Part shown: positions 1 to 32,000 of the stretch, one piece after another
How positions within the stretch are numbered: the stretch's first letter is position 1
How the letters are laid out: every line of letters starts with the position of its first letter
NCBI GenBank assembly: GCA_963677105.1
Contig: OY781871.1
Span: forward strand, 840,001-872,000
DNA from: Candidatus Saccharimonadota bacterium
Lineage (GTDB): Bacteria; Patescibacteriota; Gracilibacteria; UBA4473
DNA length: 32,000 nucleotides
Reading direction: 5' to 3'
Program-made: the position numbers and the translations under genes
The notes under the pieces: model-generated
Told to the model about the DNA's origin: nothing
Seen by the model: the letters and a program-made list of their open reading frames with translations, nothing else
Databases searched by the model: none

Positions 1-50
1 AGAGTTATTGTGGGCAACATGAGAGCTGTAATCAATAATAATTTTTTCAT
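1..50 (-). CDS. 5' end of a gene running off the left edge; N-terminus MKKLLLITALMLPTIT looks like a signal peptide
   Basis: Hand translation of the reverse complement of 1-50 gives ATG at 50-48, then a basic and a hydrophobic stretch. It lies 9 nt downstream of the stop of the 60..914 gene on the same strand. It is absent from the ORF track because it is open at the edge. Confidence 0.3.
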   Translation of the reverse strand, partial: MKKLLLITALMLPTIT

Positions 51-59
51 AATTAATAA

Positions 60-914
60 TTATTTTAAGGTTTCTTCTATCACGTCATCTTCATATCCAT
101 TTACAGGAATATTTGTAGGAAGTGGGCGTTTTGTATATTTTTTCATAGACATTGGCCGTTGAAGTTTTATTTTTTTAGTAGCAGGATTTTCTTTTTTAAA
201 ACGATTTAAAGATCGCACTGACCGATAAGTCGATAATTTTTTTATAGCTTCCTTTTGTGATGCGTCGGTAGTATTTAGTGAAACTTTTTTTTGTGAAATT
301 TGTTTCGGTGTTTCATATCGTCTTTTTGTATTTGCTCGAATTGTCTTTGAGGTTGAAATATTGATTTTTGATGTAGGAGAAATGAGTTTTGCTTTACGTG
401 ACTTTCTTATAGAGATTGTTCGTTTTGATTTTACTGGAACGAATCTTTTCGATTGGATTTGGATTTTCTTTTTGAATTCTTCTGGTTCTACTTTTTTTAC
501 ATTAGAATTCGTAGAAGACTTAATAAGAGTAGGTTTTATTGATAATTCTTTCTTTTTTTCAGTCTCCATTAAATACTGTTTCTTTTCCATTTCTTTTTTC
601 TCCTTCCAATCAATTTTTGTTTCTTCAGGAGTTTTATTTTCTGTTAAATATGGAATATTAATTTTCCGTGTTTTTCTTTCTTGATGTCTTATAGATGTTA
701 CAACTGGTTTTTTTATCACAGTTTTCTGTTCTTGCATTTCTTCTTGTTCTTCGCTTATAGGCATTATTGTCATTGGATCACATATTTCCTGTTCCATAGA
801 ATCATCACATATATGTTCTATCATTTCCTCAACAGAGATAGAGGCAGGTACATCATTTGTTGCAAACGCAAAAGTGGGGAAAATGATTACTGAAGCCAAA
901 AGTATTTTATTCAT
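60..914 (-). CDS. secreted, extremely Lys/Ser/Thr-rich low-complexity protein (unknown function)
   Basis: 284-aa ORF with an N-terminal signal-like segment MNKILLASVIIFPTFAFA. The rest is highly basic and low-complexity. It starts 2 nt after the upstream gene's stop (917). The antisense ORFs at 361..684 and 681..893 are Phe-rich artefacts. Confidence 0.6.
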   Translation of the reverse strand: MNKILLASVIIFPTFAFATNDVPASISVEEMIEHICDDSMEQEICDPMTIMPISEEQEEMQEQKTVIKKPVVTSIRHQERKTRKINIPYLTENKTPEETKIDWKEKKEMEKKQYLMETEKKKELSIKPTLIKSSTNSNVKKVEPEEFKKKIQIQSKRFVPVKSKRTISIRKSRKAKLISPTSKINISTSKTIRANTKRRYETPKQISQKKVSLNTTDASQKEAIKKLSTYRSVRSLNRFKKENPATKKIKLQRPMSMKKYTKRPLPTNIPVNGYEDDVIEETLK

Positions 915-916
915 GA

Positions 917-1987
917 TTAATTACGGTTACGGTTTAGTAGTCGATTTCGTAGTGCTTGGAGACGAGAAGCTCGTGTATTAGAACTTGATGAAGAAGTAGA
1001 TGTACTACTTTTTCGTTCTAATGAACGAAGTTCTTTTTGATATTGTTTAATTAAATTTTTTAATTCAGTTATTCGTGCCTTAATTTCACTACTTGTCTCA
1101 GGAGTAGCGGAAGTGGTTGTAGCACTTGTTGAATTCGAAGTGGTGGTGTCAGGAGTCGTTGTTCCACCAACATTGTAACGAATTCCTAAATTTCCACGCT
1201 TTAATACACGACGATTATAATTTGATTTTTGACGAGATGTAAATGCTGCTAGTGTTTTTGTGTTGATCGTTTCACTTTTTCCAAAGCGGGTAGTTCCTTT
1301 TTTGAAATATCCAGTAGCGTAATATTGTGTAGTTGGAGTTAATCCTTCAATGAAAGCAGTTGTAATATTTCTTGGTATAACAACTTCTGCAACAGGAGAA
1401 GAGAGATCATCATTTTCAGATAAAACAATTACAAATCCATCATAATCGTTCGAACTAATACTAGGTGTGGACCATTTAAAATGAATAGATGTATCAAATT
1501 TTTCAGCTCGTAATTTTCCAAAATTAAAAGCCATATCATCTGAAGAAGAATTATCAACAATAACAGGATCATTTGCTGCAATAAATTCAGAAGTGACATC
1601 TCCATTTGTTGCCCATTCCCATTTTAATATCTTAGATCCATTGTTTAGATATTTTTTTCGTCCATCAGTTTTCAACGAATATACACGGAAATAATATGTT
1701 TGGTTTCTATCAAATCCTGCTGATCGAAGTGTCAATGTGTTTTGATTTTTAGAGGCCTGATTTCGGTATAATTTGTCATTTCGAATGTCATTTTGTACGG
1801 TACTATATTGCAGAACATATCCGCCATTTTCATCAAACATTTCACTGTCAGTGAGTTTGTCCCATTCAATCAAAAGCTGATTACCAGCAGGTGTTACATC
1901 GAGATTTTCAATCTGTCCTGCAAAAACAATGGGAGAAACTAAGAAAGCAAACCCAAATACGAAAGCCATAGGAAAGAATCTTTTCAT
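917..1987 (-). CDS. secreted protein with two fibronectin type III-like repeats, Ser/Thr-rich linker and C-terminal coiled-coil/basic tail
   Basis: Signal peptide MKRFFPMAFVFGFAFLVSPIVFAG. There are two FN3-like blocks (LDVTPAGNQLLIEWDKL...YYFRVYS and IHFKWSTPS...GLTPTTQYYATGYF). The tail has a TTTPDTTTSNSTSATTTSA linker followed by heptad-like ELKNLIKQYQKELRSLE. Confidence 0.65.
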   Translation of the reverse strand: MKRFFPMAFVFGFAFLVSPIVFAGQIENLDVTPAGNQLLIEWDKLTDSEMFDENGGYVLQYSTVQNDIRNDKLYRNQASKNQNTLTLRSAGFDRNQTYYFRVYSLKTDGRKKYLNNGSKILKWEWATNGDVTSEFIAANDPVIVDNSSSDDMAFNFGKLRAEKFDTSIHFKWSTPSISSNDYDGFVIVLSENDDLSSPVAEVVIPRNITTAFIEGLTPTTQYYATGYFKKGTTRFGKSETINTKTLAAFTSRQKSNYNRRVLKRGNLGIRYNVGGTTTPDTTTSNSTSATTTSATPETSSEIKARITELKNLIKQYQKELRSLERKSSTSTSSSSSNTRASRLQALRNRLLNRNRN

Positions 1988-2019
1988 TTTTATATATATT
2001 TTATAAATTCAAAATGAGT

Positions 2020-2688
2020 CTACTTGTCGTCTACGAGAGTGTCAATTTTTGCTGGTGTGAAAAAAAGATCGTGTGTTAATGTTCGAAATTTTGTCACAGG
2101 CCAAATAACAAATTCTGCACGTCCACGAATTTTATTTTCAGAAACAAATGGAGTATTGGAATCAGTACAATCAAATTCAAAGCAGCGACGAGCATCAAGC
2201 GATTCAAGTCGATTGTCTCCGAATAATAAATATTTACCTTCTGGAACAATAAATTTTTCTAATGCCGCAAAAGTGCGACCTTGGTTTTTTTCAGACAAAT
2301 AAGACTCAGGAAGTTCCGTTCGTTCGTATTCATCGCCAGTTAAGTATACTTTTCCATCTACCACTTCCACGACATCGCCAGGAATACCAATAACTCGTTT
2401 TATATAATTTTTCTTCGTTGTTGGTGGACGAAATACAACGATTTCTCCACGATGAGGAGTTCGTTTAAACGAATACAAAAATTCATTTACAAAAATAAAT
2501 TCACCTTTTCCATGATAACAATTCATATCAAATTGATTCAGTGTTGGACACATTGATGGTCCGCTAACACGAAAAAACTGGAATATATAAAAACGAATAA
2601 ATAGGACAAGTCCTAATAAAAGGATTAATTCTAAGAAAAAACTTTTCCAAGATTGATCGTCGGTTTTGATCCAAGAAGATAAATTCAT
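2020..2688 (-). CDS. lepB: signal peptidase I
   Basis: N-terminal TM helix. Catalytic Ser box SGPSMCPTL, Lys box YIKRVIGIPGD, and GDNRLESLDAR box are typical of the S26 family. Confidence 0.9.
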   Translation of the reverse strand: MNLSSWIKTDDQSWKSFFLELILLLGLVLFIRFYIFQFFRVSGPSMCPTLNQFDMNCYHGKGEFIFVNEFLYSFKRTPHRGEIVVFRPPTTKKNYIKRVIGIPGDVVEVVDGKVYLTGDEYERTELPESYLSEKNQGRTFAALEKFIVPEGKYLLFGDNRLESLDARRCFEFDCTDSNTPFVSENKIRGRAEFVIWPVTKFRTLTHDLFFTPAKIDTLVDDK

Positions 2689-2735
2689 TGTCCGGAGTGT
2701 AGTTCAAAATTTTTTTATGGTACAATTTTTTTGTC

Positions 2736-3458
2736 ATGAATTTTCAACGAATTGGATTCGGGAGTCAATTAGAGGAAGGTGAGAAAGTTGAGCGTTCTTT
2801 TCGACGACCATTTACGCCTTCTTGTTCCAAAATAATTTTGTGGAGTTTTCTTTTTGGAGCAATTGGATGGATGATTTGGACATTTATTCCTCGAATATTG
2901 CCACTTGGAAATGAATCACGATGGCTCATCGCACTCGTTGTGATTATGGGAATGATCAGAATGTTGCGTGTGTTTTGGGAATGGTATGGAAACGCTATTT
3001 TGATGACGAATGAGAGTTTAGTTTTTGCTGAATGGAAAGGTTTTTTTAACCGAAAAACAATACGTTTGGATTATTGGGATTTAGATGAAGTGGGATTTGA
3101 ACGTCAAGGAGCGGCTTCATTTTTTGCTGGAGTAGGAGATTTGATATTTGAAAAAATAAACGGTGGAACGTCTTATATTTACAAAGGAGTAAAAAATCCA
3201 AAGCGAGCAATCAAGATTTTGCGCCATCATCGAGGAAGAATGTTAGATGAGAAAAACTTCACGGAAGAATCTGCGCTTCAAAAACTTTTGTCTCAGATGG
3301 TACAGACACACGTACGAAAAGAAGGACAACCAATTCGTGATACAGAAGAATTTTTGAGAGAAAAGGATGAGGACTTAGATATTTCAGAAGATTCAGAAGT
3401 TGAAGTAGATTTTGAGTTAGATGATGATGGAGGAATAGAGATTCAATTGAAAGACTAG
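2736..3458 (+). CDS. membrane protein with bacterial PH-like (YdbS/YdbT-type) domain and acidic C-terminal tail
   Basis: Two hydrophobic helices (ILWSFLFGAIGWMIWTF, WLIALVVIMGMIRML) are followed by NAILMTNESLVFAEWKGFFNRKTIRLDYWDLDEV, which resembles the bPH_2 pattern. The tail is Asp/Glu-rich. The domain call is pattern recognition only. Confidence 0.5.
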   Translation: MNFQRIGFGSQLEEGEKVERSFRRPFTPSCSKIILWSFLFGAIGWMIWTFIPRILPLGNESRWLIALVVIMGMIRMLRVFWEWYGNAILMTNESLVFAEWKGFFNRKTIRLDYWDLDEVGFERQGAASFFAGVGDLIFEKINGGTSYIYKGVKNPKRAIKILRHHRGRMLDEKNFTEESALQKLLSQMVQTHVRKEGQPIRDTEEFLREKDEDLDISEDSEVEVDFELDDDGGIEIQLKD

Positions 3459-3459
3459 A

Positions 3460-3503
3460 GGCGCTGGCGCTTAAAATTTCAAACTACAAATATCAAAGTA
3501 CAG
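3460..3503 (+). repeat. head + (T/A)ACAAA-tail intergenic repeat copy (GGCGCTGGCGCTT AAAATTTCAAACTACAAATATCAAAGTACAG)
   Basis: Starts 2 nt after the TAG stop at 3456-3458. Shares the head/tail architecture of the copies at 8947, 15556, 19940 and elsewhere. Confidence 0.7.
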
Positions 3504-3574
3504 AATGTATAACATAACAACTTGACAAGTTGACAAAAGTAGTGTTAATGTTTATGCGAATTATTTTTAATAAA

Positions 3575-3967
3575 ATGGCTGAAACAACAAAACAGGCAGA
3601 CGGTTCACCAGATAAAATCTCTATAATGGAGAGGGTAATAAATTTGTTAGATAAAATACCTGGAGAGAAAGTGGTAGATAAACCTGAAGAAGAAGTCTTT
3701 ATTAGCGAATCATTAGGTGGTGAAAGAGGAAATGCTCCATATGTTCTTATTTCTGATCAGATGGGCACAGCAAAAGGAAGAATTGAATGGAATTCTATAA
3801 AAGGTGGAGGTAGATGGGAAATAGTAGAAAATGCGACAGGTTATGATGATGCAGCTTTTTACAAAGCAGGATTAGCAAAGGTAAAAGCGCAATTTCCCGA
3901 GTCAAAAATGCAACAGGATTATCCTGCTCCAAAACCGATGGAAAAAGTAGAGTCAGTTATTCAGTAG
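3575..3967 (+). CDS. hypothetical small soluble protein
   Basis: The ORF track starts at TTG 3530. The in-frame ATG at 3575 (MAETTKQ...) is more plausible because tandem TTGACA boxes lie at 3522-3535. A terminator follows the gene. No family recognised. Confidence 0.5.
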   Translation: MAETTKQADGSPDKISIMERVINLLDKIPGEKVVDKPEEEVFISESLGGERGNAPYVLISDQMGTAKGRIEWNSIKGGGRWEIVENATGYDDAAFYKAGLAKVKAQFPESKMQQDYPAPKPMEKVESVIQ

Positions 3968-3987
3968 AAAAGTAGAGTATTAAATGA

Positions 3988-4013
3988 AGACAGAGATTAC
4001 TCTGTCTTTTTTT
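3988..4013 (+). terminator. rho-independent terminator
   Basis: AGACAGAG-ATTA-CTCTGTCT forms a perfect 8-bp stem followed by a T6 run, 21 nt after the stop. Confidence 0.75.
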
Positions 4014-4056
4014 ATATCAAAAATTTACGAAATAATATTCCCGCGCTAGACTGTCG

Positions 4057-4812
4057 ATGATGGAAATATTACATGCCGTGATACTTGGTTTCGTACAAGG
4101 AGTAACAGAATTTCTTCCGGTGAGTTCGAGCGGACACCTTTGGTTGTTGCTCGAATATTGGGATATTCGCTCTCTTTCTCTTGAAGTAGTGCTTCACGCC
4201 GGTTCACTTTTGGCAGTGATTGGATTCTTTTGGAAAGATATTATTCGAATTGTTCGCGAAATGTTTCGTCGAGGAGGGGATTCTCTTGGATGGAAATTAT
4301 TAGTTGCGACTTTGTTGACAGCTCCAACAGGAATTTTAATGCATAATTTTTTCACAGGAGAAATGACGACTCGATTGGTGGGAATAACACTTTTAATCAC
4401 AGCAGGATTGATAGTTGCTGCAGAGGTATTTCGTCCACAGAAAGTTCGAGAGTTTACTTGGAAAATAGCAATACTTCTTGGACTCGTTCAAGGATTAGCC
4501 GTTTTGCCCGGAATTTCTCGTTCAGGATTGACGATTGCCTTTTTGATACTAATTGGTTTACCGAGAAAACAAGCTGCTGAAAATTCTTTTTTGCTGGCGA
4601 TTCCTACGATTTTGGGAGCTCTTTTCTTTTCCATATTAGATAATAATGCTTCAGAAACGCTTATCTTTTTACAAGTAACGACATGGATCGGATTCGCAGT
4701 AAGTGCGGTTGCAGCAGTTGGAGCCATTGCGTGGATGTTGAAATTGATTGAAGGAAAATGGATTTGGTTTGCTCCGTATTGTGCATTGCTTGGTGCGTGG
4801 TTGATTTTTTGA
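4057..4812 (+). CDS. uppP: undecaprenyl-diphosphate phosphatase
   Basis: Hallmark N-terminal motif ILGFVQGVTEFLPVSSSGHL, a second PGISRSG motif, and a polytopic membrane profile. Confidence 0.92.
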   Translation: MMEILHAVILGFVQGVTEFLPVSSSGHLWLLLEYWDIRSLSLEVVLHAGSLLAVIGFFWKDIIRIVREMFRRGGDSLGWKLLVATLLTAPTGILMHNFFTGEMTTRLVGITLLITAGLIVAAEVFRPQKVREFTWKIAILLGLVQGLAVLPGISRSGLTIAFLILIGLPRKQAAENSFLLAIPTILGALFFSILDNNASETLIFLQVTTWIGFAVSAVAAVGAIAWMLKLIEGKWIWFAPYCALLGAWLIF

Positions 4813-4828
4813 GTAAAATATTTATACA

Positions 4829-5440
4829 ATGAAAATAGTGATTGCTACCGGATCTCCAACACGACAAAAAATATTTTCTAATTTAGGAATTTCATTTCTC
4901 ACTCATCCAACAGATATTGATGAAGTATTATTTCCAGCAGAAAATATTGAAAACGCAGTAATTCGTCTTGCACAACGAAAAGCGAAAACTGCATTCAGTG
5001 AATTATCCACAGAAGAAGATGTTTTAGTATTAGCTTTTGATTCGCTCGTAGCATTAGATGATTTAGTTTTTGGAAAACCAAAAAACAAAGAAGAAGCGTT
5101 CGATTGGTTCCAACTATTCAGAGGAAAACGCGTAAAAGCTTTTTCAGGAGTAGGAATCGTGGGAATGAGAAATGGTGAAAAATTTGAAACTTCTTTCCTC
5201 GAAAAATCATGGATTCATTTTCGAAAAAATTCTACGGATGAGCAAATTCGACAGTTTCTTGCGATTGGTGATTGGGAAGGAAAAGCGGGAGGAATTACAG
5301 TTGAAGGTGCTGGAGCGTGGTTGGTGGAAAAAATAGAAGGAGATTTCCCAAATGTGTTGGGAGTTCCTGTGCAGCGAATTGGTGAGAAATTACGAGAACT
5401 GAAGATTGATCCGTTGGAGGTTTTTTATGAAAGGAAATAA
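4829..5440 (+). CDS. maf: Maf-like nucleoside triphosphate pyrophosphatase
   Basis: ATGSPTRQKIFSNLGI, GKAGGITVEG and PNVLGVP motifs. Length is about 200 aa. Confidence 0.85.
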   Translation: MKIVIATGSPTRQKIFSNLGISFLTHPTDIDEVLFPAENIENAVIRLAQRKAKTAFSELSTEEDVLVLAFDSLVALDDLVFGKPKNKEEAFDWFQLFRGKRVKAFSGVGIVGMRNGEKFETSFLEKSWIHFRKNSTDEQIRQFLAIGDWEGKAGGITVEGAGAWLVEKIEGDFPNVLGVPVQRIGEKLRELKIDPLEVFYERK

Positions 5441-5777
5441 TTTGACGACCATTTCTCTCTCCGGTACAACTGCACGGATGACTTTTGAACCTGCTGGAAA
5501 TTTTTTATTTGCTGCTGCGAAAAAATATAATCTCGAATCACAAGCATTAGCTGGAATTATTTGTGAACGTGTGCGCACTTTTTTTATTCAAGAATTTTCA
5601 GAGTTTTCTCATGGATGGGAGCCAATAAAATTTGATTCAGGAGAATTAACAATTCAAGTTTCAGATGCTGCAGCAGGATCGGCACTTTTTTTACGAACAC
5701 ACGAAATCATGGAACAACTTGAAAAACAAGAATTGCCAGCAAAAATTGATCAGATACTTATTGCGCGTAGTTCTTGA
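5427..5777 (+). CDS. DUF721/DciA-like small protein (tentative)
   Basis: ATG at 5427 is preceded by GGAGG 7-8 nt upstream. The C-terminal pattern GELTIQVSDAAAGSALFLRTHEIMEQL resembles the DUF721 core (L.v.v.s...a.eL.....i...l). It overlaps the end of maf by 14 nt. Confidence 0.45.
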   Translation: MKGNNLTTISLSGTTARMTFEPAGNFLFAAAKKYNLESQALAGIICERVRTFFIQEFSEFSHGWEPIKFDSGELTIQVSDAAAGSALFLRTHEIMEQLEKQELPAKIDQILIARSS

Positions 5778-5824
5778 CTTTTGCACAGAACTTCTGGAAA
5801 ATTCAATGGATATATTTCAAACAC

Positions 5825-6895
5825 ATGCAAAAATTATTTACAATTTCGATGATTCTTTTAGGAATCAGTGGCGCAGGAGTTTTCCACATTGTTTCAGCAC
5901 AAGACGTAAAAACAATAGAGTTTTTTTCTGATCTCAATGAAGACTCTTTGGTAGGACAAGCTGCTGCAAATTTACGAGAAGCTAATATTATTTCAGGATA
6001 CGATGATGGAACATTTCGTCCAGATCAATCCGTGAATCGAGCAGAGTTAGCAAAGTTTTTACTATTAGCAAAAGGTCGTGATGTAAAAATTAAACATAAT
6101 AATGGTCGTTTCCCAGATGTAAAAGAAGGAGAATGGTATGTGAAATATGTGATTGATGCTGCGGAATTAGGAATTATTAATGGATATCCAAGTGGAAATT
6201 TTAAGCCCGCACAAACGGTAAATACAGCTGAGTTTTTGAAGATGTTGGTGAAAACATTTGATCTCCCAGAAAATTTAATGCAAGACTTTGCAGATGTTGA
6301 TTCAAATGTTTGGTATGCTGCATATGCAGGAAATGTTCCGGAGTGGGATTTGTTTCCAGATCGTGATCCGGCGTTTCTTGAGCCAGCACGAGAAATGACA
6401 CGAGGAGAAGTGGTTGTTGCATTATATCGAATTATGCGCCCGAAATTAGAAGAGATGGATGGTTTTTCGTCAGGTTCTTCAAGTTCCTCAATAACAGGAA
6501 AAACGCTCTCAGTTCGAGCAACAAATGAAAATCCTCAATTGACGATGACATATGCGGGGAAAGCAGAAGAGCTTATTTTACCATTATTAATTTCTGGGAA
6601 AGGAACAATAAAATCATTACAGTTGAAATTAAGTTCTGCTTCATTTCTTGATAAAGCATGGATCGAAGGAGGAGAGAAACAAGCGGCAAATCGTATACGT
6701 ATGACAATTCCAGTAAATCAAGAATTAACAGAAGGGGAAGACACATTGATAGAAATATTTGCGTCCATTCAATCAAGTGGTTTGACTCGAGGAGACAATG
6801 TAAAGGTGTTTTTAGAAAAAGTGGAAGTAGAAGTAAATGGAGAAACACACTTACAGGATTATCCAGTAGATGGATTCGAGTTAATGATTTTTTAG
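5825..6895 (+). CDS. secreted S-layer-homology (SLH) domain protein, three SLH repeats plus C-terminal beta-rich domain
   Basis: Signal peptide MQKLFTISMILLGISGAGVFHIVSAQ begins at ATG 5825 (the track's TTG 5774 is less likely). There are three SLH repeats: FSDL..ISGYDDGTFRPDQSVNRAELAKFLL, FPDV..INGYPSGNFKPAQTVNTAEFLKMLV and FADV..AREMTRGEVVVALYRIM. Confidence 0.8.
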   Translation: MQKLFTISMILLGISGAGVFHIVSAQDVKTIEFFSDLNEDSLVGQAAANLREANIISGYDDGTFRPDQSVNRAELAKFLLLAKGRDVKIKHNNGRFPDVKEGEWYVKYVIDAAELGIINGYPSGNFKPAQTVNTAEFLKMLVKTFDLPENLMQDFADVDSNVWYAAYAGNVPEWDLFPDRDPAFLEPAREMTRGEVVVALYRIMRPKLEEMDGFSSGSSSSSITGKTLSVRATNENPQLTMTYAGKAEELILPLLISGKGTIKSLQLKLSSASFLDKAWIEGGEKQAANRIRMTIPVNQELTEGEDTLIEIFASIQSSGLTRGDNVKVFLEKVEVEVNGETHLQDYPVDGFELMIF

Positions 6896-6956
6896 AAAAT
6901 AAAATTTAAATCTAAAAGAAGGCGAAGTCTTTGGATTTCGCTTTTTTGTATGTGAA

Positions 6957-7610
6957 TTATTTATATTTTGTTACGCCAATTTTGGGGCAGTTTTCTCGAA
7001 GTGGGCAATTATTACAGTGTGGAGTTGGAGCTTTGCAGTAATCACGTCCAAATTGAACCATGCAATGTCCCATCCATGCCCATTTTTCTTTTGGAAATAT
7101 ATTCATGAGTTCTTGTTCAACACGAATTGGATTTCGATTGCTCACAAATCCGAGACGATTTGAAATTTTTAACACATGTGTATCAACCACAAATCCTTCA
7201 TTTTTTCCAAATACTGTTTGAAGTACGACATTTGCCGTTTTCCTTCCAACACCAGGAAGCTGAATCAGTTCTTTCATTGAGCTTGGAAGATTGCCATTGT
7301 GTTCTAAAAGGATTTTTTCTGCTGCGCCACGAAGGCTTTTGGATTTTGTGCGAAAAAAACCAAGCGGTCTAATTGTGTTTTCAAGATCTTCAATAGGTCG
7401 CGCGACAAAAGATTCAAGATCAGGAAAGAGTCTGAAAAGTTGTGGTGTCGTTTTATTTACACGCTTATCGGTGCATTGTGCAGATAAAATTACTGCGAAA
7501 AGTAATGTCCATGGACGTGTTTTGTCCCAATGTAAATGACACTGTTCATTCGGATACAATGTCTCAAAAGTAGAAATGAGTTCGTGAGTGGAAAGTTGTT
7601 TTTTTGCCAT
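6957..7610 (-). CDS. nth: endonuclease III (DNA glycosylase/AP lyase)
   Basis: HhH-GPD motifs (LLFAVILSAQCTDKRVN, LPGVGRKTANVVL) and a C-terminal 4Fe-4S cluster loop C-x6-C-x2-C-x5-C (CKAPTPHCNNCPLRENC). Confidence 0.92.
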   Translation of the reverse strand: MAKKQLSTHELISTFETLYPNEQCHLHWDKTRPWTLLFAVILSAQCTDKRVNKTTPQLFRLFPDLESFVARPIEDLENTIRPLGFFRTKSKSLRGAAEKILLEHNGNLPSSMKELIQLPGVGRKTANVVLQTVFGKNEGFVVDTHVLKISNRLGFVSNRNPIRVEQELMNIFPKEKWAWMGHCMVQFGRDYCKAPTPHCNNCPLRENCPKIGVTKYK

Positions 7611-7640
7611 CTCTTAAAGTCTGCCTTAAAATTAAAAAAA

Positions 7641-8954
7641 ATGAAGTTAAAATATTTTATATTGATCACAATTTTTGTTCCAACTTTTGTTTTTGCTAGT
7701 TTTGGAGACCGATTTAACTCACTGTTGGAAAATTTTTTTTCTGGAGAAGAGCCAGTTTCTGCAGAAGAAGTTTTATCTGTGCCAGAACCTACACCCCCAA
7801 TAATTTCTGGAGAAGGACCAGTTGATGTAAAAAAAGCAATTCTTCAAGAAGAAGATTCATTACAATCAATTGAGGAAGAATTACGTGAAAATACGAACGT
7901 TTTATTTAAAATCAAAGACGAGCATGATTTAGTACAATATCAATTAGAACAATTAGATAGTGATTTGGCGATTGTTCGAGCGATGCAGGAACAGCGAAAT
8001 AAAGCAGTAAAAAAATGGCAAAATGAATTAGATATTATTACACAGAAAAAATCAGAAATAGATGCGTCTGTACGCCATGAGAACAGAGCTCAAAATGAAT
8101 TATTGAGTAAAAAATTTATACAATCATCTTTAATAAAAAATAATGAGGGATTAAATATTTTACAATGGATTTTTTCAGATAAATCTATTTCTCAGCTCAT
8201 TGAAAAACAGCGACGAGATCAGCATATTGAGTCTTCATTACAGAGTCGAGTCAAACAGTTAAAAAGAGATCAAAAACAGATTGCTGAAGAAGAACAACGC
8301 ATTGCAGCAATTCTCCTTCGTGTACAAGAATTAGAGCGGCAATCTGCAAGACAGCAAATGTTATTAGCGGATTTATTATCCGCGAGAGCAAATGTATTAG
8401 CACGACTAGAGTTTTCACAAGGAGAAACAGAAAACGCAATTGAATCTGCGCGACAACAACAAGTTCAGGCAACACTTGTTTTGCAGGACTTAAGAGAAAA
8501 ATTAAATAATGATGTTTCTGTTAAAACACCAATACAATTAACACAAAAATTAGCTTTTCCTTTAAAAATAGAACCAAAGATTACGGCTCATTTTTTGGAT
8601 CCAGAATATAAAAAAATGTTAGGACGAGATCATTTTGGAACAGATTTTTGGGCACCACAAGGAACGGATATATTTGCTCCAATGGATGGTGTGATCAAAA
8701 AAATTGCTCAAAATGGATATGCATATTCATATCTAATTATCGACCATGGAAATGATTTATTTACTCTTTATGGACATATTTCAGATGCAGTTGTAAAGGA
8801 AGGAGAAGCGGTTGTTCGAGGACAAAAAATTGCAGAAACAGGTGGAACACCAGGATTGCCTGGATCTGGATTTTTTACAACTGGAGCACATTTACATTTT
8901 GAAGTGTTTGCGGGAGGACGACATGTTGATGCAGAAAAATGGTTGAGTCGCTAG
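7641..8954 (+). CDS. secreted M23 family metallopeptidase with long N-terminal coiled coil (EnvC-like architecture)
   Basis: ATG 7641 gives the signal peptide MKLKYFILITIFVPTFVFA and avoids overlap with nth. The coiled-coil-rich middle is followed by intact M23 motifs HFGTD (HxxxD) and GAHLHFEV (HxH). Confidence 0.88.
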   Translation: MKLKYFILITIFVPTFVFASFGDRFNSLLENFFSGEEPVSAEEVLSVPEPTPPIISGEGPVDVKKAILQEEDSLQSIEEELRENTNVLFKIKDEHDLVQYQLEQLDSDLAIVRAMQEQRNKAVKKWQNELDIITQKKSEIDASVRHENRAQNELLSKKFIQSSLIKNNEGLNILQWIFSDKSISQLIEKQRRDQHIESSLQSRVKQLKRDQKQIAEEEQRIAAILLRVQELERQSARQQMLLADLLSARANVLARLEFSQGETENAIESARQQQVQATLVLQDLREKLNNDVSVKTPIQLTQKLAFPLKIEPKITAHFLDPEYKKMLGRDHFGTDFWAPQGTDIFAPMDGVIKKIAQNGYAYSYLIIDHGNDLFTLYGHISDAVVKEGEAVVRGQKIAETGGTPGLPGSGFFTTGAHLHFEVFAGGRHVDAEKWLSR

Positions 8955-8990
8955 CGCTCCAAAATTCAAATTACAAACTACAAATTATAA
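8947..8990 (+). repeat. head + tail intergenic repeat copy (GTCGCTAGCGCTCC AAAATTCAAATTACAAACTACAAATTATAA)
   Basis: The palindromic head CGCTAGCG contains the TAG stop codon (8952-8954) of the M23 peptidase gene. The tail consists of ACAAA-type repeats. Confidence 0.75.
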
Positions 8991-9006
8991 ATTTTAAAAA
9001 TTGTTT

Positions 9007-9576
9007 ATGAAAAAAATAACACTGGTTGACGCACGAAATTTGATTGAAAAATATCTACAAGAAAAAAATAATCGGCTGCATTCTCGTGAAAGTGAAATAG
9101 TTGTGCGCGCGATTGCAAAATATTTAAAAAAAGACGAAGAACAATGGGCGATTGCTGGATTATTACACGATTTAGATTGGGAACAGACATCAGATAATTT
9201 TTCTCAGCATGGAGTTCGCACATTAGAAATTTTGTCAGAAGAAGGATTTGAAATTGAAGATGAAATGGCACACGCAATTACTGCTCACAATGAAGAATAT
9301 ACAGCAGTAAAACGAGAATCCGATTTAGATTACGCGCTTGCTGCTGGAGAAAGTATCACAGGATTAATTTACGCATATGCTCTTATGAGGCCAGAGAAGT
9401 TGTCTGGAATGAAAGCGAGTTCCTTAAACAAGAAATTTAAAAATAAACAATTTGCAGCGCCTGTTTCGAGAGAATTTATTTCAGATATAGAAAAAATAGG
9501 AATAGAAAAATCAGTTTTCTTTGAGCTTGCTATTGCGGCAATGCAAGAGATTTCTTCAGAAATTGATTTGGATTAA
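9007..9576 (+). CDS. HD-domain phosphohydrolase (COG2316-like)
   Basis: HSRESEIV...AGLLHDLDWE contains the H...HD metal-binding signature. ATG 9007 (MKKITL) is preferred to TTG 9001. Confidence 0.7.
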   Translation: MKKITLVDARNLIEKYLQEKNNRLHSRESEIVVRAIAKYLKKDEEQWAIAGLLHDLDWEQTSDNFSQHGVRTLEILSEEGFEIEDEMAHAITAHNEEYTAVKRESDLDYALAAGESITGLIYAYALMRPEKLSGMKASSLNKKFKNKQFAAPVSREFISDIEKIGIEKSVFFELAIAAMQEISSEIDLD

Positions 9577-9613
9577 AGTTGAAAAAAACAGGAAATATGG
9601 CAGACTTTAATCG

Positions 9614-10540
9614 ATGAAAAATTTGAATGTTGCTTTCTGTGGAGTGGATTTTGAAAATCCTCTTGTTTTGGCATCTGGCGTCTTGGGAGTTACCGCAGCT
9701 TCGTTAGCTCACGTGATTGAATTGGGTGCTGGAGGAATTACCACAAAAAGTATGTGGAGAGATCCGCATCCGGGACATCCAAATCCAACCATGTTTGGGA
9801 CGAAAGAATATTTCATGAATGCGGTAGGATTGTCTGATGCGGGACTTGTGAAAGGGGTTCAAACGATGAAAGAATTACGTGAAAGAACTTCTGCGCCGAT
9901 AATTGCCAATATTGTTGCAGGGAAAGTAGAAGATTTTGGAGCAATTGCAGAATCAATTGGAGAATTAAAACCAGACGTAGTGGAAGTAAATATTTCTTGT
10001 CCGAATGTGGAGTCAGAATTTGGAAAACCATTTGCTTGTTCTCGAGTAGATGCAGCAAATGTGACGAAACTTGTTCGTGATAATGTGGGGAATATTCCTA
10101 TTTCAGTGAAATTGTCACCGAATGTAGAATCGATTGTTGATATTGCACAATCAGTGGTAGACGCTGGAGCAAATGCAATTACAGCAATTAATACCGTTGG
10201 ACCAGGAATGCGTTGGAATATTGATTTACGAACGCCAATTTTATCAAATAAAGTAGGAGGAGTTTCTGGACCAGCAATTTTCCCAATTGCAGTGAAGTCT
10301 GTGTACGACATTCATAAAGCGCTTCCAAATACACCAATTATTGCAACTGGAGGAGTTAACTCGGGACGCGATGCACTTGAAATCATGATGGCTGGAGGAA
10401 CGCTTGTTGGAGTTGGAACAGCGATTTATTATCACGGAGACGCGACGTGGAAGAAATTTACAGACGAAATGTCTGCATGGTTAGAACAAAGTGAGTTCGA
10501 TAATTTATCGGATATTATTGGTCTTTTTCATAAAAAATAA
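9614..10540 (+). CDS. pyrD: dihydroorotate dehydrogenase, class 1B catalytic subunit
   Basis: FENPLVLASG, NISCPNV (active-site Cys), GGVSGPAIFPIA and IATGGV..G.DALE..MAG motifs. Immediately followed by pyrK. Confidence 0.92.
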   Translation: MKNLNVAFCGVDFENPLVLASGVLGVTAASLAHVIELGAGGITTKSMWRDPHPGHPNPTMFGTKEYFMNAVGLSDAGLVKGVQTMKELRERTSAPIIANIVAGKVEDFGAIAESIGELKPDVVEVNISCPNVESEFGKPFACSRVDAANVTKLVRDNVGNIPISVKLSPNVESIVDIAQSVVDAGANAITAINTVGPGMRWNIDLRTPILSNKVGGVSGPAIFPIAVKSVYDIHKALPNTPIIATGGVNSGRDALEIMMAGGTLVGVGTAIYYHGDATWKKFTDEMSAWLEQSEFDNLSDIIGLFHKK

Positions 10541-10542
10541 AT

Positions 10543-11382
10543 ATGGGATGTTGTAATAGCGGCTGCGGAGACAAAAATATTCATCACGACATCAATACAG
10601 AGCCTCGTGCATTTGTTATTGATCGAATGTGGGACGAAGCGGAAAACATAAAAACTTTTGTCTTCAAAGGAACACTTCATTCCAAACCAGGACAGTTTTG
10701 TATGCTTTGGTTGCCAGAATTTGACGAGAAACCGTTTTCGATTGCTCGAGATTATGATGGAGAAATTTGGCTTACTATTTGTAAGGTTGGACCAGCCACA
10801 ACACAATTATTTAAGATGAAACCGGGAGATCGAGTAGGACTTCGTGGTTCATTTGGAAATGGATTTTCTACTGTTGCGAACAAAAAAGTTGTTCTAGTCG
10901 GTGGTGGATATGGAACGGCTCCGCTTCATTTTACCGGAAAATGTCATCAAGATTCTGGTTCAGATGTAACAATGATTATTGGAGCACGAAGTAAAAATCT
11001 TCTTATTTGGGAAAAAAAATCAGAAGAAACGGGTTTTAGGACTTTAATTGCAACGAATGACGGATCAGCTGGAGTTGAAGGATTTACAACGCATATTTTA
11101 GAAAAATTATTACACGAAGAAAAAATAGATCTCGTTCAGACGTGTGGACCAGAAAAAATGATGAAAGCAATTGCGGAGATGTGTATGAAAAAAAATATTC
11201 CGTGTGAAGTTTCAGTGGAACGATATATGAAATGTGGATTTGGTATTTGTGGACAGTGTGTTGTGGAAACAGGAGAAAAAATGTGTCAGACAGGACCAGT
11301 TGTTTCTGCAGAAAGAGCAATGACATTTTCTGATTTTGGAGTATTCCATCGTGGTGCAGAAGGACAGAGAAAAGATTGGTAG
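10543..11382 (+). CDS. pyrK: dihydroorotate dehydrogenase electron-transfer subunit (FAD/2Fe-2S)
   Basis: Flavin reductase-like fold motifs (KPGQFCMLWLP, PFSIA, GGGYGTAPL) and a C-terminal 2Fe-2S loop MKCGFGICGQCVV. Starts 3 nt after pyrD. Confidence 0.9.
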   Translation: MGCCNSGCGDKNIHHDINTEPRAFVIDRMWDEAENIKTFVFKGTLHSKPGQFCMLWLPEFDEKPFSIARDYDGEIWLTICKVGPATTQLFKMKPGDRVGLRGSFGNGFSTVANKKVVLVGGGYGTAPLHFTGKCHQDSGSDVTMIIGARSKNLLIWEKKSEETGFRTLIATNDGSAGVEGFTTHILEKLLHEEKIDLVQTCGPEKMMKAIAEMCMKKNIPCEVSVERYMKCGFGICGQCVVETGEKMCQTGPVVSAERAMTFSDFGVFHRGAEGQRKDW

Positions 11383-11452
11383 TTGCTTTGCTTGAAAGTT
11401 AAATTTTCAAATATAAAAGTTCAAAGGATTTTAGAAGAGGGGGTTGTAGTTA

Positions 11453-11480
11453 TAAAAAAAAGACCTGCTTCGGCAGGTCT
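11453..11480 (-). terminator. rho-independent terminator (bidirectional potential)
   Basis: AGACCTGC-TTCG-GCAGGTCT forms a perfect 8-bp stem. The A8 run on the + strand is a T8 run on the - strand, downstream of the 11504..12178 gene. It could also stop pyrK transcription. Confidence 0.7.
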
Positions 11481-11503
11481 TAAATTTTCTTGTAGTGAAG
11501 GAA

Positions 11504-12178
11504 CTATTCCATCCAACGAGTACTCATATAAGGAGAAGCCATTCGATCGTGGAATCGTCCTTGAGAATATGTAGCACGTTTTGTGATACCAGTATTTCCT
11601 TGGCGTCGTCCAAGATTTCGTACCATGTCACGAGTAGTTAAGTTTGTTGCTCCAACATTCATTTTGAACATATCGCTAAATACTCTTTTTCGTGATACTT
11701 CGTTTTTCATTCCATCTACATTTCCCATTTCCATTGCGTCTTTGTTTCCATATCCAACTCCACCGTCAACATAGTAATTAATAGCAGCTTTTCGGAATGT
11801 TTGTTTGGAATTTACTGCTTGAACACGATTTTTGTCTATAGTTCGAACTCGATCTTTATCTTGTTCCATTTCACCATTTCGAGTCATTTCTGAACCGAGG
11901 TTTCCTGTAACATGATTTTCCTGTTTTAAGTTTTTGAGACGATATTCTTGATTATATGTATTGTAGTAATCACGATCATGTCGTGAGCGATCATACATGT
12001 GTTTATATCGAAGACGTAGTGCATCCAGATAATTACTTTGTCGAGACTGTACAAGCGAAGGGCTTGCTGCGTTGTAGCTTAATTCATCTGCAGTTAAGCT
12101 TGAAGAGTACGCATTTGTAGTACAGATTGTCGTTGCAGAAAACGCAACAGCGAATCCAATTGATAGAAGTTTTTTCAT
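11504..12178 (-). CDS. secreted hypothetical protein
   Basis: 224-aa ORF with signal peptide MKKLLSIGFAVAFSATTICTTNAYS. It is a polar Arg/Asn/Tyr-rich protein with no family recognised. A terminator lies downstream. Confidence 0.6.
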   Translation of the reverse strand: MKKLLSIGFAVAFSATTICTTNAYSSSLTADELSYNAASPSLVQSRQSNYLDALRLRYKHMYDRSRHDRDYYNTYNQEYRLKNLKQENHVTGNLGSEMTRNGEMEQDKDRVRTIDKNRVQAVNSKQTFRKAAINYYVDGGVGYGNKDAMEMGNVDGMKNEVSRKRVFSDMFKMNVGATNLTTRDMVRNLGRRQGNTGITKRATYSQGRFHDRMASPYMSTRWME

Positions 12179-12342
12179 TGTCCTTAGGGGTTATTATTCA
12201 AAACGTTCTGTGTAATTGTAAGTCATTTAAAATACTGAGCAAATTTTTCTTTCGAAAATTGATCAAAAATTACTTGAAATATTTTTCGTCTCGGGTTACT
12301 TTCAATTGTGGTTTTTCTATTTTTTAAAATACATATACAAAC

Positions 12343-12804
12343 ATGAAGATCAAAAATCCATTTATGGCAAAGAATTGGACGGTAGGGAAAATAATTCTTA
12401 TTGTTTGGTTTTTATTTGCAACGGTATTTGCCGCTTACTCTGGATGGGGAGCACTAAAAAATGTAATTTTCCGTCAAGGAGTACAGAGAGGAGCGTTGCT
12501 TGGACAAAATGAATCTATTACGAAAATAATTCAGTTGTCACAAAATTGTAACATGGTGAATTTATTTGCTGGAGAAGGGGAGAACCGAGTTGAAATCGGA
12601 CTTGTAAATGCAGAATGTACACCTGCACAAATAAAAGCAGCTGAAGCAGCAGCAGCATCACAGGCAACAGAAGCAGTAGAGCCAGCACCAACTCCTGTGC
12701 AACCTGAACCAGTTGTAACACCTCCGGTTGAAGAAGAAGCGCCAGTTGTTCAACTTGCTCCAGAAGAAGAAGGAAGTGAAGATTTAGAAGAACTCACAGA
12801 ATAA
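12343..12804 (+). CDS. membrane-anchored protein with Pro/Glu/Ala-rich acidic tail
   Basis: One N-terminal TM helix (IILIVWFLFATVFAAYSGW), a small domain with 2 Cys, then the low-complexity tail AEAAAASQATEAVEPAPTPVQPEPVVTPPVEEE. Confidence 0.6.
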   Translation: MKIKNPFMAKNWTVGKIILIVWFLFATVFAAYSGWGALKNVIFRQGVQRGALLGQNESITKIIQLSQNCNMVNLFAGEGENRVEIGLVNAECTPAQIKAAEAAAASQATEAVEPAPTPVQPEPVVTPPVEEEAPVVQLAPEEEGSEDLEELTE

Positions 12805-12825
12805 TTAGATAGATAGGAATTATGA

Positions 12826-12853
12826 AAAAATCTCGCTTAGGCGAGATTTTTTT
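12826..12853. terminator. bidirectional rho-independent terminator between convergent genes
   Basis: AAAAATCTCGC-TTAG-GCGAGATTTTTTT has an A-run and a T-run flanking a GC-containing stem. It sits between 12343..12804 (+) and 12880..13620 (-). Confidence 0.7.
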
Positions 12854-12879
12854 AGCTTAAAATTATTTGTAGAAAAATT

Positions 12880-13620
12880 TTACTTTGAATTGTAGTTTTC
12901 ATAATCACTTCCAAATCGAGTTTCTGTATTAAGAACATCACTTCCATATGTACGAAAAACCCATTGATAAATGGTTGTAGTAAAGGAATTACTCATTGCA
13001 AGAAATCCAAACAGAAGCGGCATTGCCAATAAAACGAGAGAAGTAGAATTAGAAGTAAGACTCATTGTTGCAATAAAATAAAAAGCAAGTGCTATAGCCA
13101 TAGAATATACATTAATGAGGAAATGCTTACTCCAGTGAAGTGTTTCAAGAATTAAAAAAGTGAAAATTCCAGCAATAAGGAAGTGAGTAAGAACGATGTT
13201 TGTTACTCCGTCTACACCAGTCTTATTGCTTGCAATTATATATCCAGGAATCATGACAATCATAAGTACTAAATTCCCAAAAAATGTATGAGTGAGTGCC
13301 GTTGATTTTAATGAGAATCTGTCTTCAACAAGAACCATAAGAAGTGTATATGTTGCAGCTGAAGCAAGAACTCCAAGGAAAGATGCGAGCATAACTAAAT
13401 AAACAAATAAAGGGTGTGTATTTGTTTCTTTCACAAGAACGCCAAATCCATTCACCGTTTCAGCTGTAGCGGATAAAGATTCACCAACAATGGACCATCC
13501 AGCGAAAAGGATGAGCATGAAGACGACGCTTCCGGCGAAACCGGCGCCAACACCCGTAAAAAAACGGAAGATTATTTGAGAGAGGGAAACGTTTTTTTCT
13601 GTATTCATGTTTTTATTCAA
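12880..13620 (-). CDS. polytopic integral membrane protein (about 6-7 TM), unknown function
   Basis: 246-aa ORF made almost entirely of hydrophobic helices (FFTGVGAGFAGSVVFMLILFAGW, LFVYLVMLASFLGVLASAATYTLLMVLV and others). Confidence 0.65.
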   Translation of the reverse strand: MNKNMNTEKNVSLSQIIFRFFTGVGAGFAGSVVFMLILFAGWSIVGESLSATAETVNGFGVLVKETNTHPLFVYLVMLASFLGVLASAATYTLLMVLVEDRFSLKSTALTHTFFGNLVLMIVMIPGYIIASNKTGVDGVTNIVLTHFLIAGIFTFLILETLHWSKHFLINVYSMAIALAFYFIATMSLTSNSTSLVLLAMPLLFGFLAMSNSFTTTIYQWVFRTYGSDVLNTETRFGSDYENYNSK

Positions 13621-13650
13621 AAAATTCCTTCATATTTTATCAGAAAGAAT

Positions 13651-13768
13651 GTCAAAGTACAAAGTTCAAAATCGCTTTGCTCTAAAGGCGCGTTGCTTCA
13701 ATGTACAAAGATTAAATAACAAAGAAGAATCTTTTGTACTTTGCACTTTGATATTTGGAGCGAAACGA
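13651..13768. repeat. cluster of head/tail repeat units in both orientations
   Basis: On the + strand: GTCAAAGTACAAAGTTCAAAATCGCTTTGCTC and GCGCGTTGCTTCAATGTACAAAGATTAAATAACAAAG. On the - strand, directly after the trmD stop: CGTTTCGCTCCAAATATCAAAGTGCAAAGTACAAAAG. The opposed CAAAGTACAAAG tracts could pair. Confidence 0.7.
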
Positions 13769-14428
13769 TTATTTACAGTTGTCGTTTCGCCATTCTTCAA
13801 TTTTTGCATGATGACCAGAAAGAAGTACGGCTGGAACTTTCATGCCACGAAAATCAGAAGGTCTTGTGTAATGAGGATATTCAATTTTTCCATTAAGTTT
13901 TTCACTAAAACTTTCTTCTTGGTGGCTCTCTTCTTTTCCTAAAACTCCAGGTAACAACCTTCCAATAGTATCAATGAAAATTTGTGCAGGAAGCTCTCCT
14001 CCGGTGAGTATAAAATTTCCTACAGATATTTCCTCATCAATAAGTGAATCTCTTACTCTCTGGTCAATTCCTTCGTAATGTCCGCACAATAAAATTATTC
14101 GTGAATACTTTTTTTGATCTGAGTATTGTTCGGCTATTTCTTGATTAAAAACAGTTTTAGACGGCGTTAGAAAAATAACAGGAGCTTCGTCTTTCTCAAG
14201 ATTTTTCACGTGCTCGATACAATCAAATAATGGCTGACAAGACATTACCATTCCTGCTCCGCCACCAAAGGGAACATCGTCTACTTTTCTGTGTTTATTT
14301 TCTGTGAAATCGCGAATGTCATACAGGTTTACCGTAATTTTTTTTTCTTCAATGGCACGTCCAATAATGGATGTTTTTAAAAAGCTTTCAAAAGCTTCTG
14401 GAAAAAGAGTTAAAATTTCAAATTTCAT
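13769..14428 (-). CDS. trmD: tRNA (guanine37-N1)-methyltransferase
   Basis: MKFEILTLFPEAFESFL, DDVPFGGGAGMVM and LLCGHYEGIDQRV motifs. Confidence 0.93.
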   Translation of the reverse strand: MKFEILTLFPEAFESFLKTSIIGRAIEEKKITVNLYDIRDFTENKHRKVDDVPFGGGAGMVMSCQPLFDCIEHVKNLEKDEAPVIFLTPSKTVFNQEIAEQYSDQKKYSRIILLCGHYEGIDQRVRDSLIDEEISVGNFILTGGELPAQIFIDTIGRLLPGVLGKEESHQEESFSEKLNGKIEYPHYTRPSDFRGMKVPAVLLSGHHAKIEEWRNDNCK

Positions 14429-14454
14429 GATCGGATTTTGGCAGAAATGTAATA

Positions 14455-14486
14455 AAACTACAAACTACAAACAGAAAATTACAAAG
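14455..14486 (+). repeat. tail-only repeat copy (AAACTACAAACTACAAACAGAAAATTACAAAG)
   Basis: Lies in the divergent trmD/purC spacer and has the same ACAAA-type periodic motif. Confidence 0.55.
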
Positions 14487-14574
14487 AAGAATTTTATATT
14501 TAAAATTTGAGTATTGAGAATTGAAGTTTTTTTGAATTTATACATAATGTTTTTGTATTTATTAGAATAATAAA

Positions 14575-15555
14575 ATGAACGATCTGATTCAATCGGCACT
14601 TGCAACAACTGTTGATAAAATATCTTTCTCAGAAGCAAAAGAGCATCATAAAGGGAAAGTGCGAGAAAGTTTTATTCTCAATAATAATCAACGTGCAATT
14701 GTGGTTACTGATCGTATTTCTGCGTTTGATTTTGTTCTTGGAACCGTTCCATTCAAAGGACAAGTTTTGAATCAAATGGCAGCGTGGTGGTTTAAAAAAT
14801 TGGACGGAGTAGTTCCACATCATTTAATTGATGTACCAGATCCAAATATTTCTCTGGTAAAAAACGTAACGCCGTTGCCGATAGAAGTGATTGTTCGCGG
14901 ATATTTGACTGGATCTACGAAAACATCGAGTTGGTATGCATATCAGAATTTAGATCGAATGATTTGCGGAATTGAAATGCCAGAAGGAATGAAAAAGAAT
15001 CAGAAATTTGACACACCATTTATTACACCGACTACAAAACCAACGGAAGAAGGCGCTCATGATGAAAATATTTCTTCAGAAGAAGTAGTTTCTCGTGGAT
15101 TTGTTGACGTGGAAACATGGAAAAAAGCACGGGAATATGCGTTGAAAATGTTTGCTTTGGGGCAAAAAATTGCAGCAGAACATGGATTGATTCTCGTAGA
15201 TACAAAATATGAAATGGGAATGACTTCGGATGGAGAATTGATCGTAATTGATGAAGTTCACACGCCGGATAGTTCTCGTTACTGGATTGCGGACACATAT
15301 CAAGAATTATTTGAAGCAGGAAAATCCCCAGAATCACTTAGTAAAGAGTTTGTGCGTTCTGCGTTAGTTGAAAAAGGATACGATATAGATGATCCAAACG
15401 CTGATCCGGCAGAATATTTGAATGACGAATTACGCATTGCTGCGGCGAAGAAATACGTAGAATTGTACGAAAGAGTTACTGGAGAGAAATTCATTTTCCC
15501 AGAAGACATAGATGCAGAGGGACGGATTGAAAAGGCATTATCAAATATCAAATAA
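14575..15555 (+). CDS. purC: phosphoribosylaminoimidazole-succinocarboxamide (SAICAR) synthase, long form
   Basis: GKVRE, DRISAFD, VRGYLTGS, LILVDTKYEMG and DEVHTPDSSRYW motifs. Confidence 0.92.
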   Translation: MNDLIQSALATTVDKISFSEAKEHHKGKVRESFILNNNQRAIVVTDRISAFDFVLGTVPFKGQVLNQMAAWWFKKLDGVVPHHLIDVPDPNISLVKNVTPLPIEVIVRGYLTGSTKTSSWYAYQNLDRMICGIEMPEGMKKNQKFDTPFITPTTKPTEEGAHDENISSEEVVSRGFVDVETWKKAREYALKMFALGQKIAAEHGLILVDTKYEMGMTSDGELIVIDEVHTPDSSRYWIADTYQELFEAGKSPESLSKEFVRSALVEKGYDIDDPNADPAEYLNDELRIAAAKKYVELYERVTGEKFIFPEDIDAEGRIEKALSNIK

Positions 15556-15675
15556 CAAAGTACAAAGTACAAAGTACAAAGAGTCGTTTCGCTCAAAATA
15601 ACAAATTACAAACTACAAAGTAGTCGCTTCGCTCAAAACTACAGTATTCAAACTACAAAGTTCAAAATTTGAATT
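15556..15675 (+). repeat. largest copy of the intergenic repeat family: (ACAAAGT)x~3.9 perfect tandem heptamers, then two head+tail units
   Basis: The array begins around the purC TAA stop: its first A (15555) is the last base of the stop codon (15553-15555), and this feature is drawn from 15556. Sequence: AACAAAGTACAAAGTACAAAGTACAAAGAG TCGTTTCGCTC AAAATAACAAATTACAAACTACAAAG TAGTCGCTTCGCTC AAAACTACAGTATTCAAACTACAAAGTTCAAAA. Confidence 0.85.
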
Positions 15676-15741
15676 GTCTTTGCGAACGAAGTGAAGCAAT
15701 CTTGGATTACTTCGATTTACTTGTAATAATAAAAAGAACTT

Positions 15742-15815
15742 TGTCATTCTGAACTTGATTCAGGATCTATAAAAATAGTTTTTCGAGTAGATTGCGGATC
15801 AAGTCAACAATGACA
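15742..15815. repeat. imperfect palindromic (MITE/REP-like) element
   Basis: Left arm TGTCATTCTGAACTTGATTCAGGATC (15742-15767) against the reverse complement of the right arm GATTGCGGATCAAGTCAACAATGACA (15790-15815) gives 18/26 matches by hand alignment. A related half-copy lies at 19992-20018. An adjacent hairpin-like GAAGCAATC-TTG-GATTACTTC is at about 15700-15725. Confidence 0.55.
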
Positions 15816-15883
15816 GGAGAAAATTTGGTTTTTATAAAAAACATAAAAAGTGTTATTTAGCTAGTCTTTTTTGAATAAAAAAG

Positions 15884-15912
15884 TTGCACTGTGAATAGAG
15901 AATGCTCAGTAT
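15884..15912 (+). promoter_or_regulatory. putative promoter of pilin cassette 1 (TTGCAC-N17-CAGTAT)
   Basis: The same -35-like box, 17-nt spacing and hexamer are conserved upstream of cassettes 1-3. The -10 match to TATAAT is weak, so the assignment is tentative. Confidence 0.35.
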
Positions 15913-15947
15913 GTATGGGTAAAAATAATTTTTAACATCTCCCAAAA

Positions 15948-16679
15948 ATGAGAAATAAAAACCAACAGAAAGGGTTTACCCTTATTGAGTTGCTAGTGGT
16001 GATCGTGATTCTCGGAATCTTATCAACGATCTCAGTAGGAACATTCCGCTCATACTTCGCAAAAGCGCGAGATTCAGAGCGAGTATCGACAGTACAGAAT
16101 CTGGCGATGATGATGAAAGTAGATTCAGGAGGAAGTGGGGATTGTGGAGTTTATAATTATCAAGCAGCGAGTGGTACAACTCAAGACGCAAGTGGTGTTG
16201 AAACTGGTACATGTTCAAATCTAGGCGTATTGGGTAGTCTTTTGAGTAATAATGATTACGCAATGCCAACATCTAAAAATGGATTAAAATATTATTATGG
16301 ATTTAGATTAGGTGAGACAGAAGGGGATAATGAATTTTTTATTATGATTGGTGCAGAAGAAGAGAATCCACAGAATGGAAAAGCATTGGCTAGTGCTGAT
16401 GCTGGAGATCCTTATGAGTTTGCGTTTGTAGACGGAACTACAGAGGGAATTACAGAAGTAACAGCAAATTGTAATCCTGATAATACGACAGGAGCTCCTG
16501 TCTGTACGGCGAACGTTTGGAATGTTATAGAAATTCTAGATGGAGGAGCATTTGCGGGAACGCCAGCTTGTACGGTTAGTTCAAATAACACAACATTGCC
16601 TTGTGTGTGTGAGGGAGGAGCAACATGTAGTGGAGCGAATTCTTACTGTCAAATTGGTGGTACTTGTACAACGCCATAA
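15948..16679 (+). CDS. type IV pilin-like protein (prepilin N-terminal cleavage/methylation domain), paralog 1, Cys-rich C-terminal module
   Basis: MRNKNQQKG|FTLIELLVVIVILGIL is a class III signal (Gly-1, Phe+1, Glu+5). The core DSGGSGDC..YNY, NNDYAMP..KNGL.YYYGF, TEGDNEFF..GAEEENPQNGK and FVDGTTEGI is shared with the other three paralogs. Total of 10 Cys. Confidence 0.9.
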   Translation: MRNKNQQKGFTLIELLVVIVILGILSTISVGTFRSYFAKARDSERVSTVQNLAMMMKVDSGGSGDCGVYNYQAASGTTQDASGVETGTCSNLGVLGSLLSNNDYAMPTSKNGLKYYYGFRLGETEGDNEFFIMIGAEEENPQNGKALASADAGDPYEFAFVDGTTEGITEVTANCNPDNTTGAPVCTANVWNVIEILDGGAFAGTPACTVSSNNTTLPCVCEGGATCSGANSYCQIGGTCTTP

Positions 16680-16700
16680 GTGTTTTAGAAATTTAAATAA

Positions 16701-16731
16701 AAAAGCTTCTCTGAAAGGGGAAGTTTTTTTT
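16701..16731 (+). terminator. rho-independent terminator of cassette 1
   Basis: AAAAGCTTCTC-TGAAAG-GGGAAGTTTTTTTT forms a stem with one G.U pair followed by a T8 run. Confidence 0.65.
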
Positions 16732-16764
16732 GTGAAAAAAAAGTATTATCTAAATAAAAAAAAG

Positions 16765-16793
16765 TTGCAAAAAAGGATGTAAGATATCAGTAT
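16765..16793 (+). promoter_or_regulatory. putative promoter of pilin cassette 2 (TTGCAA-N17-CAGTAT)
   Basis: Conserved spacing and sequence with cassettes 1 and 3. The downstream leader GGGTAAAAATAATTTTTAA(T/C)ATCTCCCAAAATG is nearly identical to that of cassette 1. Confidence 0.35.
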
Positions 16794-16827
16794 ACACGGG
16801 TAAAAATAATTTTTAATATCTCCCAAA

Positions 16828-17430
16828 ATGAGAAACAAATACCAACAGAAAGGGTTTACCCTTATTGAGTTGCTAGTGGTGATCGTGATTCTCGGAATCT
16901 TATCAACGATCTCAGTAGGAACATTTCGATCGTACTTTGCAAAGGCACGAGATTCAGAGCGAGTATCGACGGTACAGAATATTGCGATGATGATAAAGGT
17001 TGATTCAGGAGGAAGTGGAGACTGTAAGGTATATAATTATGGAAATGGGTTAAAACATACGAGTGGAGATACTATAACTTGTAATGGAGTAGATACATCA
17101 ACATTAAAAACTCTTTTGGAAAACAATGATTATTCAATGCCAAGTGCAAAAAATGGATTAACTTATTATTACGGTTTTAAAATTGGTGCTACAGAAGGAG
17201 ATAATGAATTTTTTGTGGCAGTTGGAGCAGAAGAAGAACATCCACAAAACGGAAAAGAAGAGACTGGAGGTGGAGAATTTATTTTTGTAGATGGAACGAC
17301 AGAAGGAATTGCGGCGGCATTGGCAGGAGATGCTACAATAGATTGTGATGTTGCAGCAGGTGGTGTGATCACTTGTAATGCAACTAATTGGGAATTGTTT
17401 ACGATAGATGATGACGCAGAGCTTTTGTAG
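16828..17430 (+). CDS. type IV pilin-like protein, paralog 2
   Basis: MRNKYQQKG|FTLIELLVV... has the same N-terminus and core blocks. It is 200 aa with 4 Cys, and its C-terminal third is divergent. Confidence 0.9.
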   Translation: MRNKYQQKGFTLIELLVVIVILGILSTISVGTFRSYFAKARDSERVSTVQNIAMMIKVDSGGSGDCKVYNYGNGLKHTSGDTITCNGVDTSTLKTLLENNDYSMPSAKNGLTYYYGFKIGATEGDNEFFVAVGAEEEHPQNGKEETGGGEFIFVDGTTEGIAAALAGDATIDCDVAAGGVITCNATNWELFTIDDDAELL

Positions 17431-17451
17431 TAATGGAACAATTTAAGAAAG

Positions 17452-17478
17452 AACTTCCTCGAAAGGGGAAGTTTTTTT
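17452..17478 (+). terminator. rho-independent terminator of cassette 2
   Basis: AACTTCCTC-GAAA-GGGGAAGTT followed by T7. The hairpin sequence is conserved with the cassette 3 terminator. Confidence 0.75.
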
Positions 17479-17563
17479 CAGATAAAGGAGAAATAGTGGA
17501 TTAAATTAATTTATAAAAAAACATAAAAATTACATTTTTGCTATCTTTTTTTGAATAAAAAAT

Positions 17564-17592
17564 TTGCACTAAGGATAGAGAATGTTCAGTAT
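17564..17592 (+). promoter_or_regulatory. putative promoter of pilin cassette 3 (TTGCAC-N17-CAGTAT)
   Basis: The roughly 120-bp upstream region (TATAAAAAAACATAAAAA...TTTTTTGAATAAAAAATTTGCACTAAGGATAGAGAATGTTCAGTATGTAT) is a close copy of 15833-15915. Confidence 0.35.
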
Positions 17593-17625
17593 GTATCAGT
17601 AAAAATACTTTATAACATTTTCAAA

Positions 17626-18249
17626 ATGAGAAATAAAAACCAACAGAAGGGGTTTACCCTTATCGAGTTGCTGGTGGTGATCGTGATTCTCGGAATCTTG
17701 TCAACGATCTCAGTAGGAACATTCCGATCGTACTTCGCAAAAGCACGAGATTCAGAGCGAGTATCAACGGTACAAAATTTAGCGATGATGATGAAAGTAG
17801 ACTCTGGAGGACATGGAGATTGTACAGTGTATAATTATAAAGGGAATGGTGCAGGGTGTGCAACAACAGGTGTGGGTGTATTAGATACTGTACTGAAAGC
17901 GTTATTGACAAATAATGATTACTCAATGCCCGAAGCGAAAAACGGATTAGTTTATCATTATGCATTTTATGAAGGAGATACGGAAGGAGATAATGAATTT
18001 TTTGTTATGGTTGGGGCAGAAGAAGATAATCCACAAAATGGAAAACAATCTGGTGCAGGAGAATATATTTTTGTAGATGGAACAACAAAGGGAATTGCTT
18101 CGGCTACAAAAGGCGAAGCAACTGCTACGGGAACGGATCCAGGAGGTTGTACTATTGTGAGTGGGGCACCAACGTGTTTTACTAATTGGTCAACATATAC
18201 TATTAATTCAGATGGCGAATTGACGCTTCTCGTGGCAGCAACAACATAG
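17626..18249 (+). CDS. type IV pilin-like protein, paralog 3
   Basis: True start is ATG 17626 (MRNKNQQKG|FTLIELL), by homology with paralogs 1 and 2. The track's TTG 17551 reads through the promoter region. 207 aa with 4 Cys. Confidence 0.9.
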   Translation: MRNKNQQKGFTLIELLVVIVILGILSTISVGTFRSYFAKARDSERVSTVQNLAMMMKVDSGGHGDCTVYNYKGNGAGCATTGVGVLDTVLKALLTNNDYSMPEAKNGLVYHYAFYEGDTEGDNEFFVMVGAEEDNPQNGKQSGAGEYIFVDGTTKGIASATKGEATATGTDPGGCTIVSGAPTCFTNWSTYTINSDGELTLLVAATT

Positions 18250-18263
18250 AATATTATTTAATA

Positions 18264-18296
18264 AAAAAAACTTCCTCGAAAGAGGAAGTTTTTTTA
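18264..18296 (+). terminator. rho-independent terminator of cassette 3
   Basis: AAAAAAAACTTCCTC-GAAA-GAGGAAGTTTTTTT forms a perfect 9-bp stem with flanking A-run and T-run. Confidence 0.8.
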
Positions 18297-18335
18297 TTAG
18301 GAATAAAATTAAACACAGGTTCTAAAATATGTAAG

Positions 18336-18364
18336 TTGTAATTTTACTTATTTGTATTTATAGT
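18336..18364 (+). promoter_or_regulatory. putative promoter of pilin cassette 4 (TTGTAA-N17-TATAGT)
   Basis: Good sigma70-like spacing and a good -10 box. The sequence is unrelated to the promoters of cassettes 1-3. Confidence 0.45.
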
Positions 18365-18386
18365 GTGAAAGTATAAAAACATTCAG

Positions 18387-19085
18387 ATGAAACACGTATT
18401 AAAAAAATCAGGTTTCACGCTAATAGAATTACTTGTTGTAATTGTTATTTTAGGAATCTTATCAACGATATCCGTTGGTACATTCCGATCATATTTCGCG
18501 AAAGCTCGAGATGCGGAACGAGTATCAGCGGTTCAGAATATGGCGATGATGATTAAAGTAGATTCTGGTGGAGCAGGAGATTGTACAGTTTATAATTATA
18601 CAGACGATACTATTTTTCCAGATGGTTCAACTTGTCCAGATGCTTCATATTTGGCTTTTGGTCAGTTATTGAATAGTAATGATTTTAAAATGCCGAATTC
18701 AAAAAATGGATTAAACTACCATTATGCATTTTTGCCGGGAGCGACAGAAGGAGATAATGATTTCTTTATCGCCGTTGGAGCAGAAGAAAGTAATGCTGCT
18801 AATGGAATATTACAAGATGCTGGTACGGGGTTTTCTATTTTTGCAGATGGAACATCAGCTGGAATAGATATTGCACCTACTTGTATATGGACGAATGGAA
18901 ATTTAGTTAGTTGTGCGAATGTTGTAGAGGGAGCAGTAACAAGAGTATGGGAATTTCAAGCATTAACTGCAGGACTAAATGGTTGTTGGATTGGTAATTG
19001 TGTGGGTTGTACGGGAACCACAACGCAGTATTGTGTAGATGTTGGATGTAGTACAAGTGGTACTGATTGTGTAGATCCGGTGTAA
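18387..19085 (+). CDS. type IV pilin-like protein, paralog 4 (divergent leader, Cys-rich C-terminal module)
   Basis: MKHVLKKSG|FTLIELLVVIVILGILSTISVGTFRSYFAKARD shares the same 34 aa as paralog 1 but with different codons. The core blocks are conserved (DSGGAGDCTVYNY, KNGLNYHYAF, TEGDNDFF). Total of 10 Cys. No terminator follows, and its TAA stop overlaps the next ATG (TAATG). Confidence 0.9.
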   Translation: MKHVLKKSGFTLIELLVVIVILGILSTISVGTFRSYFAKARDAERVSAVQNMAMMIKVDSGGAGDCTVYNYTDDTIFPDGSTCPDASYLAFGQLLNSNDFKMPNSKNGLNYHYAFLPGATEGDNDFFIAVGAEESNAANGILQDAGTGFSIFADGTSAGIDIAPTCIWTNGNLVSCANVVEGAVTRVWEFQALTAGLNGCWIGNCVGCTGTTTQYCVDVGCSTSGTDCVDPV

Positions 19086-19939
19086 TGTCAAAAAAATGGA
19101 TTTGGTTGCGAGTAAGTCAAATATTATTAGACACATTAATTGTGTGGGGAATGTTTCTGCTTGCATACTTTGTGCGAGTACATTGGATATTTTCAACAGA
19201 TTTCCCATTTACATTATTTGCATTGCTTTCTGGTGCAGCAACGCTTGTATGGATCGCGTTTCTCGCGTTTGTAAAAGCATATCGACTTCCACCACGTTCA
19301 GGAGTGCGTTCGTGGTATGATATCGTTTTAATTATCGCTGGAGGAATTATTGCCGTTGGATTTTTAATTGTTTCGTACTTCTTTCCCCGCGAAATATTAT
19401 TTTCTCGTTTAATTGGAGTATATGCGTTCTTATTCGGTGCATTGTGGCTTATTTGTTCACAAAAGATATTTCGATTTTTTCTGGGACGATCAAAGAAAGC
19501 CGGAAAAGGATATAAAACATTGATTATTGGTGCGAATCGCGTTTCAGAGCAATTTGTTTCTCGTGTAAAAGCAGATTCGTTTGCACCATTTCAAATTATG
19601 GGAGTGATTGATCCGTATGGTTTAGCGAAAAAATTTAAAGGAGCTTTATTACTCGGGAAACTTGATCAATTAGAAAAAGTTTGTGAACGAGAAAAAATTA
19701 CGGCGATTGTGCAATGTGACGCATTTGAGCACACTCTTTCGCTTGTTTCGTTTTGTGAAGAACATGATATCAAGTTTCAATTTTTGCCTTCATTGAGAGG
19801 TGTTTTTGAGGATAATTTACGATTACGTGAGATTGCTGGAGTTCGTGTAGGATCACTCGTTCAGCGAAATTATTCAGGAATTAAAAGAACAAAATTTCAT
19901 TTAATTGATTGGCTTTTGGGGCAGGTTTTAGATATTTAG
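19085..19939 (+). CDS. N-terminal fragment of a WbaP/EpsB-type polyprenyl-phosphate glycosyl-1-phosphate transferase (membrane + Rossmann-like domain; catalytic Bac_transf domain absent); possible pseudogene
   Basis: Four N-terminal TM helices are followed by YKTLIIGANRVSEQFVSRV...IMGVIDP...LLGKLDQLEKVCEREKITAIVQCD, which is the CoA_binding_3-like region of large PGTs. The ORF ends at ...GIKRTKFHLIDWLLGQVLDI*, where the KRxxDxxxxxxxL start of the catalytic domain normally begins. No continuation is found downstream in any frame. Confidence 0.6.
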   Translation: MSKKWIWLRVSQILLDTLIVWGMFLLAYFVRVHWIFSTDFPFTLFALLSGAATLVWIAFLAFVKAYRLPPRSGVRSWYDIVLIIAGGIIAVGFLIVSYFFPREILFSRLIGVYAFLFGALWLICSQKIFRFFLGRSKKAGKGYKTLIIGANRVSEQFVSRVKADSFAPFQIMGVIDPYGLAKKFKGALLLGKLDQLEKVCEREKITAIVQCDAFEHTLSLVSFCEEHDIKFQFLPSLRGVFEDNLRLREIAGVRVGSLVQRNYSGIKRTKFHLIDWLLGQVLDI

Positions 19940-19990
19940 TCGCTAGCGTTTCAATGTACAAATTACAAAGTGCAAAGTACAAAACTTTTC
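19940..19990 (+). repeat. head + tail repeat copy (TCGCTAGCGTT TCAATGTACAAATTACAAAGTGCAAAGTACAAAAC); its last 27 nt form the left arm of a perfect inverted repeat
   Basis: Starts 1 nt after the TAG stop at 19937-19939. 19964-19990, TACAAAGTGCAAAGTACAAAACTTTTC, is the exact reverse complement of 20511-20537. Confidence 0.85.
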
Positions 19991-20114
19991 ATGTCATTTC
20001 AAACTTGATTTGGAATATATTTGAAAAGTGAAAAATTTATTAAAATTTTTCCTGAAGAAAGTTTCTTTATGAAACTTGTTTTGCAATAAATATGTCATCT
20101 TTAATTTTTTAAAC

Positions 20115-20486
20115 ATGACTGATTCTTCAAAAAACATTCTCATTCAAAAAACATACGTTTTTGCGCTAAGAATAGTGAAACTTTCTCAATTTTTAATACA
20201 AGAAAAAAAAGAATATATCCTTTCAAAACAAATACTTCGTTCAGGAACTTCAATTGGAGCAAACACAGAAGAGTCTATGGGAGGACAATCTAAAAAAGAT
20301 TTTTTTTCAAAATTATCGATTGCATACAAAGAAGCTCGTGAAACAAAATATTGGCTGCATCTTTTACAAGACTCAAATTATATTTCATTTAATCAAGCCT
20401 CTTCAATTTTAAATGATTGTGAAGAAATTTTGAAAATTTTAGGGAAAACTCTTTCAACCATTCGCAAAAAACAGTCAATAAAATAA
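20115..20486 (+). CDS. four-helix-bundle protein of the 23S rRNA intervening-sequence protein / Avd-like family
   Basis: KTYVFALRIVKL....SKQILRSGTSIGANTEE......DFFSKLSIAYKEARETKYWLHLL is the characteristic pattern of the TIGR02436/PF05635-type family. ATG 20115 is preferred to the track's TTG 20076. Confidence 0.85.
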   Translation: MTDSSKNILIQKTYVFALRIVKLSQFLIQEKKEYILSKQILRSGTSIGANTEESMGGQSKKDFFSKLSIAYKEARETKYWLHLLQDSNYISFNQASSILNDCEEILKILGKTLSTIRKKQSIK

Positions 20487-20510
20487 AAATTTAACTAGAT
20501 TCCAAGACAG

Positions 20511-20545
20511 GAAAAGTTTTGTACTTTGCACTTTGTACACTGATA
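20511..20545 (-). repeat. repeat-family tail copy in reverse orientation; right arm of the 27-bp inverted repeat
   Basis: GAAAAGTTTTGTACTTTGCACTTTGTA (20511-20537) is the exact reverse complement of 19964-19990. It lies 14 nt downstream of the gyrB stop on the - strand. Confidence 0.85.
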
Positions 20546-20551
20546 TCTGAT

Positions 20552-22471
20552 TCAGATGTCTAGGTCTTGAACCTCAGAAGCGTGAGATTGGATAAATTTT
20601 CGACGAGGAAGTACATCATCTCCCATCAACACTTTAAATACATGATCAGCGCGTTCTGCGTCTGAAATGGTTACTTGTAAAAGAGTTCGATTTTCAGGAT
20701 TCATTGTAGTTTCCCAGAGTTGATCTGCATTCATTTCTCCCAAACCTTTATAACGTTGAATACTATCTCCTTTTATATCATGTTCAGTTGCAATTTTATC
20801 TCGTTCTTCTTCTGTTAGAGCGTACCAAACTTGTTTTCCTTTCGCTAGTTTAAACAAAGGTGGTTGTGCGATATAAATATGACCCGCTTCTACAAGCTGA
20901 GGAAAGTGACGGTAGAGGAATGTAAGCAATAATGTTCGAATATGAGCACCATCAACATCAGCGTCGGTCATGATCACAACTTTATGATATCGAAGTTTAT
21001 CAATATTGAATTCTTGTCCAATAGCCGTACCAAGAGCAATAATAAGGTTTTTAACCTCAGTATTTGCAAGCATTTTTTCGAGTCGACAGTTTTCTGTATT
21101 AAGAATTTTACCTCGTAAAGGCAAAATAGCTTGTGTACGACGATCTCGACCTTGTTTAGCAGTTCCACCAGCAGAATCTCCCTCAACAATGTATACTTCA
21201 CATTCAGAAGGATTTTTTGAACTACAGTCAGAAAGTTTTCCGGGAAGAGTAAGTCCTTCCAGTGCACCTTTTCGAATAACTGTATCACGAGCTGCACGAG
21301 CCGCAAGTCGAGCACGAGTTGCTAATGCGCATTTATTGATAATAGATTTCGCGTCATCTGGATTTTCTGCCAAATATTCCGTAAGTTTTTCTGAAACTAT
21401 TCGATCCACGGATCCTCGAACAGCAGAATTTCCCAACTTTGATTTTGTTTGTCCTTCAAATTGTGGTTCAGGAATTTTAACACTCACAACAGCAGTCAAT
21501 CCTTCATGAACATCATCATTTGTAAAATTGGGATCTTTGTCTTTTAGCAGACTATTATCACGGGCATATTTATTTAAAACACGAGTAAGTGCTGTATTAA
21601 ATCCTGTAACATGAGTTCCGCCTTCAATAGTTTGAATATTATTAGCAAAAGATTGAAGTGTCTCTCGAAACTGCATTGTGTATTGTAATGCAATTTCTAC
21701 AGAAATATTTTCTCGTTCTTCGTTTATAGCAATAACAGGAGAAATAGCGTCTTCTCCATTATTTATGTGACGAACAAAGGATTCAATTCCTCCTTCAAAA
21801 TAAAACTGACATACCTGTGGAATCCATTTTTTTTCTTCATCATTCCGTTCATCTCTAAATGTAATAGTTACACCACGAGTGAGGTATGCTTGCTGTCGTA
21901 TTCGTTTTTTAATAGCATCAAATTCAAAATCTAGTGTTTCAAAAATGGCAGGATCTGGCCAAAAATGAACTAATGTTCCTTGACGTGTTTGTTCTCCGAT
22001 TTTAGCCAAAGGTTCTGCTGGTGCTCCACTTTCAAATGCGACAAAGTATTTTCCTCCATCACGATCGACCGTTACTTCTGTACGGATAGAAAGAGCATTT
22101 ACAACACTTACTCCAACTCCATGAAGTCCTCCTGATACTTTATATCCACCACCACCAAATTTTCCACCAGCGTGAAGAACTGTCAAAACAGTTTCCACAG
22201 CAGAGATTCCAGTTTGTTTATGTTTTTCTACAGGAATTCCACGTCCATTATCTGCAACAGAACAACTTCCGTCTTCATGAATTGTTACTTCAATATGAGA
22301 ACAGTGTCCCGCCATTGCTTCATCAATTGCATTGTCTAAAACTTCCCAAATTAAGTGGTGTAAACCACGTACATCAGTAGATCCGATATACATTCCTGGT
22401 CGCTTTCGAACTGGATCAAGACCTTCGAGTACTTGAATCGAACTGGCATCGTATGTTGATTGTGTGTTCAT
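20552..22471 (-). CDS. gyrB: DNA gyrase subunit B
   Basis: Full-length GHKL ATPase (LEGLDPVRKRPGMYIGST, HHLIWEVLDNAIDE, GLHGVG), Toprim (EVYIVEGDSAGG, IMTDADVDGAHI) and a C-terminal tail. ATG 22471 (MNTQ...) is preferred to the TTG at 22483. Confidence 0.95.
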   Translation of the reverse strand: MNTQSTYDASSIQVLEGLDPVRKRPGMYIGSTDVRGLHHLIWEVLDNAIDEAMAGHCSHIEVTIHEDGSCSVADNGRGIPVEKHKQTGISAVETVLTVLHAGGKFGGGGYKVSGGLHGVGVSVVNALSIRTEVTVDRDGGKYFVAFESGAPAEPLAKIGEQTRQGTLVHFWPDPAIFETLDFEFDAIKKRIRQQAYLTRGVTITFRDERNDEEKKWIPQVCQFYFEGGIESFVRHINNGEDAISPVIAINEERENISVEIALQYTMQFRETLQSFANNIQTIEGGTHVTGFNTALTRVLNKYARDNSLLKDKDPNFTNDDVHEGLTAVVSVKIPEPQFEGQTKSKLGNSAVRGSVDRIVSEKLTEYLAENPDDAKSIINKCALATRARLAARAARDTVIRKGALEGLTLPGKLSDCSSKNPSECEVYIVEGDSAGGTAKQGRDRRTQAILPLRGKILNTENCRLEKMLANTEVKNLIIALGTAIGQEFNIDKLRYHKVVIMTDADVDGAHIRTLLLTFLYRHFPQLVEAGHIYIAQPPLFKLAKGKQVWYALTEEERDKIATEHDIKGDSIQRYKGLGEMNADQLWETTMNPENRTLLQVTISDAERADHVFKVLMGDDVLPRRKFIQSHASEVQDLDI

Positions 22472-22540
22472 ATGGGGTTCCAAAAATTGTGTCGCGAGAA
22501 TTGTACCGGTTTTAGATGTTTGAGCAAGAGAAAATAGGCA

Positions 22541-22582
22541 CTTCGTTTCAAATTACAAAGAGTAAAGAACAAAGTGCAAAAT
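22541..22582 (+). repeat. head + tail repeat copy (CTTCGTTTC AAATTACAAAGAGTAAAGAACAAAGTGCAAAA)
   Basis: Located in the gyrB/ybaB divergent spacer. Confidence 0.6.
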
Positions 22583-22607
22583 ATTGTTAAAATCTGCGCT
22601 TAATACA

Positions 22608-22646
22608 TTGTTATTTGTACTTTGGAGTGAAGCGAATTTCGCTTGG
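22608..22646 (-). repeat. head + tail repeat copy, reverse orientation
   Basis: The reverse complement reads CCAAGCGAAATTCGCTTCACTCCAAAGTACAAATAACAA. The head contains the AAGCGA-ATT-TCGCTT hairpin. Confidence 0.6.
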
Positions 22647-22697
22647 CAAAAAATATTTCATAAGTACACTTTCATTGAATTTTTAACTTTCAATAAA

Positions 22698-22997
22698 ATG
22701 GGAATGATGGGACAAATGGGCGATATGTATAAGCTTCAAAAAGAAGCAAAGAAAATAAAAAAAGAGCTTGGAAAAATCCATGTATTTGCTGAATCAGCAG
22801 GTGTAAAAGTTACCGTTAATTGTGAGCAAGAACTTCTTTCAGTTGAGTTTACAGATGAAACAGTTTTAACAGATTCTAAAAAATTAGAAAAAGCGATCCT
22901 AGATGCATCTAATCGTGCTATGAAAAAATCACAACAAGTTGCTGCAGAAAAGATGAAAGCAGTAATGGGTGGATTTCCTGGAATGGGAGGGAAGTAA
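22698..22997 (+). CDS. ybaB: YbaB/EbfC family nucleoid-associated DNA-binding protein
   Basis: From ATG 22698: MGMMGQMGDMYKLQKEAKKIKKELGKIHVFAESAGVKVTVNCEQELLSVEF...MGGFPGMGG, which is the typical YbaB pattern at about 99 aa. The track's upstream extension crosses repeat sequence. Confidence 0.85.
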   Translation: MGMMGQMGDMYKLQKEAKKIKKELGKIHVFAESAGVKVTVNCEQELLSVEFTDETVLTDSKKLEKAILDASNRAMKKSQQVAAEKMKAVMGGFPGMGGK

Positions 22998-23030
22998 TCA
23001 AATTACAAATTTCAAAGTACAAAGTTCAAA
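22998..23030 (+). repeat. tail-only repeat copy (TCAAATTACAAATTTCAAAGTACAAAGTTCAAA)
   Basis: Begins on the nucleotide after the ybaB TAA stop. Confidence 0.65.
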
Positions 23031-23046
23031 TATTTATATTTAATTT

Positions 23047-24021
23047 ATGAAGAAATTTCTCCTCTTATTATTGGTAGGTGTGACCTTGTTCATTTCAGCG
23101 CGATTAATGTTGTCTTGGTCTCGACCGAATTCAGATTCTGTGTCTCGAGTTTCAATAGAAATTCCTGTTGGATCATCATTATCAACAATTGCAGATCTTC
23201 TCGAAGATCGGGAATTAGTTCGTGATGGATGGTCGTTTAAATGGTTTATTCGTAGTAAAAAACTGGCTTCAAAATTGCAAGCAGGGGAATACATAATTCC
23301 ACGAAATTTAACATTTTCTGAGATTGCTGAAGTGCTTCAACATGGAAAAAGTTCTGAAATAAAAATCACGATTCCAGAAGGAAGCACAATTAATCAAATT
23401 GACGCGATTCTCGCGAAAAAGTCGCTTATAACACCTGGTGATTTTGTAGCGTGTACAAACTTTTGTGATTTAGGATTTCGTATTTCTTCTTTAGAAGGAT
23501 ATCTATTTCCGAGCACTTATTTTGAAAATCCAAAAACATTTACGAGTAAAAAATTTGTTCAAAGATTATACAATACTTTTCGGCAACAATCTGCTAAATT
23601 ACAGACAGAAATACAACAGTCAGGACGGACATTGAATGAAATAGTAATCGTTGCATCTATGATTGAGAGGGAAGCTTTTGGGGATAGTTTAGAGGAAAAA
23701 AGACAAATTGCAGATGTGATTTGGAAGCGATTAGATGAACGAATTCATTTAGGAATTGATGCGACAACGCGTTATGAATTAAACGAGTGGAAGCGACCGT
23801 TGTATACAGAGGATTTTGACTCAGATTCACTCTACAATACTCGGCGACATTTAGGATTACCACCAACGGCAATTTCAAACCCAGGAATGGATTCTTTGCG
23901 CGCGGCTGTTACGCCGATTTCAACAGAATATTACTATTATTTACACGACAACAATGGACAAGTTCATTTTGGACGCACGTTAGACGAACACAATGCCAAT
24001 AAACGCGCTTATTTGTATTGA
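23047..24021 (+). CDS. mltG: endolytic murein transglycosylase (YceG/MltG family)
   Basis: N-terminal TM helix, LysM-like IPVGSSLSTIADLL, LQAGEY, LEGYLFPSTY, ASMIEREA and YNTRRHLGLPPTAISNPG motifs. Confidence 0.9.
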   Translation: MKKFLLLLLVGVTLFISARLMLSWSRPNSDSVSRVSIEIPVGSSLSTIADLLEDRELVRDGWSFKWFIRSKKLASKLQAGEYIIPRNLTFSEIAEVLQHGKSSEIKITIPEGSTINQIDAILAKKSLITPGDFVACTNFCDLGFRISSLEGYLFPSTYFENPKTFTSKKFVQRLYNTFRQQSAKLQTEIQQSGRTLNEIVIVASMIEREAFGDSLEEKRQIADVIWKRLDERIHLGIDATTRYELNEWKRPLYTEDFDSDSLYNTRRHLGLPPTAISNPGMDSLRAAVTPISTEYYYYLHDNNGQVHFGRTLDEHNANKRAYLY

Positions 24022-24326
24022 TGATGGAAGGAGAAAGAATTGGTTATGAAAAATTTAATATTTCAAAAGAATATGAGAAAGCATTAAAAGATCAATTAGG
24101 AGAACAGGGATTTAATATAATTAAGGATTATTACATGAGTTTGTCTCAACAAGAAGATAAAGATTCTTTTTTGAAATCAATAATTGCGTTGCTTAATAAA
24201 CCCGAATTAATGGATGCTTTTTTGAGAGCGTTAAAAAATCCAGTATTGGAAGAATATGAAAAAGGAAGAAGTGCTTCCTTGAAAAAAATAGAAGAAATTT
24301 TATCTTTGCTGAAAACTGAAAATTAA
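24018..24326 (+). CDS. hypothetical small helical protein
   Basis: 102-aa ORF whose start overlaps the mltG stop (ATGA-type overlap). No family recognised. Confidence 0.5.
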   Translation: MMMEGERIGYEKFNISKEYEKALKDQLGEQGFNIIKDYYMSLSQQEDKDSFLKSIIALLNKPELMDAFLRALKNPVLEEYEKGRSASLKKIEEILSLLKTEN

Positions 24327-25154
24327 CTAAAAACTAATATCCTTTGCATGTTTGTTTATTGGAAGTTTTTTTGCTACTTCCCATGCCATTTTAAATAAAG
24401 AAAAGTGATCATCTCTCATGCTACTATGTTCGATAATAATTCCAGAAGGGAACTCTTCTTTTGATTGTGAAGAGAATGCTATCTTTTTGTCATAAATATG
24501 AAAGGCTGTTTTAAAAGGAAATAAATCTTCTGGTACAAGTAAAGACACTCGATGAACTTTTTCATTATTTTCCAGATATTTCATATTGCTTTCGCTTTCA
24601 TTAAATATAAAAAAGGATTTGTTCCCAATTCTTTCTCGTTCTGGAATATAAACTTCATTCAAAAATTTAACGAATTCAGGATGCGTCTCATTGTAGTCTA
24701 GGCGCGCATATCCATAGAGATCACATTTAGTTTTCCGACTTGTTTTCAGTACGTCTTCATACATTTCAATAAGTCCATCTACTCCCTCAAAAAACCGAAA
24801 ACTTGGAACATCGACGTGACTCTTTTTTAATTTTTTTAAATCTCCCATTACATCTAAAACAGCATTTTCTTTTTCTTCTATTTCGCTTTGTTCATTTTTG
24901 AGAAGTAATAGTATTTTTTCGGGATCTTCCGCGGTAAAATAAAAACTATCATCTCGATTTTCCTGGAAAGCGAATCGTTTTTTACATAAGTTTTCGAGTG
25001 TATATCGTGCAGTTGATCGATTTAATTCGAGTCGATTTGCTACAGATGAAGTGGAGGAGTTCCCTGATTTTAATAAATCCAGATAAACAGATATTTCGGT
25101 TTCACTTAATCCGAGGAGAGCAAGTGTCTTTTTGATTTTGGCTAATAAACTCAT
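24327..25154 (-). CDS. TrmB-family (winged-helix) transcriptional regulator
   Basis: The N-terminus LGLSETEISVYLDLLKSGNSSTSSVANRLELNRSTARYTLENLCKKRFA matches the TrmB wHTH pattern. A roughly 190-aa C-terminal domain follows. Confidence 0.7.
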   Translation of the reverse strand: MSLLAKIKKTLALLGLSETEISVYLDLLKSGNSSTSSVANRLELNRSTARYTLENLCKKRFAFQENRDDSFYFTAEDPEKILLLLKNEQSEIEEKENAVLDVMGDLKKLKKSHVDVPSFRFFEGVDGLIEMYEDVLKTSRKTKCDLYGYARLDYNETHPEFVKFLNEVYIPERERIGNKSFFIFNESESNMKYLENNEKVHRVSLLVPEDLFPFKTAFHIYDKKIAFSSQSKEEFPSGIIIEHSSMRDDHFSLFKMAWEVAKKLPINKHAKDISF

Positions 25155-25175
25155 TTGTAAAAAATTGAGAAAAGA

Positions 25176-25208
25176 ATCACAAAAAGAATAGGATTTTATT
25201 TCTGTGAT
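25176..25208. promoter_or_regulatory. imperfect palindrome, candidate operator in the regulator/lspA divergent spacer
   Basis: ATCACAaAAAgAA-TAGGATT-TTaTTTcTGTGAT has 13-nt arms with 11/13 complementary. It lies 22 nt upstream of the TrmB-like start codon. Confidence 0.3.
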
Positions 25209-25338
25209 GGCAAATGTATATTACCACTTTTTTTATCAATCTATGTCTGTCTTAATTGCATGTTTTTTGTATAAGTGTTTAATCAAAATGGACAGAGTTG
25301 GATTTGATTTTTTTCATTCTTTCTTCAGACTTCACTTG

Positions 25339-25782
25339 ATGAAACTTTGGATTTTGGCGCCTGTTTTTATAGCGATTGATCAAATCACGAAGTTTTTGGC
25401 ACGAGCCCTTTTAATAGAGAAAGCGTTTCCGATTTTCAGTGACGTACGATTGCAATTAGCTTTTAATAAAGGATTTGCGTTTAGTTTGCCGGCACCACAG
25501 TTAATTCTAATTGCACTGGCACTTGGTGTTTCGGGATTTCTTATTTATTGGTCAACGAAAGAAAATAGAACCTTGTGCGAAAAATGGGTTTCGGTCTTTA
25601 TTGTTTCTGGTGCGATTGGAAACGTAATTGATCGGATTATTTTTCATGAAGTTACAGATTTTCTAGCATTTTGGAGTTTCCCAATTTTCAATGTTGCAGA
25701 TGTACTTGTTTCTGTAGGAGTTGGATTGCTTTTACTGCAAGAAATAAAGTCTATGAAGAAATTAAATATATCTCATGGTTGA
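25339..25782 (+). CDS. lspA: lipoprotein signal peptidase (signal peptidase II)
   Basis: IDQITK, LAFNKGFAFSL, GAIGNVIDRI, VTDFLAF and IFNVADVLVSVG motifs. Start is ATG 25339 (147 aa). The in-frame ATG 25288 is an alternative. Confidence 0.88.
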   Translation: MKLWILAPVFIAIDQITKFLARALLIEKAFPIFSDVRLQLAFNKGFAFSLPAPQLILIALALGVSGFLIYWSTKENRTLCEKWVSVFIVSGAIGNVIDRIIFHEVTDFLAFWSFPIFNVADVLVSVGVGLLLLQEIKSMKKLNISHG

Positions 25783-26110
25783 AAAGAAAACGCAGTATTC
25801 AGTGACAAGAGAAGATCTTGATTCATTTTTGAAAAGCAAGGATTGTCCAGCGGAAGTGAAAGAGAAGTTAAGAATTGCGAATAGTTTTGAAACAGCGCTT
25901 GGTTTCATAAAAGATATGGGAACAAAGGTTGGTATGAATACGCTGTCTCCAGAACTTCGTTTTTATGAAGACGGAACGGTGAGTATTGTCGATTGTACGG
26001 ATCCGGAATTACAACAAATTTTTGAAAAAGCTTTTCAAGCGTATTTAATTTATGAAGGTAAATTTAAAACAAAACTTTTGAAGATTGTGGATAAAGTTTT
26101 ATTGGGATGA
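25775..26110 (+). CDS. hypothetical small protein
   Basis: 111-aa ORF overlapping the end of lspA by 8 nt and followed by a terminator hairpin. No family recognised. Confidence 0.55.
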   Translation: MVEKKTQYSVTREDLDSFLKSKDCPAEVKEKLRIANSFETALGFIKDMGTKVGMNTLSPELRFYEDGTVSIVDCTDPELQQIFEKAFQAYLIYEGKFKTKLLKIVDKVLLG

Positions 26111-26114
26111 AAAA

Positions 26115-26134
26115 AATCTCGCTGAAGCGAGATT
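26115..26134. terminator. bidirectional terminator hairpin (AATCTCGC-TGAA-GCGAGATT)
   Basis: The A7 run upstream on the + strand is a T-run for rpsT on the - strand. The stem is identical to the one at 12826-12853. Confidence 0.65.
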
Positions 26135-26160
26135 CTTATATTTTGAATTATAAGCTGTAA

Positions 26161-26493
26161 TTATTCAGCTTTCTTAGCAGTTGGTTTTTTTGCTGGAGCT
26201 TTTTTCTCTTCAGTACTTGCTTTTGGTGCTGCTTTTGTTTTGGGCAACATTTTTGCGTATTGTGATTTGATTCGTGATCCTTTATTTGCGTGCCAAAGAT
26301 TATTTTTTACCGCAAGATCAATTCGTTTTTGAACCATTGGAAGTAATTTTTTCGCTTCATCAAATTTTTTCTCTTCAATAAGAGTAATGAAGTTTTTCAT
26401 TTCAGTTTTTAAGAAACGTTTACGAATAACGTTTCGTGCAGTACGACGCTCTGTTTGTCGAACTCTTTTGATAGCGGATTTGATAATTGGCAT
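26161..26493 (-). CDS. rpsT: 30S ribosomal protein S20, with Lys/Ala/Pro-rich C-terminal extension
   Basis: MPIIKSAIKRVRQTERRTARN... is the canonical S20 N-terminus. The extra tail is KTKAAPKASTEEKKAPAKKPTAKKAE. Confidence 0.92.
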   Translation of the reverse strand: MPIIKSAIKRVRQTERRTARNVIRKRFLKTEMKNFITLIEEKKFDEAKKLLPMVQKRIDLAVKNNLWHANKGSRIKSQYAKMLPKTKAAPKASTEEKKAPAKKPTAKKAE

Positions 26494-26569
26494 ATACCTC
26501 TAAACAGTAAAGAATGTTGTTTTCGCGCGAAATATATTGATTTTTGTCGCGCTGTCAACTTTATGCAAG

Positions 26570-26646
26570 TGGTGAGCGATACAGGATTTGAACCTGTGAC
26601 TTCCTGCAAGTCAAGCAGGCGCTCTAGCCAACTGAGCTAATCGCTC
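26570..26646 (-). tRNA. tRNA-Val (anticodon GAC), CCA encoded
   Basis: Hand-folded cloverleaf from the reverse complement: GAGCGAT TA GCTC AGTTGGCTA GAGC G CCTGC TTGACTT GCAGG AAGTC ACAGG TTCAAAT CCTGT ATCGCTC A CCA. All four stems are fully paired. Length 77 nt. Confidence 0.9.
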
Positions 26647-26714
26647 GCTAAAAGTCAATTGCGGACGGAATTCTGGCGACTTTATTACTGACTGTCAAAA
26701 TTTTTTTGAAAAAG

Positions 26715-26742
26715 TTGACCAAATGGCAATAAACGATACACT
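26715..26742 (+). promoter_or_regulatory. putative rpsO promoter (TTGACC-N16-TACACT)
   Basis: Sigma70-like boxes ending 24 nt upstream of the rpsO ATG. Sequence match only. Confidence 0.35.
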
Positions 26743-26765
26743 TCCGACGAATTAATTTTAATACA

Positions 26766-27029
26766 ATGAAGAAAGACGAAAAGAAAAGCGTCATGCAGAA
26801 ATTTCAGACGCACGCGAAAGACACTGGATCTTCGCAAGTACAGATTGCAATTCTGACAGAAAAAATTGCAGCACTTACAGAGCACCTTCGGGAGCACAAA
26901 AAAGACAAACACTCACGACGAGGACTCCTCGGAATGGTTGGAAAACGTCGTCGATTGTTGAAATATTTGCAAATGAGCAATCAGTCTCAATATGCCGATG
27001 TTGTGAAACAACTCGGTCTTCGAAAATAA
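26766..27029 (+). CDS. rpsO: 30S ribosomal protein S15
   Basis: [56 protein letters not shown] is the canonical S15 sequence. Confidence 0.93.
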
Positions 27030-27034
27030 ATTTT

Positions 27035-27066
27035 AACCCCGTTTTGCGGGGTTTTTTCTTTTTCTC
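27035..27066 (+). terminator. rho-independent terminator/attenuator between rpsO and pnp
   Basis: AACCCCG-TTTTG-CGGGGTT forms a 7-bp stem followed by TTTTCTTTTT. A second small hairpin, TCACAG-N12-CTGTGA, lies at 27065-27088 in the pnp leader. Confidence 0.7.
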
Positions 27067-27112
27067 ACAGTGAAACTTTTTTCTGTGAATAATTTTGTAA
27101 ATATTCAATAAA

Positions 27113-29239
27113 ATGGCAACATTTAAATCACAAACGGTTCAGCTCGATGGTGTAGATTTCACGTTCGAAACTGGAAAACTCGCAAATTTAGCAGATGGTT
27201 CTGCGGTTGTTAAGTACGGAAATACAGTACTTTTGGCTACAGCAGGAATGGCAGGAAGTGCTCGTCAGGGAATAGATTTTTTCCCATTGATGTGTGACTA
27301 CGATCCGAAATACTATTCAACAGGAAAAATTAAAGGTTCACGATTTATGAAACGTGAAGGTCGACCACCAGAGAGCGCAATTTTAGTTGCACGAATGATT
27401 GATCGTCCACTTCGTCCAATGTTTCCAAAAGGAATGATGAACGATGTACAACTGATCGTAACATTATTACAAGCAGATGGAACTCGTTCAGATGCAGCAA
27501 CAGCAATTACAGCAGCATCAATGGCCTTGCAACTGTCAGGAATCCCAATTGAAGCTCCCGTTTCTGCGGTTCGAGTGGGAATGAAGGAAGATGGAGAATT
27601 TTTCATAAATCCTACATATGATGAGGTAGAAAAAGGATATCTAGACTTAGTTATCGCGGGAACAGAAGACGCAATTATGATGGTAGAGGCAGGAGCTCGA
27701 TTAATTTCAAATGAAAAGATGATTGCAGCGTTTGAGTTTGCTCACGAGCGAATCAAAAAACTTTGTGCAGCACAAAGAGAACTCGCTTCTCAGGTTGAAA
27801 TTGAGCCAAAAATTCCACAAATTCGTGAAATAAATGAAACAGCAGAAAAACTCGTAAACAATGCGTTGTCAGATTCTGATTGGGCAACAATTGGTGGAGT
27901 TGGAAAAAAAGCATTAAAGAAGACACTTCACGCACTTGAAGAAAAATTATTCGAAACATGTGCAGATGCGATTGAAAATGAAGAAGTTACAAAAGGAGAT
28001 TTGATGGAGTTCTTTAATAAAGGATTGAAAAAATATATTCGAAAGCAAATTATGTCTACAGGAAAACGTCTCGATGGACGAGGATTTACGGACATTCGTT
28101 CTCTTTCGTCTGAAGTTGGAGTTTTACCAAGAACACACGGAACAGGATTATTTCAACGAGGAGATACTCAGGCGTTATCAGTTTTAACAGTTGGTTCAAC
28201 AGGAGACGCACAATTGCTTGATGATCCAGATCGTCCAGAATTTAATAAATATTATTTCCATCACTACAACTTCCCACCATATTCAGTGGGAGAAGTAAAA
28301 CCGCTTCGTGGGACAAATCGTCGTGAAATTGGTCATGGAACATTAGCAGAAAGAGCACTTCAATATGTAATGCCAACAAAAGAAGCAGATAATTTTCCAT
28401 ATACAATTCGAGTTGTTTCAGAGATAATGGCTTGTAATGGATCAAGTTCAATGGCATCTGTTTGTGGATCAACATTAGCGCTTATGGATGGAGGAATTCC
28501 AATTAAGTCTGCGATTTCAGGAATTGCAATGGGACTTGTGATGGATGAAGAAACAGGGAAATACAACATTCTTTCTGATATTCAGGCTCAAGAAGATTTT
28601 TGTGGAGACATGGATTTGAAAGTTTGTGGAGACGAAAATGGATTGACGGCCTTGCAGATGGATATCAAATTGAAAGGACTTTCTATGGATCTTTTGAAAG
28701 AAGCTTTGACTCAAGCTCAAGCGGGACGAACTGAGATTTTGAAAACAATGAAATCTGCAATTCCTGCACCACGAGAAGAGATGAATGAGTTTGCTCCACG
28801 AATTACATCGTTTCACATAAATCCAGATTATATCAGAATAATTATTGGAAAAGGAGGAGAAACGATTCAAGGATTGTGTGCAGAATACGATGTAACAATT
28901 GATTTAGAAGATGATGGATTAGTGATGGTTGCTTCTTCAAATGGAGAAAATGCTGCGAAAGCTGTTGAAGCTATTAAATCACTTGCGTACGAGCCAGAAG
29001 TTGGAGACATCTTCAAAGATGCAACAGTGAAATCAATTATGGATTTCGGAGCATTTGTTGAATTTGTTCCTGGAAAAGAAGCGCTCGTTCATGTTTCAGA
29101 AATTGCGAATCGTCGTATTGAGAATGTTACAGATGTACTAAAAGAAGGGGATAAAGTGAACGTGAAATTAACAGGAGTTGATAAAATGGGACGAATTAAA
29201 TTATCAATGAAAGAAGTAGAACAAGATCGAGAAATCTAA
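27113..29239 (+). CDS. pnp: polyribonucleotide nucleotidyltransferase (PNPase)
   Basis: 708 aa with two RNase PH domains (FETGKLA, RPLRPMFP, GRR(E)IGHG), a KH domain (IGKGGETI) and an S1 domain (GDIF...GAFVEF..GKEALVHVSE). Confidence 0.95.
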   Translation: MATFKSQTVQLDGVDFTFETGKLANLADGSAVVKYGNTVLLATAGMAGSARQGIDFFPLMCDYDPKYYSTGKIKGSRFMKREGRPPESAILVARMIDRPLRPMFPKGMMNDVQLIVTLLQADGTRSDAATAITAASMALQLSGIPIEAPVSAVRVGMKEDGEFFINPTYDEVEKGYLDLVIAGTEDAIMMVEAGARLISNEKMIAAFEFAHERIKKLCAAQRELASQVEIEPKIPQIREINETAEKLVNNALSDSDWATIGGVGKKALKKTLHALEEKLFETCADAIENEEVTKGDLMEFFNKGLKKYIRKQIMSTGKRLDGRGFTDIRSLSSEVGVLPRTHGTGLFQRGDTQALSVLTVGSTGDAQLLDDPDRPEFNKYYFHHYNFPPYSVGEVKPLRGTNRREIGHGTLAERALQYVMPTKEADNFPYTIRVVSEIMACNGSSSMASVCGSTLALMDGGIPIKSAISGIAMGLVMDEETGKYNILSDIQAQEDFCGDMDLKVCGDENGLTALQMDIKLKGLSMDLLKEALTQAQAGRTEILKTMKSAIPAPREEMNEFAPRITSFHINPDYIRIIIGKGGETIQGLCAEYDVTIDLEDDGLVMVASSNGENAAKAVEAIKSLAYEPEVGDIFKDATVKSIMDFGAFVEFVPGKEALVHVSEIANRRIENVTDVLKEGDKVNVKLTGVDKMGRIKLSMKEVEQDREI

Positions 29240-29260
29240 TTCGGTTTTTTATAAAAAACA

Positions 29261-29293
29261 AAAGCTCCTGCTCATTGAGTGGGAGCTTTTTTT
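29261..29293 (+). terminator. rho-independent terminator after pnp
   Basis: AAAGCTCC...GGAGCTTT stem with an inner CTC-ATT-GAG pairing, followed by a T-run. Confidence 0.7.
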
Positions 29294-29309
29294 GACGAGA
29301 AAATCACAC

Positions 29310-29338
29310 TTGAAAAAAAGATACATATAAGGTATAAT
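29310..29338 (+). promoter_or_regulatory. putative promoter of the giant ORF (TTGAAA-N17-TATAAT)
   Basis: Consensus -10 box, near-consensus -35 box and optimal 17-nt spacing. It ends 22 nt upstream of ATG 29361. Confidence 0.5.
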
Positions 29339-29360
29339 AACAGGATTTTTAGCCAAAATC

Positions 29361-32000
29361 ATGAAAAATTTATACCAGTATTCGGCAAAAGAGAATCTTG
29401 CGAAATTTATTTTCATGGGAGGACAGACTTTCCGGGAGGATAGACCAAACGAACGAGATGATGTTCAAGATGGGAAAGCGAAAATGGAAGAACTTGTTTT
29501 AGCTGAAATTCAAGATGACTTGACCGAATTAAAGGGAAGCGTTCTTGATCGATATGCGGTTTACGATGCAGTTAGAACGGGGGGTGATAGAGAAGTGTAT
29601 AAACAAAGGGATGGAACTTTTATTTTAGAAGATCCCGATAATGATGAGAAAATTATTTTCAAACAAGGGGAAGAATTGAAAATAAAAGATGGGAAAAGGA
29701 ATCGTTCATTAAAAATTGATCTTAAAAACGATATAGTTAAGGAAAATGTTGGGTTTGAATTAGAACAGAAAGAAGATATAGAACAAGAAAAAATAGAGTA
29801 TAAAACAGAATCACTGAGAATTTTAGCTCAATATATTACCATTCGAGAAGATGGATACAGTCTTGATTTACATAGAGTAAAAGGAAGTGATACACCGAAA
29901 TTGTATGAAGCACTACGGGCGGTTGCTGACGATGAAAAATTGTCAATAGATGAGAGAAAGGATGTGTTACAAAAAATTGTTGATAGATTTCAAAAATATA
30001 CGGGAGATGAAGATAATAAAGAATTGTCAGATTTAGTAGCGGAGGCTCAAAAACATCTTAATACACTCAATGGAGTAGAAAAACCAGAAGAAAAGAAACC
30101 TGAAGCGACTTCAAAACAAGAAACAGTTGTGGCTGCAACCACTTCTGTTCCAGAAAAAAAAGAAACTGAGGCTGAAAAACAGGCTCGATTAGAACAAGAT
30201 AAGAAAGTCTTAGAAGACAAAGAGGCAGAAAGAAAAGCAAATGAGGAGAGAAAAGCCGCTCATGAAAATTTAGACAATGCACGAAAATTATTGGATAGCA
30301 TTGATTTTACTACATTAGATATAACAACTTATCAAGAATTTCAAGGGAAGTTAAATGAAATACATACACCAGTTCTTATTGCTGAGGAAGAAGGGAAAAA
30401 ATTCCCAGAATTAAAAGAAGATGCACTGAAATTAAAAAGTGATTTTGATGAAGCACGAAATAAAGTGGGAATTTATGAAAGGGGTGCAGGAGAACAAGAG
30501 AGAGTAGAAAAGAAATATCAAAAGAAAACGGAGGAGCAATTACAAGCAATGGATACAAAGATTGAGGATGAAGTGAAATTGTTTCAGGCAAAATTAGAAG
30601 AATTAGAGAAAAAACCAGAAAACTTACCAGAATCGCCTTTGTCTTTGGAACCAGCGGATCCTAAAACATTAGAGCAAATTCAGCAAGGAATGATGAGCCA
30701 CAGAACAGAATCTATGAAAACGTTAGAAGAAATAAATTTTCTTCAAGAATGTTCACAAGAATTAGGAGAAAAAATTGCAAAATTTGAAGAAAAAAAATCA
30801 GCCTTTACATTAGGAAATGTTGGACGATTTGTTGGTTCCTCAATTGCGATTTTACCCGGAATGGCCGTTGATCTAACAATGAAAGTTGGAGGTTGGTTTG
30901 GATTAAATCCTCAGAACAAACGAAGTATAGATGTTGCTGAAAAAATGTTCGGCGTAAAAAGTCCTGCTGCAGAATTACGGAAAGAAAAAGAGGCCTTTGA
31001 GATAAGTTTTGCAGAAAAACAACAAGTACTTGCAGGAAAGAAATCAGAATTAGATTCATATGGAAAAACATTGTCAACCAATTCGGAATCACTCAGAGCG
31101 AGTGCTCCAAATGATGTACGAACTTCTGTACGAAATGGTTTGATAGAAGATTTGCCAAAAGGTGCAGATCCAAATGTTGAGCCATGGAAAGGAATGATTG
31201 ATAAGATTACGGGAGAAGTCGAAGGAACAACGATTGCACAAGTTGCATCAGCGGTAGATCAGCTAGATATGAACGTAGATGGTTCTGTTTCAGAATTAAC
31301 AGAAGCAACAGGAGGGTCACTAGGAAGTCTTAATGATTCTTTAGAATATATTAAAACACTTGATATTACATCTGCAACAGCACTAGATATGTCGGTTGGA
31401 TTCTTAACAAAAAATGTAGCAAAAGTATTGGATGTATCAGGAGATTTCCTTGCAAAAATTCCAGTATTAGGTTTGGTTGGAGGAGTTCTTCGTGGAGCTG
31501 GAGGAATGATTGACGGAATTGGTTCAATGATTACCGATCCATGGAGTGTAGTAGAAGGATTAGGTGCACTTGTTGGTATTCCAAATGGATTAAAAGCAGC
31601 AGGAGAAGCATGGAAAGGATTGGGAATGGGGCTTTTTGCGGGAGAAGCATGGAGTGATATGGCAAAAGCATTTAAAGAAGGAGATTTAATGACTGCGTGG
31701 GGAGAAATGTCTGCGGCAGTTGGTGAAGTAGGATTAAATGTTGCGGCTACATTCTTTACTGGAGGAGCTGCTGCAGGAGCTCGTGGAGGAGCTGTTGCAG
31801 GACGAATTGGTAAAATGACATCAGCTATTTCTAAAGTTGCTACAAACATTCCAGGAGCGCGTTTTGCGGCACGTGCAGCTAAATGGACTTCAAAGACACG
31901 TGGAGTTCGTTATATAGGAAAAGCTGGAGATGTTATTCTTACTCCAATGAGATGGGGATTAAAACCATTGAAAGGATTAGGGAAATTTGGTACCAAAATA
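29361..32000 (+). CDS. 5' part (at least 880 codons) of a very large protein: charged/coiled-coil N-terminal ~480 aa, then hydrophobic and Gly/Ala-rich (glycine-zipper-like) segments; runs off the right edge
   Basis: Hand translation from ATG 29361 to 32000 has no stop codon (2640 nt, exactly 880 codons). It is absent from the ORF track only because it is open-ended. The 196-aa antisense ORF at 31259..31849 is its Ala/Pro-rich shadow. Confidence 0.8.
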   Translation, partial: MKNLYQYSAKENLAKFIFMGGQTFREDRPNERDDVQDGKAKMEELVLAEIQDDLTELKGSVLDRYAVYDAVRTGGDREVYKQRDGTFILEDPDNDEKIIFKQGEELKIKDGKRNRSLKIDLKNDIVKENVGFELEQKEDIEQEKIEYKTESLRILAQYITIREDGYSLDLHRVKGSDTPKLYEALRAVADDEKLSIDERKDVLQKIVDRFQKYTGDEDNKELSDLVAEAQKHLNTLNGVEKPEEKKPEATSKQETVVAATTSVPEKKETEAEKQARLEQDKKVLEDKEAERKANEERKAAHENLDNARKLLDSIDFTTLDITTYQEFQGKLNEIHTPVLIAEEEGKKFPELKEDALKLKSDFDEARNKVGIYERGAGEQERVEKKYQKKTEEQLQAMDTKIEDEVKLFQAKLEELEKKPENLPESPLSLEPADPKTLEQIQQGMMSHRTESMKTLEEINFLQECSQELGEKIAKFEEKKSAFTLGNVGRFVGSSIAILPGMAVDLTMKVGGWFGLNPQNKRSIDVAEKMFGVKSPAAELRKEKEAFEISFAEKQQVLAGKKSELDSYGKTLSTNSESLRASAPNDVRTSVRNGLIEDLPKGADPNVEPWKGMIDKITGEVEGTTIAQVASAVDQLDMNVDGSVSELTEATGGSLGSLNDSLEYIKTLDITSATALDMSVGFLTKNVAKVLDVSGDFLAKIPVLGLVGGVLRGAGGMIDGIGSMITDPWSVVEGLGALVGIPNGLKAAGEAWKGLGMGLFAGEAWSDMAKAFKEGDLMTAWGEMSAAVGEVGLNVAATFFTGGAAAGARGGAVAGRIGKMTSAISKVATNIPGARFAARAAKWTSKTRGVRYIGKAGDVILTPMRWGLKPLKGLGKFGTKI

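Follow-up and report, generated by a model that had tools for sequence, protein, structure and literature searches.

Heptamer arrays between genes of a Gracilibacteria-group bacterium as probable arms and gene-less derivatives of a cassette encoding a four-helix-bundle protein

The 32,000-nt stretch of DNA analysed here (the window) belongs to a CPR bacterium of the Gracilibacteria/Peregrinibacteria group, which uses the standard genetic code and in whose genes no Shine-Dalgarno sequences were seen within the window; a 962-kb contig encodes a GyrB 100% identical to that of the window. The intergenic DNA (3182 nt, GC 28.7%) contains approximately 10 sites with 3–6 tandem heptamers of the form CAAAnTn, many of them preceded by a GC-rich head (Table 1). 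The recurring module, the arm, consists of an optional head of 11–13 nt followed by 3–6 tandem heptamers, with the head outermost, against the gene boundary, and arms are arranged singly, as inverted pairs and, in one case (19937–20554), as an inverted pair enclosing a gene of the PF05635 family. The head, with the summary consensus GTCGCT-NN-GCTCC, is composed of two GC-rich units, (G/T)CGCT and (T/G)CGCT(C/T), separated by 0–1 nt, and varies across copies (GGCGCTGGCGCTT, GTCGCTAGCGCTCC, GTCGTTTCGCTC, GTCGCTTCGCTC, TCGCTAGCGTT, TCGTTTCGCTCC). A preliminary description of this DNA had considered the head to be palindromic, but the palindrome CGCTAGCG is limited to two copies and heads in general are not palindromic.

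Table 1. Heptamer arrays and the gene enclosed by one pair of them, in window coordinates
Feature	Position	Strand	Composition	Context
Single arm	3460–3503	+	Head GGCGCTGGCGCTT (3460–3472), ~4 heptamers (CAAACTA CAAATAT CAAAGTA)	Begins 1 nt past TAG (3456) of gene 2736–3458
Single arm	8947–8998	+	Head GTCGCTAGCGCTCC, 5–6 heptamers	Head encloses TAG (8952–8954) of M23 peptidase gene; occupies spacer to next gene
Degenerate single arm	11383–11430	+	Head-like TTGCTTTGCTTG, decayed heptamers	Adjoins pyrK TAG (11380)
Inverted pair without gene	13651–13771		RNA fold −26.6 kcal/mol (z = −1.8)	
Plus-strand arm of this pair	13653–13726	+	Two heads	
Minus-strand arm of this pair		−	Head 13758–13768, heptamers 13733–13757	Head adjoins trmD TAA (13769–13771, minus strand)
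Headless inverted pair	14455–14523		Forward arm 14455–14486, reverse arm 14496–14523	Divergent trmD/purC region
Largest copy	15539–15700	+	ACAAAGT repeated perfectly 3.9 times, followed by a 40-nt [head + heptamers] unit in 2.5 tandem copies; ends in short reverse arm with head-like reverse complement (~15669–15700)	Starts in last 5 purC codons, provides purC TAA (15553)
Cassette left arm	19940–19995	+	Head TCGCTAGCGTT, heptamers CAATGTA CAAATTA CAAAGTG CAAAGTA	Head adjoins TAG (19937) of CoA_binding_3 protein gene
Four-helix-bundle gene	20112–20486	+	PF05635/TIGR02436; family motif RSGTSIGANTEE	
Cassette right arm	20506–20551	−	Reverse complement of left arm	16 nt past gyrB TGA, in gyrB sense
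Inverted pair without gene	22536–22646		Outer-end heads GGCACTTCGTTT ... GGAGTGAAGCGAA; RNA fold −25.1 kcal/mol (z = −1.4)	Divergent gyrB/ybaB region
Headless single arm	22998–23033	+	5 heptamers	Directly past TAA (22995); occupies ybaB-mltG spacer

That these copies form a genuine dispersed intergenic family with a 7-nt period, distinct from CRISPR, was borne out: all eleven coordinate ranges in the preliminary description contain what it reported, although several proved to be inverted pairs, not single copies, and two reverse arms (14496–14523 and ~15669–15700) had been missed. The pattern CAAANNNCAAANNNCAAA occurs 18 times across 9 loci, where shuffling of the whole window gives an expectation of 0.05, and 16 times in intergenic DNA alone, where 0.01 is expected and none of 500 shuffles gave more than 1; the AT-rich composition of the intergenic DNA, the explanation raised beforehand against the family, thus does not account for the motif. 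Genes are free of matches with the sole exception of purC, in which the array begins within the last five codons, and it is this copy, 15539–15700, that displays periods of both 7 and 40. Identity with CRISPR, a classical MITE or any Rfam family was rejected. The same applies to terminators, as had been anticipated: a terminator scan of the window produced no match on any array, and the predicted folds of single arms are no more stable than those of shuffled sequence (z = −0.5 to +1.1); inverted pairs form stems.

The tight coupling to stop codons proposed at the outset holds for the copies that follow genes, seven of eight of which start 0–1 nt past the stop codon (the exception follows gyrB), including the TAG within the head at 8952 and the TAG directly upstream of the head at 19937, but not for three sites in 5′ or divergent regions (14455–14523, 22536–22646 and the plus-strand half of 13651–13726). 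In all eight post-gene copies, the CAAA strand is the sense strand of the gene. Array orientation tracks the gene rather than the replication strand, and a nucleoid- or replication-related role, which had also been suggested, finds no support. Gene ends in the window carry either a hairpin with a T-run (~10 genes) or an array (8 genes), rarely both, as would be expected if the arrays were 3′-end signals, that is, Rho-utilisation-like, unstructured C-over-G tracts or mRNA stability elements of genes devoid of hairpin terminators. The composition of the sense strand (A 53%, C 15%, G 8%; C:G ~1.8), the near absence of G from the versions in relatives and the possibility that paired arms block 3′ exonucleases agree with such a role. 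Nevertheless, we regard it as highly improbable given that the arrays are short (30–45 nt), that many reside within operons whose downstream genes still need transcription, that GTGCAAA and GTACAAA units lack the YC dinucleotide and the units of other lineages are G-rich (GGGAATC, AGGTCGG), and that the element also occurs antisense ahead of start codons. The broader proposal of a 3′-UTR RNA element is half right: within operons the arrays occupy the whole spacer from stop to start, and elsewhere the head adjoins antisense starts.

Three stop-to-start spacers of co-directional genes are wholly occupied by arrays, in a genome in which no Shine-Dalgarno sequences were seen. The heptamers could represent a cis-acting RNA platform of polycistronic mRNAs, bound by the ribosome directly or by a host RNA-binding protein (S1, cold-shock or CsrA-like), such that translation of the following gene is initiated or adjusted, with the cassette gene hitch-hiking. 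The A-rich, G-poor and unstructured sense strand, the like arrangement in operons for ribosomal proteins and arg genes elsewhere (rpmJ-rpsM, rpsK-rpsD, argC-J-B), the retention of array sites while units change, and the BOGUAY repeats, which are mostly forward and lie a few nucleotides from starts without ribosome-binding sites (PMC4679880), all fit this scenario. Yet the arrays after the convergent ends of pyrK, gyrB and the CoA_binding_3 gene lack any gene downstream on which to act, the head lies on the stop-codon side, 30–50 nt from the next start, genome-specific units speak against a host factor as conserved as S1, and a platform alone does not explain inverted arms around PF05635 genes. 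We consider it possible, if somewhat doubtful, as the main explanation; it is compatible with the one favoured below, not exclusive of it.

Comparison with related genomes revealed arrays at the same sites but with different units. The ybaB-mltG spacer harbours heptamer arrays also in the relatives L121, L123, L126 and L127, the unit being CAAAGTA in the window, CAAACTA in L121, CAAACTT/CAATCTT in L123 and ATTTCGG in L126, where ATTT(C/T)CG units recur at a second site; L121 also has a pair equivalent to that between trmD and purC. Copy number and unit differ between relatives, and units are common to the sites within each genome. The head is more widespread: followed by other heptamers and adjoining stop or start codons, it was found in 73 metagenome contigs or loci with GC contents of 33–69%, one of them from Opitutales (Verrucomicrobiota). 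It adjoins the stop codon of an ORF with 100 codons or more at 10 of 54 loci (16 of 1620 control positions) and an antisense start at 14 of 54 (108 of 1620). In two Opitutales genomes the head follows argJ, and the element in the argJ-argB spacer is present in L138 and L214 but absent from L215 at 93% ArgJ identity. The head was not found in 120 CAAAGTN-array loci of other phyla, indicating that head and heptamers are separable modules.

Divergence of copy number and unit between close relatives, along with the missing structure of single arms, is what plain simple-sequence repeats would show if slippage favours 7-nt units, so that arrays emerge and diverge wherever DNA is non-coding, without mobility, partner protein or function; heptameric repeats have been reported as over-represented in many bacteria, and slippage has been proposed as the cause (PMC4692102; PMC4679880). 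Slippage, however, leaves unexplained a 13-nt non-repetitive head kept from CPR to Verrucomicrobiota, the 0–1-nt anchoring at stop and start codons with uniform sense orientation (8/8), one preferred unit at many sites per genome and the inverted flanks of a single gene family described below (10/12 versus 0/58), which renders it unlikely. A classical non-autonomous transposon, MITE- or REP-like, mobilized by a transposase encoded elsewhere, with a target resembling stop codons (TA/TAG), would account for heads adjoining TA/G, TGA/ and TAA/ (slash, boundary), for inverted pairs resembling terminal inverted repeats and for the variable presence in the argJ-argB spacer. A MITE-like element at stop-proximal positions was also the closest of the roles offered previously, but uniform ends, fixed length, a second end on single copies and a single-unit palindromic hairpin of the REP type are all missing, neither a target-site duplication nor a defined outer end on the array side was seen, no transposase was found in the window, and internal repeat copy number varies freely. 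Different units at orthologous sites are not predicted by a simple MITE either, and we deem this origin very unlikely. REP/BIME, BOX, Correia and other MITEs are likewise short intergenic repeats located just past genes in both orientations and able to pair, and BOX is modular with variable internal copy number; by contrast, the arrays have strict 7-nt periodicity, no unit hairpin, no terminal inverted repeats with target duplication and no known transposase partner.

The pairing of opposed copies noted earlier is best seen at 19964–19995 and 20506–20537, 32-nt arms which are 97% complementary and constitute the two ends of one cassette. The gene between them, missed in the preliminary description as was the cross-phylum class of heptamer arrays, matches its family with 110 bits (cut-off 24) and its product matches PDB 2RLD with E = 1e-30. 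The family, PF05635/TIGR02436, is named ‘23S rRNA intervening-sequence protein’ and is homologous to Avd. Orthologues, which also carry PF05635, are present in L121 (85% identity) and L127 (79%); in L121 the cassette is flipped, from which we infer recombination within the arms. The cassette is absent from the corresponding site in L123, L125 and L126. Arrays are kept at orthologous sites in relatives lacking the cassette there, and might therefore be native spacers merely exploited by it.

The link between gene and arrays extends across phyla. Inspection of 21 PF05635 loci revealed flanking inverted period-7 arrays with locus-specific units at 19, with direct inverted flanks in Parcubacteria, Stahlbacteria, Akkermansia and a metagenome contig (L167), and a clear arm only downstream of the gene in Acidobacteriota. 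Twelve plasmid homologues, picked by tblastn only and blind to repeats, from Cyanobacteria, Bacteroidota, Spirochaetota, Bacillota and Chloroflexota, all have inverted period-7 flanks on inspection. By an objective score, period-7 arrays lie on both flanks of 10/12 of these homologues versus 0/58 neighbouring genes, and a 14-nt inverted match of at least 13 was found for 9/12 versus 3/58. Heptamer arms are missing from two homologues that come from unverified ‘phage’ records. Arrays exceed the gene 10–30 fold (a gene at one of ~10 sites here and at 4 of 120 array loci elsewhere), and thus most have no gene nearby.

Taken together, these observations suggest that the repeats are probably arms and gene-less derivatives of a PF05635 four-helix-bundle cassette type. 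The architecture of the cassette is that of the S23p-encoding intervening sequences of rRNA genes. In Coxiella, 2–3 GACAGAT units and GACAGAA lie just ahead of the S23p ATG, a 28-bp terminal stem is cut by RNase III at the first repeat, and repeat copy number differs among strains (PMC4990558). The 23S rRNA intervening sequences of Coxiella and Leptospira, long suspected to be selfish or mobile elements, share with our cassette the gene family, tandem heptamers immediately 5′ of the ORF, terminal inverted repeats that pair over ~28–32 bp and strain-level copy-number variation (PMC4990558). They differ in residing in helix 45 of 23S rRNA rather than between protein-coding genes, and many dispersed gene-less arms are specific to the present case. 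Two inverted arms on one transcript would form a long stem, and its cleavage by RNase III, by analogy with the intervening sequences, might release the cassette mRNA or separate cistrons. Single arms, unstructured, A-rich and G-poor, may be tolerated or exploited as stop-to-start spacers in a host without Shine-Dalgarno sequences, where head and array can even provide the stop codon of the upstream gene. In the least certain step, the four-helix-bundle protein is a candidate factor recognising the arrays in trans. Against the cassette explanation stand the excess of arrays over the gene, their persistence at orthologous sites without the cassette, the armless ‘phage’ homologues, the separability of head and heptamers and the missing target-site duplication and outer end; in addition, S23p itself is probably not expressed in Coxiella according to the authors (PMC4990558). 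Avd of diversity-generating retroelements belongs to the same superfamily (PMC10053308), but neither a reverse transcriptase nor a template/variable repeat pair lies near the cassette in the window.

Intergenic heptamer arrays as such are already known. STRR and related heptamer excesses (Calothrix STRR; Mrazek 2007; GGGAATC of Xanthomonas and GGGGAYT of Nostoc, PMC4692102) likewise have period 7, are intergenic, recur at matching sites of related species while varying in length and sequence, and now and then form inverted pairs, but they have been interpreted as products of slippage or as sequences forming G-quadruplexes and have no described head, codon anchoring or associated gene. The conserved head and the general PF05635 link were not found in the literature, as far as it could be searched, and the correspondence between arrays and cassette may help to explain the abundance of 7-base repeats between bacterial genes. 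Also comparable are the TAACTGA direct repeats described from marine Beggiatoaceae, Cyanobacteria and Bacteroidetes (MacGregor 2015, PMC4679880): 2–6 tandem heptamers, nearly all intergenic, co-oriented with genes, a few nucleotides from gene boundaries, at times overlapping the upstream stop codon, located where ribosome-binding sites are scarce, as in operons for ribosomal proteins, and without RNA structure. These were proposed to act in translation of the next gene, and a mobile repeat-binding protein was already suggested by their author (PMC4679880). In our case, the CAAAGTA unit is free of stop codons when read in sense, a conserved GC-rich head gives the anchoring and often the stop, and the host is a CPR bacterium; PF05635 genes and inverted arms do not feature in the TAACTGA paper (0 hits for ‘intervening’, ‘S23’ and ‘four helix’). 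A four-helix-bundle cassette of Chondrinema, however, has arms of TAACTGA-type units.

Each of the ranges that the preliminary description had assigned to a dispersed repeat family indeed holds the repeat. Tandem Repeats Finder recovered period-7 arrays at 8962-8998, 14455-14472, 15555-15581 (3.9 perfect ACAAAGT units), 19952-19983 and 22999-23031, together with a 40-nt super-repeat at 15562-15661. The pattern CAAANNNCAAANNNCAAA yielded 18 matches at nine loci of the window against 0.05 expected, none of them gene-internal, and 16 matches against 0.01 expected in the intergenic DNA alone (3182 nt, GC 28.7%), where 500 shuffles gave a maximum of 1 match; the abundance of the motif is thus not a product of base composition, the explanation against which the family had to be weighed. 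An arm comprises 3-6 heptamers and, optionally, a head. The head had been rightly described as GC-rich, being built of two units, (G/T)CGCT..(T/G)CGCT(C/T), whereas the palindrome ascribed to it is present in two heads only.

Coordinates of arms, cassettes and associated repeats in the window and in other loci (L-numbers)
Feature	Sequence	Positions
Single arms	window	3460; 8947; 11383; 22998
Inverted pairs without a gene	window	13651-13771; 14455-14523; 15539-15700; 22536-22646
Inverted pair around a gene (once only), cassette	window	19937-20554
Cassette	relative L121	11918-12549
Cassette	relative L127	11918-12535
Second dispersed type	window	about 15745-15830
Second dispersed type	relative L123	about 16000-16030 (minus)
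Second dispersed type	relative L126	about 11990-12110
Second dispersed type	L144	
Second dispersed type	L002	
arg operon spacers, Opitutales	L213	1377-1501; 2727-2848
arg operon spacers, Opitutales	L214	1462-1501
arg operon spacers, Opitutales	L215	3721-3760

The family is anchored at stop and start codons and oriented with respect to the genes. The coupling to stop codons claimed earlier is evident in seven of the eight post-gene copies in the window, which begin 0-1 nt past the stop or contain it; the TAG of the M23 peptidase gene sits within the head, and in purC heptamers supply the TAA along with the last five codons. Because the CAAA strand is the sense strand of the gene in all eight post-gene copies, including two behind minus-strand genes, arm orientation tracks transcription, not replication. 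The adjoining genes are ordinary housekeeping genes (M23 peptidase, pyrK, trmD, purC, gyrB, ybaB and mltG), no Shine-Dalgarno sequence precedes the start codons of the window genes, and about ten gene ends bear classic hairpin-plus-T terminators, eight having an array instead. The GyrB encoded in the window is 72-76% identical to Candidatus Gracilibacteria/Peregrinibacteria proteins, which places the host among the CPR bacteria. UGA encodes Gly in relatives of this clade; an alternative code was rejected for the window, where long ORFs are unbroken and TGA terminates several intact genes, so that the genetic code is standard.

Opposed copies had been described as able to pair, and computed folding bore this out, inverted pairs yielding stems of -25 to -27 kcal/mol, with the head lying outside the stem as judged from reading the sequence. 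For single arms, the folding energy does not surpass that of shuffled sequence (z = -0.5 to +1.1), and the REP/BIME class, which needs a hairpin-forming imperfect palindrome per unit, was rejected on the same z values. The arrays are neither terminator-like nor CRISPR, as had been stated: none of the 14 terminator-like sites found by a scan of the window overlaps an array, classic terminators occurring at other genes, and the units are contiguous and 7 nt long, whereas CRISPR needs 24-48-nt repeats with unique spacers of similar length. The suggestion of a MITE-like role fared less well, the copies ranging non-uniformly from 33 to ~160 nt and having no defined terminal inverted repeats; no target-site duplication was seen at array boundaries, and in single copies just one end is defined. 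For a Rho-utilisation site, defined here as about 70-80 nt, C-rich, G-poor and unstructured with regularly spaced YC, the comparison is with a sense-strand C:G of 51:28, unstructured tracts of mostly 30-45 nt and many heptamer units that carry AC or GC, not YC. Promoter-like matches in the window do not exceed the shuffle level, and a Bacteroidetes-type promoter (the array reverse complement read as TAnnTTTG) was rejected, the spacing being off by 1 nt as judged from reading the sequence. Neither an Rfam family nor a tRNA was found on the arrays of the window, tRNA-Val being its sole match at the gathering threshold, and in a scan of 13500-23100 at E <= 1 the weak matches fell on terminator hairpins only.

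Intergenic heptamers in tandem have been on record since 1990, when the cyanobacterial STRR were noted. The arrays share with this heptameric intergenic class (STRR/TAACTGA) the head-to-tail 7-nt units in at least 2-3 copies, the confinement to intergenic DNA far above composition expectation, and the occupation of shared sites in relatives with varying copy number and sequence. Heptameric repeats were shown in 2007 to be over-represented in many bacteria, and studies in Xanthomonas and Nostoc found no function (PMC4692102). For the TAACTGA repeats of Beggiatoa, which are placed just as the window arrays are, MacGregor suggested either a role in translation or a mobile protein that binds the repeats, the PF05635 gene family going unmentioned (PMC4679880). 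The literature covered here, which is incomplete, contains no general link between PF05635 and heptamer arms and no description of the head, and searches with sequence strings returned no relevant match.

The only inverted pair that encloses a gene forms a cassette. Its ORF (20112-20486) encodes a TIGR02436/PF05635 four-helix-bundle protein (TIGR02436, 110.2 bits against a cut-off of 24; PDB 2RLD, E = 1.2e-30), the orthologues of which are annotated PF05635 in relatives, and its arms (19964-19995 and 20506-20537), with 97% complementarity over 32 nt, would be able to form a long stem. PF05635 is named '23S rRNA intervening-sequence protein' or S23p and is homologous to Avd of diversity-generating retroelements (PMC10053308); the S23p family is described in the literature as functionally uncharacterised. 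In the Coxiella intervening sequence, tandem heptamers lie ahead of the S23p ATG, likewise beside the ORF as in the window cassette; there is also a 28-bp terminal stem, and the first repeat is where RNase III cleaves (PMC4990558). Heptamers adjoin the ORF in this lineage; overall they do so at 19 of 21 loci. Rather than in a 23S or 16S rRNA gene, the cassette lies between the CoA_binding_3 gene and gyrB, and the window has no rRNA genes. Viral contigs gave neither a head-plus-heptamer match nor a close relative of the cassette protein.

Comparison with five syntenic loci of relatives (L121, L127, L123, L125 and L126) shows that the cassette has inverted. It occupies the same place in L121 and L127 (GyrB 89% and 88% identical to that of the window; cassette protein 85% and 79%), with heads abutting the stops of both convergent neighbours (TAG followed directly by TCGCTA...), and is absent from L123, L125 and L126. 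In L121 its orientation is opposite to that in the window and L127; since the flanking genes and the outward-facing heads are unchanged, the segment between the inverted arms has flipped at least once. The upstream neighbour (19067-19939) encodes a 290-aa protein with a CoA_binding_3 domain only, matching just the N-terminal part (positions 1-266 of 445) of sugar-phosphate transferases. Truncation by the cassette was rejected because the protein has similar lengths (263-289 aa) in cassette-less relatives; the short protein is a conserved form.

In the related genomes, the array sites and the 7-nt period are retained and the unit has changed. The ybaB-mltG spacer carries CAAAGTA in the window, CAAACTA in L121, CAAACTT/CAATCTT in L123 and ATTTCGG in L126, the last of which reuses ATTT(C/T)CG behind the CoA_binding_3 gene; the post-stop sites of trmD, the CoA_binding_3 gene and gyrB were also compared across L121, L127, L123 and L126. 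Units thus turn over at fixed sites, and every genome has its own preferred heptamer unit. Other insertions occur in the same neighbourhood. Behind purC, where the window has its largest array, L121 has a DUF559 (endonuclease-like) gene (17374-18001) flanked by G/C-rich inverted repeats (AACGCCCCC ... GGGGGCGTT), and between purC and trmD a ParE-like toxin/antitoxin pair (L123, 17220-17730; L126, 15614-16124) replaces the headless inverted pair found in the window and L121.

The association of PF05635 with inverted heptamer arms extends across phyla. A scan of species-representative genomes with CAAAGTNCAAAGTNCAAA gave at least 120 loci, those listed including Acidobacteriota, Verrucomicrobiota, Bacteroidota, Cyanobacteria, several CPR groups, Planctomycetota and Clostridia. 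When array orientation was compared with ORF sense at the 120 listed, the crude ORF calls were confounded by the stop-free nature of the heptamers and by spurious ORFs from high-GC genomes. Among the 120, four have a PF05635 gene within ~100 nt of the array; in three of these four, as well as in the metagenome contig L167, inverted arrays immediately border the gene on either side. At the fourth (L061, Acidobacteriota) the downstream arm alone is clear, and four same-orientation CAAAGTT arrays ~100 nt apart and two reversed ones (1102-2776) form a higher-order array of arrays beside the four-helix-bundle gene. Starting from the gene, a tblastn search of plasmids with the cassette protein alone returned 32 records, of which 12 were picked for taxonomic spread before their flanks were seen. 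By eye, the ORF of all 12 homologues is bordered immediately on either side by heptamer arrays in inverted orientation; an objective lag-7 score detected arrays on both flanks in 10 of 12 against 0 of 58 neighbouring genes, and inverted 14-mers matched at 13 or more positions in 9 of 12 against 3 of 58. The units are locus-specific (ACCAGTT/ACTGGTC, TAGTGAT/ATCACTA, CAATTCG/CGAATTG, AGGTCGG/CCGACCT, AATCCCC and AATCGTA, GATGAAG/CTTCATC, TTTTAGA/TCTAAAA and others). Plasmid cassettes lie within operons, between cas2 and cas1, drmD and MmeI, hsdS and hsdR, or an RND adaptor and permease, and their arms often supply the upstream stop codon and extend to the downstream ATG. In a Nostoc sp. ATCC 53789 plasmid (L204, 428-1324), the cassette, with (CAATTCG)4 arms, is bounded on one side by a 77-aa fragment named 'DNA cytosine methyltransferase' and on the other by a hypothetical ORF of 92 aa, and may have split a gene. 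Heptamer arms are absent from the homologues in two unverified phage records (L217, about 2270-2480; L218, about 2290-2490), which have other flanks instead; the region upstream of these homologues contains 8-mers (GTGATATT or TGAAATA) at a spacing of ~20 nt, together with head-like strings (GAGCGAAAGCGAG, GAGCAAAGCGAG).

The head is likewise shared across lineages. A metagenome scan for the head followed by three CAA-heptamers recovered 73 contigs (GC 0.33-0.69), against fewer than ~10 expected by chance on our own estimate, and in nearly all of them the 7-nt period extends past the search pattern (units CAATTTC, CAATTAC, CAACGCT, CAATGTC and CAAGATC). Of 54 testable cases, 10 have the head immediately against the stop of a long ORF in sense (controls, 16 of 1620), the junctions being TA/GTCGCT, TGA/GTCGCT and TAA/GTCGCT, and 14 have it against an antisense gene start (controls, 108 of 1620), the rpmJ-rpsM, rpsK-rpsD and mraZ spacers being examples. 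It is not universal, since none was found among the 120 organism-labelled CAAAGTN loci listed. One of the 73 contigs belongs to Opitutales (Verrucomicrobiota), where the argJ-argB spacer carries a head-plus-heptamer palindrome in two genomes, headless arrays in a third and nothing in a fourth (ArgJ 93% identical). Several stop-to-start spacers of Opitutales arg operons consist of heptamer arrays or palindromes, with one unit across spacers in one genome.

Mechanistically, the paired arms may, by analogy, act as RNase III-type stems and the single arms as unstructured spacers in place of ribosome-binding regions, with the four-helix-bundle protein as the candidate that would recognise the arrays. 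A bolder reading, which we offer tentatively and consider somewhat unlikely, is that PF05635 proteins are sequence-specific heptamer-array binders, that their genes travel as compact cassettes with array arms, and that the long-known intergenic heptamer excess is the footprint of these selfish cassettes. Possibly, one ring subunit would contact each heptamer; the STRR, TAACTGA, GGGAATC and CAAAGTA arrays would be arms that stayed behind or that the protein copied or homogenised, the preferred unit of a genome would follow from what its resident protein recognises, and the head GTCGCT-NN-GCTCC would serve across phyla as a second module, docking the element precisely at a stop or start codon. 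A weakness of the cassette explanation is that arrays far outnumber the PF05635 gene, and the idea that the arrays are translational platforms is a strong rival, compatible with that explanation. PF05635 is a very widespread, uncharacterised family with members in rRNA genes and CRISPR-cas loci as well as in other operons; if it and the arrays do belong together, both puzzles become directly testable, and selfish genes would have a compact, low-damage route into operons, the arms providing the stop of the gene upstream, a translation start of their own and a stem open to processing. For the annotation of CPR genomes, the head and array flag true gene ends and starts.

Other repeats were also observed. 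Four tandem pilin-like paralogues with an N-terminal methylation motif (window 15836-19085; 2-5 copies in relatives) have near-identical upstream regions and near-identical hairpin terminators. A second dispersed type, which comprises short hairpins (TTGTCATTCTGAACTTGATTCAGGATC, for example) and strings of the kind AGATTGCGGATCAAGTCAACAATGACA or GAGATTTCTCGACTTTGCTCGAAATGACAA, recurs beside heptamer arrays of unrelated contigs.

Follow-up and report, generated by a model that had tools for sequence, protein, structure and literature searches.

The four tandem genes at positions 15948-19085 of the window (the whole 32-kb stretch of DNA analysed here) are probably the main pilin genes of a Peribacteria-like CPR bacterium, and encode four type IV-a paralogs similar to major pilins. 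The reading that accounts best for the data, and that we hold with fair confidence, is that these paralogs are interchangeable or co-assemble, that their machinery is encoded elsewhere, and that each of cassettes 1-3 is transcribed separately, between a putative promoter and a terminator of its own. Tandem type IV pilin genes such as these make up a well-known sort of gene family, not a new system.

Pilin identity, stem and head

The array consists of four intact ORFs on the + strand, as listed for the window: pilin 1 (15948..16679, 243 aa, 10 Cys), with an MRNK-type leader and a Cys-rich C-terminal tail; pilin 2 (16828..17430, 200 aa, 4 Cys); pilin 3 (17626..18249, 207 aa, 4 Cys); and pilin 4 (18387..19085, 232 aa, 10 Cys), of an old paralog type. 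For pilin 3 the ORF lister proposed a TTG start at 17551, which we rejected in favour of the ATG at 17626 that agrees with the paralog alignment. All four proteins read M(R/K)xxxxxxG/FTLIELL (the slash marks the predicted cleavage site), that is, they carry the prepilin cleavage and methylation motif with a short leader, Gly-1, Phe+1 and Glu+5, and a search of all six frames found no other prepilin-type N-termini in the window. The N-terminal methylation domain was detected in 4/4 proteins above curated cut-offs, both with PF07963 (E=2.6e-10, 3.8e-10, 1.8e-10 and 2.7e-08 for pilins 1 to 4; 33.5-40.4 bits, cut-off 21.2) and with TIGR02532 (33.6-37.4, cut-off 16.3), and the family profile matches solved type IV pilins through its N-terminal 50-70 residues (Geobacter PilA, 7.5e-15; Pseudomonas PAK pilin, 5e-10). 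Gly, Ala, Ser and Thr (GAST) make up 36-40% of the four pilins as against 24-25% of neighbouring proteins, and the range reported for abundant pilins covers these values (PMC11623550). The ORFs and profiles thus agree with an earlier note on this DNA, which had described four consecutive + strand pilin-like genes of these lengths; its further description of them as major-pilin-like is borne out by the GAST content, the leader, Phe+1, Glu+5 and the identical N-terminus of alpha-1.

None of the 31 window ORFs scanned for domains matched pilB, pilC, pilD or pilM-type domains, as that note had also stated, and prepilin peptidase, PilB and PilC are absent from the 32-kb window, which is part of a 962,416-bp contig, and from all related loci. 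PilB, PilT, PilC, PilM, PilN, PilO and PilD occur widely among CPR bacteria (PMC6744442), Peribacteria genomes encode genes for twitching motility and type IV pilus biogenesis (PMC4736985), and Saccharibacteria have pilin-only loci apart from the machinery (PMC11623550).

In the alignment, residues 10-42 are identical in the four pilins and residues 10-71 nearly so, a near-identical alpha-1 stem of the kind expected of interchangeable major-pilin paralogs such as Streptococcus sanguinis PilE1 and PilE2. Overall identity to gene 1 is 68, 69 and 52% for genes 2, 3 and 4, and the heads are 40-61% identical to each other. The four sequence blocks that had been proposed as common to all the proteins exist, except that the second reads SNDFKMP in gene 4 rather than NNDY.MP. 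The N-terminal half of alpha-1 hardly varies, with a column entropy of 0.03 bits, as against 2.3-2.7 bits in the alpha-beta loop, the loop at residues 144-157 and the C-terminus; placed on an AF2 model, the variable segments lie in the alpha-beta loop, in a single loop of the sheet and in the C-terminal region. The models of pilin 1 (pLDDT 85) and pilin 4 (pLDDT 79.9) show a helix at 12-60 and then a beta-sheet, with 5-8 strands predicted, and are of low confidence in the Cys-rich tails. Foldseek returned no significant solved-structure neighbour for either model, so that it is from predicted secondary structure only that the head is assigned a pilin fold. Searched against 1.84 billion proteins, a profile of the head has no more than 71 matching cluster representatives. 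With regard to the disulfide-bonded C-terminal D-region of type IV-a pilins, four Cys columns (C66, C83, C166 and C176 in pilin 4 numbering) are invariant in 30 aligned pilins, most of which have 8-10 Cys; Cys-rich tails are present on two of the four window pilins, 1 and 4.

Cassette anatomy and the last gene of the array

The four cassettes, all called self-contained in the heading of the earlier note, are not equivalent copies. Cassettes 1-3 are copied units; cassette 4 is of the old paralog type, always last and coupled to a membrane-protein gene. The upstream region of cassette 1 (15836..15947, +) is 78% identical to 17516-17639 and contains a T/A-tract (15866-15883), a -35-like TTGCAC (15884-15889), a 17-nt spacer, a -10-like CAGTAT (15907-15912) and then ~35 nt of leader, in which no Shine-Dalgarno sequence is obvious. 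The corresponding region of cassette 2 (16757..16827, +) has an A-tract, TTGCAA (16765-16770), CAGTAT (16788-16793) and a leader with 90% identity to the cassette 1 leader, and that of cassette 3 (17516..17625, +) has a T/A-tract, TTGCAC (17564-17569), CAGTAT (17587-17592) and a leader. Direct repeats confirm that upstream DNA, like the terminators, was copied, but the proposed length of 95-120 bp is too great for cassette 2, where only ~70 nt are shared, from the A-tract and -35 box on. The pattern TTGCA(C/A)-N17-CAGTAT occurs three times in the window against 0.04 expected, and TTGCAC-N17-CAG(T/A)AT is also found upstream of MRNK-type pilins in three other assemblies (L001, L004 and L007); the two boxes and the upstream T/A-tract are kept across assemblies, while spacer and leader vary. 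The boxes of cassettes 1-3 match the sigma-70 consensus weakly, and a promoter scan tool flagged none of them.

Each of these cassettes ends in a hairpin with a T-run on the + strand, at 16699..16732 (-14 kcal/mol, z -3.1), 17447..17478 (-17.3 kcal/mol, z -4.0) and 18264..18295 (a perfect 14-nt inverted repeat; -20.5 kcal/mol, z -6.7). The hairpin motif is matched three times in the window, with 0 expected, in keeping with the copied terminator that had been proposed for each cassette, although terminator 1 is a variant (GCTTCTC-TGAAA-GGGGAAGT). The repeats, together with the conservation of the boxes in other assemblies, uphold the view that whole transcription units were duplicated in cassettes 1-3.

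As the earlier note had it, cassette 4 has a different promoter-like site (18336..18364, +; TTGTAA-N17-TATAGT), unrelated to those of cassettes 1-3, lacks the hairpin and runs into the next gene. The stop of pilin 4 and the start of that gene overlap in TAATG at 19083-19087. Pilin 4 groups with the last pilin of the other arrays (L001_4, L004_5 and L008_1); judging by these sequences, cassette 4 is an older paralog that always stands last. The overlapping gene (19085..19939, +) encodes a conserved membrane protein of 284 aa with ~four hydrophobic N-terminal segments, read by eye from the sequence, followed by a CoA_binding_3 domain (PF13727, E=2.5e-07), and lies directly 3' of the last pilin in every related locus. 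The protein's likeness to WbaP-type phosphoglycosyl transferases is confined to their non-catalytic N-terminal part: the protein matches TIGR03025 over positions 1-266 of 445 only (74.7 bits, cut-off 295), and CoA_binding_3 is its sole Pfam match, the catalytic Bac_transf domain being absent from the product. Its 141 homologs are all 284-287 aa long, so it is not a recent truncation. Cassette 4 would be co-transcribed and translationally coupled with this gene. In Pseudomonas aeruginosa, pilA has an accessory gene directly downstream, for example tfpO/pilO or tfpW-Z. The two cases are alike in that a membrane-protein gene right after the pilin gene is conserved together with it, but the protein described here is unrelated to TfpO, and any role in glycosylation would be hypothetical.

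The peculiarities of cassette 4, with its old type, fixed last place, different promoter and coupling to a membrane protein, would suit an array of one major pilin as bulk subunit plus minor or tip pilins of low abundance, which would prime assembly or provide an adhesive module, especially the 10-Cys cassettes 1 and 4, which bear an extra C-terminal extension as modular pilins do; distant relatives, moreover, have just two dissimilar pilins at the site. We consider this unlikely. In known systems the minor pilins are as a rule very unlike the major pilin and one another, whereas the four pilins of the window share an identical stem, have heads of the similarity given above and are all major-pilin-like in GAST content, and cassettes 1-3 have apparently the same strong promoter architecture.

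Evolution of the locus

The order purC, pilins, CoA_binding_3 gene, gyrB was found in 12/12 distinct related contigs examined and is the same at the window locus, with pilin copy number ranging from 2 in distant relatives to 3-5 in close ones. Between the window and L004 the heads are 39-57% identical, against 79-89% for the flanking genes of the same pair. Within the genes, dN is 0.03 in codons 10-72 and close to dS in the variable parts; synonymous sites there are saturated, so that positive selection and relaxed constraint are indistinguishable. Whole-gene omega (dN/dS) is 0.27-0.44, which indicates purifying selection overall, and thus no gene looks like a decaying copy. The dS of 0.69-0.87 between cassettes 1-3 indicates that they are old copies; all are intact, with no family-invariant residue lost.

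The 5' ends show concerted evolution, with gene-conversion tracts between copies. A run of 328 nt is the same in L004_2 and L004_3, which beyond it are only ~48% identical, and in the window a run of 85 nt at the 5' end is common to cassettes 1 and 2. Paralogs of one genome fall together in a tree of 5' DNA, but in the head tree it is those of one type that do; a 5' gradient among the window cassettes is only marginal in synonymous-site tests (p = 0.06-0.08). The earlier suggestion that the array provides substrate for recombination-based variation is therefore right as to recombination, but the tracts homogenise the 5' parts and leave the copies more alike, not more diverse. In Neisseria pilE/pilS, the donor copies are silent, promoterless and 5'-truncated, and conversion diversifies the expressed gene. 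The window array resembles that system in being a multicopy family with conversion between copies and with constant 5' and variable 3' parts. A Neisseria-like silent donor system was nevertheless rejected, because all four copies are complete, with a start codon, leader peptide, full N-terminus and promoter-like site of their own; they are apparently expressed, and the tracts lie on the conserved 5' part.

The nature of the filament was also considered. Relatives carry the database labels 'type II secretion system protein' or 'GspH family', the N-terminus weakly matches GspG, GspH and ComG models, and DNA uptake has been proposed for CPR pili (PMC6744442, PMC11452946), all of which would agree with subunits of a short pseudopilus or DNA-uptake pilus (type II secretion-like or Com-like) rather than of an adhesive or motility pilus. 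This is quite improbable, since the matches fall far under curated cut-offs and involve the shared N-terminus only, the mature pilins (191-234 residues) are much longer than ComGC and GspG, whose models have lengths of 84 and 134, several fast-evolving, Cys-rich exposed heads suit a surface filament more than a periplasm-like piston, and CPR cells have neither PilQ nor an outer membrane (PMC6744442). Copies left over from duplication and redundant in function, useful for dosage only or partly being lost, would fit the copy number of 2 to 5 among relatives and the dN close to dS in variable parts, but are most improbable in view of the age and intactness of cassettes 1-3 with all their family-invariant residues, the whole-gene omega, the kept promoter boxes and terminators, and the divergent heads, which dosage alone does not favour.

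Known systems and proposed working

Interchangeable or co-assembling major pilins, the reading that we favour, have a precedent in S. sanguinis, where two major pilins, PilE1 and PilE2, form a heteropolymeric type IV pilus, either paralog alone builds pili and mixing is stochastic (PMC10628169, PMC6497953). There too the cell that has the paralogous major pilins lacks an outer membrane, the paralogs have one and the same alpha-1 stem, and their differences lie mainly in an alpha-beta loop insertion and the C-terminal tail. The window, however, has four genes, whose heads are not extensively identical and which lie apart from the machinery, with a promoter-like site and terminator for each of cassettes 1-3; co-assembly is here a proposal. 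Several paralogs with a nearly identical hydrophobic domain are also found in Haloferax volcanii, whose adhesion pilins PilA1-PilA6 are not co-regulated with biogenesis genes, differ in adhesion and microcolony behaviour, and appear to be expressed in subsets under different conditions (PMC4371748). These pilins are archaeal, PibD-processed and free of the Glu+5 rule, and the sequence relationship is limited to the class III signal. Closer in lineage is the CPR bacterium Nanosynbacter lyticus TM7x, whose pili mediate host binding and motility, whose pilin-only loci three and four are separate from the pilB/pilC/pilD loci, and in which heads diverge fast while the machinery is conserved (PMC11623550). 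In contrast to the window array, locus three of TM7x holds one major and dissimilar minor pilins rather than close paralogs; the CPR lineage is different and the head domain unrelated.

We propose that each prepilin would be inserted into the membrane, cleaved after Gly-1 by a prepilin peptidase and polymerised by a PilB/PilC-type machine encoded elsewhere in the genome. All four should fit the same machine and filament, because residues 10-42, the core-packing part of the stem, are identical among them and nearly invariant in the family. Since the subunits differ in the exposed alpha-beta loop, in a loop of the sheet and in the C-terminal region, each would give the filament a different surface, the subunits being mixed in one filament or replacing one another. 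The array would change by tandem duplication of whole cassettes, with gene conversion keeping the leader and 5' coding part uniform as the heads diverge fast.

[quoted passage not shown] In it the independent promoters would allow head variants to be chosen or mixed, conversion would keep the stem uniform, and the fast-changing, partly Cys-rich heads would decide to which partner cells or surfaces a Peribacteria cell attaches. If so, the array would determine the host range of an uncultured lineage in a form that can be read.

The pilin cassettes and their flanks

Four pilin-like genes stand in tandem on the + strand of the window (GC content 35.8%): pilin 1 at 15948-16679 (243 aa), pilin 2 at 16828-17430 (200 aa), pilin 3 at 17626-18249 (207 aa) and pilin 4 at 18387-19085 (232 aa). 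The mechanical ORF start of pilin 3 is a TTG at 17551, which falls inside the promoter region of that same gene; we took the ATG at 17626 as its start because the leader, MRNKNQQKG, is then that of genes 1 and 2. The earlier reading of these leaders as type IV pilin-like agrees with profile searches, in which all four proteins score above the curated thresholds of PF07963 (33.5-40.4 bits) and TIGR02532 (33.6-37.4 bits); model searches with pilins 1-4 found nothing convincing beyond such prepilin N-terminal methylation models. Against gene 1, pilins 2, 3 and 4 show 68, 69 and 52% identity, and residues 10-42 are the same in all four. The internal blocks that had been described as shared are present, except that NNDY.MP reads SNDFKMP in gene 4. 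A six-frame scan of the 32 kb found no G|FTLIE-type N-termini beyond the four pilins. Antisense ORFs of 90-101 aa (- strand, 15982-16272, 17169-17441 and 17660-17965) lie within the pilin genes, over the 5' stretches that are conserved, and probably result from the repeated sequence instead of being genes.

A direct-repeat analysis gave 90, 90 and 75% identity over the first 220 nt of the pilin genes, a 42-nt leader common to cassettes 1-3, a 40-nt terminator block 3' of genes 1, 2 and 3, and a 124-nt stretch, ending 12 nt inside the gene, that cassettes 1 and 3 have in common (78%). The proposal that whole transcription units had been copied is thus upheld for the upstream DNA, leaders and terminators of cassettes 1-3, with the restriction that the upstream match of cassette 2 covers only ~70 nt because terminator 1 abuts it. 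The window contains exactly three copies of the motif TTGCA(C/A)-N17-CAGTAT (0.04 expected) and three of the cassette hairpin motif (0 expected). The folding energies of hairpins 1, 2 and 3 are -14 (z-score -3.1), -17.3 (-4.0) and -20.5 kcal/mol (-6.7), and the remaining terminator-like hairpins of the window have unrelated stems. Cassette 4 differs, as had been noted from the sequence: its upstream region, with TTGTAA-N17-TATAGT, is unrelated to those of cassettes 1-3, and it has no hairpin. Its stop (TAA) and the start (ATG) of the following gene overlap as TAATG (19083-19087). Rfam and tRNA scans found no RNA genes within or beside the array.

Since none of cassettes 1-3 was picked up by a generic sigma-70 scan, their promoters were assessed by comparing genomes. 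In three related loci from other assemblies (L001, L004 and L007), all pilins with an MRNK/MKNK leader are preceded by CTTTTTTTGAA(C/T)AAAAAA, then (G/T)TTGCAC, a 17-nt spacer whose sequence varies between these pilins, and CAG(T/A)AT, a motif absent elsewhere in the fetched loci. The other pilin types have a distinct common box, extended -10-like (TTTGTTATACT), in most cases with a hairpin and T-run on its 5' side. This conserved footprint argues for separate transcription units, and from it we infer promoter activity.

The spacer between purC and the array (15536-15830) holds three ~40-nt direct repeats rich in ACAAAGT (15536-15661) and two segments, 15682-15701 and 15743-15767, each unique within the window; at its place L004 carries a DUF559 endonuclease-like gene.

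Copy number, paralog types and gene conversion

The relatives with pilins of this family bear the label Candidatus Peribacteria or Candidatus Gracilibacteria, and GyrB of the window and of a Peribacteria MAG match at 89% identity. The gene order in every related contig examined is purC (SAICAR synthase), the pilins, a CoA_binding_3 gene and then gyrB on the opposite strand. Most of the distant loci (L010-L016, one on a 1.3-Mb contig) have two pilins, the calls of L016 being fragmentary; L009 has three, L007 at least three (its contig ends in the array, and L008 comes from the same MAG), L001 and the window four each, and L004 five. The shared purC-gyrB position and a copy number running from two to five indicate that the site is ancient and that the array expanded in the clade of the window. 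The public call of the second pilin of L001 (9275-9892) is cut to 152 aa, although the DNA encodes a 205-aa pilin whose leader is normal. When a head-only profile (residues 34-170) was searched against 1.84 billion proteins it returned just 71 cluster representatives, and the pilin head is therefore a small, clade-restricted family. Five giant fn3/Ig repeat proteins from this search (P0123, P0136, P0147, P0151 and P0164) were set aside as spurious because their scores are sums of weak hairpin matches.

The family comprises two classes, one with four cysteines and ~200-211 aa, to which pilins 2 and 3 belong, and one with ten cysteines, 218-250 aa and a Cys-rich C-terminal extension, which includes pilins 1 and 4. 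The head-region tree places gene 4 with the last pilins of other arrays (L001_4, L004_5 and L008_1), and genes 1-3 in one clade with the second and third pilins of L004 (L004_2, L004_3). This grouping points to gene 4 as an old paralog of fixed position and to genes 1-3 as products of a more recent, lineage-specific duplication of whole cassettes. Pilins of the last-position type in several relatives (L001 10682-11350, L008 127-810, P0038 and P0047-P0057) have Ala in place of Gly at -1 (MNKKSSA|FTLIE); that of L001 starts right where the pilin before it stops, and neither a promoter nor a terminator separates the two.

Cassettes 2 and 3 of L004 (6780-7397 and 7656-8288, in a Peribacteria MAG; also L006) share 328 nt without a mismatch, even at third positions (permutation p < 0.0005). 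The tract spans the leader to about codon 110; beyond it identity is ~48%, and the promoter spacers differ too, so that diverged sequence lies on both sides. We read it as a sharp, recent gene-conversion tract. Genes 1 and 2 of the window share an 85-nt identical run (p < 0.0005, by a permutation that ignores site heterogeneity), and a synonymous-only half-split test of the same pair gave p = 0.06. A tree of codons 10-71 clusters paralogs by genome, and the head tree clusters them by type. These patterns amount to concerted evolution of the stem. The earlier note had also seen in the array a possible substrate for recombination-based variation; the conversion detected homogenises the 5' parts, and the array is not a donor-cassette diversification system.

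Variation along the protein

Nei-Gojobori estimates for genes 1-3 gave a whole-gene dS of 0.69-0.87 and an omega of 0.27-0.36 (0.27-0.44 with gene 4 included). By region, dS was 0.37-0.45 and dN ~0.03 in codons 10-72, dS 0.56-0.93 and dN 0.20-0.25 in the conserved core, and dN 0.7-1.2 in the variable segments, where dS is saturated; divergence across the genes is not uniformly neutral. Gene conversion accounts for part of the low dS at the 5' end. Pairwise dN/dS cannot demonstrate positive selection on the heads, because the variable segments have saturated synonymous sites and align unreliably. Pilin heads of the window and L004 are 39-57% identical, and the flanking genes of the two 79-89%.

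In the predicted structures (AF2; gene 1, pLDDT 85 and pTM 0.76; gene 4, pLDDT 79.9), a helix of residues 12-60 leads into a small helix and a beta-sheet, the Cys-rich tails being poorly predicted. Column entropy among 61 close family members is 0.03 bits in the N-terminal half of alpha-1, 0.47 in its C-terminal half, 1.33 in the core, 2.35 in the alpha-beta loop (72-94), 2.70 in the loop at 144-157 and ~2.4 after residue 170. The filament-exposed positions of type IV-a pilins are established for the family, and it is there that the variation sits: the variable segments map to the alpha-beta loop and C-terminal region, where the earlier note had proposed to look for them, and also to loop 144-157. 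The family profile matches solved pilins over the N-terminal 50-70 residues only, and Foldseek with whole AF2 models found no significant neighbour.

Downstream gene, assembly machinery and meaning

Next after the last pilin in every related locus comes the gene of a 284-aa CoA_binding_3 membrane protein (19085-19939, +), with about four hydrophobic N-terminal segments as read by eye. It aligns only to positions 1-266 of the 445 of a polyprenyl glycosylphosphotransferase model, lacks the catalytic domain and resembles the non-catalytic portion at the N-terminus of a WbaP-type phosphoglycosyl transferase; a comparison with solved structures gave no sequence match. Its 141 homologs, nearly all of 284-287 aa, are confined to the same clade, and in near relatives it is 85% identical, versus ~60% for the pilins. 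Of the 25 pilin-bearing contigs that reach 20 kb, 15 also carry the gene (contigs paired by the proxy of equal size). We hypothesize that the protein might be a pilin accessory. Between this gene and gyrB, a 23S rRNA intervening-sequence protein (PF05635, four-helix bundle) is encoded at 20076-20486 (+); the equivalent gene of L004 is on the opposite strand, L001 has an unrelated 125-aa ORF in its place, and the spot seems to turn over. Further along, 3' of the PNPase gene, an open frame of at least 880 codons (29361-32000, +) runs past the window end, is missing from the ORF list because it is open-ended, and is syntenic with a 1405-aa protein of L001 without Pfam match.

The window holds no assembly genes, as had been stated: T2SSE, T2SSF, A24 peptidase and PilM-type domains were found in none of the 31 ORFs scanned, nor were machinery genes found near the pilin arrays of relatives. 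The pilins examined for such neighbours included some that match at the N-terminus only (P0104 and P0113), and every one sits at the purC-gyrB site with no machinery genes beside it. Genes for twitching motility and type IV pilus biogenesis are present in complete Peribacteria genomes (PMC4736985), PilB, PilT, PilC, PilM, PilN, PilO and PilD are widespread in CPR, with PilQ absent (PMC6744442), and Saccharibacteria keep pilin-only loci separate from machinery loci (PMC11623550); given these reports, the machinery is likely encoded at an unlinked site in the genome. The new 'Pam' pilus of CPR (bioRxiv 10.64898/2026.03.03.709456), which works by donor-strand exchange, is not related. At 5774-6895 (+) this small CPR-type genome encodes a 373-aa protein with S-layer homology (SLH) domains, which may be relevant to the envelope that pili must cross.

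The best-supported reading is that the four pilins are interchangeable or co-assembling major-pilin paralogs. This reading has its nearest precedents in PilE1/PilE2 of S. sanguinis, with identical stem, differing alpha-beta loop and tail, and stochastic mixing (PMC10628169), and in PilA1-6 of H. volcanii, whose hydrophobic domain is identical among paralogs. Less likely are an arrangement of one major pilin plus minor pilins, a pseudopilus for secretion or DNA uptake, and plain redundancy of the copies. The locus reveals no new mechanism; what it adds of interest is a clean cassette structure, conversion tracts, a copy-number series and a conserved downstream membrane protein.

Type IV pili are regarded as central in the contact of CPR bacteria with other cells and, to our knowledge, almost all CPR pilus experiments come from Saccharibacteria. 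The locus provides a defined set of principal pilin genes, syntenic and easy to find, for the clade labelled Peribacteria/Gracilibacteria and, because a frozen stem is set against fast-diverging heads, copy number runs from two to five and gene-conversion tracts are clear, it makes a practical subject for work on attachment by metatranscriptomics, metaproteomics and population studies at strain level.

Follow-up and report, generated by a model that had tools for sequence, protein, structure and literature searches.

The window, by which we mean the whole 32-kb stretch of DNA analysed here, comes from a Peribacteria (CPR) genome and contains a small gene cassette, which lies in a spacer flanked by two convergent housekeeping genes. 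The upstream host gene (positions 19067-19939, plus strand) is transferase-like, and the downstream one is gyrB (20552-22483, minus strand), whose synteny is kept in all relatives. The cassette consists of a left arm (19964-19995, plus strand), a leader (19996-20114, plus strand), the gene for a four-helix-bundle (4HB) protein of 123 aa (20115-20486, plus strand), which is the only real gene in the loop, and a right arm (20506-20537, minus strand) that is the reverse complement of the left one, with 14 nt separating it from the stop codon of gyrB.

The 4HB protein matches the PF05635 profile over positions 3-105 of 106 (E 3e-28; 98.5 bits at a cut-off of 33.8), the TIGR02436 profile (E 4e-32; 110.7 bits at a cut-off of 24), and the structure 2RLD in PDB (E 1.4e-30). 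PF05635 is its sole Pfam match, and it is not a Y1 (IS200/IS605-like) transposase. The consensus (G-x2-)R-x3-S-x3-N-x2-E has been quoted for this family (PMC3936711); the R-x3-S-x3-N-x2-E motif is present in the translation as RSGTSIGANTEE, and the leading G is absent. By these matches the gene can be assigned to the PF05635/TIGR02436 family (23S rRNA IVS protein, S23p). An exact look-up of the protein returned no record, so its relatives were used for comparison. The last ~40 nt of the leader before the ATG are conserved in relatives (alignment A1). A consensus scan of the plus strand of the cassette found no sigma-70-like promoter, and a promoter and terminator scan of the plus strand gave nothing above chance.

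The core of the arms is a perfect 27-bp inverted repeat, in which positions 19964-19990 (TACAAAGTGCAAAGTACAAAACTTTTC) are the exact reverse complement of 20511-20537. Pairing reaches 32 nt at 97% (19964-19995 with 20506-20537) around a loop of 510-520 nt. Within the window the 27-mer has no further copy with up to 3 mismatches beyond the two arms, and it occurs 0 times in 100 dinucleotide-preserving shuffles. The arms form the top inverted repeat of the 32-kb window, the runner-up being a pair of heptamer arrays with 26 nt at 92%. A 621-nt transcript of the cassette folds at a minimum free energy (MFE) of -136.6 kcal/mol, versus -102.2 +/- 6.2 in shuffles (z = -5.6), and its predicted closing stem consists of the arms (27+4 bp) in both the MFE and the centroid folds. 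That 27 bp are perfect in this genome is most simply read as the outcome of recent homogenisation of the arms. No target-site duplication is visible beside them, and the repetitive arms would mask a short one.

The arms are built of the heptamer NNCAAAN that is dispersed over the window. The left arm reads TACAAAG TGCAAAG TACAAAA, followed by a non-heptamer extension, CTTTTC(ATGTC), so that the inverted repeat extends 6-11 nt past the heptamers. The sequence-only reading had described a 23S-IVS-type or Avd-type four-helix-bundle gene, alone in a 520-nt loop between perfect 27-bp arms that are themselves copies of a dispersed heptamer. The profile and structure matches, the repeat itself, the predicted fold and the TACAAAG-type units in the arms bear this description out.

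All heptamer arrays of at least three units in the window are intergenic. Those that match the arms lie at 3480, 8960, 13653/13733, 14461, 15542-15666, 22549/22614 and 22999. Outside the left arm, straight after the stop codon of the transferase-like gene, there is an outer box with degenerate heptamers (19940-19963, plus strand; TCGCTAGCG TTTCAATGTACAAAT). This is a dispersed composite repeat (family D3), and the box-plus-heptamer unit recurs at 3460, 8947, 15582, 15622 and 22536. The largest single-orientation heptamer/box array of the window, an example of the dispersed family, follows the SAICAR synthetase gene (15537-15666, plus strand). Two inverted heptamer pairs have no ORF between them. 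One is a hairpin at 13653-13757 (minus strand; pair I7) with a stem of ~20 bp and z = -2.1, which has 19 identical bases, CAAAGTGCAAAGTACAAAA, in common with the cassette arms; the other lies between the start codons of gyrB and ybaB (22536-22626, plus strand).

The upstream gene had been taken for a truncated transferase, possibly cut by the element, and this suggestion fails. The gene has a PF13727 match and covers TIGR03025 positions 1-266 of 445; it is the counterpart of the N-terminal portion of a polyprenyl glycosylphosphotransferase, with CoA_binding_3 as its sole domain. All relatives have an orthologous ORF of 282-313 aa, and so do L010, L011 and L012, whose sites are empty. Since the same ORF length is kept in relatives with empty sites, truncation by cassette insertion is ruled out, and the gene is a conserved stand-alone ORF even where the cassette is missing. 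The result corrects an attractive but wrong story of a gene-truncating insertion. Elsewhere in the window, a seemingly ORF-poor stretch at 29.25-31.25 kb proved to be a long plus-strand ORF leaving the window end, and not a gap. Neither the cassette nor the L012 insert matches an Rfam family; within the window, Rfam matches a single tRNA (26573-26646) and nothing else.

The cassette occurs at the same site in seven Peribacteria lineages, always with inverted heptamer arms, which are 74-97% complementary: 97% over 32 nt in the window, 88% over 43 nt in L001, 79% over 47 nt in L006, 78% over 49 nt in L014, 91% over 32 nt in L105, 74% over 31 nt in L106 and 79% over 33 nt in L108. The arm sequence has turned over among these lineages, yet the inverted arms are retained, and no lineage of the seven carries the ORF without its flanking repeats. 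Presence and absence also vary. Two deeper relatives have no 4HB gene at the site, L010 with a 100-bp spacer and L012 with a 366-bp non-coding spacer. No 4HB coding remnants were found in these two sites, and thus they cannot be called decayed cassettes. On both counts, retained repeats and variable presence, the checks by which the sequence-only reading could have failed favour it.

The orientation of the cassette varies as well. In a comparison of L006 with L001, collinear flanks enclose an inverted 556-bp centre at 83.6% identity, and the blocks overlap at the arms. The tree of the flanking genes is ((L001,L006),L014), with 116 informative sites versus 30 and 34, and 100% bootstrap. The window, P0002, P0006 and P0008 have the cassette in forward orientation; in P0003, P0004, P0010 and P0012 it is inverted. 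This distribution takes no fewer than two inversions of the DNA enclosed by the arms, and their breakpoints fall within the arms. The sequence-only reading had suggested an excisable cassette; what the comparison shows in its place is inversion. The conserved ~40-nt leader travels with the gene on inversion, as mapped by blastn of the inverted block. Within a lineage the orientation is uniform across independent samples (5/5 contigs of P0003 and 4/4 of P0006). Recurrent inversion of a gene-sized segment is thereby documented in very small CPR genomes.

The bracket of inverted repeats extends to the family. At a score of at least 15 (shuffled flanks score 7-10), inverted repeats flank 52 of the 62 metagenomic 4HB homologue loci, versus 4 of 120 neighbouring control ORFs. 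The layout is also clear in five of the six named plasmid homologues inspected, which come from Cyanobacteria, Bacteroidota, Firmicutes and Spirochaetota; the bracketed examples are Euhalothece, Bernardetia, Nostoc punctiforme, Monoglobus and Treponema. Nearly always the arms are tandem heptamers with a periodic conserved core and variable positions, usually of 3-5 units and ranging from 3 to >15. Their polarity is fixed relative to the ORF, with an A/purine-rich arm at the 5' side and its complement at the 3' side (5' arm purine-rich in 51/54 loci). Thus, the gene stays together with its inverted heptamer arms as one unit, at a single site across seven lineages and, for the family, across phyla.

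Some of these loci have stable-RNA or operon settings, in keeping with an IVS-type element. Five of the cassettes adjoin a tRNA gene or sit between two, one separates hsdS from hsdR, and another cas2 from cas1; none of the 80 close 4HB homologue loci is in rRNA. The upstream neighbour is co-directional at 60 of 65 loci, compared with a baseline of ~0.81 in the same loci (p about 0.01-0.02), and in the cyanobacterial plasmid examples it is often divergent. The sequence-only reading did not go into the inverted-heptamer bracket as a family-wide, cross-phylum property. In the literature searched, no published link of PF05635/TIGR02436 genes to heptamer or inverted repeats outside rRNA was found, which is not proof of novelty.

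As the best reading, we consider it somewhat probable that the feature is an IVS-type 4HB cassette living outside rRNA, in which the gene and a short conserved leader are carried inside inverted 7-nt arrays and the RNA stem is processed. The processing steps are modelled on the experimentally studied IVSs of Coxiella and Leptospira. Transcription of the cassette would come, probably for the most part, by read-through from the neighbour that runs in its direction; because the flanking genes are convergent, either orientation of the cassette has such a neighbour. In the RNA the two arms would then pair as a 27-32-bp duplex, and RNase III would cut this duplex, so that an ORF-bearing RNA of ~0.55 kb is freed and parted from the transcript of the host gene. 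In the DNA, homologous recombination or template switching would act on the arms, so that the cassette flips and the arms stay alike.

The co-directionality of upstream neighbours weakly supports read-through, and the conserved 40-nt leader, which could hold a promoter of its own, speaks against dependence on it, as do the divergent upstream neighbours in the cyanobacterial plasmid examples. Arm mismatches compatible with G.U pairs on the sense strand are not in excess (73 vs 84 A.C mismatches, p = 0.42); this gives no signature of selection on the RNA helix as such, and selection on the helix is not excluded thereby. A plain RNA-stem model leaves unexplained the 7-nt periodicity and the conserved core of the arms, as well as the single-orientation, unpairable arrays in other spacers. 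Also against the IVS-type cassette, the outer parts of the arms behave like ordinary 3'-flank arrays of both host genes.

The periodicity has a place in another scenario, a cognate protein-repeat system similar to RAYT/REP. In a REPtron, a RAYT (Y1 transposase) gene is flanked by inverted REP/REPIN sequences. Here, the 4HB protein would recognise the heptamer array that belongs to it, in DNA or in RNA form, its gene would be flanked by inverted copies of the target, and the dispersed arrays would be targets that are regulated, maintained or spread. The long stem would then be a by-product of two opposite binding arrays. We judge this scenario unlikely, although a serious contender, and it is compatible with the IVS-type cassette. 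Solved relatives of the 4HB protein form a pentameric nucleic-acid-binding toroid.

Several observations point to a protein-repeat relation. The heptamer sequence varies between cassettes, even between two paralogues of one contig (GTGGTAA and AATTACG in L070; AATTTTC and AATTACG in L039). Cassettes whose heptamers are further apart also have more diverged proteins (Spearman -0.35, permutation p <= 0.0005), protein identity being 62% for pairs with the same heptamer versus 50-52% at heptamer distances of 4-5; this correlation is, however, confounded by the shared ancestry of a gene and its flanks. The conserved periodic core with usually 3-5 units, the fixed arm polarity and the absence of a sense-strand G.U bias are in line with recognition by the protein. 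The heptamer is dispersed over many spacers here, while 12.9 kb of L010, a relative with an empty site, contain no array of period 7. The layout itself marks such systems, since the inverted-repeat test also picked up a classical REPtron in L087. Finally, Nostoc and other cyanobacteria and Bacteroidota, for which heptamer arrays have been published, are also among the 4HB matches. On the other hand, the family has no known enzymatic activity, most of the 80 loci have arrays restricted to the 4HB flanks and not dispersed, and arrays of 3 to >15 units mean that a simple match of a pentamer to five repeats fails generally.

It is improbable that the bracket is a coincidence of context, in which the arms are just the usual sense 3'-flank arrays of two convergent genes and the 4HB gene is an ordinary resident for which the repeat has no role. 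Such a reading has its grounds in the window and its relatives. The first array past a stop codon is in sense orientation in 7/7 window cases; accordingly placed, the left arm is sense for the transferase-like gene and the right arm for gyrB. In relatives, the box motif stays with the flanking host genes when the cassette inverts, and the L010 empty site retains a small CTACAAA...TTTGTAG pair. The coincidence does not account for the bracket in unrelated genomes whose neighbouring genes have no arrays (52/62 vs 4/120), for paralogue-specific heptamers on one contig, for a repeat that runs past the heptamers and outranks every other one in the 32 kb, or for the retention of arms in seven lineages despite sequence turnover.

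A programmed invertible switch, that is, phase variation in which the 4HB gene alternates by flipping between two units of transcription, would agree with both orientations among close relatives and with breakpoints in the arms. We reject it as very improbable, because no recombinase, invertase or transposase domain was found among the window ORFs scanned (the long ORF off the window end left out) and each lineage has one orientation; moreover, the arms are degenerate arrays and not defined recombination sites. Diversity-generating retroelements (DGRs) are common in CPR bacteria, and their accessory protein Avd belongs to the same superfamily (PF05635), but the probability that the gene is a DGR remnant or accessory gene is close to negligible and we reject this reading too, because the same window ORFs, scanned against Pfam with the same long ORF left out, contain no reverse transcriptase (RT) domain, while no suitable template/variable direct repeat pair lies near the 4HB gene and viral contigs hold no close relative of it.

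The role of the "23S rRNA IVS protein" family, which has thousands of members whose genes are often lodged in operons, CRISPR-cas loci and restriction-modification loci, is a decades-old puzzle. The purpose of the abundant bacterial heptamer repeats is a second one. The bracketed gene in CPR bacteria, Cyanobacteria, Bacteroidota, Firmicutes and Spirochaetota couples the two physically. As a tentative and so far doubtful generalisation, 4HB (S23p/TIGR02436) proteins and tandem heptamer arrays may be the halves of one widespread system, in which each paralogue has a cognate heptamer and the gene travels inside inverted arrays. The arrays would have spread into the intergenic DNA and stable-RNA genes of some genomes (Peribacteria, some other CPR, possibly Nostoc, Xanthomonas and Beggiatoaceae). 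If this is true, ORF-bearing rRNA IVSs, STRR-type repeats and the cassettes described here are products of one kind of element.

Among known systems, the REPtron is similar in that inverted copies of a dispersed intergenic repeat of the genome stand on either side of one gene, in that separate paralogues have separate repeat types, and in that ORF-less hairpin copies occur elsewhere in the genome. It differs in its protein, a Y1 transposase as opposed to a small four-helix bundle without known catalytic activity, and in its repeats, palindromic units of ~35 nt as opposed to tandem 7-mers. Avd of DGRs shares a homologous four-helix-bundle fold and the Pfam family, whereas the window cassette is without an RT in the scanned ORFs and without template/variable repeats. 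The fimS and hin/gin-type switches are likewise segments bounded by inverted repeats and found in both orientations; unlike them, the cassette has no recombinase nearby and its orientation is fixed by lineage. Thus, the flips of the cassette are evolutionary events and not population-level switching.

Published heptamer arrays include TAACTGA in Beggiatoaceae, cyanobacteria and Bacteroidetes, GGGAATC in Xanthomonas, and GGGGAYT/STRR in Nostoc/Anabaena, all of unknown function (PMC4679880, PMC4692102). They resemble the arrays described here in being tandem 7-nt units, nearly all intergenic and biased in orientation relative to genes, and convergent inverted pairs are frequent in Xanthomonas (PMC4679880, PMC4692102). 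No link to a four-helix bundle is drawn in these two papers, whereas here the arrays bracket a 4HB gene, and do so family-wide.

The ORF-bearing rRNA IVSs of Coxiella and Leptospira differ from the window cassette in several respects. The cassette lies between two convergent protein-coding genes and not in 23S or 16S rRNA, excision by RNase III is experimental in Coxiella and by analogy in the cassette, and cassettes of the window type have inverted repeatedly. The likeness in architecture that had been proposed from the sequence is nevertheless upheld by the Coxiella burnetii 23S IVS, which has a 28-bp terminal stem cleaved by RNase III within the stem, and two to three tandem GACAGAT heptamers before the S23p ORF (PMC4990558). 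In both cases the protein is of the PF05635 family, the element measures ~0.43-0.55 kb and has terminal inverted repeats giving a stem of ~28 bp, tandem heptamers of strain-variable copy number adjoin the ORF, and the sporadic distribution suggests horizontal spread (PMC4990558).

The inverted repeat enclosing the 4HB gene is a real, non-random feature. As the sequence-only reading had it, 19964-19990 and 20511-20537 are exact reverse complements, giving a perfect 27-bp repeat; with one mismatch the pairing extends to 32 nt (19964-19995 and 20506-20537). The 27-mer arm has no other copy in the window at up to three mismatches (0 of 100 shuffles). Because the arms consist of a repeat common in this genome, other array pairs provide a fairer comparison than shuffles. 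The next-best pair shares 26 nt at 92% (13732-13757 versus 19959-19984), and the cassette ranks first among inverted repeats of the 32-kb window. The 520-nt loop holds one credible gene, 20115-20486, whose product belongs, as proposed, to the four-helix-bundle family (PF05635, E 3e-28; TIGR02436, E 4e-32; PDB 2RLD, 109 bits). When 19940-20560 is folded as RNA, the arms form the closing helix, with a minimum free energy of -136.6 kcal/mol versus -102.2 +/- 6.2 for shuffles.

Locally, four type IV pilin-like genes come first, then a transferase-like ORF of 290 aa and the 4HB gene, followed by convergent gyrB, ybaB, and yceG. The 445-position glycosylphosphotransferase models are matched by the transferase-like ORF over positions 1-266 only. 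However, the suggestion that the element truncated this gene does not hold: all relatives examined have a 282-313-aa ORF with identical domain content at the matching position, and this length is kept where no 4HB gene is adjacent (287 aa in loci L010 and L011, 306 aa in L012). The window ORFs scanned against Pfam, all except one long ORF, contain no reverse transcriptase, recombinase, or transposase domain. The exception (plus strand, ~29300-32000) exits the window end and hence is absent from the ORF listing; a 196-aa minus-strand ORF overlapping it (31259-31849) is probably spurious. The pilin-like genes (15836-19085) are tandem paralogs with the N_methyl motif. Upstream of each copy is a repeated region, and the intrinsic terminators of the copies are near-identical (AACTTCCTCGAAAGGGGAAGTTTTTTT); two to five copies occur in relatives.

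The 4HB gene lies between the transferase-like gene and gyrB in seven lineages, namely the window and protein lineages P0003, P0004, P0006, P0008, P0010, and P0012 (loci L001, L014, L006, L106, L108, and L105, respectively). Among the 4HB-carrying lineages gyrB differs by 8-30% of nucleotides. The arm comparison covers the seven lineages with DNA, leaving out an eighth, P0002. Inverted heptamer arms flank the ORF at this site in all seven; they are 31-49 nt long and 74-97% complementary, and their sequence turns over among lineages (ACAAAGT, ACAAACT, CAAACTT, CAGACTT, and others). Presence/absence variation was also found, the gene being missing from two deeper relatives, L010 and L012, in whose spacers no remnants of 4HB coding sequence were detected. 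The L010 spacer is 100 bp long and contains only a small CTACAAA...TTTGTAG hairpin. The L012 spacer (366 bp; the transferase-gyrB spacer of this 'Gracilibacteria' MAG is at 6846-7219) has 37-nt heptamer-like arms of the AACATCG type around a 300-nt non-coding insert, which is strongly structured (z = -4.5), matches no Rfam family, and may represent an element without an ORF at the same kind of site. A motif at 15735-15775 of the window, GTCATTCTGAAC...GATTCAGGATC, resembles GTCATCCTGAGC...GAAGGACC of this insert (6938-6975). An 80%-identical 4HB gene, P0011, occupies another locus (dnaE - NTP-transferase - 4HB), where the inverted repeat is weak.

The orientation of the cassette varies. The 4HB gene points the same way as the transferase-like gene in the window, P0002, P0006, and P0008, and the same way as gyrB in P0003, P0004, P0010, and P0012. 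In a blastn comparison of L006 with L001, the flanks are collinear and the 556-bp centre is inverted (83.6% identity), and the two kinds of match overlap within the arms. A leader of ~120 nt travels with the gene, and the outer "TAGTCGCTAGCGCTCC" boxes remain beside the host stop codons. In the flanking-gene tree, L001 (inverted) and L006 (forward) are sisters, with L014 (inverted) outside (116 informative sites versus 30 and 34; bootstrap 100%). Thus, at least two inversions of the cassette are required. The uniform orientation across five and four independent contigs in two lineages argues against rapid switching. Since the host genes are convergent, a co-directional gene lies just upstream of the 4HB gene in both orientations.

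The arms were thought to derive from a dispersed heptamer, and they do match arrays elsewhere in the window. All arrays of at least three units are intergenic, and the first array 3' of a stop codon runs in the sense direction in 7 of 7 cases. The 4HB gene alone has an antisense array on its 3' side, namely the array that is in sense with gyrB. A GC-rich box, (A/G)GTCGCTWGCGCT(C/T), precedes many arrays, giving a composite dispersed repeat of the box and then three to five heptamers (3460-3499, 8947-8986, 15536-15661, 19940-19987, and 22536-22575) that often starts at or inside a stop codon. The box also flanks the cassette in L006, L014, and L001. ORF-less inverted pairs at 13653-13757 and 22536-22626 resemble miniature cassettes. 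Canonical intrinsic terminators are also present (12826, 17448, and 18264), so the arrays are not just a substitute for them.

More interesting than this single locus is that members of the 4HB gene family generally lie between inverted heptamer arrays whose sequence is specific to the cassette. A metagenome scan yielded 80 loci with homologs of 51-85% identity. At the 62 loci with enough flank, which include near-duplicates and hence represent fewer independent cases, the upstream flank was aligned to the reverse-complemented downstream flank. The score was at least 15 in 52 of them, compared with 7-10 for shuffled flanks; 120 control ORFs from the same loci had a median of 9, with four at 15 or more. 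Two of these four represent a single RAYT-like gene with classical REP units on either side, in effect a positive control, and two come from one contig with heptamer hairpins in most spacers. The arms are nearly always tandem heptamers (AATTACG, AATTAGG, AAGAATT, AACAATG, CAGTTAA, and others), typically three to five units hugging the ORF. Flanking tandem heptamers were found at 66 of 70 loci, and the sense strand of the 5' arm is rich in purines at 51 of 54.

Cultured, named examples include Euhalothece pEu1, with (CCAGTGA)n upstream and (GTCACTG)x13 downstream of the 4HB gene, Bernardetia, with (TAGTGAT)x17, Nostoc punctiforme pNPUN01 (AAGTCGG/AGGTCGG), and Treponema saccharophilum. On a Monoglobus pectinilyticus plasmid (L104), a type I R-M operon contains a 4HB gene with flanking arrays, placed between hsdS and hsdR; on Anabaena cylindrica pANACY.01 (L103), a 4HB gene with less regular heptamer flanks separates cas2 from cas1 and is encoded on the opposite strand. 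None of the 80 loci is inside an rRNA gene. Five cassettes with heptamer arms are immediate neighbors of tRNA genes or sit between two of them (L028 3885-4605, L029 2852-3474, L035 3886-4348, L056 2505-3102, and L060 995-1515), and since these genes are co-oriented, the cassettes are inside stable-RNA transcription units. A second lineage with heptamer arrays spread through intergenic DNA is represented by CPR-like contigs with PrgI-family genes (L039 4350-6700, also L023, L030, and L057), where an (AATTACG)n ... (AATTCGT)n hairpin occupies nearly all spacers. A classical REPtron lies 1 kb from a 4HB cassette in L087 (2100-3013; also L092): tandem palindromic REP-like units of 47-54 nt surround a weak Y1 transposase ORF of the IS200-like type.

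Beyond the observed anatomy, conservation, presence/absence pattern, inversions, and family-wide coupling of the gene to inverted heptamers, we favor, by analogy, an IVS-like model in which the cassette RNA is processed at the paired arms. The cassette would probably be transcribed by read-through, the arms would pair in the transcript, and RNase III would free the ORF-bearing RNA, insulating the host transcript; in the DNA, recombination between arms would flip the cassette and homogenize them. The Coxiella precedent, the perfect 27-32-bp arm duplex, and the insertion of cassettes in operon and stable-RNA contexts support this model, as does a slight excess of co-directional upstream neighbors (60 of 65 versus ~0.81 expected). 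Three features count against it: arm mismatches lack a G.U bias, the model leaves the 7-nt period of the arms and their conserved core unexplained, and unpaired single arrays occur elsewhere in the genome. Because of these three features and the paralog-specific heptamers, a cognate protein-repeat system of the RAYT/REP type is a serious alternative, although one compatible with RNA processing. Two contigs each contain divergent 4HB genes a few kb apart with different heptamers: GTGGTAA and AATTACG in L070 (2005-2355 and 4001-4348), AATTTTC and AATTACG in L039 (973-1308 and 4001-4372). Heptamer distance and protein divergence correlate (rho = -0.35, permutation p <= 0.0005), a relation confounded by shared ancestry.

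STRR heptamers reportedly occur within cyanobacterial RNase P RNA genes, judging by the title of a 1997 paper. TAACTGA intergenic arrays are known in Beggiatoaceae, cyanobacteria, and Bacteroidetes, with no function assigned there (PMC4679880), and other intergenic heptamer arrays in Nostoc and Xanthomonas, the latter with 70-75 convergent inverted pairs (PMC4692102). We found no published link between such arrays and four-helix-bundle genes in the searchable literature. PF05635 ORFs have been described inside cas loci (PMC3936711) and in insertions within the rRNA of CPR bacteria (PMC11270868). The closest parallel is the Coxiella burnetii IVS, a 428-444-nt element with a 28-bp terminal stem cleaved by RNase III in vitro and two or three GACAGAT heptamers, strain-variable in number, 5' of the S23p ORF (PMC4990558). 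The window cassette likewise combines a long terminal stem, heptamers, and an S23p-family ORF. The proposed IVS architecture is retained in these three respects, and the feature is a 4HB cassette of the IVS type that lies outside rRNA.
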